Source: Eledone cirrhosa
Taxonomy: Eukaryota
NCBI GenBank assembly: GCA_964016885.1
Contig: OZ024750.1
Coordinates: forward strand, 12,338,001-12,402,000
Direction of reading: 5' to 3'
DNA length: 64,000 nucleotides
Position numbers and translations under genes: made by a program. Within the stretch, counting starts at the first letter, position 1. Each line of letters opens with the position of its first letter. Positions 1 through 64,000 of this stretch are shown in pieces. A model generated the notes under the pieces. It ran no database searches. It was not told where the DNA came from and saw only the letters and a program-made list of their open reading frames with translations.

Positions 1-410
1 ATATGAGATATTGATGAAAGTTTCATTATAAAATTATTTGACCTCAAGAACTTGTTTGACTTATCAAGTAATTCTTCTTTGACTTATCAAGTATTAATCT
101 CCAATGAGAGGCAATATGAAAATATTTGTTATCTTTAGACAGTTCTATAAATATTTTGTTACACAGATAGTAGTTACTTCAAAGTAACATGGTAATAAGA
201 AAAAGAATAAGGATTATGTAGTTCCATTAACAAGCTTCATTATGGCTTTGAATCCACCTTGAATATCCTGCTATGGGAAATTTACAACATTTATCAATAG
301 GATTAAGGACATGAGCACTAGTAATACTAGTAGTGAAAACCTAGACCATATTTAGAATTTGTTGGTTTTTATCAAGAAATCAGTATGTTTATTCTATTGA
401 CATTAAAAGT

Positions 411-650
411 TTAACCCTTTAGTTATAAACCCGGCCAAAACCAGCTCTGGTGCTATGAAAAAAAGCCACAAATTTTAAAGGTTTCCAATTTAAATTTAAA
501 TCTTGCAACATAATTTTATATAAGAACTTTACATTAAGTTACTATCTTAGTAATGAAATAATTAATAATTTTAGTAAATCCTTTGAAATTCTTCATTAAT
601 TAATTAAAATAGAGTGTATTTCATTATAAATGTGGTCATGAAAGAGTTAA
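411..650 (+). mobile_element. piggyBac-type MITE, family P1
   Basis: Starts TTAA-CCCTTT and ends AAAGAG-TTAA. Internally homologous to 44859-45248 (reverse) and 55375-55609. TTAA target sites with CCC/GGG termini are the piggyBac signature. Confidence 0.75.
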
Positions 651-671
651 GCAATGGAACAAAGCATGTAT

Positions 672-890
672 TTCATCATCATCTTCCTCATCATCATTTT
701 ACATAGTAGCATGGGCTGGAGGGGTTGTCACTGTATTTGACCAAACAGGTTAAAGTGACCTCTTCATAATTGACATGATTTATATGGTTGGATGCCAACC
801 ACCTTACATGTTATACTGGGTGTGTTTAGCTGGGGGACCACCACTATCTCTTTATGGAGTGTACTGGGTGTATTTTATCGTGACACCAAC
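672..890 (-). mobile_element. Decayed RTE/SINE 3' tail
   Basis: (CAT)n followed by 'agcatggg...gatgccaaccac..tttac..tactgggtg', matching the reverse complement of the tail at 51780-52053. Confidence 0.6.
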
Positions 891-1180
891 ACTAATTTAT
901 ATATATATTTCTCAATATAATTTTAAATATATTTTTATGTTATAGTCACATCTTGCTCTATATCAAAAAGTAGAGTTAAAATAAAGTAACCTAACACTCA
1001 AGTATACATATGCAAAATACATAAAAATGTAGAAAAGTCAATATTTAAATGAACTTCAATCTACCTCATATAATATATGAATACATACATAATCTACCTC
1101 ATATAATACATGGATACATACATAAGCATATCAGTTTTCATGGTTGATACCATTTACATGAAATTGTTTTATATTTATAC

Positions 1181-1234
<54 letters not shown>

Positions 1235-1241
<7 letters not shown>

Positions 1242-1307
1242 TAACAGATTAAAGTTTAAGCAAAGAATCACTGCTTTCACCCTTAAATTTTAATCTGCTA
1301 TTTTAAT
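1235..1307. repeat. Inverted repeat (26-bp arms) abutting a (TA)n tract
   Basis: attaaaataacagattaaagtttaag (1235-1260) pairs with cttaaattttaatctgctattttaat (1282-1307), with 2 mismatches. Confidence 0.8.
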
Positions 1308-1512
1308 AAATATTTGCTCTATGGTTTTTATATATTTATATATATATATTATCCTTATCGAGCCCTCTTCGGATTTTAGTCTTCACATTTATTATTATTA
1401 CTATATATATATATTGTTATACTTTGTGTCTCTCCTTTATTCTGTCCTATACCATCTTGTTTTTTCAACACATCTTGCAAAACAAATTCAAAAACAAAGT
1501 GTATATATATGA

Positions 1513-1720
1513 TCATTATCCTCATCATCATAATTTTACAGCCATTTTCCATGTTGGCATGGGTTAGAACGACCAATCTTGCTTGTATTCCATATTTGGT
1601 AAGATTTCTATGGTTGGATGCCCTTCATTATGCCAACCCCCCTTACAAAGTGTACTGGGTGTATCTTTCATGACACCACCTCTAATACTTTACAGAGTGA
1701 ACCGGGTACATTTCATCATT
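1513..1720 (-). mobile_element. Decayed RTE/SINE 3' tail
   Basis: 'ttttccatgttggcatgggttaga...tttctatggttggatgcccttcattatgccaacc...gtactgggtg'. Confidence 0.65.
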
Positions 1721-1766
1721 ATAGCAACAGACATATAATATTTTACTTTTAGCCTGTAGGACTTTG

Positions 1767-1990
1767 ATACATTACTCTATATTACTCTATATAAGCTATT
1801 GTATTTTCATGGTAAAGGCTTTATCTTACATAATTATCTCACATAATATCGAATCTATGAGATTTTGATATTATTTATTTTGAGAACAATACCTTAATGT
1901 TGGTATAAGCGGCCAGTTATGGCTGGTTTGAACAGAAAGAGGTGAAAGAATTCTGGCCGGATATGGCCAGTTTAAATGCTAAAGGGTTAA
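1767..1990 (-). mobile_element. piggyBac-type MITE, family P2
   Basis: Ends 'gctaaagggTTAA'. The body is the reverse complement of 43036-43269. Confidence 0.75.
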
Positions 1991-3129
1991 AGAAGTTCTT
2001 GGAATGAATTAGCAGATAATATTGCCGAGGCATAATACCTGCAAAACATTTTTCTCTACAGTTTTGTTTAATGTAATGTGTTGCTATTGATACTCTGTAT
2101 TGTAGAGATACATGATCAAGCATTGATAAAGAAAGGGTGGTACATCTACATCTGATATAACAGTTCATGAGATTTTCAGCTTTCATCTTTCTGAACGAAT
2201 TTCTAAATTAGATTAACCATCTAAAATTTATCTGGCTTTCAGGAATTTCATAAATTATTGATATGGAAATTGTTTAATTTTCATGGTTCTATAATATTAG
2301 TTTATGATAGGGTCTAATATGTGGGAGATGTTACATAACATGTTCATTTATTCTATATCCAAAACACATTTGGTTCATGTTATATATTTTATATATATGG
2401 CAACTGATACTTCCAGCATTCTTGGCCCCTGGGACAGCATCCTTACTTACTGCTATCAGGGCAGGGTTGGCTACCAGCAAGTATGAGCCCTGCAAAGTAG
2501 GTGGAATGGCTGTTCTAGTGTATCTCACTCGCCATCCTCTGGTGTAATATCTTCTCTATCCTGTTCACCAGGACTACAAGGCAGCAGTGATTCATATTAA
2601 TATATGATTAGAGTTTTTCTTATTATTTTCAATTAGATATTCTATTCCTTCCATACTGGCTTATTATATATTTCCTAATTAGAAAAAGGTTAGTAAAATC
2701 TTAGATATGGATAAGTGATTCAAACCATGGCAACTTGCTCTAACCCATTCAAGCATAGAAAGTGGATGCATGAAGATGAAGATGATGATGATGATTATGG
2801 CGTTTATGATTATTGGGTGTTATGCCTGTTACAATTATTGTGTTGATAATATATTTTTGTGTTGTTTTATAAATTTTGTATCCATTTTTAATAAGCATCT
2901 GCTTTTATTCTATTAATTTCTGTTTGTGGTTCTATTTAGGGTTTATAAAGCAGAGGTGTGAAGCAAATACATCATATTTCCCATGATTCTCTCACCTACA
3001 GTTAAGCAGTAACTGCAACTGATCAACATTAGAAAATTATTGTTCCAGAAAGCAAACAAACCATTAATGAGTATAGGAGGATTATTCAGTAAATAAGTTA
3101 AAGCTATAACAGAGTTGTGTTAGAAATAT

Positions 3130-3130
<1 letters not shown>

Positions 3131-3209
<79 letters not shown>

Positions 3210-3375
3210 CATACACACACATATATACATACACACATATATACATATACACACACACATATACACACACACACACATACACACATATACATACACACAC
3301 ACACATATATACATACACACACACACATATATATATATAAACACACACACATATATATATATCATATATATATAT
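3131..3375. repeat. Compound (CA)n/(TA)n microsatellite
   Basis: Direct reading. It explains the overlapping CV/YI/HT ORFs. Confidence 0.95.
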
Positions 3376-3489
3376 CATCATCATGATCACTGTTTAATGT
3401 CCATTTCTCCATGCTAGCATGGGTTAGATGAGTTGTCCCATTGTGAGCCAAGCCAGATCAGATGACTAGGGAATAGCTGCCTACATATA

Positions 3490-3712
3490 TAAGTCGATGG
3501 AAACCGTGGAGTGGGGAGACCCAAGAAGACCTGGGATGAGGTGATAGAAGCCAACCTTATCCAATTGCACCTCTCAAAGGCGATGACACACGACCGTGAC
3601 CTCTGGCATCATGCAGTAATACAGAAGACCTGACTTCCCATGGGTACAAGCCGAAGCATATAGACAATATGCCCCCACCACTGCAAAGTGGTCGTGGATG
3701 GTGGTGATGATG
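3490..3712 (+). mobile_element. RTE-clade LINE 3' fragment (ORF C-terminus plus start of 3' UTR)
   Basis: Translates VDGNRGVGRPKKTWDEVIEANLIQLHLSKAMTHDRDLWHHAVIQKT*, showing the RTE C-terminal GRP..TW / DR..W motifs. Homologous to 61265-61500. Confidence 0.8.
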
Positions 3713-4931
3713 ATTAAGTTAGCACTCTTTAATTTATTTCATTTATAAGAAAATAAATTTAAATTAGCCAAGTTTGTATATTGACTGCACTGTTGGCATT
3801 AATCAAGTATTCTCTTAAATTATAAACCAGAGCAAATATAATATAACTTCTAGTTTGGGATAATTATTTTCCATAATTTTCATTACTGAAAGACTCAATT
3901 ACATAATTTAAATCTATTGAAAGTCAATTCAGTGCTGTAGAGTATATATTATGTTATTTGCGGTCATTTTACTCTTCTATGCCATTAGAATATTTTCTAA
4001 TGGTTTCCACATCAATTGAATTTGCTATATTGGTAAACTGCTTCATGCTGGTGCTTCTTATTTGTCAATTTCGCAGAGTTGCATAATCATTCATTTGATC
4101 ATAGGTTTTTGTAATGTGATACTGAAGCAGTTCATTTTAAAGACTACTATTTTCTGAGAACATACTTCAAATACTGCAGTCAAAACAATCTGTTATCCAG
4201 AACTTCACATTTTCATGCAGAACCATTTCTAGCAATTACGCAGTTTCTATTTTTATTTTAGACATTTCATGAACTACAAATAAATATAATCTCACAAGAG
4301 TCTTTTGAACAGTAAAAACTATTGAGGCAATGTAATTTCTATTTTCATTGTCCAAATATTTTATACAAAGCTACAGTTGAACCTTGATTCATTTTCATGA
4401 GACATTAAAACACTCAGTATTTCAAAAATTCCAGAAATAATAAAGATTTTTTTTTTTCACATTACTAAATCATAAACAGTTTTGAAAGAAAATAAATAAT
4501 CAATAAAAAAATCTAACAAATATGTTAATAAAAAATTAATTAAGATTTCCTTTTTTTCTAATAAGAATATTAGTTAAACTGCATAAAAGTCTAAAGAAAA
4601 ACATTTAACAAAAATTTATCACTGACTTTCTATTATACTTAAATAATTGTCATGAAGAGATTTTGATGTTCTATAGAAACCTTTAGACCTATACTTAAGA
4701 AATATATTCAGTATCAGGTATGGTTAGATTACAACACTCTTTAGCTCTTAAATATGTTTTAACTTCTTTCTTTACAACTTATAATTACCAAGATAAGTGA
4801 CCTCTCCTGAAAGAGAACTCATCATCATCATCATCAACATTTTACATCTGTTGTTCCATGTTTATATGGGTTGGACAGGTCCTTTTCAGTACAGCATCTC
4901 TCCACTTGTCTTGCTCCTTTATTATCTCATT

Positions 4932-5195
4932 TAAAAAGCACCCAGTTCACACTGTAAAGTGGTTGTGTGAGTGTCATGACAAAAAGCACCCAGTCCACAC
5001 TGTAAAGTGGTTGTGTGAGTGTCATGACAAAAAGCACCCAGTCCACACTATAAAGTGGTTAGCATTAGGAAGGGCACCAAGCCAAAATCAGTCCCTATGA
5101 GCAAAACATGGTCATCTGACCTGGCATTTCCCACAACAGGACAACTCGTCTAACCTATGCTAGTATGGAATAATGGACGTTAAATGGTGGTGATG
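4932..5195 (+). mobile_element. RTE/SINE 3' tail with about 3 copies of a 48-bp internal repeat
   Basis: Repeated 'aaaaagcacccagtccacactgtaaagtggttgtgtgagtgtcatgac', then the common tail ending 'ggacgttaaatggtggtgatgat'. Confidence 0.8.
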
Positions 5196-6043
5196 ATATA
5201 TATAAGTATACCCCCACACACATATATATATATATATGAAAAAATATAACATGTATACTCTGGTAAATTATATTGCTTGGCAGTTCTGCCTCCAAATATC
5301 ATTGACTATTTAATACTAATGTTGTTTTTAAAGACAGACAGGAAAATAAAATAAAACACAAACATCTCAATTGATGTTAACAAACAATTATTTGTATATT
5401 ACATTTACATAGTGTTTTAAATCCACTAACTTTGTATGAAACATTTAAAATGTACAATAACTATCTTCTAGAAAAACTAGCAGAGTGGTTATCTGCCTAA
5501 TCAAAGTATTGATGATTATGATAAAACTATTGTTGTTATTGTTTTAACTGTTGAAGCAGTGAAAAGAATTGTGGTGATACTGATGTTAATAACAAAGATT
5601 TTATAGTTGTAATAGAGAAAAGAGAAACATTCAAATTGATAAATTTCTCATTGGCATATAAATAACACTGGCTGTTTTTATTGCAACTAGAAAGCAAAAT
5701 ACACGCAATGTTATTTTTACAGAAATTATCAATACCTTGTCAGTTTGAGTTGAAAATTCAAGAATCTACACCTCATGCTGAAAAATAATAGACAACTGAA
5801 TTGTATTTGCTTTGGGCTTTTAAAATGTTCTCATCCACCAATTGAAAAGACTTTGATTTAAAGAAGTCTGATTGTGTCTGATAGCTTGAGTGCTTTGAAT
5901 AAAGAAACTATCTGAAAAAGCATTGATACATTTGTAGCTTTTTATTCTTATCATTATTATTATTATTATTATTATTATTTCTTTTTTTGCTGAAAGGAAA
6001 AGATAATGTTCGAGAACAGAAAGAAAAAAAATATATATATACG

Positions 6044-6089
<46 letters not shown>

Positions 6090-6624
6090 CAGGAATGATG
6101 ATTGATATAATAGGTAGCCAAAGATAAGACACAAAGGAAAATAGCCAAGTGACATAATCAATGGAAACCTTTCTTCAAACAAAACCTATTCAATATTCTA
6201 TAAAGAATCAAGCCAGCTTATTTATGAAATTCATGTCTATAATATACTTTCTTTTAGAGAAACTCTCTTTTGTTGTATTTACTTAAACCAAATAGCCACT
6301 GTCTTCATATTTTCAGTCATATCTTTTATATACTGATAATATATAGCAACAATTTTAACATACATAGTGTGTAATCCTAAGTTTGTGCTTATAATCTGTT
6401 CTTGTAAATTGTTTTAATAGCTTCAGAAGCTATCACAATTGCAGTTTAGTATGTCATTCTAACTAGTTCTTAAAGAAACCAGTCAATAACATCTTACTGC
6501 AGCTAAAGTATAATTCTGATTATAGACTTCTTCATATTTCTACATAAGAAATATTTAAGGTACATTAGTTTGTAAACAAATAAATAACAGTGAAATAACT
6601 ACATGATATCCCTTGACATAAGTG

Positions 6625-6835
6625 AAGTTGCATGGCTGAGTGGTTAGAGAATTGGATTCACAATTGTGAGGTTGTGAGTTCAACTCCTGGACCGGGTGAT
6701 GCATTATTTCCTTGAGCAAGACACTTTATTTCATGTTGTTCCTACCTTGAGTTGCGACCGATAGATAGTATTAGCAATTGGAAAGACCAGCAGAAACATT
6801 GTTTCCTTGGTACGATTTGACAAATGTCGATCGAC
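6625..6835 (+). mobile_element. tRNA-derived SINE, head A with body type 2
   Basis: A box TGGCTGAGTGG, B box GAGTTCAACTCC and a 'ccttgagcaagacacttta' segment. Body matches 38060-38277. Confidence 0.85.
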
Positions 6836-8077
6836 TGTTGATATCTGTTAGCTGTAACTTAGCAGTTTGAAAAAAGTGATCGATAAAATAATTACCAAAC
6901 TTCAAAAAATAAGTAATGGGGTCAATATGATTGACTAAATCAAAGTAGTATTCCAGCATGGCCACAGTCTGAAACAAGAACCACATCACTGCAAAGTAAA
7001 TTACTTTACCACCACAGAACTATGCCCACATGTATATATCTAAATATCTTTCAATAGCTTTAATCACTGATGATGTTCTCAGCTTCACTGATCTCTGGTC
7101 ATCATTCAGACTGAAATATTATATATATTATATATATTATAAATATTATATATAGCAGATTATACTCTCCAAACATCATTCCATATTTTTTCAATTTCAT
7201 GCTATATCACACTGAAATCCTATAGAGAGAGAGATACTGTCAGTCAATACTAATCAAGCAAGTAGAATATTAACAAGCTCTAGCTTTGGAAATCCTATAG
7301 CATTTCTCTTGCTCCAATAAATCCAAATCATCGATCAATGCCCCAATTCACCAATATTTAAGGTGCAGTTACTATTTCATTACATACTGCACTCATAATA
7401 TACAAATTGCAGTATACACTTTTATTTTTATTTCTTTCTCAACTTTTTAAAAATAGTCTATTTAGCTGAAAGCTCAGCTTATCTGACTCCTTGCTGCAAT
7501 TTATTCTTGTTAACATATCTACATGTATATAGGATGTCCCCCCAAAATGTATACATATATTTATTAGAATGTTGTTGAAGTGTGTATACATTTTATGGGG
7601 ATACCATGTGTGTATATATATATATATATATGAAAATATCAGCATAAAAGTGGATAAATGATTTTCCACTGGTGCATTTATACACATATACATACATATA
7701 CATACACATGCATGCATACGTTGCATACACACATACATACATGTACATATATACACACACACATGTATGCATATACAAAAACAGTTTTACATATGTCTCC
7801 TTTTTTTAAATATTTTGTTGCCAGCCTGATTGAAATGGTTTTATTCTAGTATCACACATGCAACTATAAAATGAAACTTGTATCAATTTTCATCAATATA
7901 AACAGAGGCAAGTAGAATGATGTAGATTATCAGAAAGCATTGATTGTAGCAAATTTCTAGCAGAATCTGAACACATAATGACTTAGTTAGTAGTCAGTAT
8001 TTCCACATTGCTGATATTGTTCCTATTGTAGCCTTTCTTTGGTTTTGTTGGTGTTGTTTGGCAAATTAATATGGAAT

Positions 8078-8370
8078 ATCATCATCATTGTTTAACATCT
8101 ATCTGCCATGTTAGCATGGGTTAGACAGGAATTGTCCCACTTGAGGCAAGATTCATTGGGTGACCATATCTCGCTCATATAGGACTGTATCTGGCAGGTT
8201 TTTCTATGGCTGGATGCTCTTCCTAACACCCAACCACATTTACAGTGTGGACTGGGAGCCTTTTTACCGTGTCTCCTACACGACCACTTTACAGTGTGGA
8301 CTGGGTGCTTTTTGTCATGACACCTACACAACCACTTTAGTTTGGACTGGGTGTTCTGTGGTACCAACAT
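8078..8370 (-). mobile_element. RTE/SINE 3' tail with 48-bp repeats
   Basis: Reverse complement of the common tail, with about 3 'accactttacagtgtggactggg' units. Confidence 0.8.
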
Positions 8371-8637
8371 AACTTTACAGAGAAAGGGTGGTGTTGGTGG
8401 GAGTGGGGAGGATGGAGCAGGGGTAGTGGGTTGGGGTATATATTTGGTTAAGAGGTGCCTACTGACTGTAGGTATAACTTTGTACCTAAGGGAAGGTGGA
8501 TCTTCTGTATTACTGGGTAACACCAAAGTTCTCAATCCAGTGACATTGTCTTAGAGAGGTGTAAGTGTGCAATATATTTAATATATTTGTGAATGATTGT
8601 TTGTGTGTGTATAAATAAACTACTCTTTCCCTTCCAT

Positions 8638-8835
8638 GTGAAGGCACATGGCTTAGTGGTTAGAGAATTGGATTCACAATCACGAGGTTGCACATTCGAT
8701 TCCCAGACCAGGTGATACATTATGTCCTTGAGCAAGACACTTTATTTCACATTGCTCTTTCTGCCAGGTGTTGCAACTAGTAGATAGTATTAGCAATGGA
8801 AAGAACAATAGAAACATTGTTTCCTTGGTCTGATG
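8638..8835 (+). mobile_element. tRNA-derived SINE, head A with body type 2
   Basis: 'gaaggcacatggcttagtggttagagaattggattcacaatc...ttcgattcc...ccttgagcaagacac...tagatagtattagcaatgga'. Confidence 0.85.
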
Positions 8836-10586
8836 TAATCGAATGACATCTGGGATCTTGTCAATTTCATTGCTGATATTAATTTATTTCTTTTCCTTAC
8901 TATTAAGTTCAATTGATATATCGAACATCATGGATCTGTATGAGCCACACAAGGTCAACTGATCTGATTAATTTCATAATCTGAGAACCTGTCTAGTCCA
9001 TGCAAGCCTAGAAAATGCACGTTAAATGATGATGAACCTCTATAATATTCAGTGTCTGCTGCCTACATATTTTGAAAGCTAAGCATTACTATATTATAGA
9101 TGTGGTTTTGGAGAATCCTGCTACTAATAATGACGTATCGCATATGTTCACCTCAGGTCAGTTAATTCTTGTAGCATCTGAACTTACTTTGTAATGGAAA
9201 CAAGGTTATATTCATAAAAGTATTCCATAATGATAAACTCACAAATGTGTTGATAACAACCTTCAAGCAATTATATGAACATGAAATGCTGACTACACCA
9301 CTTAAAATCCTCAACGGACATTCTACTAATCTTATTCTTAGTTTCAACTATTGTTTTAATTATTTTGTTAAATGGACAGAATAGTTGCCACTGCACACTT
9401 CTGTATATCTCCATCTTATTTTCTTGTTAGACTACAGTTTAAAATAGTATTAAATATGTTTTCTTAACAAATCCAAGGTAAATTTAATCTCCCTTTTTCA
9501 TGTGTTTCTTTTGAAAGAAGCATCATGACAGATTTGCTGTCCATAAATATTATCTGTTCTTCAACTAAGATGTAGATGTTGATTAGTTGACATAGTTGAC
9601 TCCACAAACAATGTTTTCTTTATATTCTGGTCACAGTAAAAGAAAAGAATATTCTGTATTTACACAAGATCCTTACAGAAGAAATTGCCAAAAATATGTT
9701 ACCACCAAATCCAAGAACCTTATCTTCAACCATGTAACAGGGCTAATAATGAATGAACAGTTTGGTGTAGTATAGAGATGATAATTTTTATCTCAGAATG
9801 AAGATTAAATCAATATCTAAGAAGTATCAAATAGTGATGGCTACAATGCCAAAGCTGTTTTATATTATTAGGGAGAGAATATTGTTTTAGGTTTTTGGTA
9901 AAATAATGTTTTATTTATTTATTATTTATTTATTTATGATAAAATATATTAGCTACATTTTTTTTTAAATATATAGTATTTAGAAAACCTGTTTTGGGGG
10001 GTAAGTCTACATTCATAAACTGATTGTATGAGTTTTAAATTTCAAATACACACAAACCCATTATGATTTTAACAAAATAATTTCCTTTTCATGTTATGAT
10101 CCAAGTTTATTTTATAGAAGACAATAGGAAAAGTAAAATAAAAAAAGGTAGAATTTTTATTTCATTATTGCTCTTGTTTACCATTGTTCTTGTAATTCTT
10201 GTTATCATATATACAAATGACCTAAATTTTAGCAATTTCTAACAAAATCTATATTTTGTATTATATTTCTTTATTGAACTTAACTATAACATCTCACTAA
10301 GGAATAATATTACTTCTGTTCTTGTTAGTGAAACAAAACAGCAATAAAGTATTGATGCTTCTAGACAATTCTATATATTTCTAAACCTACTACCATTTGA
10401 CAGAACGCACTTGAGTGATCTTTTTTTTTATCTAATTTAAAAAAAAAACATTACGCTTCTGATATACAACGGGGGAAACAATTTAAAGCAGAAATTGTAT
10501 TCTTTTTATTGAATTTATATGTATATATAACCAAACTAATGGTTTCATACTTGATCTATTTCCTTTGTAGAAGTTTATAAGCATTG

Positions 10587-10627
<41 letters not shown>

Positions 10628-12149
10628 GTGTTAGATATAGCAGTGCTGCAGTACTAATATCATGCTTAAACATAATTTTATTTGTTGTTGGTAGAAATTG
10701 ACATGTAACATTAATGTTCTCGTAGAGAGCTACATACAATAACTTCCTTTTTAACACCTTTACATATTTATATGTCAAGATATCATTGTCTAAGATTTTC
10801 CTTTCTACAATATTATATTGCATTACAAGATACAGAAAGAGAAGAACAGTGTGAGAAAAATGTCTTGTTTTGTGAATAATTCCTTTGAATCATTTGGGAT
10901 TTCAGAAATTTGTCAATATATATTACTATGACTGGTAAAAAGTCAAATAAAAACCATGTCTACACAATCATATATATGTTTGTGTGTGTGTGTGTGGTGT
11001 AAAAAGTAAACTGAAATAACAAAGCAAACAACACAGTACAATGAAGAAATATATTAGTTTAACACTTGAAATAATACGAAAAGAGTCTTAACGCCTCCAT
11101 CTCTCTCGCCATCTCCATGTCTCTGTATGGTGAGCAAATCTAGAGTCAGTAAGAAGCATAACAGAGATCCTTGCAATAGTAGAATAGTTTATTGCTGTTA
11201 CATTGACACCTTGTCTGAAACAATTTACACTAAAGTGAAAGTTTAGAACTAAATAGTTTAAATTATAATTCAGTGATGTATTTAAGTACTTCAAATAAAT
11301 GCAGTTTATACATTATTATTCTATTTTGTGAGTAAACATTGTTGATATTAATACGACTGAACCAGCCTATCCATAAAAGATATTTATTGTTCTTTGATGT
11401 CACAGAAAATTATTGTTGCTATGGAAATACGTTAAAGGCTGACCTATACCAAATGATCTACTATTTGTAGTGCTTCACGTATTATCGGTTATGGCTTTTC
11501 AATAAGTCTCCATTTTTGCTGAATTGCATATTGCTTTATATAGTATATAAATTGTTACAATAACAACAACAGCAATTACAATGAAATCACAACGAACATG
11601 TTCCTTAATTGTTTTACTGATTATTCCTGCAGTTATCACATGATTGATGCAGTGTTATTAGAAATCAGTCATTAATCAATATACAATTATTCCACTGTTG
11701 CTGTGTTATGATCTTCTAGCCTCACACTAAACACTTCAAATATGATTAGACATTAGAATAAGGTTACTAGTGATTAAATTAATATTGTAATTTTAGCGAT
11801 GTACTTGCAAAACCTCTCCTACATAAATAGGTCAATCCTAGATTTTGATACAATTCTCAGAAAACCAGAAATATACGAAATTTCATTTGAAAGAAATTAG
11901 CAGGAAACGAAAATGGACGTTAAATTGATGATGATGATGATGATGAGTAATGTTTGTTTTGGTGATTCTCTATTATATTTTTATGGAAAAAAAAAAGCAT
12001 TTTGTGGGGTTCATTTGAAAGTGTTTTTGACAATATAACTTCCATATATACTTTTTATCTGAACTTTATTTTTTCTACGTTTTTCAATATACTGATAACA
12101 CTATGCAAAAATATTTCTTTTTAAATGTTTCTCCTTATTCTTTTTCGTT

Positions 12150-12395
12150 GCCCACCTATTCCTGGGATGGTTATGGGGACAGAGTTTTCAAATACAGCTT
12201 CCTGTGGGTCCTGTCAAAAGCAACTGTATCCAATTGATCTGGCTGGATCCCCAAGTGAGACCAGTGGAGCTCATGGATGTTATCCAGCCATCTTGCTCAA
12301 AGTCTACCTCTGGGTCACCTGCCGGTTGGATTTGCCCGTCAAACCTGTTCAGCAATTATTCTTTTAGACATTCTATCCACATGTCCATAGTAATT
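12150..12395 (-). mobile_element. RTE-like LINE 3' end (second family), decayed
   Basis: Minus strand gives a degenerate 'WLDNIHELHWSHLGIQPDQLDTVA.DRT' stretch. Homologous copies at 16288-16390 and 35708-35850. Confidence 0.65.
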
Positions 12396-13617
12396 GTAGC
12401 TTCTAAGAACATTGCAGTGCGATTGGGAATGCATTGGAGCCAACGTTTTTGTTGGTGTTGTAAATCCAATGACCTAAATTTGTTTAATGACTCTCTGTAT
12501 TTGAAAATTAAGCTTTCGTCAATTTAGGTCTTATTGACACTTCTAGGTCTCACCTTGTCTTGCAATAGTTTTGTGGAACAAATATTATGAAAATATTAAT
12601 ATCTCCGAACTGCTGTTTCAGTACCAATAGCAATACGTATTTGAAATATGACAGGTATTGTCAATTTAGATTTTTCTAAAAAGATGTTGCTTTGCACAGA
12701 ATCTGTCACTTTTCATTTTGAACATCTCTAAAACAACTATCATTTTATGACAGCCCCTCCTCGCCTACACACAGCTTATCGTTAGCAATAATGTGATTCA
12801 TTTGTAAAAGCTACAACAACAGTATTAGGTGATAAATTGTTCAATATTTTCATTTGTTAGGTAGCCATTTTGAAGCTTCACAAATCGATTAAGAAAGTAA
12901 AACAAAAGATATGGGTTTTTGAAAATACTTTTGCAAAAAAAAACGGTTTAAACATTTTTTTTTTTCTTTGTTGAAAAAAATATTTTGAATCTCTGATGTT
13001 CAAAACAAAATTGCAAAGACTGTTTTATTTTTAGGTATAATTGAAACGTTATGAGGTAGGAATACATCATAAAAAACCCTGCCATACATTTTTTATTACA
13101 ATTGATCCTTTCTGTTCTTTTGTCATATGTTCAGCTACAAATCAATGATGGAGATAGAACAAACTTCAAACACTATAACAGATAAAGTATACAGCAAATA
13201 TTTTCTCTGAAAAAGAGTGATGAACTAGATAATATTCATATGAAACTATCAGGTCTCATGGAAATTCTACGTTTGTTGAAAACTCCAACAATATCTACTC
13301 TGGCCTATGTTTCTTATTTTATTATTTTCTCTCTTGAATTATTTGACCATTGGTCATCATCATCATAGGTAGAGTTGGATTTAGACCATGTTGGGCCCCT
13401 CATACACAAAAAAAAATACACAGCAGCCCTACCCCCAATATTACATATCAAAGTTAGCTTGCCGCAAGTAATTGAAAAGGTGAAATATACATACTTAAAA
13501 AATTCTAATCATCCTAAACTAAAAAGCCTAGCTGAAGGCTCAAATAAATTGCTACAGCCGTTTCTGGTGGCTCAGGGCAATTGCCCTCCCCATTAAATTC
13601 GATCCTGATAATAATTT

Positions 13618-13820
13618 ATAAATTCCTTCTATACAATGGCTTTAGTGATAGTTTTTCCTCCTTGTTAGCCTTGCGTTTTGGTATTAACTATCCTAACAAA
13701 AACATCCGTTATTTTCATAGTCCTAGAGAATTTGATATATAACTGTCTCTGACTAAACTCTGGTTGTGATAAATTTCTATCTTATCAGATGTTTCATCCT
13801 AATATAACTGGAGACTTAGT
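13618..13820 (-). mobile_element. Helitron RepHel (PIF1-like helicase) C-terminal remnant
   Basis: Minus-strand translation NLSQPEFSQRQLYIKFSRTMKITDVFVRIVNTKTQG*QGGKTITKAIV*KE resembles the Helitron motif 'PVFSHGQLYVAFSR...T.NIVYKE'. Contains two in-frame stops. Confidence 0.8.
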
Positions 13821-13916
13821 TCTTTGTAAAACGTTTACTTTAGCAGATAACATTTAATTGAGCAAATGGACATATGTTAAATAGGTGACGATTTATATAT
13901 ATATATATATATATAT

Positions 13917-13953
13917 ATTGTACAGCCGACAATGTTATTCTCCATTCTTTTAC

Positions 13954-13987
<34 letters not shown>

Positions 13988-14022
13988 TAGTAAAAGAATG
14001 AAGAATAACATGGCTGTACAAT
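13917..14022. repeat. Inverted repeat (about 36-bp arms) around a (TA)n spacer
   Basis: attgtacagcc[gaca]atgttattctccattcttttactat pairs with atagtaaaagaatgaagaataacatggctgtacaat. Confidence 0.85.
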
Positions 14023-14035
14023 AGGGTTTATTTAA

Positions 14036-14145
14036 AATATTAACAGTTGTTTCATTAGTCCGGTGTGTCTAAAAGTCGCTATCGTTAGAAGTTACGTCAC
14101 TCGACTTTAATTACAGTTGATACCCGACCAAATCGTCAGAATACT
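14036..14145 (-). ncRNA. Type I hammerhead ribozyme-like motif with extended stem II
   Basis: Minus strand reads agtatt CTGACGA tttggtcggg-[about 60 nt]-ccggactaat GAAA caactg TT aatatt. Stem I is agtatt/aatatt, both core boxes are present, and stem III is near-palindromic. Confidence 0.6.
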
Positions 14146-14171
14146 GATTACCTTAAACGATATCTTGTTAT

Positions 14172-14231
<60 letters not shown>

Positions 14232-14372
14232 TGCATGCATGGTCCTGTAACTCCTGGGGGAGTTGTAGGAGAAGTGTATTGACATACACCATTCCTAGGG
14301 CATTTTATTTAAAACCTGGTAGAGCCCATCTCCTCTCCAGGATATATATATATATATATTATGTGTGTGTGT

Positions 14373-15243
14373 GTATAATAGCCCGATTACGTAAATATTC
14401 GCTGATTTTCTGAACATTATATCTGAATTTGTGAAGTTATATTAGACAGAAACGGCGTCGTCGTCCAGGAAATGAGATATTTACCTATACCTCTACCTAA
14501 ACACAGTCAGCGTATCTACTAATAACTAAATATGTGTTCTCTGAACAGTTAATTGTGGCTGCATTACTTCAATTCACCAGATTTATCGAGTGAGCTAGAC
14601 GCTGGCCAGAGGACTCTAAATTTATACCAGCTATCTTCGTTGCTTTGATTATATTATACTCCCAGCTGCGCTGATTTGAAACTCCTGTATAAGGTTAGAC
14701 TTTTCACTATTTCTTGTTTATGTTTAATATTAAATTCTGAGTATTGAATGTTCGATTTTGTATCACAAATCGGATTTTATTTGCTTGTATATATGTACAT
14801 ATGCATGTTCATCGTTATGTATGTATGCACATATACTAGAGGCAGGTTGAGTGCTTCATTTTGCGGCGAATTCCTTTGTCTGAATTCAACCACCAAACCA
14901 CGTGTTTTAGTCTGCGACAGAATCTTCCTCTTTTCATTAGAGGCAGAGTGGGGGAATTCCGTGAACTGCTGGATAGCTTATCCATTGGTTCTGGCTAACT
15001 CACACTATCGTATGATTTGGGCAATCTGCTGAAGAAGTGTAATAGCTCGATTACGTAAATATCCGCTGATATTACGTGATTTTCTGAAATTTATCTGCAT
15101 TTGTGGAGTTATATTACACAGAAACGACGTATTTACTAATAACTGTGTGTCCTCTGAATAGTTTATTGCAGCTACATTACTGCAATTCGCCAGATTAATT
15201 AAATGAGCAAGACGCTGGCCGGAGGATGCTGAATTTATACCAG
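14373..15243 (+). repeat. Two diverged direct copies (14373-14630 and 15038-15243) of an LTR-like sequence
   Basis: Both begin TGT(A)..AATAGC.CGATTACGTAAATAT and align through 'gacgctggcc.gagga...atttataccag'. CpG-rich relative to the flanks. LTR identity is inferred only from the TG start. Confidence 0.55.
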
Positions 15244-15612
15244 AAATTCACTCAGATGGTGGATGGGTGCTACACGAGAATGCTGAGGATGGCTCTGAAC
15301 ATTAATCAGTATACACTGAGGATGAAGAACTCAGAGCTGTATGGGAGCCTCCCAAAATTCAGCTCAAAAGTGACACAGTGGAGACTGAGGTTAGCTAGAC
15401 ATGCTCACCGACATCCAGAGTTGACACTGCACTCAGTGCTCCTGTGGGAGCCTCTGCATGGACATACTGGAAGAGGAAGACCGAAGTTAACACATGTTGA
15501 TGCCCTAAGGACAGACACTGGTCTGTTGGAGACACAGGATATGGCAGCGATAATGAGAGACAGAGACTGCTGGAGAGAACTCGTCCATGGATCTCGGGAA
15601 TTTTACCCGCCT

Positions 15613-15615
<3 letters not shown>
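15244..15615 (+). mobile_element. RTE/RTEX-type LINE ORF C-terminal fragment, uninterrupted
   Basis: ORF 15226-15615: DGCYTRMLR...LYGSLP...RLRLARH...VLLWEPLHG..GRGRPK.T..D.LR.DTG...MRDRDCWR, the typical post-RT C-terminus of RTE-group elements. The stop codon is directly followed by (TA)n. Confidence 0.85.
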
Positions 15616-15643
<28 letters not shown>

Positions 15644-16287
15644 TAGTTTAAAAAATATATACTACAGTCTTTGCTTACCCCACCTTACCATAATCAGCAC
15701 CTTCTAAAGTTCTCAGTGTGTGTGTAGGTATAATTATACCAGTAATATACTTTCGGTAAATAGTCTCTTTCTTCTTGCCTCCTAATAATTCTACTTCCCT
15801 CTTAAATCATCAGTACACAAGTAAACAGCCTTCTCTTTCTCTTGCCTCACACTGTTACTATCTCGCTCCCTTCAACATTTCTCTCTCTCTCCTTCCACAC
15901 AATTACTATTACCCTCCCCCCTACCATCAAAACTTTCTCCCACATTTTTAAAAACCATTACTCCATTACCCTCACATATAGATACACATAATGATTATAT
16001 TGATATTTAGGTCTAAGGATGAATTCAATGTTTAAATAGAAACGACATACCATAAATATACAAGTATCTAAAAACATCCAAAACGTTTTGTATATTATAC
16101 GAATTTTTAAGAATGTTTACTTCATCCATGCTTAATATTCATTTGTAGTGATAGAAAAAACTGTTACAATTAAAATAAGCTGTTAGGGTTAGAGTAAACA
16201 CATTGATATACAACTGAAAAATCCTGTCTCTGTGAAGAAGTGAAAATACATCCAGTGTGCTCTACTAGAAAATGTCTTCTTCTTTGA

Positions 16288-16390
16288 CCACTTATTCCTG
16301 AGAGGGTCATGGGAGGCAGAGTCCTTAAACACTCCTTCCAGTGGGTCCTGTCAGAAGCAACCATCTCCCACTGATCTAGCTGGACCCCCT
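16288..16390 (-). mobile_element. RTE-like LINE 3' end (second family)
   Basis: MVASDRTHWKECLRTLPP. Homologous to 12150-12260. Confidence 0.65.
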
Positions 16391-16536
16391 ATATGATGTT
16401 AAAATACTTAAAATACCGAAGAAGAGTTTATGTGGTAACCAAACATTTCCCAGTTCAACTAGTCAAAGAATTTATTCACTGAGAGTGAAATAAATAATTC
16501 TGCCATATCCCATACAACTTTTAACCAGTAAACTGT

Positions 16537-16742
16537 CATCATCATTGTTTAACGTCCATTTTCCATGCTAGGTTGGGTTAGATGTTTTGTCACCTTTGAG
16601 GCAAGTCAGGTCAGGTGACCATGTCTTGCTCATACAGAACTCTTTCAGGCTTAGTTTCTATGGCTGGATGTCGTTCCTAATGCCAACCAGATTTACAATG
16701 TGTACTGGGTATTTTTTGTCCTGAGTCCTACACGACCACTTA
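16537..16742 (-). mobile_element. RTE/SINE 3' tail
   Basis: 'catcatcattgtttaacgtccattttccatgctag...ggctggatgtcgttcctaatgccaacc'. Confidence 0.8.
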
Positions 16743-19204
16743 AAAACTTCTATATCACACATTTTCACCTACATAGTGTGTATATTGACTTGATTGCTAG
16801 TCTATGTAAAGTTAGAAATATTTTCCGTGTACATATCAGCTGGTCTTCCATTAGTATCACAGCAATTCCTGTTTCAGAATCTGACAAAGATTTATAATTC
16901 TGAAAAGCTGTCAGTTTAATAGCCAGGTTCCATTCATCAGTAAGATTATATGCATTTCAAATATGTAAATAAGCTTCAATATATTGGATGTTTTCATTTC
17001 AATGCTATATGTGTTGATAATTGTTTTATACAGTTGTTAAACTGACAGCATTATGCAAATTACCTAATGCACATGCATGCTAAGGAGCATCTTCTTGGAA
17101 CACCCGACACCTTCTATTTATCAGTTAAATGTATCAGTGTTAAGTGAAATCTGGTGACTATTTAAATATATTTGAAATTGAGTCAAGTTTATAACTGCAA
17201 CATACTTCAAAGTTTCCTTCTATAGAAGGATTATGTTTATAGCAATCATATAAATAAACTTTGTTATTTCTGATTACTTTAGATGTACTTATATTACATG
17301 ACCTCAGTGAAGATGGAAAACGGTTTGTTTGTTGTTGTTTGTTTTGTTGTTTTTTTTGTTTGGTTTGGTTCCTTCATCTGTCTGTTAGCCTGTATTCTCT
17401 ATAAGAATAAAATTGTACTAAACATATAGGATAAAATTTATATTAGTTTTATGATTGAAGAAGCATCTTAATTCCTCAAGTGTATGGTGAATATAATCTT
17501 ATGTTGTCTGCATTTCAGTGAACCACTTTCAAGACTCGTTATTTTTATTTTTCCTTCCATTCTAATTAGTTAACTTATAAATGAATACATTATAAGTTTC
17601 ACTTGATATTTGAACAACTAAAGTATTGATGTCTATTTTAGTGTTGTTTTGATTTTCAGCATGTAGTTCCATTTTAAGCATTATACAGTTACTTTTACTG
17701 TATTTCATCCTAACATTTTCCTTCATTTACGATGATGCATTCTGTCTATTCATTGATTTCTCAGAATTTCTAAGATTGTCTTTCGTTGATTTCTTTGATC
17801 ATTGTCTCTTTATCCAGCTTGATGTGATTAGTTTTTGCAAGTCTTTTCTTTCTTCAATGCAGTCTTCATACATTTCTCTGAACTCATTTTCATACTGTCT
17901 GATGTTAAGTATCCAAATATCTGTTATTTCCTCCATATACCTTAATGTTATATGTATTAGGTATATGTATCATATAATTGGCAATCTTTCACATCTGTTT
18001 TTATATCCTATAGAACCTTTTCTGTTATAATTCCATTCACACTTAGGGAACTTTATAGGAATATACTAGACTTTTGTTATAAAATGAGAACAATGTTCTA
18101 AATAGAAGCAAAAATCTTGTCTTAGTGATAGAGAGAGCCCAAATACTTTTTTGTTAAAGACTGGTAGGGTAACATTCTTACTATCTGAAAGACTTTCTAC
18201 AATGCCTGGTTATTGAAATTAGGACAGAAAAAAACCACTATTCCATTTCCTACAGAAGAAATATATACTTTAGTGAGAATGGTAATCTACTACCAGGGGT
18301 ACTTAGACTTAAATTGTGCATGTATACAATAGAGATTGAGTATCTGGAAACATCACTTTCCATGAAATCAAAAACAAGATACTTAACACTCAGAGATTTT
18401 CCTGTATTCAAGCTCTTGTATAAAGTACAAGCAGCAATCTACATGAGTAGAATTGACTGAATAAACAACAGCTAAACTGTTTTAACATGAAGAGTAATTC
18501 CTAGTAAAACAAGTAAACAGTGTTTATTAGCAATCAACCAAGAAACTCCTGGCCTGGCAGTTTACAACAATTTTAAATAGCTATTATTAATATGAAAACT
18601 TCTATGTATTTCTAGCAAATATTAGAATAGACTATAATAAAATCCATATTCTGGTATGTGCTTGGCTCCATTTTATAAAACATGCTTTAGCCTTAATACA
18701 TGCTTCAATGTATTATAATGGGTAAATGATATTTTAAATGTGTTACATTTCATATATTTGATAGAATTAATACCATATAAACTTTAAATACATAGCTATA
18801 CATTGAATTCTAAGTTGTTGCTTCATGCAACAAAACTGGGGCAACTTAATTCATACATGATAATTATGTAAATATTTTATTCTTCCTTAAATCTATATGA
18901 TATGAATGAAAAATATTTCTATTTTTCTTGAAACAATGTCATTATCTCTCAACGAATCTACCAAAATCCATCTTTGAATAATCCCTGAATCAGAATATCC
19001 CAAATCTCAGCTACTCACAATGTGAAAAGGGTGAATTTATTAAAAGTGATGAAGAAAGTGAAAACTTCTAATGGAGTGGGAATGAAGCAGTTGAGGAAAA
19101 ATAAAATATTTACTCTGAAATCAAGCAACAATACCAAAATGTTTCTTTTATATTTTGTTCTAAAATAGAACAATCATGTTTCCCCGATATGTTTTAGATT
19201 TTAA

Positions 19205-19239
<35 letters not shown>

Positions 19240-20537
19240 TCCTTTGTCTCACATATCGATATGCAGAAAATCTGATGTAAGTTGGGAGTATTTGACTTCT
19301 TTGAACTTTGCAGAATTTTCCATGTTCCTGCATTGGATTTTATGTCAAATTCTGAAAATCATTGTCCCTAAGACCTCACATCTGTGGGACAAAAATCAGA
19401 AATTAAGCATATAAATGAAAAATGTGTTATGTCCAAAAAGCATTTGTCAACATTTTTAACCATGTAGCTGTTTAGACTGGATATTCTGTCAGAATCGAAT
19501 ATGCATTCTTTAATTTGTATGCTTGGTCCTCTTCATATTGGAGATCTTATCTCATTGGTAACAACTCTTCAAAATAGGATCCTAAAATTGCAAGTATTGT
19601 ATGAGGGTCTTTATTATTTTTTTTTCATTTTTCCATCACTGCCTAATAAATGTTTCCAGGCATTCATCTAGTCTCTCTTTCATTTTAGATTATCTTAACA
19701 TTAGCATTTATATTCTTCCTGCTGCTACATTAAATTTCAATGCGATTAATCTCGTTATTAATGTATGACATTTTAATACAAGCAGAAATGGCAGATTTTA
19801 AATAGACAAATGAATATTTATAAACAGAATCCTTGTAAAAGTTTGAGTAGATGTTTCCTTTGCCTGTTATTTCAACGGAAAATTAAGTAGAGAAATATGT
19901 CCCAATACCAGTGGGTGTTCAAAGTCGAATATAATGGGACTATCAGTACTATTAAGAGCATATGTATTCAGAAGATATTAACATATTTATGTATTTTGAT
20001 GAAAAGGTACATAAATGATGTACAATAACATGTTTATGTATGAAAGTACAAAAAACTTGCAACTTATTTGGGAATGATTCTATGAAAGTAGAAGAAAGCA
20101 TTGTTTCTATTAAAGATAAAGTTCTGTGGATGTCCAATGTAATAAGTTTGAAATGATAATATTTGGTTTACAAATGAAAAAAATGTCAAGGTCTGAGATA
20201 AGCACCAACAATTCAAAACAGTGAAACAGAATGGCATGCAATATCCCCTGGTAGTTGGAGTTTAGGATAATGATACTATCTGCTTGGTCAACACTGATAT
20301 TTGGAAATTGTGAAGACAGTTAATTAGCAACTGTTAATTTTCGCTGTCTATTACAATTGCCTCTATTAAGGACTTTGTGCTGATATTACTGAAATTAAAT
20401 TTTGCATTTCACTTCTCTGAGATGAAGTTCAATGAAATACTGGGATTCAATTGATTACACCTCTTCCCTATAAGTTGTGGTTCTGTGTTTTAGTTAGAAA
20501 GCCTTATCATCTCTATTATTATTGCTCTGTCATGCAA

Positions 20538-20700
20538 TCATCATCATCATTGTTTACTGTCCATCTTCCACACTAGCATGGGTTGGACAATCATCATCAT
20601 TATTTACTGTCCATCTTCCATGCTAGCATGGGTTGGATGGTTTTGTTCCACTTGAGGTGGGATTGGTCAGGAGACCGTGTCTCACTCATATAGAACTGTC
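20538..20700 (-). mobile_element. RTE/SINE 3' tail with a duplicated terminal segment of about 50 bp
   Basis: 'atcatcatcattgtttactgtccatcttccacactagcatgggttgga' occurs twice in tandem. Confidence 0.75.
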
Positions 20701-20807
20701 CCAATGCAGTTGGATAATGCATCAGGGTATTTAGTCATCTGTCAAGTCACAAGGACCTCAGACAGATAATACTTTCCTACCATGTTAAATAGAGAGCAGT
20801 GCCTTGA

Positions 20808-21156
20808 ATAATATGGTCCTAGGGATAGACAATACCCAAGAGAAAGGTGGGGTAGTTATAGCTAAATAATATGGTCCTAGGGATAGACAATACCCAAAAG
20901 AAAGGTGGGGTAGTTATAACTAAAATGTAAAGTCCTAGAGATATACAATACCCAAGAGAGGGGGAGGGTTAGTTATAGCTAAAATGTAAGGTCCTAGAGA
21001 TACACAATATCCAAGAGAAAGGGGGTAGTTATAACTAAAATGTAAGGTCCTAGAGATATACAATACTCAAGAGAAAGGTGGGGTAGTTATAGCTAAGTAG
21101 TATGGCCTTAGGGATAGACAATACCCAAGAGAAAGGTGGGGTAGTTATAGCTAAAA
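20808..21156 (+). repeat. Minisatellite, about 58-bp unit x6
   Basis: Unit approximately 'atggtcctagggatagacaatacccaagagaaaggtggggtagttatagctaaataat'. Six 'caata(c/t)(c/t)caa' cores counted. Confidence 0.9.
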
Positions 21157-21279
21157 TGGCTTTGATGATAAATCTACTTAGTCAGTCAAGGCTAACTTTG
21201 GTTTAAACAGCAACAAACACAACAATAAACTAGTTTGTGACTCTAAATACTTCTATTCCATTTAGTATTATGAACACTC

Positions 21280-21600
21280 TAAATAGCTCTCTAGCTTGGT
21301 ACTGGTGATTATTGATTTGTTTCTCTGTATTTGAATACACACCTGTTGTCATAGGGACCAGAAAAATCTTAGTTTACAGAGTTCTTTTCATTGTCAATTA
21401 TTAAGACTTGGTCACCGTGCTTCAGCAATCTGGTTTGTTTGCAGAGAAACGTTCATGTAGATTTTACAATCAACATTCTCTAATATTGGTTCTAGACAAT
21501 GTTCATATAGTTTCTCATTTATTTGATGACATAAGCTACCTGCTTCCCGATGAAAGTTTTCTTTTTTCCACCTAATGGACTCCAATGATATTATCTTTTC
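21280..21600 (-). mobile_element. Decayed R4/Dong-like (REL-endonuclease) non-LTR retrotransposon C-terminal region
   Basis: ORF 21412-21603 'LYEHCLEPILENVDCKIYMNVSLQTNQIAEAR*P' followed by 'IIDNEK...PYDNR' resembles the R4-clade pattern 'YEH.PE.VLENE..KI.WDF.IQTD..IEARRPD.VIIDK....ID.AVP.D.R'. Confidence 0.7.
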
Positions 21601-21664
21601 CAACCTCCTTTAGGTCATATTACATTCACACTAGACATCTCTATTACAATCAGGATAATAATAA

Positions 21665-21960
21665 TGATATCTACTATAGGCACAAGGCCAGCAATTGGAA
21701 GGGGAGGGGAAAGTCAATTAAATCGACCTCAGTGCATTACTGGTACTTTAGGTCATATTGAATTCACAATAGACTTCTTTATTACTGTCATGATAATAAT
21801 AATTGTTTTTAATTTTGGCACAAGGCCAGCAATTACCCAGTGCATTACTGGTACTTTATTTTATTGATCCCGTAAGGATGAAAGGCAAAGTTAACCTTGG
21901 CGTGATTTGAAACTCAGAACGTAAAGGACCATAACTCTATGCTGCAAAGCATGGCGTCTG
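21665..21960 (-). mobile_element. tRNA-derived SINE group B, two adjacent partial copies
   Basis: 'ggcacaaggccagcaatt...cagtgcattactggtacttt...taaggatgaaaggcaaagttaacc', the reverse complement of 37624-37819. Confidence 0.8.
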
Positions 21961-22959
21961 ATCCCTTTACCCATTAATCAGGTTCTTTTGTTAGACAGAA
22001 ATATTGTGAGACATTTATTTTCCATTTTGAAGCTTGAAAGAATAAATTAAATGACAATTTTCTAAAACCACATCGATTCAGTGGAATAAAGTGTGACTCA
22101 TTTAAACCTTCTCTTTACTGTGACAGGTGCTATGCTGGTTGTCAGCTGTTGCTAATACCCTCACAAAACTGGTGGATCTCAGAAGGACTATCTGAAAAAA
22201 GATTAAGGGGTGAACAATGAACTTAATCAATATCTGAATTCATTTTACATGTGAAAACAGTTGTTCCCCACTTTTAGTTCTCAATAGAAAGTTATCATTG
22301 AAGTTCCACCAGCCACATTACTCAAATTGTACAAGGCTGTGAGCATCTAGCAACATTTTAGATACCAGGTGCCCAGTCTTAGGCTCAGGAGAATTATAAT
22401 AAGCAGAAAGCTATGATTCTACAGATATAGGATCCATGGCTTTTTTTTATTTTTTTTTTTTTTATTAGAAAACACCTACATGACCTCTTTACTGTATGAA
22501 CTGGGTGCTTTTTGTTGTAATACCTACATGACCACTTTACAGTGTAGGCTGTGTGTTTTTTGTGGAGACACAAGAAACTGAGAGAAAGAGGAACATATAG
22601 AAATTTCTCCCACAAAAAATATATATGGGATAGCTTGAGCAGACTTGTGAACTGTAAAAGATCCTCTTCCAGTCATGCAGCCTTTTAAATAGAAGAGAAC
22701 TAATTAACAACTGTTGGTTTCATTTGGATACCCAAAGCACTCACAGTACAACCTACTGCATTTCTATAACTGTGGACATACATTTATACATAAAGTTTCA
22801 AGGCCTAGAGCAAGGATTATGGTTGATTTATACCAGGCCACTTGTTATGGAAACAGGGTTCCTCTTCAAAACATAACTTTCTGATACACTTGTAGTTGGT
22901 CTTTTGTCAGAAAAATGCGTATTTGGTTCAACCATTTAAAAGTTAGAAATTTTGGCAGA

Positions 22960-23340
22960 TAGTTTAGAAATATTTAACTGTGAAGATGATGGAGAAATTC
23001 CTAGATTTAATCAGCAGGTTGAAGGAGCTGATCATTAACAACAGTCAGGTTATGCCCTGAAGTTAATTGCTGTTTATCCTGATTAATATGACAGTCAAGT
23101 GACGTGTCATTGGATGTGGTTTAAGATGCCTGTGTGTCTAGCAACAGTGTTGTCTTATATATGTGAGCAGTTCTCCATTCTGGGTCTCACTTGGCTTTTG
23201 TAAAGAACCAACAATTTTGTGGGATGAAGTATTTTCTGACGCTTAAGAGAAAGATTGTCATTGAAATGCAATCATAGCTATGTTAGTGATGCCTAATTCC
23301 CAAGAGAGTTTCTCTATCTTAGTGAAGCCTAGCTTTTGGA
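22960..23340 (-). mobile_element. Decayed CR1/L2-group LINE, post-RT region
   Basis: Minus strand: LGFTKIEKLSWELGITN..., FLLSVRKYFIP/(frameshift)KLLVLYKSQVRPRMENCSHI*DNTVARHTGILNHIQ*. Matches the CR1-group 'LYK.QVRP.MEYCSHIW' motif. Confidence 0.75.
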
Positions 23341-23806
23341 CCTAATCACTGTTCATATCAAGGAAACAATCTTCTATCAGACCCTCTCTAATTTTGTTTA
23401 GCAAACATAATTATAATCCCTGTTAATAGTCTCTTTTAATGGTCTTACATTCCTAGCTCTTCAGAAAAAGAAACTATTTTGATTCCAATTAGTTGCTGAC
23501 TTGTTATAATGCTCAAATGAGACTCACGATAGAGTACTGCTAGACACAAAAATACATCTTGTTGAATACAAACATGTGAGTCAATGCATTAATTTCATCA
23601 CCACTGTGCCTAACAAAATTGACTTTGCTTTCAAAACTCTTCTCCACTTTGTTGTAAATAAATATCACCAACACTACGGAGGTTGTCACGTCCTTGACAC
23701 AACTGAAGGGTCCTCTCAACTCTTTGTTTGGCAAGCTTTCTATGGTAGAATGCTCTACCTACTACCAACCATATTACAGCATGTACAGGGTGTGTTTATC
23801 ATGTAG

Positions 23807-24009
23807 ATCACCAACACTAGGGAGGTTGGCATGTATATCACCAACACTAGGGAGGTTGTCATGTATATCACCAACACTAGGGAGGTTGTCATGTAGATCA
23901 CCAGCACTAGGGAAGTTGTCATGTATATCACCAACATTAGGGAGGTTATCATGTATATCATCAACATTAGGGAGGTTGTCATGTATATCACCAACACTAG
24001 GGGAGGTTA
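23807..24009 (+). repeat. Minisatellite, 30-bp unit x about 7, continuing from a reversed SINE/RTE tail
   Basis: Unit 'atcaccaacactagggaggttgtcatgtat'. It explains the repetitive ORF SPTLGRLSCI. Confidence 0.9.
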
Positions 24010-24539
24010 TAATGTCCTTGAAATGTTAATATATAATTGATGTTTCTATTTAGATTGCAAAGCCGAAATAAAATCATTCTATGACCAAAATCAACAAAGA
24101 TGAGTATCCCATTGAAGAATGGGGAAATGTCTCAACTACTTAATGCTATATAATTTAGGCTCCAACATATTGCAGTACCTTCCAGTAATGGAAATTGATA
24201 AAAACAAAAGGGGAATATATAAACAAAAGCAGCTTCTATTTGTTGTTTGTCAGAGAAATATTTCCATATTATTGCTTCTCTGGTATGGCATAATATATTG
24301 AATTAGATATCTTTGCTAATTGTGGGCCTCAGAAATAACTGATTCTTGTTGTTTTTACACTCTAAATTCATTTCACATGTGTGTGTGAGTGTTCTATACA
24401 TGTACATATATGAATATGTCCTTGAGTTAATTTGTGTATATGTGAATTTGTTGAAAGGGTGTGTAAATTGTGTATGACTGTTGCAGGTATTTTTATGTTT
24501 ATATGCATGTGTAATATGCATGTATGAGTTTTGCAGATA

Positions 24540-24855
24540 TTTGTATGTGAATCTGCATGTATGAGTGTGCATATATCAGGCATTTGCACGTGTATTTGCT
24601 TGTATCAGTGTGCATATATCAGGTGATTGCATGTGTATTTGCATGTATCAGTGTCCATATATCAGGTATTTGTATATGTGTATGCAAATATGAGTGTGCA
24701 TATATCAGGTATTTGCATGTGTATTTGCTTGTGACACTGTGCATATATCAGGTGATTGCATGTGTATTTGCATGTATCAGTGTCCATATATGAGTTATTT
24801 ATATGTGTGTATGCATGTATCAGTGTGCATATATCAGATGATTGCATGTGCACTG
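24540..24855. repeat. Degenerate TG-rich tandem repeat
   Basis: Recurring 'gtgtgcatatatcagg' and 'tgcatgtgtatttgc', with a duplicated block of about 130 bp. Confidence 0.8.
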
Positions 24856-27800
24856 TGATTGTGCATGTGTAAATACAGAGATGTATTTGTGTTGTGTGAT
24901 TCTATTACTGATTCAAAGTTTTGTTACTGTGCATGTTTAATCAACAATAGAATAAACATAATCATTATACAAGATCATTACATGGTTTTTGTTGATTTAG
25001 TTTGAAACAGTCTTTGTTAGCAAGTAAAACAGCGTTTTATTATATTTCTAGACTTTCTACAATGCCTCACTTTCTAGCCATATATACTGTGATCAACAAA
25101 CTTTCAAGTTATGAAATTATCCTTCTAGTAATGTTTCATACAAACATAAAATTAGAGATTTGTTTTTGCCCACAAGGTATCACATAAATTTATTAAGACT
25201 ATTCTATATTTGTAAAAATATGCTTCAATCATTTTTATTTTTTATTTATTTCTATTTTTGAATTATAAAAATAATTTGCTAGTTCAACTTTTAAAATAGC
25301 TAATCCTACTTTAGCAGAAAATTTTTAAAAGAAATACAATTCAATAAAAAAAAAATGTTATTTCAATCACAAGACCAAAACGATAGAATTAGAAATAGAA
25401 AGAACCTAATTAAAATAATAGCAGATTACCTTTGTAATGATCTGTGATCTGTGAGGCAGAAAAATATTGGTTACATCCAGACAAGAATGAAGCTGGCAAT
25501 GTTTAATTAAACTCAAAGTGTAAATTGAGCCTTCATTAAATATTGCACACAATAAAAAAAAAAAAAAAGCTATCATTTTTCTATTTCTAACTAAATTTTC
25601 TTTTTTCATTTATTAGAAATTATTATTGTATTAATATTATTTTATTAATAGCATTCACAGTTTTGTTAACCCTTTCATATTAACACATATACTCATGTAT
25701 AAGTCATATCGTTTTTCTTTTTTCACAAAGTAACTGAAAAAAAACCCTAGCATATTTATTGGATCAAAGTATACAATGAAATTATACCTGTGATATATAT
25801 ATATATATTTCTTTAGGTTTGATGGTTCATCACTGAATAGAACTGGTCATTCCGTATAGTCAACCATGATATAATATTAGGAAAAAGCACTCAAATTTCA
25901 CCAGTCCGGCCTCCTGTCATTTTACTCAATAATATATATATATATGTGAAATGACATTAAGACAGATGTTACATAGTTGTATTTATTGCATAATACGTAT
26001 TTCAGTAAGACCAACTAACATAAGGAGGAATTATAATAATCTGTAGAATATGCCAGCATCCCATCCTGTATTACAACCATTTCCTCTGGAGATGCATGGC
26101 AATGAGATAAAGGATTTAAAATATACTACCTTTTGGTTTATTTTAGTAAACATTTGTCTGAAATTTTTGTTAAAATAGTGGATATTCACGAGTGAACCTT
26201 CTATATGTGAGTTATAGAAAGTTAAATGTCAAATATTCCTCCTGATATTTCAACTACAAAATTCAGAAATATTCTCTCAAGGATTTTATTTTCTTTCTCC
26301 TCCTTTCATCACTATCCTTTTCCTTATAACTTATTTCCTGTACTCTCCTATTTTCTTTATATATGCCTCATTGTTTTCAGCTATTATGTCTACTCCACCT
26401 ATCTTGATGTTTTTTTGATATTTTTGTCTAGTTGTAAGAAAGACAATTCATGTAAAAATAATTGGCAACTTCATAGCAAATCTAATAAAAAAAAAGAAAA
26501 TAACAAAACAATGCAAAAGGAGGAATAAAACAACAACACCTTACAATAAACATAACCATTTTCATATGATGGTTGAACAAAAATGCTATCTGGCACTTTC
26601 AATGATTTTAGCAGAGTCTACACTATCTCAAACATTTCACTCTCTTTCTTTGTGTTTATATCTACATGTACTGTTTCACCTGTGAAGCATACCAATGGAA
26701 GTGATGTTATAAAATATATGAAATATTTAGATCCACAATCTAAGGAAGAGATTGCCAGATATTGTTCATCTCCTGGGCTGTAATTCTATATCCTCTTCTT
26801 CCTTTCTTCATCTCAATAAACTACTATAAGTTTATAAAAGGTCTAACTAAGAATTCTGACATTCAACAGCTCTCTATGAAAAGTCATATAACTGTCAGAG
26901 GCAACCCATAAATTCAATTCTTTGTAATATCTACAGTAAAATATAAAAATAACAATAATAAAGTAGAATATCAAAATTAATTACTAATATAATTGACATT
27001 TCTCTTCTTACAGTAACACCTGTAAGTCTGTAAGACATCTTTTCTTGCACATAAATCCTTATTATCTCTTTATCTCCAAGAAACAAATCTTTCACCAACT
27101 TATCTCAACCTAAACTACTTGGACATACAAACGATATTGAAATATCAGATAACATATTAAGATTTTTCTGTTGCAGTCACGTTTATTTCACATTTTATAT
27201 GTCAACATGGGTTTTAAATATACTCAGTAGAGTACATTTACTTATGTTCTTGACAAGTTTACTACTGCTTATCCAACCTATGTGCCATGAATAAAGATGT
27301 TTATGATGAAATGGAATAGGTGTATATTTTTTAGCTGGAAAAAAACTGAAGTACCTAGAAACAAGTAAAAACACACACAATCTAAAATTGTAATGCCTCT
27401 AACCTTTTATACCGTCTTTATTTTGAAACTAGCATTTCTATAAAACTGTAATCTTCACTTGTAACACACACTACTCCCATCCTTAAGTTACATACATGCT
27501 ATGACTAAATCTGTGTTATCAAATAACAGAGATGATTGCGTTGCATACATAATATCATTGTTTTTTGTTATGCACTCATCTATTTATATATAACAGAATA
27601 TTTTCAATGCAGAATATTACAAACATAGAACATTGTACAGTATTTTCATTGCTGAATATTTCCATTTTAAGCAAAACATTTTCTACAAAATATTTCTATT
27701 ATCAAACAGTTTCATTGTAGCTCAAATAATTCATTTCTAATATCACTAATTCTAAGACATTTTTTTTCTAAAATGGAAGAAATTATTAACAGGATATTAA

Positions 27801-28114
27801 GAGATTATTTACACACTAGAGGAATCTAAATTGTTAACATTGTCAATACGAATTAATAAATTTAGATGCATGTATTTAATAAACTTATGTTCAACCCTTG
27901 CTAGCAGGGAAAACGGATATTAAATGATGATGATAATGATGATGAATAAAATTCCTAATGTACAAATTTGTTCTCAAACATGCTTTGAGAATAGTTGAAT
28001 ATTTATTTAATAAAATCAATAGAAGTGTTCATATTTTTATTTAACTTATTCTTTATATTTTTATAGTCAACAATCATCTAAGGCTAAAATATTTTCCAAT
28101 GGAATGAAGTAAAA

Positions 28115-28281
28115 GTAAAGTTAGTACATTAAGCCATATGGAAACGGAAACTTTTATTAACACATGAATAATTCTTTTCTTATTCTCTTAATTTCTTTCT
28201 TCTTAATCTTGAAAAAGAGCTTACGCTCAAAACATTCATAAAAAGTTTACTTTTACGCATGGCTTAATACACTGACTTTAC
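28115..28281. repeat. Diverged inverted repeat enclosing a decayed hammerhead-like motif (28208-28236)
   Basis: gtaaagttagtacattaagccatatggaaacggaaactttt pairs with aaaagtttacttttacgcatggcttaatacactgactttac. The inner 'ttgaaaa a gagc ttac gctc aaaa catt' resembles CTGAAGA-A-stem-GAAACGTT. Confidence 0.5.
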
Positions 28282-28494
28282 CTGTATTTAATTATAATAT
28301 TTTCCACAAGCTTACCTTTACCAAAACAAATCCTCAACCGAATTCCTGGATTCTAGAATTCATAAAATAAATTCAGATATTAAAAAAAATTATTTTGACC
28401 AAATATGATTTCTCTACAAGATAATGTTAGAGATGGGTAACCCAAACATGTTTAGCCTCTGTAGAATATACATCTACTTTGGTGTTGTTAATGT

Positions 28495-28805
28495 ACCAGC
28501 TCATGTAGGTGATACGACAAAAAGCACCCAGTCCTCACTCTAAAGTAGTCATGTAGGAGACACAGTAGAAAGGCTCCCAGTCCTCACTGTAAAGTGGTTA
28601 TGTAGGAGACGGGGTAAAAAGGCTTCCAGTACTCACTGTAAATATGGTTGGTGTTAGGAAGGGTATGCTGCTGTAGAAAACCTGCCAGAAACAGTTCTAT
28701 AGAAGCAAGACATGGTCACCCGACCAATCTTATGTCAAGTAGGACAATCCTGTCTAACCCATGCTAGCGTGGAAGATGGACGTTAAACGATGATGATGAT
28801 GATGA
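28495..28805 (+). mobile_element. RTE/SINE 3' tail with about 3 internal 48-bp units
   Basis: Ends 'ctaacccatgctagcgtggaagatggacgttaaac(gat)n'. Confidence 0.85.
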
Positions 28806-28975
28806 AGCTCAGTAATATTTTCTATATTAAATTTTGTTGTATACACTCTACTAATGTATTGAGTATCTTATTTACTGTGGTTACACCCTGATTTAATCCG
28901 ACACACTCAGGCACACTCGCACGCAGGCACGCACCCACTCACACACGCATGCACATACGCACGCACAATTACACA

Positions 28976-29027
<52 letters not shown>

Positions 29028-29379
29028 ACACACACACACATATATATAGTTTCAAATTGAGTAATGTCAAGAATGTCTTATTTGATAGCACAGAATTCCA
29101 GCCAATTGTTGAGTGGTATGACTAATTGGGTGTAAGATTATTCTTCTAATTTAATTTTCAATTATTGATGCATGCTCACATATATTAGGAATAATCCATT
29201 ATCAGAGATTCATTCTTATAGTTTCTTCAATAAGCAATCAGTTAGCCAGCATTGAATTAATATTATTGCATCATTAATTTATTATATTCATTATTTTTAT
29301 ATTTATATTATATTTGTTTTTCATTTGATTATAAATATTATTATTGCTCTTATGATTACCATATACCAGAATCAGATTG

Positions 29380-30010
29380 TATGGAGTTTGTGTAAGAAAT
29401 CTGATGCATTATGACAGTGAAACATAGGAAGAGATATTGAGAGAAGCTGGGCAGAAATGAGATGGATATCAGCTGCTGAATATGTAAAGTTAACTTGTAT
29501 GGAAAGTGAGTTAAGATTGTGGTTGGATATTAAAATATTAGCCAAAAGATGCAGAAGAAATTATTGTACTTATTATAGACAGGTGTGGAGGTATGTGGCC
29601 TAGTGGTAAGGGTGTTGGACTTACAATCATAATGTTGTGGGTTCGATTCCTGGGCTGGGTTGTGTTCTTGAGCAAAACACTTCATTTCATGTTGCTCCAG
29701 TATACTCAGCTGAAAATGAGTACCAGCAATAGCTGGGGGTTTAACCCTGTGATAGACTGGTGTCTTTTACTCTCAGTCGCTTCATGCCATAAAACCAGGA
29801 TAAGCACTGGTCAAACGAACCTTCTGGCTTAAAACAGACTTTAGACTTATAGACAAGAGATGTGAATGGATGCTGTGAGGAACAGTATAATGTATTTTTA
29901 GTGAGAGGGTACCTACTGAAAAAAAGGTTAGAGAAGATACATGAGGGAAATGTGAGGTCAGATTTTAAGACACTGAGCCTAACAGAAGAAATTGTGAAAA
30001 ACGAGATGGC
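29380..30010 (+). mobile_element. Highly decayed RTE C-terminal region split by a SINE insertion
   Basis: Left part gives 'VCVRNLMHYDSET*' (compare ACVR..MLYGSETW). Right part gives 'VRSDFKTLSLTEE' (compare 46340-46460). Confidence 0.5.
29581..29850 (+). mobile_element. tRNA-derived SINE, head A-like with body type 3
   Basis: TGGCCTAGTGG A box, GGGTTCGATTCC B box, 'cttgagcaaaacacttcatttcatgttgctccag', a distinct 3' body and an (agactt) tail. Confidence 0.8.
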
Positions 30011-30389
30011 TCATTATATACTATAGAACACATTCCTCCAATCCATACCATCATAGTATATCAGATATGATATTTCCTAGAAGATGACAAATTGCTTTTT
30101 GTATATTTAGCCATGTCAACTAGTTGATAAACTATTGATCTATGTTAAGATAATTTAATGATCATTTGGACTTTCATTTCCTCTTATTAAGTTGATGGCC
30201 TAATAATATTTGTATTACTCAATTACACGTTCCAGCTGACTGGCTTAGGCCATGCTGGGGCACTGCCATTGAATATTATTTAGTACTGTTTTGTTTTATA
30301 GCAAAGCAGCCTCTATATATTTTATTTTGAAACAGATTCCTAATATTTATTAAACAATCATTGCCACAGTAATTCTTTAGTATACATCT

Positions 30390-30690
30390 AAACCAGCCAG
30401 CTTGGACCTTCCCACAAAGCAATCGGTGTCCCTTAATTGGGTCTGCACAGCACATGCCAGGACAGCCCATCATCTCCATCAATGGAAAATTAAAGAAAGC
30501 CCAGCATGTGACTGTAGGGACCCTGACCAGTCAGTGCTGCATGTGGTTTGGAATTGCTCCCTCAGATGTTTTCCCGGCTGCCTTGAGGCAATCCATAATG
30601 CTGCAAACGATGCCTTGGTCTAGCTCACGGGTCTTGACTTGCCTCTCTATCTATTGTGCATATGTCATATGACAAGAGGAAGAAGAAGAC
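30390..30690 (+). mobile_element. Ingi/Vingi-like LINE 3' end with zinc-knuckle-like motif
   Basis: DLPTKQSVSLNWVCTAHARTAHHLHQWKIKESPACDCRDPDQSVLHVVWNC has a CxC..H..C motif (compare 'DLPR..W..LNRLRTG.GR....H.WG...SP.C.CG...QT..HI...CP'). 3' end is 'catatgacaagaggaagaagaaga'. Clade assignment is from recall only. Confidence 0.7.
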
Positions 30691-30694
30691 TATA

Positions 30695-30850
30695 ATCTAG
30701 AGAAATATTCTCTGAAATAAGTTAATTCTTTAGATTTCTAGAGAAATGTCTTCTGAAATAAATTAATTGTTTAATATATAATCTAGAGAAATCTTCTCTG
30801 AATTAAGTTAATTCTTTAGTTTTCTAGAGAAATGTATTCTAAAATAAATA
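30695..30850 (+). repeat. Tandem repeat, 41-46-bp unit x4 (dimeric higher-order pattern)
   Basis: Four 'tctagagaaat....ct(g/a)aa(a/t)taa' units. Units 1 and 3 are more alike, as are units 2 and 4. Confidence 0.8.
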
Positions 30851-31984
30851 TGAGATCTCTATTAAATGCTGCTTTGTTACAAAATATATTTCCCAGATGT
30901 TTGTTAGTCCTTGAAAAATTATTCTCTTATATGAAGCTGTTTTTATCTTTTGGCAGCAATAATTGCTAAATACAGCTTAAAGATATTTCCATTTCTTCTA
31001 ACTGATGTAACTCATCAACATGCAGAAGCATGTTGAATTTAGAGTTTCTCAATGTAAATAAATCAGTTATTCCCAGCAAATCTGATATATGTTTATCTCA
31101 TCCAAGAAGGGGGAACAAAAAAAAAAGTGATTATCTTTTATCTTATTCCCTCTGTGCCAATAATATTCATTGAATGTATTTACTTACATATTCTTACCAA
31201 TGAAACACAATAAAGAAATGTTTTATTTCTATTTATTTCTATGTTGTTGTTATCCAGAATATTTTATTTAAACACAGCATTGCTATGAAGCCCCAGAAGT
31301 GAAACAAACCAGCCTGTCTGGTTAATCATAGTTTATAGTTGACCACACATTCAAATACATTCTTTTTTTTAAATGGAAAGCAGAACATAAACGTAGTTGA
31401 GTGCTCTCTCTCTCTCTCACTCTCTCCAGCCCCTCTCTCTCCCTCTCCAGCCCCTCTCTCTCTCCCTCTCCACACACACTCTCTCTCCCTCTCCACACAC
31501 ACACACTCTCTCCACCCTCTCTCTAAATCTATGAAGCAATGAACAAACCATATTGTCCATGTCCTTCATTTTTTTTTTGTTTTATGTAAAACTCTAAAGT
31601 AAATAACAATATACAGTAATAATGAAATAATAACTATATAATGTTAATCTAATAGCTTCCCATAAACCATTCTCCATTTACACACTAAACAGTAGAAATA
31701 GAGAATCTGAAATGAAAACTTGCATGTTTAGAATTTAAACAAATCAAATCAGTTGGGTTTTTGAAAGAAAAAAACTCAGGAAAAGAGGAAAAAAACAACA
31801 ACAAAACCTCCCAGAAAAACAGGAAAAAAATCCCCCCAAACAAATAATTCCTTATCAACAAACCAGTTTTACTCAATATTTATATCGAATTTAGAAAACA
31901 AAACAGATCCCATGGAATTTACTTTTCTGTTAACATGAATCTTCAAATATATAATTCATTATTATTATTATTATTATTACTAAA

Positions 31985-32370
31985 GGGCGGTGGATTGGCA
32001 GTATTGGCAGAGAGTCGGACGCCATGCTTTGATGCATAGAGTTACGTCCCTTGCCATTCTAAGTTCAAATCCCGCCAAGGTTAACTTTGCCTTTCATCCT
32101 TACAGGGTCGGGTCGATAAAATAAAGTACCAGTAATACACTGGGTAATTGCTGGCCTTGTGCCAAAAGTAGAAACAATTATTATTATTACTAAAGGCGGT
32201 AGATTGGCAGAGAGTCGGACGCCATGCTTTGATGCATAGAGTTACGTCCCTTGCCAATCTGAGTTCAAATCCCGCCGAGGTTAACTTTGCCTTTCATCCT
32301 TACGGGGTCGATAAAATAAAGTACCAGTAATGCACTGGGTAAATGCTGGCCTTGTGCCAAACGTAGAAAC

Positions 32371-32400
<30 letters not shown>
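31985..32400 (+). mobile_element. Tandem dimer of SINE group B
   Basis: Two near-identical units of about 200 bp 'ggcggt(g/a)gattggcag...gttcaaatcccgcc..ggttaactttgcctttcatccttac.gggtcgataaaataaagtaccag...ggccttgtgcc', each ending in (ATT)n. Confidence 0.9.
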
Positions 32401-32403
<3 letters not shown>

Positions 32404-33064
32404 ATTGTTTATTTAGTTATTTATCATCACCATCATCATTACCATTATCACCATAATCATCACATCACCATCACCATCACCACCATCATCACCATCACCA
32501 TCATCATCATCGTGGTTTTGTTTTAATCTTTATTTTAACACAACTGCATAAAACTGCATCTTTTTCTGTAGGATAGCACGTTTTCCTGTTTACTAATTTC
32601 TAAATATCCCTAGAGTCTACCTTCATTTCATTCTCTTATTGACGTGCATGTTTATATATTCTATATAACGTGTGTATATATATATATATATGTATACATA
32701 TAAATCCTCATGTTTAAACATTTTCATATTTCCACTTTTCTTTCTCATAAATGTTTATTATGCATATTTCTACATTTATCTATGTCTTTATAAATTCCTG
32801 CTTCCTTGTCTTACATGTATCAATAAATTTAATGTTTCATGCTTTCTTAATGCAGGTTATATGTTACTATAGTTTCAATGTTTTTAGAAAATCAAGTAAT
32901 TCAGAATTCACCAGAAATGTTGGACTTATTTCTCCATGCTAAATGCCAAAATATTGTTTGCAACACGTATATTTCTGCTTCATTTTTTCTCTCTCTCTAC
33001 AAGCAGAAACATTTCCTATAAGCATAAAATAAAGAACACTAAGAGGTAGGCAGTCACACACACA

Positions 33065-33150
33065 AAGAACACAACATGAAACCCAGGAATTGAACTCACA
33101 ACATTCTGATCATAAGTCCAACACCTTTACCACTAGGCCACATGCCTCCA
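33065..33150 (-). mobile_element. Isolated SINE head A (tRNA-like part)
   Basis: Reverse complement reads 'ggaggcatgtggcctagtggtaaaggtgttggactt...gagttcaattcctggg'. Confidence 0.7.
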
Positions 33151-33179
33151 CTGAGATATATATATATTGATATATATAT

Positions 33180-33575
33180 CATCATCATCATCACCGTCTT
33201 TACGTCCGTTCTTCCATGCTAGCATGGGTTAGATGGGTTGACCTGTTGTGGGCTGTGTCTGGTCGGCTGACCTTGTCTTGCTCATAAGGGAACTGATTCT
33301 GGCTTCATTTCTACAGCTGGATGCCCTTCCTAACACCAACCTCATTTACAGTGAGTGATGGGTGCTTTTTTTTTCTGTGGCACCTCCATGACTACTTTGC
33401 AGTGGAATGATAGGGACCCCAGTCCCTATCATCTCATTTCTACAGCTGAGTAAACTGGAGCAATGTGAAATAAAATGTCTTGCTCAAGGAAACAACACGT
33501 CACCCGGTCCAAGAATTGAACTCACAACCTTTCGATTGCAAACCCAATGCTCTAACCACTAAGCCATGCGCCTTC
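33180..33575 (-). mobile_element. Full-length SINE, head A with RTE tail
   Basis: Reverse complement of 51611-52053, with one fewer 48-bp unit. Confidence 0.9.
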
Positions 33576-33675
33576 ATCATAATTAAAAACTTAAAAAGGT
33601 TCAATGAATTCATCAATGAATAAAGTTTCACAATAGATTAGAAGCACTCTACAGTAAGGTTTTCTGGAGTTATTA

Positions 33676-33891
33676 ATTACTTCAAAATATTAATAAATTT
33701 AGACATTCATGTGATCAAATATATTTTATTATACATATTTCAGAGGTGCTGAGCTATTTCAACAGTATGTCCTCATCAGATAAAATAAGTTGATGCCTGA
33801 CATACCTGTTGAAATAGCTCAGTACCTCTGAAATATGTATAATAAAATATATTTGATGACATGAATGTCTATATTTATTAATATTTTGAAG

Positions 33892-33895
<4 letters not shown>
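33676..33895. repeat. Long fold-back (about 96-bp arms, about 27-bp spacer) abutting (TA)n, containing a decayed hammerhead-like core
   Basis: attacttcaaaatattaataaa...gagctatttcaacagtatgtc (33676-33771) pairs with gacatacctgttgaaatagctc...tttattaatattttgaagtaat (33799-33895). Minus strand reads CTGATGA g gac atact gtt GAAA tagc TC. Confidence 0.85.
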
Positions 33896-33950
<55 letters not shown>

Positions 33951-34249
33951 GTGTGGGAGGAAAGGAATATGTTGCCTTCCCAGAAATAGAATTTATCATT
34001 GTAACCTTTTGTCTGTGTCTTCTCTTAATTAGAACTAAGGCAGTGTTTAGGTCTTAATCCACCTAATTGGTTCACTGGCTATCTGAAATGTATTACAGTC
34101 TGTAAATATATTTACAACATACAAATCTATCAAACCATTTCTGTCATCAATTCTTCTAACATCGTTATTAACCTCCAAGCACAACAGTGAGTCCAGCTTG
34201 ATGTACTTTTTTGTTTTTTGGGTTTTCTAATAAAATTCCACCTTGTTCT

Positions 34250-34252
<3 letters not shown>

Positions 34253-34345
<93 letters not shown>

Positions 34346-34362
34346 CCCCCCCCCTCTCTCTC
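34253..34362. repeat. (CT)n microsatellite
   Basis: Direct reading. Confidence 0.95.
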
Positions 34363-34594
34363 ACACACACATATCTATATATCTTCATATCTTCTCTATT
34401 GTATAATATAATTTTACAGATATATTGTGTTTCTCATCAATAACTGAAGCATTACAATTCAATTATTGAATATGATTTCCACAATTACTTTAATAATTTA
34501 CTGCTAAGAATTCGAATGATTAACTTTCAGAAGGAACATATATCAGGTCATTAAGTATGAAATGTCCGATTTTGAATTGGAAATGTATAAGGAA

Positions 34595-34928
34595 CGACTT
34601 CCCACAAGTACAAGCCGAAGCTGAAGCATATAGACAATATGCCCCCACCCTCTCCCACTGCAAAGTGGTCATGGAGATGTCACTACAAAAAAAGCATCCA
34701 GCCCACACTGTAAAGTGGTCGTGTAGGTGCAACGGTAAAGAAGCACCCAGCACTAACTGTAAATGAGGTTGGTGTTAGGAAGGGCATCCAGCTGTAGAAA
34801 TCAAGCCAAAATCAGTTCCCATATGAGCAAGACAAGGTCACCTGACCTGGCATTGCCCACAATAGGACAACCCATTTAACCCATGCTAGCGTGAAAGAAT
34901 GGACAAAAACGGTGATGATGATGATGAT
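34595..34928 (+). mobile_element. RTE LINE 3' UTR
   Basis: Starts with the LINE-specific 'cttcccacaagtacaagccgaagctgaagcatatagacaatatgcccc' seen after the RTE ORF end at 3630 and 61415, then the shared tail and (GAT)n. Confidence 0.85.
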
Positions 34929-35489
34929 ATATATATCCATGTGATCAGTGAGGCCTGTGTACAAGCCAACCTCGTTTCTTGCATACAACATACATTAAGT
35001 TGCTTGCTTTCAAACATCTCTTCATTTTGCCTGGATCTAACTCTCAAAATACTTACATTAATAACTCAATCTTGAAACCTTAAAACTAATTTTGGCAATA
35101 ATATAGAACCATATAAATTTCCATTTTAGAAATTAGTATCAATTTTAGCTTTTATCAAATCAAATAGCCTCTTAAGATACATTTTAGCTATCTCTACTCA
35201 TTTCAGAGATTTGTGAAGAGTTAGTACAATAGATAATGAACTGAATTTCATATATTTAAAATAAATCTAAATACAAACTAATTATTGAAGACTATTGTAT
35301 ATTATCACAGCAAGATGTTAACTGCTGCACAATTCCAGTAATTGATGTTGGTAAATGTAAAGCCATTTTAATATTATTGGTAGATTGTTTAGTAAATACA
35401 ATTTTACTGTTTGTCTATAAAACTCCTTGAGTGTATTTGTAGCTATATCTCCTATATTTATTTTGTTTGAAAACATTTAATTGATCATT

Positions 35490-35700
35490 CCTCCTCCCCT
35501 CTTTCTTCTTCTTCTTCTTCTTCTCCTCTTCCTCTTTATTCTCCTTCTTCTTCTTCTTCTTCTTCTTCTTCTTCTTCTTCTTCTTCTTCTTCTTCTTCTT
35601 CTTCTTCTTCTTCTCCTCTTCCTTCTTCTTTTTCTTATCCCCCCCCCCATCCTACCCCATCTCCTTATTCTACTTCTCCTTCACCTTTTTCTTCTCCTCT
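35490..35700. repeat. (CTT)n / pyrimidine-rich tract
   Basis: Direct reading. It explains the poly-Leu ORF. Confidence 0.95.
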
Positions 35701-35707
35701 TCCTTTG

Positions 35708-35850
35708 CCCACTTATTCTTGGGAAGGGTCATAAGGGCAGAATCCTCAAGCAGCATGCCTTCCAGAGATTCCTATCATAATCAGAAGCAACCATCTCCAA
35801 TTGATCCGGCTGGATTCCCAAGCGAGATCAGCCAAGCTTATTCATGGATG
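35708..35850 (-). mobile_element. RTE-like LINE 3' end (second family)
   Basis: Homologous to 12150-12285 and 16288-16390. Confidence 0.65.
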
Positions 35851-36221
35851 TTAAAGATCATGTCCCTTAAAAAATTTGTTATCGTTATCAGTTGCAATGT
35901 CACATATAAACCAGCAGACAACTGAAGAATCTTTCTGGCATGAACAATAAAGATTTAGATTATGAAGCACAAAGAATTTTCAAATTGAAATGCTACTAGC
36001 TAGAGTTATAGTTCACTTAATGAGAAGCCATTTTAAATTCGATCAATACTGACTAGCTGAATGCAATGGAATTTTTAATATGTCATTTTTCATTCAGAAA
36101 ATTATTCTGCTATTAATATTGCAAACAGTTCAAACTATTAACTATGACAATCAATTTGTCCATCTCAATAATTGAATTAAATCAAAAAAGAAAAAAGATG
36201 GAAGCATATATATATATATAT

Positions 36222-36560
36222 GGAGGCACATGGCTTAGTGGTTAGAGCATTGGCCTTGCAATCGAAAGGTTGTGAGTTCAATTCTCAGACCGGGTGATGT
36301 GTTGTTTCCTTGAGCAAGACACTTTATTTCACATTGCTCCAGTTTACTCAGCTGTGGAAATGAGATGATAGGGACAGGGGTCCATATCATTCCACTGCAA
36401 AGTGGTCTTGGAGGTGCCACGGCAAAAAAGCACCCAGCACTCACTGTAAATGAGGTTGGTGTTAGGAAGGGCATCCAACTGTAGAAATGAAGGCAGAATC
36501 AGTTCCCGTCCCACCCTTGCAAGCAGGGAAAAGCGGACGTAAAATGATGATGATGATGAT
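36222..36560 (+). mobile_element. SINE, head A with shortened RTE tail
   Basis: tRNA head, 'ccttgagcaagacac', and a tail ending 'cagttcccgtcccacccttgcaagcagggaaaagcggacgtaaaat(gat)n'. Confidence 0.9.
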
Positions 36561-36868
36561 ATATGTGTATGTGTGTGTGTGTGTATATATATGTGTGTGT
36601 GTATATATATGTGTGTGTGTGTATATATATGTGTGTGTGTATATATGTGTGTGTGTGTATATATATATATATCTATATATATATATGTGTGTGTGTATGT
36701 AAATGTATATATATATATATATATATATACCACCATTATCGTTTAACATCTGCTTTCCCTACTAGCAAAGGTTGGACAAGTCTACATAGAAGTGTACTGA
36801 AGTGGGCCTACTGATTTCTCGGACAAGTTGAAGTTTCTGCGTCTTGCTTATGTAGTCATACATTCAAC

Positions 36869-36907
<39 letters not shown>

Positions 36908-37328
36908 ATGTAAATGTATATATATATATATATGTGAGTGTAGTGCAAGCCAACCTCCATAAGCCTTTTTATTTGTAAACTTTCTACTCCAACCATAATT
37001 TTTCAGTAGCACCACTCCACATAAATTCCTCAATTTAAGAATGACCTGTAACTATTAACCTTATTTGAAAATATATCTGACCAAGAATGCCTTTTGTGAA
37101 AATCAGTCATGTGGAACTATTGTCATCTTGCCTGACGGTTTGGATCTCACAGAACCACCTGCCTCTTTGAGGTCAAATACCAACCTACTACCATCTACAA
37201 ACTGACCAATGAGAATCAAGACCATTCCAGCTGACAACATCAAAGTATTCCTAACAAGCTCATATGTCCCAAGGCTCTGATACCATCAACACTATACACA
37301 CACAGCTGGCATATCTAAGAACTGACTA

Positions 37329-37384
37329 ACTGCCTGATGAGGTCATAGCCATTCAATGGCTATCATCGAAATATATATAGCAGT
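37329..37384 (+). ncRNA. Type I hammerhead ribozyme, apparently intact (predicted cleavage after 37379)
   Basis: actgc CTGATGA ggt c atagccat tca atggctat c atc GAAA tatata TA gcagt. Stem I actgc/gcagt; full CUGANGA and GAAA boxes; G10.1-C11.1 pair; 8-bp distal stem II; palindromic stem III; NUH = AUA. Confidence 0.8.
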
Positions 37385-37449
37385 AAATAAAGGATTATGA
37401 GTTGATGCAATTGACTTATGTTTCGTCACTATATATATATATATACTTT

Positions 37450-37624
37450 TTTGATGAGTTGTGGTGCACCTGGGCACTGTACACAATATTTCATTATTGT
37501 TATTGTTATTATATCATGACTCACACTGTTCATTTTCCTGACACTTTATTATTCTATGTACTATACATGCACCTTTGATGAGTTGTAGTGCACCTGAGCA
37601 CTGTACACAATAATTTCATTATTA
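37450..37624 (+). mobile_element. Two copies of a LINE-like 3' terminus with stem-loop and (ATT)n
   Basis: 'tttgatgagttgt(g/a)gtgcacctg(g/a)gcactgtacacaata..tttcattatt' occurs twice. A third copy lies at 43420-43545. Confidence 0.65.
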
Positions 37625-37819
37625 GCGGTGGATTGGCAGTATCGGTAGAGGGTTGGACGCCATGCTTTCCAGCATAGTTACGTCCCTTTACGATCTGAGT
37701 TCAAATCCCGCCGAGGTTTACTTTGCCTTTCATCCTTACGGGGTCGATAAAATAAAGTACCAGTAATGCACTGGATAATTGCTGGCCTTGTGCCTAAAGT
37801 AGAAACAATTATTATTATT
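37624..37819 (+). mobile_element. SINE group B, full length
   Basis: GAGTTCAAATCC B box, central 'tttgcctttcatccttacggggtcgataaaataaagtaccag', and an (ATT)n tail. Confidence 0.9.
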
Positions 37820-37854
37820 TATATAAATAGTAACACAACAGTTAGTTCACCATA

Positions 37855-37895
37855 CCGAGAACAATTGTTTCACTTTATGCGGATCTTCAGCTCGG
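37855..37895 (-). ncRNA. Minimal type I hammerhead motif (stem II mutated)
   Basis: ccgag CTGAAGA tcc gcataa agt GAAA caattg TT ctcgg. 5-bp stem I and palindromic stem III. Confidence 0.65.
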
Positions 37896-37933
37896 AGCTG
37901 AAGAACTGCATAAGGTGAAGCAATTATTCTCGG
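37893..37933 (+). ncRNA. Minimal type I hammerhead motif, mirror copy (GAAA changed to GAAG)
   Basis: cggag CTGAAGA act gcataa ggt GAAG caatta TT ctcgg. Confidence 0.5.
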
Positions 37934-38059
37934 TATGGTGAACTAACTGTTGTGTTACTACTTCTACCAAACTCGTCCCATGGACTGAGTGATCTACCAC
38001 AACGGATATTACCTTCCAGTGCTCTACCTCTCTCTCTCTATATATATATATATATATCT

Positions 38060-38277
38060 ATGAAGGCGTGTGGCTGAGTGGTTAGAGAATTGGATTCGCA
38101 ATCGTAAGGTTGTGAGTTCGATTCCTGGACCAGGCGATGCGTTATGTCCTTGAGCAAGACACTTTATTTCACGTTGCTCCTTCTACCTGGAGTTGCGACC
38201 GATAGATAGTATTAGCAATTGGAAAGACCAACGGAAACATTGTTCCCTCGGTCCGATTTGACGAAAGTCGATCGTCC
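38060..38277 (+). mobile_element. tRNA-derived SINE, head A with body type 2, CpG-rich young copy
   Basis: A box TGGCTGAGTGG, B box GAGTTCGATTCC and many retained CpGs. Flanked by (TA)n. Confidence 0.9.
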
Positions 38278-38287
38278 TTTATATATA

Positions 38288-38431
38288 TCTATATCTATAT
38301 ATCTATATCTATATCTATATCTGAACACTGTACAGCGTAAATCAGGCTGTTCGTTTGTTTACAAACGAACAAAGCGAACATTATAATAAATGTTCGGTAA
38401 ACTGATACGTGCATATATATATGTGTGCCTG

Positions 38432-38503
<72 letters not shown>

Positions 38504-38716
38504 CTGTACGTCTGTATACATATATGTATGTACGTATACATACATACTTACATTTAAGTAAGTGCCGTACTAAGAGTGAGAAATGAAATTTCGTTTCATT
38601 CTATTCCATATATCTATATCTATCTATATATGTATATATATATTTATATATATATATATATTTATATATATATTTATATATATATTTATATATATATATA
38701 TTTATATATATATATT

Positions 38717-38748
<32 letters not shown>

Positions 38749-38867
38749 TATATATATATATTTATATATATATATATATTTATATAATAAAAACAAATAA
38801 CGAAACGAAATTAAATTTCGTTTCGTTTGTAACTCACTTTTGTATGACTGACGCTTAAACATACTAG
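38288..38867 (+). mobile_element. Possible non-autonomous Helitron-like element
   Basis: A|TCTATATCTATAT start and CTAG|T end. Several internal palindromes and embedded TA tracts. The subterminal hairpin is weak. Confidence 0.35.
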
Positions 38868-38914
38868 TATTTCAGTATACATATGTGGATGTACATTTTT
38901 AACTTAATTGTTTA

Positions 38915-39060
38915 TATTTATATATATATATTTATATATATATATTTATATATATATATTTATATATATATATTTATATATATATATTTATATATATATA
39001 TATTTATATATATATATATTTATATATATATTTATATATATATATATTTATATATATATT

Positions 39061-39149
<89 letters not shown>

Positions 39150-39168
39150 ATATATATATTTATATATA

Positions 39169-39227
<59 letters not shown>

Positions 39228-39252
39228 TTATATATATATATATTTATATATA
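38915..39252. repeat. (TA)n interrupted periodically by TT, i.e. (TATATATATT)n-type
   Basis: Direct reading. A similar tract lies at 38630-38787. Confidence 0.95.
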
Positions 39253-39255
39253 CTG

Positions 39256-39342
39256 TATATTGGGTCGTCAAGTATGAAATTTGTAAGAATTTGTTTTTTG
39301 TCTAAAGATTTCTACAAATTTCATACTTGACGATCCAATATA
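39256..39342. mobile_element. Tiny Tc1/mariner-type MITE (30-bp TIRs including TA)
   Basis: tatattgggtcgtcaagtatgaaatttgta pairs with tacaaatttcatacttgacgatccaatata (1 mismatch). 27-bp interior; TA-flanked; mariner-like TATTGGGT start. Confidence 0.65.
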
Positions 39343-39441
39343 TATATATATGTGTGTGTTTTTCTTAATTTTCTTTTTTATGGGACCCAAGTATGTGTTT
39401 AGTTAGACATTTTGGGGAAGTGCCATACATATGTGTGTGTG

Positions 39442-39496
<55 letters not shown>

Positions 39497-39580
39497 CATA
39501 CTTCCCTCCCATAAAAAATGTTTGTTTTTCCCTTTCTTATTCTTATCTGTCTTTATATTTTTTCTTCTCTTTCATTCTAT

Positions 39581-39614
39581 CTTCTGATGAAGGACTAACA
39601 TCCAAAACTTTAAG
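39581..39614 (+). ncRNA. Decayed minimal hammerhead motif
   Basis: ctt CTGATGA a gga ctaaca tcc aAAA ct TT aag. It differs from ...tccGAAAcgTTaag at two CpG positions. Confidence 0.5.
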
Positions 39615-39739
39615 GTTCTTTTGTGCATTAGTATGTGTGTTTGATGTAACTGTCTTGAAATCTAACAATGCAGGTTAAAGTTTAGTCTGCCTGGGGGTAC
39701 CAGCTGACAGAGTTTGTGTGTGGATTATGCTTGTGTGCA

Positions 39740-40050
39740 GAAGGTTAAAGATGTGAATGGTGATATCATTTGTAGAGAACATAGAAGTATGTTGCTAGAG
39801 AGAGGAAAGTTTATGTTGTACTAAAGGAGAAGTATGACGTCGATTGTCAAACTTCAAGATGTGACAGAGCCAAGGGTGAAAGACACATGCTGTAATGGTG
39901 CAGTTTTATAGGAAGTTTTGGATTAAAAAAATAAGAGATGGCTATTATCTATTGTTGGGCTGCTTAGCTAAGAAATTCTCGAGCTGGCCATGATTAAATG
40001 CTTTATTAATATCAAGTACAGCAACATTGCTTTCACTAAAGATTATTTTA
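39740..40050 (-). mobile_element. Decayed CR1-group reverse transcriptase fragment
   Basis: 'SESNVAVLDINKAFNHGQLENFLAK' (compare ALDISKAFDRVWH..LL.K), then 'LIQNFL', and downstream 'TNDITIH' at the expected YADD position. Confidence 0.65.
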
Positions 40051-40506
40051 GACTTGAAGCACTTCACCTCTGTATTTATATCAATACAGAAAACACACCT
40101 GATGATAGATGAAAAGAAAAGAATTATGCAATAGTAAATGAATAGATAGATAATCACACAAATATATTTCTATATATACCCACAAATATAGATATATTAA
40201 CAGATGTATAGATGAAAACAAGAGAAGCAAAAGTAACATTGATAGAGATATATACAGGTGAGATGAGATAGAGATATATAAAGGTGAGATAAGAAACAGG
40301 TATGTAATGTCAACAGGAATATAACAGAAAAGATTTGTAGTTGGCTGCATCTTTAGAAAGTAAATTAATTGACTAAAGACATTGTATATCCTCTATTACA
40401 TTTCTGGGTGAAGAAGACAGATTATTTTACTTTCAAGGGTAACACTCTATAATTGAATTACGTTTCTAAAATTCTAGTACTACATTGACCTCATAAAAAA
40501 TTACTT

Positions 40507-41056
40507 CATCATTATCATCACCGTTTAATATCCATTTTTCCACACTAGCATGGGTTAAACGAGTTGTCCTGTTGTGAGATAGGCCAGGTTAGGTGACAAT
40601 GTCTTGCTCATACAGAACTGACTTTGGCTTGGTTTCTACAGATGGATGTCCTTCCTAACGCCAACCACATTTACCGTGTGTACTGGGTGCTTTTTTGTTG
40701 TGACACCTACACAACTTCTTTCCAGTGTGGGCTAGGTAGTTTTTGTTGTAACACCTACACAACCACTTTACAGTGTGGGCTGGGTAGTTTTTGTTGTGAC
40801 ACCTACATAACCACTTTACAGTGTGGGCTGGGTAGTTTTTGTTGTGACACCTACATGACCACTTTACAGTGTGGGCTGGGTAGTTTTTGTTGTGACACCT
40901 ACATGACCACTTTACAGTGTGGGCTGGGTAGTTTTTGTTGTGACACCTACATGACCACTTTACAGTGTGGGCTGGGTAGTTTTTATTGTGACACCTACAT
41001 GACCACTTTACAGTGTGGGCTGGGTAGTTTTTGTTGACACCTACACAACCACTTTA
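40507..41056 (-). mobile_element. RTE/SINE 3' tail with the 48-bp unit expanded to about 7-8 copies
   Basis: Unit 'gacacctacatgaccactttacagtgtgggctgggtagtttttgttgt' repeated from about 40690 to 41055. Confidence 0.9.
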
Positions 41057-41562
41057 TTTTTTTTTAAATGAAGAGAAAAAAAATTATTTTTTTTATTCCA
41101 TGAAGATCATCCGTCGTTTCTAGAACTGTCTGATGTTGATTCCATATTTTGATATAGAAAAACACAAATCATACTTCTATCAAAAATGTTTTTCTTTTTT
41201 TTTATCACACCTATAAAGTTTAATAATGTAAACAGAACCAAGATTTCTTTGCTTTTGTTCTTTAAATAAAAATGAAATTGTCATTTAGAAAGTTAAAGAA
41301 GTTTTCCAATTATATTTTCTTTATTCTGTTATCATCAAATAGTCCTAAAGGAATATTATACTTATTGGAATATATAATTCAATTGTTTTTTTATTAAAGT
41401 GAACACAATAAAATTGTCCTAAGGTCAACTGAAACAATATGTTGAAGCTCCTTCATCTTATATGAGTTGACATAAATAGACTCCGCCATAAATAAAATAG
41501 TCTGGCATAAAATGGCAGCTGTAATCATTTTAATTTTTATTATATGACATTATTCTTGAAGA

Positions 41563-42155
41563 AATAATGATTTCTACTATCGGCACAAGGCTAGCAATTT
41601 GGTGGGAGGGGAAAGTCGATTAAATTGACCCCAATGCATTGCTGGTACTTTATTTTATTGACCATGTAAGGATGAAGAGTAAAGCTAACCTCAGTGGAAT
41701 TTGAACTCAGAATGTGAAGGGCCGCAACTTTATGTTGTCCGACGCTCTTATCTTCTGCTTATCCACTACTCTGAAGATATAATTGTTTCTACTTTTTGGC
41801 ACAAGGCATTACTGGTACTTTATTTTATCGGCCCCGTAAGGATGAAAGGCAAAGTTAACCTCGGCGGGATTTGAACTCAGAATGGCAAGGGCCGTAACTC
41901 TATATGTCAAAGCATGGCGTCCGAGCCTCTACTGATACTGCCAATCCACCTGAAGATATAATGGCAGTGGATTTGCTGACTCATTAGAGTCTCAGACAAA
42001 ATGACTTGCAGCTTTTAGTTACAGACTTTCACTTTCTGAGTTCAAATCCTTTTGCAGTTGATAAAATAAAGTAACAGTAATGCACTAGGGTCGATGTAAT
42101 CAGTTTTCCATTCCTATAAGAGTTTGCCCTTGTGACTAAATTAAAAATCATTATT
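41563..42155. mobile_element. Cluster of three SINE group B copies (41563-41770 minus, 41780-41951 minus, 41962-42155 plus)
   Basis: Each shows the B box and the 'gataaaataaagta.cag' segment. The last two are head-to-head. Confidence 0.8.
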
Positions 42156-42174
42156 GAAGACATAAAAAATGATT

Positions 42175-42400
42175 TTAACCCATTAGCATTTACATTACTC
42201 TATATATACTATTATATTTTCACAGTAAAGGCTTTACCTCACATAATTATCTCAAATAATATCGAATCTATGAGATTTTGATTTTTTTTTTTTTTTTTTT
42301 TTTTTCTGAGAACCTACCTTAATATAAGTATCAGCGGCCTGTTACAGCTGGTTTGAACGGAAAGAAGTGAGAGAATTCTGGCCGGATATGGCTGGTTTAA
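42175..42400 (-). mobile_element. piggyBac-type MITE, family P2 (one end truncated)
   Basis: TTAA-CCCATTAGCATTTACATT start. Body is the reverse complement of 43036-43269. Confidence 0.75.
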
Positions 42401-43035
42401 AGAACTTAATTTTCAGTTTTTATTTTGAAAATCTTGGAGCAACATATAGCTAATCAAATGCCTAACATCTTGTGTTTTCTTTTCATATTAAATAAAATAA
42501 ACATTTTCAATATATTTCGTTGAATTGCCATTTTTGATAAATCAAATAGTTTAGTTTTAAACTTGTCACTGTTGTTGTTGTTATCATTGTCATACTGTTG
42601 TGTGTGTGTGTGTCATCATTACTGTTGTGTGTGTAGGGGAGTGGTTGCTGGTTGTGTGTGTAGAGGAGTGGTTGCTGGTTGTTGCTGCTGAAATAGACAT
42701 ATTGTTATATATAATAGATCAGAAATGACTAATAGCCAACCTGGTTTTATGCTCTGTTGAACTTCTTGTCACACTATATTTGGTTGAAATAGGTGTAATG
42801 TTACAATCATAATTTGATGCAATCATTTTGACTTCATTCCTTTTCTTATATCTCCACATTTAATAAAGACTGTTGTGGAGGCAGCTGAGAGATATATTTA
42901 GTTGCTATAGGATAGCCATGACTTTTCAGAATTTGTACTAGAAAGATAACAACCACTAAGTAAGTAAAAGTTTATATTCTTAACAGAAGAGTAGTGAATT
43001 CATTTCCTTTCACTAATACTCTAACCTCATATATT

Positions 43036-43269
43036 TTAACCCTTTAGTATTTAAACCAGCCGTATCCGGCCAGAATTCTTTCACTTCTTTCTGTTTAAAC
43101 CAGTCATAACTTGCCACTCATACGTATGTTTAGGTATTGTTCTCAAAATAAATAACATCAAAATCTCGTAGATTTGATATTATGTGAGATATTATGTAAG
43201 ATAAAGCCTTTACCACAAAAATACAATAGTATATATATAGAGAGAGTAATGTAAATGCCAAAGGGTTAA
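43036..43269 (+). mobile_element. piggyBac-type MITE, family P2, complete
   Basis: TTAA CCCTTTAGTATTTA ... TAAATGCCAAAGGG TTAA terminal inverted repeats. Confidence 0.85.
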
Positions 43270-44039
43270 AGTTCCTAGCTAGTTTCCCATGAAACAAACT
43301 ACCTGTATCAGTTGTTAGCTGCCAGAACACTGCATCCTTCAAAACTTCCATGCTTCCCGAAATATGCCAACACTATATTCCCTCTCCATACACACGCACG
43401 CATGTGTCTGTATGTATATCATGACTCATAGACTGTTCACTTGCTTGACATTTGTACATTATTCTATGTACTATATATACACACCTTTGATGAGTTGTAG
43501 TGCACCTGAGCACTGTACACAATAATTTTCATGACTATTTATTATGTATTGTTCATATTCAAACTTTGCACATGAATATAGATTTGAAGTGATTGTCAAT
43601 TCAGTTTAAATAATATAATGCAATTGGTTATATTAATGTGTATTTGAAGTTTGTACTCATACTCATTTGTTTGAAGAGAGAGAGAGATAGTGGTTTTGGT
43701 CAACTTTTACAGGAAATATTTTGAGTTAATAAATATACGTAGGAGTTTCAAAATATTTAGACTTTCAGCAACATGGAACGTAGAATCTGAAACAAACATT
43801 AAACATCACAGTTTATCATTAGCTAATAAATGTTAATACATAAATAGATAATTCTGATCAGAATACCCCCACATATTTCACTGTTTGCTTTTAAGTGAAT
43901 TATAATTCACTTTTAAGTGAATTATAGTGCAATAAATACTTATTTATTGTCAGTGCAGACGACCACTAGTTTAAAATTATAGTGTTTATATTTAATGCTG
44001 GTTGGACTGGTTGCATTGTGAATATGCTGTGTATTTATT

Positions 44040-44390
44040 TGTGTGTATGTGTATGTCCGTGTCTATTTGCGTGTATATGTTTATATGAGTATGTCCCTGT
44101 GTGTCTGTATAAGTTTGTTTATCCGTATCTAGTTGTGTGTATGTATATGTTTATATGAATATGTCTCTGTGTGTCTGTATAAGTTTGTATGTCCGTGTCT
44201 ATTTGTGTGTATGTATATGTTTGTATGTCCGTGTCTATTTGTGTGTATGTATATGTTTATATGAGTATGTCTCTGTGTGTTTGTATAAGTTTGTATGTCC
44301 GTGTCTATTTGTGTGTATGTATATGTTTATATGAGTATGTCTCTGTGTGTTTGTATAAGTTTGTATGTCCGTGTCTATTTGTGTGTGTCT
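44040..44390. repeat. TG-rich minisatellite (about 68-bp unit)
   Basis: Recurring 'tgtatgtccgtgtctatttgtgtgtatgtatatgtttatatgagtatgtctctgtgtgtttgtataagtt'. Confidence 0.85.
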
Positions 44391-44858
44391 ATATATGTCT
44401 AAATATAATGATATGGATGAAAATATTCACTGCTGTTATACTTTGTTGTTTTGGGTCTTCCACTTTAACTGGAAACCCAAATAGTAGTATTATAATCCTT
44501 CATGGAATTTATTGATAGACAGGGTAGATAGATTCCTTAGATGTATTTCATTTCTATTCTAGCTTCTTCCCATCTTGAAGGGTATAGTAAATATGATGTA
44601 ACATGGAAAATATATCAGGAGAATAGAAGAAATGATAAATGTCAAGTACTCCAAAGAGGCTTAACATGGATTGTTCAATAACTAAAGCAAGAGAAGAGAT
44701 GAAAGATATTTAGTATGACAAGACATGGTATTATAGAAAACTTGGGTAACATTAGAAATATTTGAAAGTTACTATTGATATTGACAATGTTTAGTTACTT
44801 TTTAAAGAATAAGAAATTATAGAGTAAAAAAATATCTCAGATTTTCACATTTTCACAT

Positions 44859-45302
44859 TTAACCTTTTTATGATTGCATTTCTAATGAAATACACTTTAT
44901 TTCAATTAATTATTGAAGAATTTTGAGGGATTTACTAAAATTATTACCGTATTTCCCAGCATCTATGATGCTACTTTTTTCCTAAATTAAGTCTCAAAAA
45001 TCTACCATGCATCCTGGAGGCCAAAGGTTGTTTATTATTTTTTTTCAGATTTTTGGTTGTCAAAATTAGGGTGCATCATCGAGGACGAAGCATCTTCGGC
45101 GCTGGACAATACAGTAATTATTTCATTACTAAGATAGTAACTTAATATAAGGTTCTTATATAAAATTATGTTGGAAACCTTTAAAATGGGTGGTTTTATT
45201 TCATAGAACCAGAACCAGTTTTGGCCAGGTTGGTAACTAAAGGGTTAAAATGGGTTGTTTTCTTTCATAGAACCAGAGCTGGGTTGGTAACTAAAGGGTT
45301 AA
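44859..45302 (-). mobile_element. piggyBac-type MITE, family P1, with nested insertion and duplicated terminus
   Basis: Reverse complement of 411-650. Ends 'taactaaagggTTAA' at 45248 and again at 45302. Confidence 0.8.
44947..45114. mobile_element. pogo/Tigger-like (Tc1/mariner superfamily) MITE of 168 bp with TA target duplication
   Basis: TA|CCGTATTTCCCAGC...GCTGGACAATACAG|TA. The empty site 'aaaattattaattatttt' is visible in the paralogous host copy at 411-650. Confidence 0.8.
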
Positions 45303-45762
45303 TAATAATATTTGTTAATATTCTTTATTTTTTATTTATTTCCTATTTTTTCATTGTTTTTCAATCATTGAACTGTGGCCATGGATAGCTCAGGATCCAT
45401 ATTTCTATTATACCCAACTGCAGCCCCAATCTGTTCATCAGACTTGTTAATCACCTACACTATGTGATGATGATGATGCATTAGATTAAAATATTGTGAG
45501 TCAGTATTTTCTAACGAACAAATTAGATAATGCAATAATTGGAAAATTATAAATTTTAGCCAGTAAATCTTAAATTTTTATGCATACACACACACAACAC
45601 ACACACACACAATGGATATATAAAAATATATATATAGATAAGTAGGTATAGAAAGAGAGAGATGGGTGGGGGAGTTTTACGGAGACTGGCTAACTCGTAT
45701 TTTATAGATATATGTATTTCTCATTATAATATATATATATATATTTATATATTTTCTTGGTT

Positions 45763-45800
<38 letters not shown>

Positions 45801-46277
45801 TGAAGAAACTGCCGAAGAGAAAAATAAATGACTCCTTTTTAATTGATATGTTCTGTCTTCATTTTGCTTTCTCTTCTCTCATTCTCTCTCTTTCCCTATT
45901 GTGTGTGTGTATCAGTGTTTGCATGTGTATAATTCTCAGTCCATTTCTCTTCACACTAGCAAAACTAGAGGACATTTTCTGGATTTATTTTTTTCAAACT
46001 TATCATTATTTTCTTACTGGTTTCATTCAGCCATTCAGTGGTGGCAGGAAAAAGATAATAAAAAACCAACAAACTAATATCAGTTGGGTTTAAAGCATTA
46101 AAACTGCTAAAGAGCTTCTAAGACTCTTACATAACCCTTTTTTATATTTATTATTCAAAAGTAAAGGAGAAATCTTTATATTTTATCTTTAGCAGTTTAC
46201 TTTGCATTTATTATATATGATAAAGAACTAGATCAATACAAATATATATGGGTAAGCCTGTGTGTATGTGTATATAT

Positions 46278-46315
<38 letters not shown>

Positions 46316-46339
46316 ACACACATATATAAATCCCAGTAT

Positions 46340-46460
46340 AAGGAAGATGCAGTTGAGGAAGACCACGAAAAACATGGGTGGAGGTGGTGAGAGCAGACCT
46401 TAGATCGCTGAAACTCATGGAGGAGATGACAATGGACTGTAACAAATGGAGAGATGTGAT
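46340..46460 (+). mobile_element. RTE LINE C-terminal fragment
   Basis: GRCS*GRPRKTWVEVVRADLRSLKLMEEMTMDCNKWRDV. Confidence 0.75.
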
Positions 46461-46477
46461 ATATATATATATCATCT

Positions 46478-46620
46478 ACCAGTTGCAACACCTGGCAGAA
46501 GGATCAACATAAAGTAAAGTGTCTTGTTCAAGGACATAACACATCGCCTGGTCCAGGAATCAAACTCACAACTTCACAATAGTGAATCCAATTCTCTATC
46601 CACTAAGCCACGTCCCTTTG
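46478..46620 (-). mobile_element. SINE head A with partial body type 2
   Basis: Reverse complement of 8638-8780. Confidence 0.75.
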
Positions 46621-47699
46621 CAAGAAGCATATGTAGCATAAAGTTCTAATGAGCTTAACAATTTCGGAGGCAGTCTTTCAACAAGTTGCTTACATTTTTA
46701 AAGCATCATAAGAGGCAAATGATTATTTAATGGATGTTAGTAGATTTACAAATTTGATTACACAGGAAAGAAGTATTTCTGATGGCTAGCTTACTTTCCA
46801 ACAATATCATTAACTGCTACAAAAACAACAATTGCTCTTTTATGTAGGATTTCAGATAATCGTGGCAAAATTACACAAAAGAATAACATTAAGATAGATA
46901 AAATGTTGTTCACTAGAAGTACTTAGAGAAAAGAAATTTCCATTTTGAATGGTTTGAGAAAGTCATACATGTGAATAGAAATGAAAGTTGGATTTCAAGA
47001 GGTAGCACAGCTGAAAATTTAAGATTTGTTTAAGCATTCACCATTTTCTATTGTTTATCTTTGTGCTTAAAATAATCATCTTTATACCTGAAATGCCAGT
47101 CATTTCTATATGCAGATAAGCTGTGTGATTGTTTTTTGTCTCCCTTTCCTTCTTTACTATAGAATCAATACACATATATACTAATAGATTGAAATCAAAA
47201 GTCCATGCCATTACCGACATATATATCACAATAGCAAAACCAAAATGGCTAAGTATATAGGGGGAAAAAGTGAGGTATTAAATTGATACTATGGTATAAA
47301 TACATATAATAGACACACATGACACAGCTTTTAGGGTCCCAGAAAGTTGTAAGACAGGTTAATTGTAAGTTAATGCTTTAATAACATGAAGATAAGTTCT
47401 CAGATACTGGTACTCTTGATCTCCAAAGAATTTAAAGAATTTGAAAGTGAGTTCGTTTGATGGTTTACTGAAGTAGAAGAAAATTTCTGATGTATATGTG
47501 ACCTATTTACTATTGGCTGTATTAGTGGTCATGGCAAAGATGATTGAAGGAAGTTTTAGGATGTGGACCTCATCAATAAAGTGATGCAGATGAGGAACAA
47601 TCATAAATATACTGTAAAACTTATCAATTCATAAAAATGATAAATTGTTGTTGTTGTTACTGTTGCTCATAAACAACGACTTAGATATTGTAGAGTTTT

Positions 47700-47933
47700 G
47701 TTAGTGTTGTATATTATATTATATTAAAACACTGTAGTAAATATATGTAGCATATTGTTGGCTAGTTGGTTGGTTGTTTAACTCCAGGTCAGCTCTGACT
47801 GAGCCATTACCAAACCATCCTATATGTTAGTGTTGTATAATATATTATATTGAAATACTGTAGTAGACATACATAGCATATTGTTGGCTGGTTGTTTGTT
47901 TAGCCCCAGGTCGCTGTGACTGAGAACCATAAC
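47700..47933 (+). repeat. Diverged tandem duplication (about 110-125 bp)
   Basis: 'gttagtgttgtata..atattatatt.aaa.actgtagta...tagcatattgttggct..ccaggtc..gactgag' at about 47700 and about 47827. Confidence 0.8.
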
Positions 47934-50269
47934 TATCATGAGAGGGAGGATGCTGTGCTGAAAAAACACCATCTAAGTCATGCAAGTATGGCAAAGTTGA
48001 TATAAAATGGTGATTATCAAAAACAGCTTTGACCAATTGTATATAGAACTATATTATCCAATGTATCTATTGTTTATTAAATGGTAAGGTATAATTTAAA
48101 GAGATATTTGACTGTTGTTTCCAGCAGGTTGATTGACTACACAGAGGCTGTTTTATTGGCTTGTTCTGTTATAAATCTTTCATTTGCTATTATAGTTGTG
48201 GTTATGTTCATTATCTATAGAGTTCATACTGTATTATTATCCGTATTTTTACTTTACAATTTTATGGTCAATTGTAATGAAATTATATATTAATATAGAT
48301 TTTTACGATAGTTGTTGATAATAGCAGTAAACTTGTTTCAAATGTTTCTAGAGTAAAGAAAATGTTTATAGAAATCCTAAAAGATAATCATAGAGGTTAT
48401 CACATTAATTCTCTGGGACTCTCATTTTTTATAAATTAAATGCTTCAAGTTTCATATTCTTACCTGGTTGTTTCTATTATTTCACTTTATTGTCTGTGTT
48501 TAATCAATTTTTTATGAATATTTTATGGGTATAGATTAAAAGCAGAAGATTTAAAAATCATCATGAAATCATTTTCGTGAAAATATTTTCTGTGTTGGAG
48601 AAAAATATATTTTATTGTTTTACTTAAAATTTTTTACAAACATTACAAGACATTTCTTTGATATTTTAGTCCAATAAATTTACTTTGAATTCTATAAGTT
48701 TATCTATGTTAAAAAATGGAATTATTTTTTATGTTCCTGTATTTTACAATCTACTTATTTGTTTCTATGACTGATTGTTCTCTTTATTGAAAATAAAATA
48801 TTTCTCCTTTCCTGAATTTTAGATTTATTGGAATCTTTTCAGATGTCAGAAAACAATCAATAAACAAATAAATAAATTAAATAAATACAATGATTTTAAG
48901 AAGTGATTTCTATTCCTGATAAAAGCTACAGAAATTATTCTCACATTTCAATTACAGTTTGCTATTCTTCATTATTTCTAAACCACATTAATTACAAATC
49001 ACTAACCTTAACCAGAAAATAGCAATTAAATTGTTTCATTAATTATTTACTGAGTATTAGATTTTTATTTTAAGTAAATCATGTTTTCTTCAAAATTGCT
49101 TTCTTTTATTCAGTAATTTCCTAAATTTCAAGCAAGATTATTCTCCCCAAAAAGCAAAATAATAAGATTTTTTATAGTTTTATTACTCACAAGAACATGG
49201 TCATTTTAATTTTATAAATAATTACATTTCAAGCTTTGTGTAAAATAATGTTTAATTCAATAGTCATCATTGACAGACTGCAACAACAACATCAACAACA
49301 AAAATGCTTAAAATCAAACCTGAATGCTTAATAATTTGAAGGAAAGTGTTGTCTATTCCTCTCCATCCTCAAGTATTTAAGTCAGTGCTAGTTTTATAAA
49401 GATTTGTGGTAGGACATGTAGAAAAGGCCCTTTTAAGCAGTGTATATGAGAGTAGCAATCTGAATCTGACAAACGAATATCATTACTAGAACATCAGTGA
49501 GACGAAAGATTCATTTTAAGTCTTATAAATGATTCTTCCTCATAAAGAGCACCACTTTTCTGTTTTGTTCAATACAGTTAAGTGAAGGAAATGTGTCAGC
49601 CGACTTATATGAGCAATAAGTTCATAAAAGAACTTCCCAACACATTGTTGGAAGTTAGCCCAAATGATAAGGAAACTATATTCCAAAATATAACTCACCA
49701 TAAATCCTTCAGTTTTCTGACATTATTAATTTATCATTATGAATTTAATCAATACCAGAAACCCCATTACATTCCTCAATTCATGTACAACTACATTTTT
49801 ATTTGCTTTTGTTTTATTTTATTTTGTTTTGTTTTTAGAACAAATGAAAATTTCTTATAGAGAAAATAAATAGCAATTGGATATTTTTTTTCTAATTATA
49901 TAAAACAATTGTTTAGCTGATTACATAAAAAATATATTCAAACAGTAAATATTTATTTGTTTTACCAGACAGTAGACAATGTATGGATACTCTTTTGACA
50001 TTACACAATACATGGAGCCAGACTGACTGAAATATTATAAAGTGATTTAAGTTGTGTCAAATAAGAACATCAACTGAATATTAGATTTTTATCATGTAAT
50101 ACACCGAAGGTTCATTGCTCTAACATGACAGTAATAAAATCTTATATGTTTGTCGTGTGATACAACTTTAGAAGAATTTTCATGGGATAAACACTAAGCT
50201 ATTTATATAAGGAATCTGTTTAAAGTGGAAGGGTTTGAGTTCATTCCATCTTAATTATAGATGATAAAT

Positions 50270-50437
50270 TCATACTGGAACTGATTCTGGCGTGATTTCT
50301 ACAGTTAGGAAGGGATTCCAGCTGTAGAAATCATGCCAGAAACAGTTCCAGTATGAGCAAGACAAGGTCAGCTGACTGGACACACTGCCCACAACAGGAC
50401 AATCCGTCTAACCCATGAACGTAAAACGATGATGATG
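50270..50437 (+). mobile_element. 5'-truncated RTE/SINE tail with an inverted duplication at its 5' end
   Basis: tcatactggaactgattctggcgtgatttctacag (50270-50304) is the reverse complement of ctgtagaaatcatgccagaaacagttccagtatga (50322-50356), with 2 mismatches. Confidence 0.8.
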
Positions 50438-50689
50438 AAACTCAACCAGTACATGCTGTCACAGATTTGATGATAGAAAAGACATCCAACCATAGAAAGC
50501 TTGCTAAACAAAGGGTTGGGAGGACCCTCCAGTTGTGTCAAAGACATGACAATCTCTCCTGTACACTTGTTTGAGCATGAGACTATACGTAAGTGAGATA
50601 ACAGACCCCTAGCCCATCTGGGAGGTCAGTAGCCCTGCTTCAGTACTGACTTAGTAACAAAGAAGGTGGATATTAAAACAACGATAATA

Positions 50690-50985
50690 TCATCATCATC
50701 ATTTCCTTTTACGTCCGCTTTTCCCTGCTTGCAAGGGTGGGACGAGAACTGATTCTGGCTTGATTTCTACAGCTGGATGCCCTTCCTAACACCAACCTCA
50801 TTTACAGTGAGTGCTGGGTGCTTTTTTGCCGTGGCACCTCCACGACCACTTTGCAGTGGAATGATAGGGACCCCAGTCCCTATCATCTCATTTCTACAGC
50901 TGAGTAAACTGGAGCAATGTGAAATAAAGTGTCTTGCTCAAGGAAACAACACATCACCCGGTCTGAGAATTGAACTCATAACCTT
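50690..50985 (-). mobile_element. SINE, head A with shortened RTE tail (head truncated)
   Basis: Closely matches the reverse complement of 36265-36560. Confidence 0.9.
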
Positions 50986-51063
50986 TTTACGGCGTCGATA
51001 AAATAAAGTACCAGTAATGCACTGGGTAATTGTTGGCCTTGTGCCAAAAGTAGAAACAATTAT
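50986..51063 (+). mobile_element. 3' half of SINE group B fused to the preceding SINE
   Basis: 'ttacggcgtcgataaaataaagtaccagtaatgcactgggtaattgttggccttgtgcc'. Confidence 0.85.
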
Positions 51064-51265
51064 GTGAAAGTATAAGACTCCATTTCATTAATGTTCATTC
51101 TATAACTAATATCTCCACGCAGCACAAACCTTTGGTTTAATGATTGTGGAGGATCCTAGTAAAAGCTTTGGTAATTCATTGTTAATGCTTAGCTCAGAAA
51201 CACTAATATATTCTTCCTGCTCACTAACCCAACAGAATCTTCCAAAGTATGAGCATCTCAATATA

Positions 51266-51473
51266 AACTAAAAACATGGCTTTCCCATTATGTAGTTAAT
51301 CAGGCATTCACACGCACACACATACACAAACACACATATGCACATATACACACACACATACATGCACACATACAGACACAGACACACACACACTGTCACA
51401 CACACAAACACACATTTATGTGAATGCAGCCTGATTAAATACAAAACTGGAAAGCCATATATAATATTTAGTT
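51266..51473. repeat. Diverged inverted repeat flanking a (CA)n tract
   Basis: aactaaa..atggctttcccattatgtagttaatcaggcattcac pairs with gtgaatgcagcctgattaaatacaaaactggaaagccat...tttagtt. Confidence 0.7.
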
Positions 51474-51536
51474 TTTTACTGAAATGTTGATGGTTTGTAA
51501 TGTTTATTTTTTAAGTTAATGAGTGTATATATCATC

Positions 51537-51610
<74 letters not shown>

Positions 51611-51612
<2 letters not shown>

Positions 51613-52053
51613 AAGGCGCATGGCTTAGTGGTTAGAGCATTGGGCTTGCAATCGAAAGGTTGTGAGTTGAATTCTCGGACCGGGTGATGTGTTGTTTCCT
51701 TGAGCAAGACACTTTATTTCACATTGCTCCAGTTTACTCAGCTGTAGAAATGAGATGATAAGGACTGGAATCCCTGTCATTCCATTGCAAAGTGGTCGTG
51801 GAGGTGCCACGGCAAAAAAGCACCCAGCGCACACTGTAAAGTGGACGTGTAGGCACCACTGAAAAAAGCACCCAGCACTCACTGTGAATGAGGTTGGTGT
51901 TAGGAAGGGCATCCAGCTGTAGAACTCAAGCCAGAATCAGTTCCCGTATGAGCAAGACAAGGTCAGCTGACCGGACACTGCCCACAACAGGACAACCCGT
52001 CTAACCCATGCTAGTGTGGAAGAACGGATGTAAAATGGTGATGATGATGATGA
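51611..52053 (+). mobile_element. Full-length tRNA-derived SINE (head A, CORE-like segment, RTE-derived tail)
   Basis: A box TGGCTTAGTGG, B box GAGTTGAATTCT, 'ccttgagcaagacactttatttcacattgctccagttt' resembling the CORE segment, two 48-bp units and a (GAT)n tail. Preceded by (TA)n. Confidence 0.9.
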
Positions 52054-52976
52054 TATTTATATACACATATATCACACAGGGATGTGAGGATTCTTCAGTC
52101 ATGTTGCAGATATGTCAACCCTAATAGAGCAACGACACCAGAAAAGAATCCCTATTCAGTACACTCTGTAAAGTGGTTACCATTAGGAAGTGTATTTAGC
52201 TACAGAAGTTATGTGAAGAAGATGTGAACCTCACTGGAACTGGTGCCATGGTAACATGCACCCAATACAATCTTATTTATGAAAACTAAAACTTTGAATG
52301 TCAATTTTTATTATTTTCAAGCTAATTTTTCATGTTTACTCATTCAAAACCAATAATGATTGATTTTTAATAATGAAACTTAAAATAAAAATGAGAGAGA
52401 AAGGAAGAAAGAAAGAAAGAAAGAAAAGAAAGATATGTAAATTTTAACATACATCTGAACTTTAGACTGTTGATACATCCCAAAACAACTGTATGTATTG
52501 GCAACACCCTCCCAAAGTATAACTATATATATATATATATAGTATAAAAACTTTCTTAACAGTATATAGTCATGCTACAGCTGTATTTTCTTAGGAACCA
52601 TATGTCAGAGAGGAATCAAGGAATAGAGTGAGAGAGAGAAGAAGAAGAAGGTTATATATAAAAGAATGGAACTTTAATTTATGTCAACACTGATTTCGTT
52701 TGCTGTCAATATAATTTTATGGCATTAAAATCTTAAGAAATTTTACAAATATTGTTGAAAATTGCTAAGTTCAAGCTGAATACATTAATCCAGAAAATCA
52801 TTTTTTTAACCTGTCAAATTTCTTCTATTTGATTAACTCAAAGAGGAAAAGTAGCAATTGACTACTTCAAGTAGAAACTAAGGTTATTTATTTTATATTC
52901 ATATTTTATTATTTATGGATGCATCTGTACTGGAAGAAGGTGTTCATAATAGAGAGTCCATTGCTAGAACAGAAGT

Positions 52977-53190
52977 CTAACCATTTAGCATTTACATTAT
53001 ATTCACTATTGTATTCTAGCAGTAAAGGCTTTATCTCACATAATATTGAATCTATGAGATTTTGATGATGTTATATTTATTTTGAGAATAATACTTTAAT
53101 GTTGGTATGAGTGGCCGCTCACGGCCAGTTTGAACAGAAAGAGATGAGAGAATTCTGGCTGGATGTTTGGTTTACATGCTAAAGGGTTAA
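52977..53190 (-). mobile_element. piggyBac-type MITE, family P2
   Basis: Ends 'catgctaaagggTTAA'. Homologous to 1767-1990. Confidence 0.75.
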
Positions 53191-53285
53191 TATTCGTATT
53201 TAGATCGGGATTGCTGTTCCTTCTAATCACTCCTTTCCAGGTTAAGTGGTCAGTGCTAACATGTGCATTGAAGTCTCCCATTCAG
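53191..53285 (-). mobile_element. RTE-type LINE apurinic endonuclease fragment
   Basis: MGDFNAHVSTDHLTWKGVIRRNSNPDLNTN carries the APE 'GDFNAHVG...W.GVIG..G...LN.NG' motif. Confidence 0.75.
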
Positions 53286-55257
53286 ATATATAATTCAGTC
53301 ATAACTCAATCTCACATTGCAGTGACTTCCATTAAAGTCTCCTATCAAGGTATATGACTCAGTCATAACTACATCTAACACTGCAGTGACTTCATTAAGA
53401 GAAGATCTGTATTCGAACTCCTTGTTCATATCTTGTTTTATATTATATTTTTTTAACTGTTATGGCATTCTTTACATGTTACCAGCAGCCAATTGCTGGT
53501 TCACTGCATTTATGAAGTTTTTTAATGTATTGAACTCTGCTGCTCATCTTATAACGAACTGGTTTTTCAATATATAAACCAGTTAAATCTTCCATTGTTT
53601 CACAGTGAAGTAGACTTGAGGCAAACACGACAGTGTTTGTCCAAAGAAGACTAGATTTCTATCAGGCTGAACTGCATTTGATATCATCCCAATATTCCTT
53701 CCTTACAAAATCAATTGTATAAGCAGGCAAAGATTTGGTACAAATACAGGAGCAAACCAAACAAAATTATTTATCATATATAGCTTAGTGTCACATAGTT
53801 TTGAATTTCATTCATACTACAACTAATGTTATCTTTATACTGTCTAGTGCTCATAAATTAAGTTGTTTATCACACTAGAATTATTAAAGATTAAATGACT
53901 TAAAGAGAAACAGTCTGTTGCAGGTTTTATCTGTGTGATAAAATGATTATAAACCTGGAAGTGCCAAGGTAACTATGTGTAAAAAAAATAAATGTTATGT
54001 ATACTTTTCAAAACACTATATTTATAATAAATTGTTTTTGAAATACTTGCATTCAGAACTTGTAGCAGTGATGATTTCCAACATTCTTGGACCCCATACC
54101 ACCTTCTTTCTCATTGTTGAACACATCTCTTCCCCCAGCTTCTAGGGTAATACTTTCTCCATTCTGTCTACTGGGACTATAAGGCAGCTTGTATATAGGG
54201 TTCTACATGCCAGGGAGTGTTCTCCCATACCATCTGGGTTCCTATTGTTACGATGAAAATAATCGAGTATTCGTTTTCATACAGATAGGCACAAATATAA
54301 ATTTCCTTCTCTTCCTTTTTTGCCAAATTCATACTCAGTCCCTACAGCATACTACTTTCACATATACTCATAACTCTAAATACACACATGGTAGCAGCAT
54401 GGTACAATTTCATGTTTTTGGTAGCAGCATATAGAAAATTGAAAGAATATTTCAATTTTCTGTATGTTTCCCCATAAAAATGAGAGTATACCTAAGCAAA
54501 AGAACTGTAACTGCCTGACAAGTGAAGTATACAATGTGGTTCTGGTTCCCAGTTGAAGTCTTTCATCTATCTAGATAATACCTTTAAAAAAAGATATGAA
54601 AGCTCCATAATTTCATTTCCTTTCTAATATAAATCTAACACCTTTGCTTTAGGTAAGAAATCAATACATGTATTCAGCTTAGCAAACAGAAATACAGCAT
54701 ATGAAATCTTATAGAGAACATATCATTTTTTTTTCTTTTAAATTTTGTCAATGTACTTGCAAATAGTATTGTTTTGGTGAGTCAAACACACAAGTTAATG
54801 TTAGGAAACACTAGTTGCACAACTATTGAATATCTTTATTTTCAATTAATATATGTAAATTAGTATCGATTTTTATTTTAATGATTTCCTCATGAAAAGA
54901 TAAACTTGCCAACAAAACCCACCATAGGCCATAATATTGCATTGTATAAAAGCTTTGATGATTTGGGTGAAATAGTAAAGTGCATTCTGTTAAAAGCATG
55001 TGTGGTTAAAATGATTTAAAAAATGTATATATGTATATACACACATACATACTATATATGTAAATATACATACTATATATATATATATATATAGCGAGAG
55101 AGAGGGGGAGGGGGAAATAATAATAATGATTTGAAGATGCTTTTTATATATACATGTATTGTTTATAGTACACAATAAAAAAGAAATGAATTCACACCAA
55201 AAGTAAAATATTCAATAACCTAGATGCAGGGTATATTGGGTGAGAGAGAGGGAGAAG

Positions 55258-55258
<1 letters not shown>

Positions 55259-55316
<58 letters not shown>
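55259..55316. repeat. (GT)n microsatellite
   Basis: Direct reading. Confidence 0.95.
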
Positions 55317-55374
55317 AGTATGTATATGTGTGTGCAATCTTTGTGATTGATTCAATTCACAATATCATTTCTTT

Positions 55375-55609
55375 TTAACCCTTTTAATACCAGTCTGCCC
55401 AAAACCACTTCTGGTTCTCTGGAAGAATTTATATTTATGAAATTAAAATCTTGCAACATATTTAGATATGAGAATCTTTCGTTAAGTGATGTTACAAATA
55501 CCATCTTAATGATGAAATCCATAATAATTTTAGTAAAACCATCGAAATTCTCCATTAATTGATTCAAATATGCAGTATTTCATTGAAAATGTGATAATGA
55601 AAGGGTTAA
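55375..55609 (+). mobile_element. piggyBac-type MITE, family P1 (diverged)
   Basis: TTAA CCCTTTT ... GAAAGGG TTAA. Internal similarity to 411-650. Confidence 0.75.
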
Positions 55610-57371
55610 CAGCTGGTCTTGAATCTAAGACAAAATCAATACTCAAGAGGCTATTCCAGCTTTTGTGCTGTCCAGTGTTTGTGCTATTTTCTAAGGGAAA
55701 GCAGATTACCTTGCTTACCTCAGTTTACATTAGTGGAAAATATTTGCCGCGCCTACTAAGTGATAGGAAAATCATCCAGCTGTAAAAACATTCCAACAAA
55801 TCTCATGCAATTATCCAAATCTCTAAATAAACATCTAACTCATTCCAAAATTAAAAATAGGTATGAAATAGTTAACACACACAAAAGCAACAAAACAAAA
55901 GAAATATTTGAATTAGTTATTTATGAATGATGAAAGAGGTATTGCAGCTTAGCAACTAAATCCTTTAGGCTTAGTCACTAAAACGATTTGATATGTTTCT
56001 CCTCTTGCACAAATGGGATGAATAAAATCAGCGGTTAGATATTTTTCATTTTGGTTTTTCAGTAAGTAGAAATAGAAGTTAGTTTTTCTGTCTTCTCCAA
56101 TAGCATTATTACTCGAACCTGGAATCAAAATCAGGAAACAGAGTTGTTATCCTTATAGTTTACTATATTCACCACAACACTGGGTAAAATAATTAATTAA
56201 AATATTTCATAGATCTGAATTCATACTTCAAACTAAAACATCTCAAAAAATACATTTTTTCATTTATCAGATAGATTTTAACAAAAATAAAACAGAACTT
56301 TTTTAATGTTTAAATTGATGTATTGATAGCAAATATTAATTTCATTTGATTAACAACAAGGTAAAATGTTGTTAGTGAAAGGATACAATTGACTGGATTG
56401 ATCACAGTATATTACAGGTAATATTTTTCTCAATCTCTAGATGAGTGAAAAGCAAATCCAAATTTGCTGTTATTAGACCTTAGAACTCTAACAACAATGA
56501 AGTGAAATTTCAATTCAGAATTCTGTTTTCAGTAATAAAACACCTAACATTTATTTATATATTTGTTAGGTTCTTCAGGTTTCAAAACTTAGATTTTCTT
56601 TCTACTCTGTTTCTCATTTATATTACCACTTCTCTTGAAATCAATGTGCCAAGCACATCAAATAATCTGCTAATGCTAGATACCAAATACTGATACTTCA
56701 AGAGCATGAATATTCATGCTATGGCTTCAAAACAGTTATTCTACTTTGTAAAAAAACATTTAGTAGAACATCCATTGAAACTTTCAATTATCATCTTTTA
56801 GAAACTCAGCATCTCTTATAGTAATCTTTGTAGATCTTATATCTGCCAAAAGAATGTAACACTGGTTTTAGGCTTGGCTGCAAAGCTTCTGCTAACAGAA
56901 CCACATAAAGAGGAAATGAGATTATCCAAACATGTTGGAAATATATTCGCATAACGATAAAAATACATGACTGCAATTAGACAAGGAAGAATTCCATTGC
57001 TTTTGCATCTATAATGATTTCTTAGTGAATTCAGATTGAGAATAAGATTATTATATATTAAGTGTGAATGGAAAATAATTTCTAGGCACTTTCAAAAGCA
57101 AATTATTAGCTTATATTTCTATGTCACATATCTTGTAAATCCCAATGAAATATTGAGGTCTTGGCTCCAGTTTACTCAGATTGTACATAGAAAAAATTGC
57201 ATTCTAGTTTTATCTATAACTCTTTTGTTACCACATTTCTAATGAAAGATACTGCCTATGATTTTCAAATAATTTTGAAAAAGATGAATAATTTAGAGGT
57301 GTATAGAAATATAACTAACTTGCTCATTATTAAGTTGGTGTTTGGAACATAATGTCAAGATTTTTACATAT

Positions 57372-57790
57372 AATAATTATTTCTACATTTGGCACAAGGC
57401 CAGCAATTACCCAGTACATTACTGGTACTTTATTTTATCGACCCCGTAAGGATGAAAGGCAAAGTTAACCTCGGCAGGATTTGAACTCAGATCGTAAAGG
57501 GACGTAACTATGCTGGAAAGCATGACGTCTGACTCTCTACCTATACTGCCAATCCACAAAAGATTTTTAGATAAATATTAGTTTCTGATTTAGGCACAAG
57601 GCCAACAATTTTGGGGGAGGGGAAAGTCGATTAAATCGACCTTAATGCATTACCGGTACTTTATTTTATCAACCCTGTAAGGATGAAAGGCAAAGCTAAC
57701 CTCGGCAGGATTTGAACTCAGATTGTAAAGGGCCATAACTCTATGCTATAAAGCATGTTGTCCAATGCTCCACTGATGCTTCCAATTCAC
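57372..57790 (-). mobile_element. Two tandem SINE group B copies inserted in a decayed P1-like MITE (about 57217-57870)
   Basis: 57372-57557 and 57577-57790 match the reverse complement of 37624-37819. The flanks resemble the P1 ends ('catttctaatgaaa', 'tcatagaagcagg...ggtttggtatcaaaa'). Confidence 0.8.
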
Positions 57791-59072
57791 CAATAAATAT
57801 TAACACTTTTAAAGAATCAGTTATGTATCATAGAAGCAGGACTGGGTTCAGGCGGTTTGGTATCAAAACAAAAATTATATACCACTTTGTTATATTTATA
57901 TCTAAATAATGTAAAAATCAACTACATATATAACAACATGTCTATATATCTTTAAGCTAACATCTCTTGCTTTTGACTCTAGTATTTCTCCCATATTAAG
58001 AAGACATTTATGGTCCTTCAACATCCAAACTTGCCTTCAAATCTAATGGATTTTATTATCATTTCTCTACAGCAAGAATTCTTATGTCAATTAATTCCAA
58101 CACGTTCTCTTCTTGAGATTAATATTATGCATCAACACACAAGTCTTAGATTGTGACCAATCAAAAACCCACAGTGACTCTGGCTTACTTCTAGAATTTG
58201 AAAATGAAGATTCAAAGAATTGATGGACAATAAAACATCAAAATATCAGAGATTAGATACCATTATATATTCCGTAGATATCTTACTTGAAAAGAACCTT
58301 TCAAAGAGATAAACAAATTAAAAATTTAATGTTATACTCAGGCCTTTGCAAAAGGCTTTAAAGGGATAAACAGGATGGCCTCCATGGAAGCAGTCATCAG
58401 ATAGGAAATAATTAAATAAGAGATTGCTGAGCATATTTATGGAACAAAAGGGAAAAGGAAAATTATATAAAACTATAGGATGAAGATTTCTATTTTAAAT
58501 GAAGAAATACAGAAAACACACATAAACACATACATATGTGTGTGCATGACGAATCTAGTCTTAGAAGATAATAACCTATCCAGCCCATGCCACGTTTGAA
58601 AATGTCTATGAAATAGGGATGTCATAGAATAACTAAGATTATACTGCCTAATTTTATATGTCTATAACTCTTTCTTTGTGTTTATCCTAACTTATATTAT
58701 TCCCCTAGTTGCTCACTCAGGTGGTAGTTTACATTACCTGTTTAAGACAGATATTTTCAGTGATATATAAAGTGAACACTTTGTTCCTTTGTCAGCTATT
58801 GGTTGATTTATAAATATGGCTTAATAAGTTAGTCAACAGCAGCTGACAAAAAGTAAATCACCAAACAATCTACATGTACTATTCACTAGTAATTTGTGGT
58901 AAATATTTTCTTTATGTGACATTTTTAAGGTCAATTCTTCATTTTTCTTTCATTCACATTGATATAGTTATATCGCTGACTACATATAGAGTCATTGTGC
59001 ATTTTCAATGATTAAAGATCTTGATTAGATAAATTTAGATTATAACCCCAAGGTTTATGTTCGCCTGTCTTT

Positions 59073-59107
<35 letters not shown>

Positions 59108-59214
59108 TTACTACTACTACTACTACTCACACACAAACATGTATATCTATCATCTTCATAATTAATGTCTGCTTTCTCTGCTAGCAAGGGTTGGGCTATT
59201 ATACGTATATATGT

Positions 59215-59273
<59 letters not shown>

Positions 59274-59364
59274 TATATATATATATACTTAGGGTAAACA
59301 TTGATGCAATTCAATTCAAGCACTCAACGTACTTATTCCACATAGGAGTGACGGAGTAAATATC

Positions 59365-59501
59365 GAATAAGGAAAAGCGAAGTAGTTTCAGATGTTCAAG
59401 TCTTTTAATAATAATTGTTTCTACGAATGCTGTGATATATATTTCAATGCATTATTATTAAAAGACTTGAACATCTGAAACTACTTCGCTTTTCCTTATT
59501 C
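59365..59501. repeat. Perfect inverted repeat, 51-bp arms and 35-bp spacer, inside a (TA)n-flanked insert
   Basis: gaataaggaaaagcgaagtagtttcagatgttcaagtcttttaataataat (59365-59415) is the exact reverse complement of 59451-59501. Confidence 0.95.
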
Positions 59502-61264
59502 TCTCTATATATATATAATCTTCATCATACGATCATCATCATTGTTTTTACATCAACTTTTCCATGCTGGCATGGGTTTGAATAGGATGGTCTGAGACAA
59601 TGTTTTACCACCGGATACCCTTCTTGGCACCAAACTATTTAGTCACTTCTTACAATATGCAGAGACATGGTGCACCTATTCTAAATTAAGTACATCATAT
59701 TTCTGCATGTCATAAAGTTAATATATATACATATATACATATATACACATTTGTGTATATGTGCATGCATGTATGTATGTGTGTATGTACATATGTACCT
59801 TTTGTATGAGACAACCATGTAACATCCCTCAGGCTCTGTATGTTTGTATATATGCATGTTTGTACATATATATGTATGTATGTGTATTTGTACATGTATG
59901 TTTGTGTGTTTGTAGTGATAATCAGATTAATAGTCTAACAGACTAGCTGTGAATATGGCATATTTACAACTGTATATCCATTACTGGAATTACTTGAAAT
60001 ACTATTAAAATTAACACATTCTGGTATTACAATCATGAACTACATAAAATCATTAAATACTTTGGCTACAGTAAGGTGAATTGAATTTAAGTGAATATAT
60101 ATCATCATCATGATCATTGTCATCTTTTATATGTAAAATTAAGTTTCCTGATCGGATCCGAGTCTACGGAAATCAAAATATAGCATAAATTATTTATTTA
60201 TTTTATAAAAGCTAAGGTAGTCATTCAGATATTAGAATGAATGTATGAATTACATATATTAAATTATATACTATATTATATATTATATTATATTATATTA
60301 TATTATACATGTGTGGATTTCCTCTACTACCTATTTGTTGGTATGAGTCTTTTACAAAGACTCACTAACCTTTGTAACTTTCATATTGGTAACATGGTGA
60401 TCAAATATCAAATTAAAATGAAAGATAATACTCATTGCTACCATCACTACCAACGTAATTTTTCCAGTTCAAGAAACTGTTTAAATATAAGTTTGAAAGT
60501 AGAAGCAACGGAGAGGAGTTTCAGCTAGATCCTGTCAACAAAATCTCTATATGGTTTAAATACACAGCAAGTTTCTGATTTCTGATTGGCTAAATGTCTG
60601 TAGAAGGTCACCAATGAGTCATGGCCTGGATGTGGCCCAGCCCCCTTAGAGTGTAAGAATTTAAGGGCTGAAGCACTCACTTGAATGGGGAGGGTTTCTT
60701 CTCTGAAGACCTTCTGCTGTCCAGCTCTCTTGAGAGTTTCTTACCCCTTGGTTTCTACACAGAAGTTTCTGATAACTTGTGGTTCTTTGTGGGGTTTTCT
60801 TTTTTTTTTAGAGTATATCATTTCTCTTTAGTATATATCATTTACATAAAACCAGTCCTTGACTGATAAGAATCCATAAATATATGAATTATAAAGCCAA
60901 AACAATTATGACATTTTAGATATTTTTTTTAGCCATGTCCTTAGATATATCCAAGTATTTCTTGGGCCTAAAGATTCATCGACCTGCAGCTTTAGGGCAT
61001 TAAATAACTGAGAGAACAAAATGTCAATTCATCACAAGATAAAGTGCCAGTTGCTACTACTCATATTTAGTTAGTTGAATTGGAGAAACATGAAATGAAG
61101 TACCTTGCTCAAGGATATAATGTACTGCCCAAACTATGGATTAGTCCCACAACATCATAAGACCAACCCTAGTCTGTATACTTTAGTATAGATAAACCAT
61201 CTTGTAAATTGATATAGTTAGTAGAATTGATTTATATTTTCTCATTATATTAATATCTAGTGAG

Positions 61265-61700
61265 TGTATGAAGGATGACAGCTGCATAAAAAGGTGCAGA
61301 GCACTAAAAGTTGATGGAAGTGGGAGACCCAAGAAGACCTGGGATGAGGTGATAAAAGCGAACCTTGCCCAATTGCATCTCTCAATGGCGATGACACAGT
61401 AATTCAGAAACCCAACTTCCCACGGGAACAAGCTGAAGCTGAAGCATATAGACAATATGCCCCCATCCCTCCCACTGAAAAGTGGTTGTGTAGGTGCCAC
61501 GAAAAAAAAAAGGACCCAGCACTCACTGTAAATAAGGTTGGTGTTAGGAAGGGCATCCAGCTGTAGAAATCAAGCCAAAATCAGTTCCCGTACGAGCAAG
61601 ACAAGATCACTTGACCTAACAACGCCCACAACAGGACAACTCGTCTAATCTATGCTAGCGTGGAAGAATGGACGTAAAATGGTGATGATAATGATGATGA
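61265..61700 (+). mobile_element. RTE LINE 3' end: ORF C-terminus through complete 3' UTR and (GAT)n tail
   Basis: MKDDSCIKRCRALKVDG/GRPKKTWDEVIKANLAQLHLSMAMT, then a UTR continuous with the tail shared by the head-A SINEs. Confidence 0.85.
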
Positions 61701-62239
61701 GTGAAATATCAAACATCTAGTCAAATACTAATCAATTTTAATATCCAAATCAATACGTTTCTGTTCAAACACACAAAATATTTTCAAGTTTAACAACCAA
61801 TTGAAATAACAAAATATTTTGCCAAATCCATCTCTCATGACATCAACTGTAAAGCTATATGGAGAACACATTATTAAATAATAACTATATTGAATACTAA
61901 ATACTAGAAATCTACAAAAGACAGCAGATTATATAATTAGTAATTAATATCGATGTGATAATTATGAATACAAGTAATACATTTCATAAAAAAAAACTTA
62001 GACAAAAGCACACAATATTTGACAGGAACAAGCACACACATGTATATACTGCATTATACACATGCCAGTTCATGGACCACATCATTCTGCCATTATTTCC
62101 GGCAGCTATAAATAGATCTCCACTTGCAAACAAGATGGCGTGCCTATAACAACAAAAGCCAGGTCCAGTTTGCAACACAATTTATATTTAGAAAAGAAAA
62201 GAAAAAAAAAAAAGAAAAAATTGGAAAAGACATACATAT

Positions 62240-62890
62240 ATCTAATCACATGCTGCAACAAGGAGCATTAGAGTTTCCCACTAGTACTTTGTGAAGCCAG
62301 CTAACACACTACCAAAATTGCAGCATGTGATAGCGAGGCTAAGACACTAGAATAACCAACCACTGAAATGGGCATCACCTGATACACCAGTAAGGCAAGC
62401 CAGCAGCAATGATAGAACCTCATTATCAATGGTCCAGCCCTCCCAAATGTCTTGAATGTTACAGACTGGAAAAAAAAAATTTGCTGATGTTTTAGAATTT
62501 TATTCTTTTTGACTATGGATGTGAGAAGGAGCAACAGAGTTTCTAACTGTAGAATTCCAAATAAGATATCTACCTTTTACCCATCTAGCTTCTTCCGATC
62601 AGCCTTGAAGGCTCTGGCTGGTTCCAGAATTGAGCCAGAACTTATTTAATAATTAGGATCAACTCAGTATGATGAGAGAAATGACTTCCATTCAGACAGC
62701 AAGACAATCCATGAAAACCTGTGGAGTCAAAGTGACTACAGTGACATTTAAATTCCCCCACAAACATTGGTTCTCATTCTGAGCACAATGTAGATATAAA
62801 GCTCATTTATACTGAGCAAGCCATCAATGTTGGCCACAGGCAAAGCATTGATCCAATTCCTCAGGAATTTGACATTTACAAAAAATAGAT
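62240..62890 (+). mobile_element. Possible very decayed CR1-group LINE 3' region
   Basis: Higher-GC stretch with faint similarity ('LIINGPAL', '..DYGCEKE') to the region downstream of the CR1 RT. No clean motif. Confidence 0.3.
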
Positions 62891-64000
62891 CAAGGAAATT
62901 ATTTCTAAAAAAAACATGTTTCCAACATTATATTTATATATTCATTTGAATAAAATATTTGGTTCCATAAAAATGTTGAATAAAGGTCAAAATGATCATG
63001 AGGAATAACAAAAATAATAACCAGATAAAAAGAACAAATGCGATGGAAATTCTTGAAGTAGCAATAAAACAAAGTAATTCTTTGATGTAACATAAGGACA
63101 CAAGGATTTAGTATTGTTGCTTTTATGTCTAAGACACTTAGCTTCTTATAACTACTTGTTCTCCTAGCAAAAACAAGTTTATTATACACTTCAAAATATA
63201 AAGAACATAATATATGATAGGATCAAGGCCAGAAATTTGGGAGAAGGGAAACCATCGATTATAACAACATCACTCTTTGGTAGTTTAGTTTGTTTATTAG
63301 CCTTATATCTGGTACTTGTTTTCCAGAACAATGAAACAAAAAAAAAATTGAGTGTCAGGAAATTCCAAGAGTCAGTCAACTGATAAATAATTCTTTTCTG
63401 TATTTCTCAACTATAGCCATACTTGAAAATTTGGTAGAAATATTGTAGTGTTGATTATCCAAGAAATGGATGAAGTAAAAGACAGAGCATTGGATGAAAA
63501 AAAAAACATAATGAGGTATTTGGTTATGATTTTTATGTTCAGAGTTTAATTCCCATCCAAGAGGACATAGCCTTTCAGTTATCCAATGTCTATAAAATCA
63601 TGTGGTGATGTGAGGTAAGAAAATACCATGGATGTAAGACAGGTGTGGTGGAGGTTGACAGGTGGTGATGTTTATAGTAAGACAGAATAAATTGAATCAT
63701 TTAGATAATGAAACAAAATTAATTTAATATGGTATATTATCTATTATAACATATTTGTCTGTGAAAATATTTTAGGTTGGAGAAAACAAATTATTTTACA
63801 ACAATCAGAAATTTCATTTTAACTAAATAACCAGTCAGTTTCCTTTCTCTTAAAAGCAATTTATTCTAAGAGTAAAACTTAATACTTTCCACAAAGAAAA
63901 TATCTACAGTGATTATTGTCATTGAAATGAATACGTCCAACAGTGATTTCTGCAGTGTATTTAGGAAATACAAAATAGAATACTACCACCTCTTTGTGAA

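What the first reader, a model, noticed from the sequence alone, without database searches (positions are those of the whole stretch)
13917..39614. Recurring module: hammerhead motif, fold-back repeat and (TA)n site, in several unrelated sequences
Seen: at least six loci carry hammerhead-core motifs in otherwise dissimilar sequence: 14036-14145, 28208-28236, about 33745-33779, 37329-37384, 37855-37933 and 39581-39614. Four are in or beside a long inverted repeat, and most abut TA tracts. Similar fold-backs without a visible core occur at 1235-1307 and 59365-59501. Established: Penelope-like elements leave inverted, partial pseudo-LTR arrangements, carry minimal hammerheads, and some lineages favour AT microsatellites. 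Inference: this genome hosts many distinct families of short ribozyme-bearing, fold-back, non-autonomous retroelements or pLTR relics, at roughly one per 10 kb here. Whether they are true retrozyme-like units or just PLE debris is open, and they may be undescribed for this lineage.
Basis: partly seen in the sequence, partly recalled or inferred. Interest (0 to 1): 0.75.

Follow-up and report, generated by a model that had tools for sequence, protein, structure and literature searches.

The report
Hydra-clade Penelope stubs with hammerheads
Most of these ribozyme-bearing hairpins are cut-short ends of several families of Penelope-type jumping genes pasted into TA repeats, a known kind of genomic scar, but in back-to-back pairs only one arm carries an extra tail, which suggests the element's enzyme likely starts copying once from each of two hairpin-marked sites.

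Summary
Five of the six motifs belong to multi-copy families in this 3.0-Gb genome; 28208 is single-copy and unsupported. Three strict type I hammerheads occur against 0.05 in shuffles; one core pattern hits 86,648 places genome-wide against 577 for its control. Four of the five families, plus the 1235 fold-back, continue upstream into RT/GIY-YIG ORFs with Hydra-clade motifs, so these are 5'-truncated pLTR ends of autonomous-type elements, not retrozymes. Exception: the 59365 fold-back belongs to a 1,278-nt non-coding tandem unit; the 39581 family has no ORF link. Fold-backs are head-to-head pairs; exactly one arm carries a 65-157-nt tail in 40 of 40 family pairs and 11 of 11 unbiased pairs. 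A conserved RCTC...GAGY stem begins 7-9 nt past the short end. Insertion ends do not pile up at the cleavage site. Hydra PLEs with hammerheads, (TA)n targets, inverted copies and one-sided tails are published, including one octopus family. No RNA data; cleavage untested. The scan noted this system before on other DNA of this and other genomes.

The parts
1229..1401 (.). Family 8 head-to-head pair: tail-less arm 1229-1286 (sense -) keeping only the GAAA-stem III half (1254-1280), tail arm 1282-1401 (sense +) with GCTC...GAGC stem at 1316-1364. Family core is CAGAAGA (U4A).
   Evidence: EN ORF upstream in L124
10998..11093 (-). 3' end of a relative of the 39581 family; hammerhead lost
   Evidence: 75% over 96 nt to L219; read
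13917..13956 (+). 40-nt solo 3' stub of family 1 between TA tracts; makes the tail-to-tail hairpin 13917-14011
13986..14172 (-). Family 1 insertion: inverted tail tip (14149-14172) joined to a 5'-truncated copy with type I hammerhead 14036-14145 (long stem II, GUU triplet) and 3' end
   Evidence: EN ORF upstream in L155, L156
28103..28293 (.). 77% inverted repeat with a degenerate U3-A8-like motif at 28208-28236; single copy, not supported as a member
33582..33897 (.). Family 3 head-to-head pair: tail arm 33582-33807 (sense -; hammerhead 33722-33787, short 3' site 33677, tail stem 33644-33670), tail-less arm 33806-33897 (sense +, core lost)
   Evidence: RT-EN ORF upstream in L161
36933..37429 (+). 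Family 4 solo 5'-truncated copy (3' UTR plus hammerhead 37329-37384, AUA triplet) between TA tracts
   Evidence: thumb-EN ORF upstream in L150-L152
37822..38028 (.). Family 5 head-to-head pair: tail-less arm 37822-37896 (sense -; hammerhead 37855-37895), tail arm 37892-38028 (sense +; damaged hammerhead 37894-37933, short 3' site 37963, tail stem 37971-37992)
39493..39614 (+). Old, 3'-clipped copy of family 6 with damaged minimal hammerhead 39580-39614; clade and autonomy unknown
59288..59501 (.). Family 7 head-to-head pair: tail arm 59288-59449 (sense -; GAAA half of hammerhead 59429-59449, about 10 nt of SINE end inside, tail stem 59320-59357), tail-less arm 59451-59501. Parent is a 1,278-nt non-coding tandem unit.

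Best explanation
Five of the six motifs are hammerheads in the 3' ends (pseudo-LTRs) of multi-copy retroelement families, four of which continue upstream into RT/GIY-YIG ORFs with Hydra-clade Penelope motifs, and the fold-backs are likely single insertion events in which two short cDNAs were joined head to head in a (TA)n tract. Shown: family structure, fixed 3' ends at two sites 65-157 nt apart, ragged 5' ends, one tail per pair, tail = first bases of the element body in full-length family-5 copies, a conserved RCTC...GAGY stem 7-9 nt past the first site. Inferred: the RT-EN protein cuts both strands of (TA)n, binds the hairpin(s) on a read-through (tandem or circular) RNA, primes once at each start site, both syntheses abort early, and the cDNA ends anneal by microhomology. 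The hammerhead rides along because it lies 23-57 nt upstream of the first site; it is predicted to need a dimer or protein help and leaves no mark on insertion ends.
For: ORF linkage: 21 of 25 family-5 EN copies have the hammerhead about 200 nt downstream; 4 of 30 N-terminal loci read hammerhead-3' end-tail-5' UTR-ORF with RWR, and DKT follows in L145/L146; same EN in 3 of 5 family-4 loci, 2 of 6 family-1, 1 of 5 family-3 plus relative L255, and L124 for family 8. CxCX5C, CxxC and CxH read in all five, as Craig et al. define Hydra. One tail per pair: 44 of 44 rows, 40 of 40 after removing 4 duplicates; 11 of 11 pairs in the first-on-C1 sample (10 by script, 1 by eye; 2 false pairings dropped). 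Partner arm is nearest or joint nearest of 54 motifs in 7 of 8 pairs. Tail stem in 20 of 22 long-ended and 0 of 32 short-ended motifs, 2.5% by chance; at +7 to +9 in six families, GCTC/GAGC in family 8. (TA)n within 150 nt downstream in 49 of 54 against 15% (window) and 26% (loci) at random. In vitro, an anole PLE extends both strands from two RT starts that define the tail and needs no hammerhead cleavage.
Against: Only 7 of 27 unbiased motifs with 2-4 kb of flank, and 0 of 27 with 1.5 kb, show a sense PLE ORF, so most single copies cannot be assigned directly. Family 7 is non-coding; family 6 gave no ORF in 56 locus rows or 10 wider flanks. No tree against reference PLEs was built; Pfam gave no hit above cut-off. 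In one search the query fixed the tail state of the main arm in families 3 and 5. Arm similarity was uninformative in families 3 and 5 and could reflect gene conversion. Frangieh et al. saw no start-site difference between strands in vitro. The second hairpin is in register in families 4 and 7 and L256 but not family 5.
Confidence: 0.82

Rival explanations
1. Same elements, but the fold-back arises by self-priming of one strand (for example an antisense template, Arkhipova et al. 2013) and the endonuclease then trims the tail from one arm.
For: Arkhipova et al. 2013 read junction palindromes as self-priming; Craig et al. ascribe the tail to EN resolution. It predicts near-identical arms and one tail per pair; the first site is followed by TA-rich bases in families 1, 3, 4, 8.
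Against: Either arm can be the longer one, and some tail arms hold only tail sequence absent from the partner, so trimming would have to hit either arm; the family-5 site is not TA-rich downstream; in vitro RT starts map to both tail ends.
Confidence: 0.2
2. The loci are independent short non-autonomous retrozyme-like units that spread as self-cleaved circles.
For: Family 7 is a 1,278-nt non-coding unit in head-to-tail tandem in 4 loci (L174, L178, L312, L315). 13 of 30 family-4 copies start at the same base (-72). L048-L050 form a 264-286-nt tandem. Retrozymes derive from PLEs per Li et al. 2026.
Against: Families 1, 3, 4, 5, 8 run into ORFs and have ragged 5' ends. The -72 start is an ATAT microhomology to the target, and both alleles of one polymorphic site occur in short and long copies (by eye). 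No pile-up of 5' ends at the cleavage site: 5 of 109 within 2 nt against 7.2 expected (22 of the 109 come from a query bias at +5, and two reference families overlap).
Confidence: 0.08
3. Chance motifs in AT-rich DNA, or MITE-like DNA transposons with terminal inverted repeats.
For: The relaxed descriptor is barely above shuffles; locus 28208 fits this; other hairpins in the window (39256, 50270) match unrelated repeats.
Against: Strict motif 3 against 0.05; 86,648 against 577 genome-wide; stem I, not part of that pattern, forms in 46 of 54; arm lengths and junctions vary per copy and solo arms are common.
Confidence: 0.02

Closest known systems
Hydra clade of C-terminal EN+ Penelope-like elements, incl. 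Hydra-1_Obim (Craig et al. 2021, PMC8557442; passages and supplement parts seen)
   Same: RW[K/R], DKT, CxCX5C linker, CxxC and CxH; 3' hammerhead, often U at the cleavage site and U-U closing stem II; (TA)n target; 5' truncation, inverted copy, one-sided tail. The family-5 N-terminus resembles Hydra-1_Obim by eye.
   Different: No window family has the Hydra-1_Obim hammerhead sequence (by eye). Many families and at least 86,000 motifs; 3' UTRs up to about 1.6-1.9 kb; tails 65-157 nt rather than 30-40; long stem II (family 1), C-C mismatch in stem II (39 of 46), U4A core (family 8).
Minimal PLE hammerheads (Cervera and de la Pena 2014, PMC4209133; parts 1-2 of 4 read)
   Same: Type I, short palindromic helix III, mostly solo motifs from truncated PLEs, opposite-strand pairs 100-700 bp apart, thousands per genome.
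   Different: Count here is about ten times their Xenopus figure (about 9,000); many have 7-8-bp stem I.
Anolis Poseidon PAc mechanism (Frangieh et al. 2024, PMC11167929; parts 1-2 of 4 read)
   Same: Two RT start sites bracket the tail; AT-rich target cut and extended on both strands; hammerhead dispensable and protein-assisted.
   Different: Other clade; they report no strand bias in start site, whereas genomic pairs here use each site once; their start lies in an AC-rich stem-loop in the ORF, here in the 5' UTR beside an RCTC/GAGY stem.
Metazoan non-LTR retrozymes (Cervera and de la Pena 2020, PMC7229834, passages; Li et al. 2026, 10.64898/2026.07.22.740005, part 1 of 5 and passages)
   Same: Family 7: non-coding, hammerhead in each unit, head-to-tail tandem.
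   Different: Unit 1,278 nt against 150-450 bp typical; PLE-type tail and fold-back ends; circular RNA not shown. The other families are ORF-linked.

Membership tests
Hydra-clade PLE | Single ORF with RT and C-terminal GIY-YIG-type EN upstream of the 3' repeat | tested here: met
   Family 5 RT to EN; family 3 RT core to EN, family 4 thumb to EN, families 1 and 8 EN only. All copies seen are broken or truncated.
Hydra-clade PLE | RWK motif and DKT for DKG | tested here: met
   RWR and DKT in family 5; N-termini of the other families were not recovered
Hydra-clade PLE | CxCX5C linker; CxxC and CxH around the EN E and N residues | tested here: met
   Read by eye in families 1, 3, 4, 5, 8; some single copies have decayed cysteines
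Hydra-clade PLE | Placement in the Hydra clade by RT phylogeny | not tested
   No reference set in the script box; homolog search of L250 lists Hydra vulgaris and Argonauta proteins
Hydra-clade PLE | (TA)n insertion, pLTR, inverted truncated copy, optional tail | tested here: met
Hydra-clade PLE | ORF linkage for families 6 (39581) and 7 (59365) | tested here: not met
   No consistent sense ORF; family 7 unit non-coding
Type I (minimal) hammerhead | CUGANGA, GAAA, NUH with stems I and II and palindromic helix III | tested here: met
   Loci 1, 3, 4, 5(-) in the window; family 6 in relatives. Not met by window copies 5(+), 6 and 28208.
Type I (minimal) hammerhead | Compensatory changes in stems | tested here: met
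   46 distinct motifs: several pair types per column; stem I >=4 bp in 38 of 46 against mean 22, max 29 with partners shuffled; relatedness not controlled
Type I (minimal) hammerhead | Self-cleavage | not testable with these tools
   No assay; no RNA run listed
Non-LTR retrozyme | Non-coding head-to-tail tandem with a hammerhead in each unit | tested here: met
   Family 7 only
Non-LTR retrozyme | Same feature for families 1, 3, 4, 5, 8 | tested here: not met
   ORF-linked, ragged 5' ends
Non-LTR retrozyme | Unit-length linear and circular RNA | not testable with these tools
   No RNA holder listed

The most novel reading that the evidence does not exclude
A Hydra RT-EN dimer reads twin conserved RCTC...GAGYGC hairpins on one RNA and primes once at each from the two strands of a cut (TA)n, making every fold-back a fossil of twin priming; the same cis-signals mobilise a 1.28-kb non-coding hammerhead unit, and the result is at least 86,000 hammerheads, one of the densest ribozyme collections in an animal genome, including U4A-core and long-stem-II variants.
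Probability: 0.45. Interest if true: 0.65.

Novelty: new member of a known kind. Interest (0 to 1): 0.38.

Why it matters
The elements and their shape are known, so the loci themselves are ordinary. What could matter: how PLEs make inverted ends and tails is called open by Craig et al. and Frangieh et al.; a strict one-tail-per-pair rule and a conserved hairpin at a fixed distance from the start site give a direct in vitro test and a marker for annotating PLE ends. The genome also offers tens of thousands of natural hammerhead variants and a non-coding PLE-type tandem unit that bridges PLEs and retrozymes. The 2026 Octopus vulgaris repeat paper does not mention hammerheads or ribozymes in its main text.

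Tried and rejected
Rfam found no hammerhead family. Pfam and PDB gave nothing useful for the ORFs. No RNA holder was listed, so expression, cleavage and circles were not examined; DNA contigs laid on 37150-38060 showed only high copy number. Locus 28208: DNA search single copy, guessed pattern empty; low sensitivity for old relics, so absence is not proven. L046/L122 looked like a full-length family-5 element but is an unrelated Hydra-type ORF next door. Sense EN hits 4-6 kb upstream of family 7 (3 of 12) belong to other families. Cleavage-site run-off: not seen. The ORF column was empty through a bad option and was redone. Single-strand MFE folds gave the hammerhead-like fold for loci 4 and 5(-), only stem II for locus 1, and not for 3, 5(+), 6, 28208; cofolds paired helix III for loci 1, 4, 5(-); weak evidence. 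MFE folds of the tails recovered the RCTC/GAGY stem in families 3, 7, 8 but not 1, 4, 5, so the stem rests on motif conservation. No PLE ORF lies in the window. Literature searches; none showed a paper on cephalopod hammerhead abundance, a one-tail-per-pair count, the tail stem or a natural U4A core; subscription papers, Repbase/Dfam, figures and bioRxiv supplements were not visible.
Full report
Observation. The window is 32% GC and rich in microsatellites and lies at G000:C10:12338001-12402000 of a 3.0-Gb genome; an octopus-type cephalopod is inferred from the homologs and the resemblance to Hydra-1_Obim, not shown. A strict type I hammerhead descriptor finds 3 loci against a mean of 0.05 in 100 local dinucleotide shuffles; the relaxed one gives 4 against 1.25. 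Rfam lists no hammerhead among 124 weak hits. Corrections: locus 3 spans 33722-33787; locus 5 holds two opposed copies; loci 5(+) and 6 are damaged; 28208 is single-copy, lacks stem I and lies 616 nt from TA.

Families. Own-genome DNA searches gave 1023, 1292, 88, 1246 and 547 first-look candidates for loci 1, 3, 4, 5, 6 and 1412 for the 59365 fold-back, 40 scored each. These are lower bounds, not copy numbers. The pattern CTGAHGAN{9,38}GAAAYANNTRTH has 43,989 + 42,659 hits against 274 + 303 for the reversed control, about one per 35 kb; it misses long-stem-II, loop-less and variant cores. I took 54 distinct motifs from the first matches on contig C1 (30 loci given by the tool, 20 stretches fetched; part of the 100 listed). 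Stem I, not in the pattern, has 4 or more pairs in 46 of 54, and (TA)n follows within 150 nt in 49 of 54 against 15-26% at random. Neighbouring motifs under 5.5 kb apart are head-to-head in 15 of 29 cases. Across 46 distinct motifs the stems show several pair types per column, and stem II has a C-C mismatch at its fourth position in 39 of 46 (relatedness not controlled).

Parents. Family 5: a copy with an EN frame upstream retrieved 3083 candidates; 21 of 25 loci have the hammerhead just downstream. Translations show DKT, the RT motifs, CxCX5C, CxxC and CxH. In 4 of 30 N-terminal loci the sequence reads hammerhead, 3' end, tail, 5' UTR, ORF with RWR, so the tail is the first 65 nt of the element body. 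Family 4 shares one EN region in 3 of 5 wider loci, family 1 in 2 of 6, family 3 in 1 of 5 plus relative L255, and the 1235 family in L124; those wider loci were chosen because they extended furthest or had a hit. These motifs are the ones Craig et al. 2021 give for the Hydra clade, whose supplement lists Hydra-1_Obim with (TA)n target and a hammerhead. No tree was built. In the unbiased sample only 7 of 27 long-flank motifs show a sense ORF, as expected of short stubs but not proof for each. Family 6 has a clean loop-less core (134 exact hits, 0 control) and no ORF link. Family 7 is a 1,278-nt unit with no PLE protein match and at most 127 stop-free codons, reading head to tail into the next unit in 4 loci: a non-autonomous element.

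Anatomy of the fold-backs. 3' ends fall at two fixed sites; 5' ends are ragged, with hot spots at microhomologies. In head-to-head pairs exactly one arm has the tail: 44 of 44 rows, 40 of 40 after dropping L025, L087, L049, L050 as duplicates; the query fixed the main arm's state in families 3 and 5, not the partner's. In the unbiased sample the script scored 11 one-tail, 0 both, 3 neither in 14 rows; after dropping L269 (TA match) and L230 (unrelated partner) and merging the two L266 rows, which show one tail by eye, it is 11 of 11. Partners are nearest or joint nearest in 7 of 8 pairs. All six tailed window families have RCTC at +7 to +9 after the short end and a later GAGY; the motif is in 20 of 22 long-ended and 0 of 32 short-ended motifs, 2.5% by chance. 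A second such stem follows the tail end at +7 in families 4 and 7 and appears in L256, but not in register in family 5. 5' ends are not enriched at the cleavage site: 5 of 109 within 2 nt against 7.2 expected.

Mechanism. Established (Frangieh et al. 2024): a PLE protein cuts and extends both strands of AT-rich DNA, starts RT at two internal sites that bracket the tail, and does not need hammerhead cleavage. Inferred here: each insertion uses each site once, one per target strand, guided by the hairpin(s), and the two aborted cDNAs are joined. The main rival is self-priming plus trimming of one arm (Arkhipova et al. 2013; Craig et al.), which I could weaken but not exclude. The hammerheads have palindromic or G-U-palindromic helix III and are predicted to work as dimers or with protein help, as reported for PLE motifs; activity is untested and no RNA run was listed.

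Comparison and verdict. It works like, and for five families meets the tested motif and structure criteria of, Hydra-clade PLEs; family 7 meets the DNA criterion of a non-LTR retrozyme but is longer than typical and lacks RNA evidence. Elements, hammerheads, TA targeting, inverted copies and one-sided tails are in print. The count, the strict pair rule, the tail stem, the U4A core (10 of 12 matches) and the C-C mismatch did not appear in my searches, which do not cover subscription journals, repeat databases, figures or bioRxiv supplements. Earlier scan notes reach similar readings on other DNA; they are not independent support. New members of a known kind; interest 0.38.

Noticed in passing
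window 1229-1401 family; L120, L150, L224 and others: Family 8 core reads CAGAAGA (U4A) in 10 of 12 matches, with a real stem III and 9-nt loop; activity unknown.
   Followed up: partly
L315:652-1929 (-); G000:C4 near 37.48 Mb; L174, L178, L312: 1,278-nt non-coding hammerhead unit in head-to-tail tandem with PLE-type ends.
   Followed up: partly
L220-L269: Conserved C-C mismatch at stem II position 4 in 39 of 46 motifs; family 3 may extend stem I beyond an internal loop (by eye), a possible tertiary contact.
   Followed up: partly
L122:5943-8101 (-): Near-complete Hydra-type ORF of another family in two frames, flanked by its own inverted repeat, beside a family-5 fold-back.
   Followed up: no
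L048-L050; G000:C4:27397522-27398185: Three tandem copies (264-286 nt) of a family-5 fold-back with microsatellites, each with a sense hammerhead.
   Followed up: no
window 37625-37817, 59424-59433, 21794-21897, 32078-32381, 57370-57473; L171-L189: A very abundant SINE-like repeat ending in ATT repeats; it inserts at an ATTATT site in family 7, and about 10 nt of it sit in the window's 59365 arm.
   Followed up: no
window 8627-8802, 33368-33577, 36209-36547, 38049-38224, 50704-50986, 51599-51840: tRNA-derived SINE copies; the 50270-50356 hairpin matches a common repeat, probably their tails.
   Followed up: no
window 39256-39342: 87-nt hairpin with 35-nt arms, no hammerhead or tail; similar copies in L100 and L158; MITE-like.
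   Followed up: partly
window 15199-15612 (+): 138-aa frame resembling the C-terminus of an RTE-type LINE RT (recalled resemblance).
   Followed up: no
window 20815-21158, 23799-24015, 24534-24850, 40663-41056, 44050-44394: Minisatellites of period 58, 30, 43, 48 and 36/70.
   Followed up: no
L250:2618-4315 (-): 566-codon open Hydra-type RT-EN frame between inverted hammerhead ends; one homolog is annotated as a GATA zinc-finger-like protein in Argonauta.
   Followed up: partly
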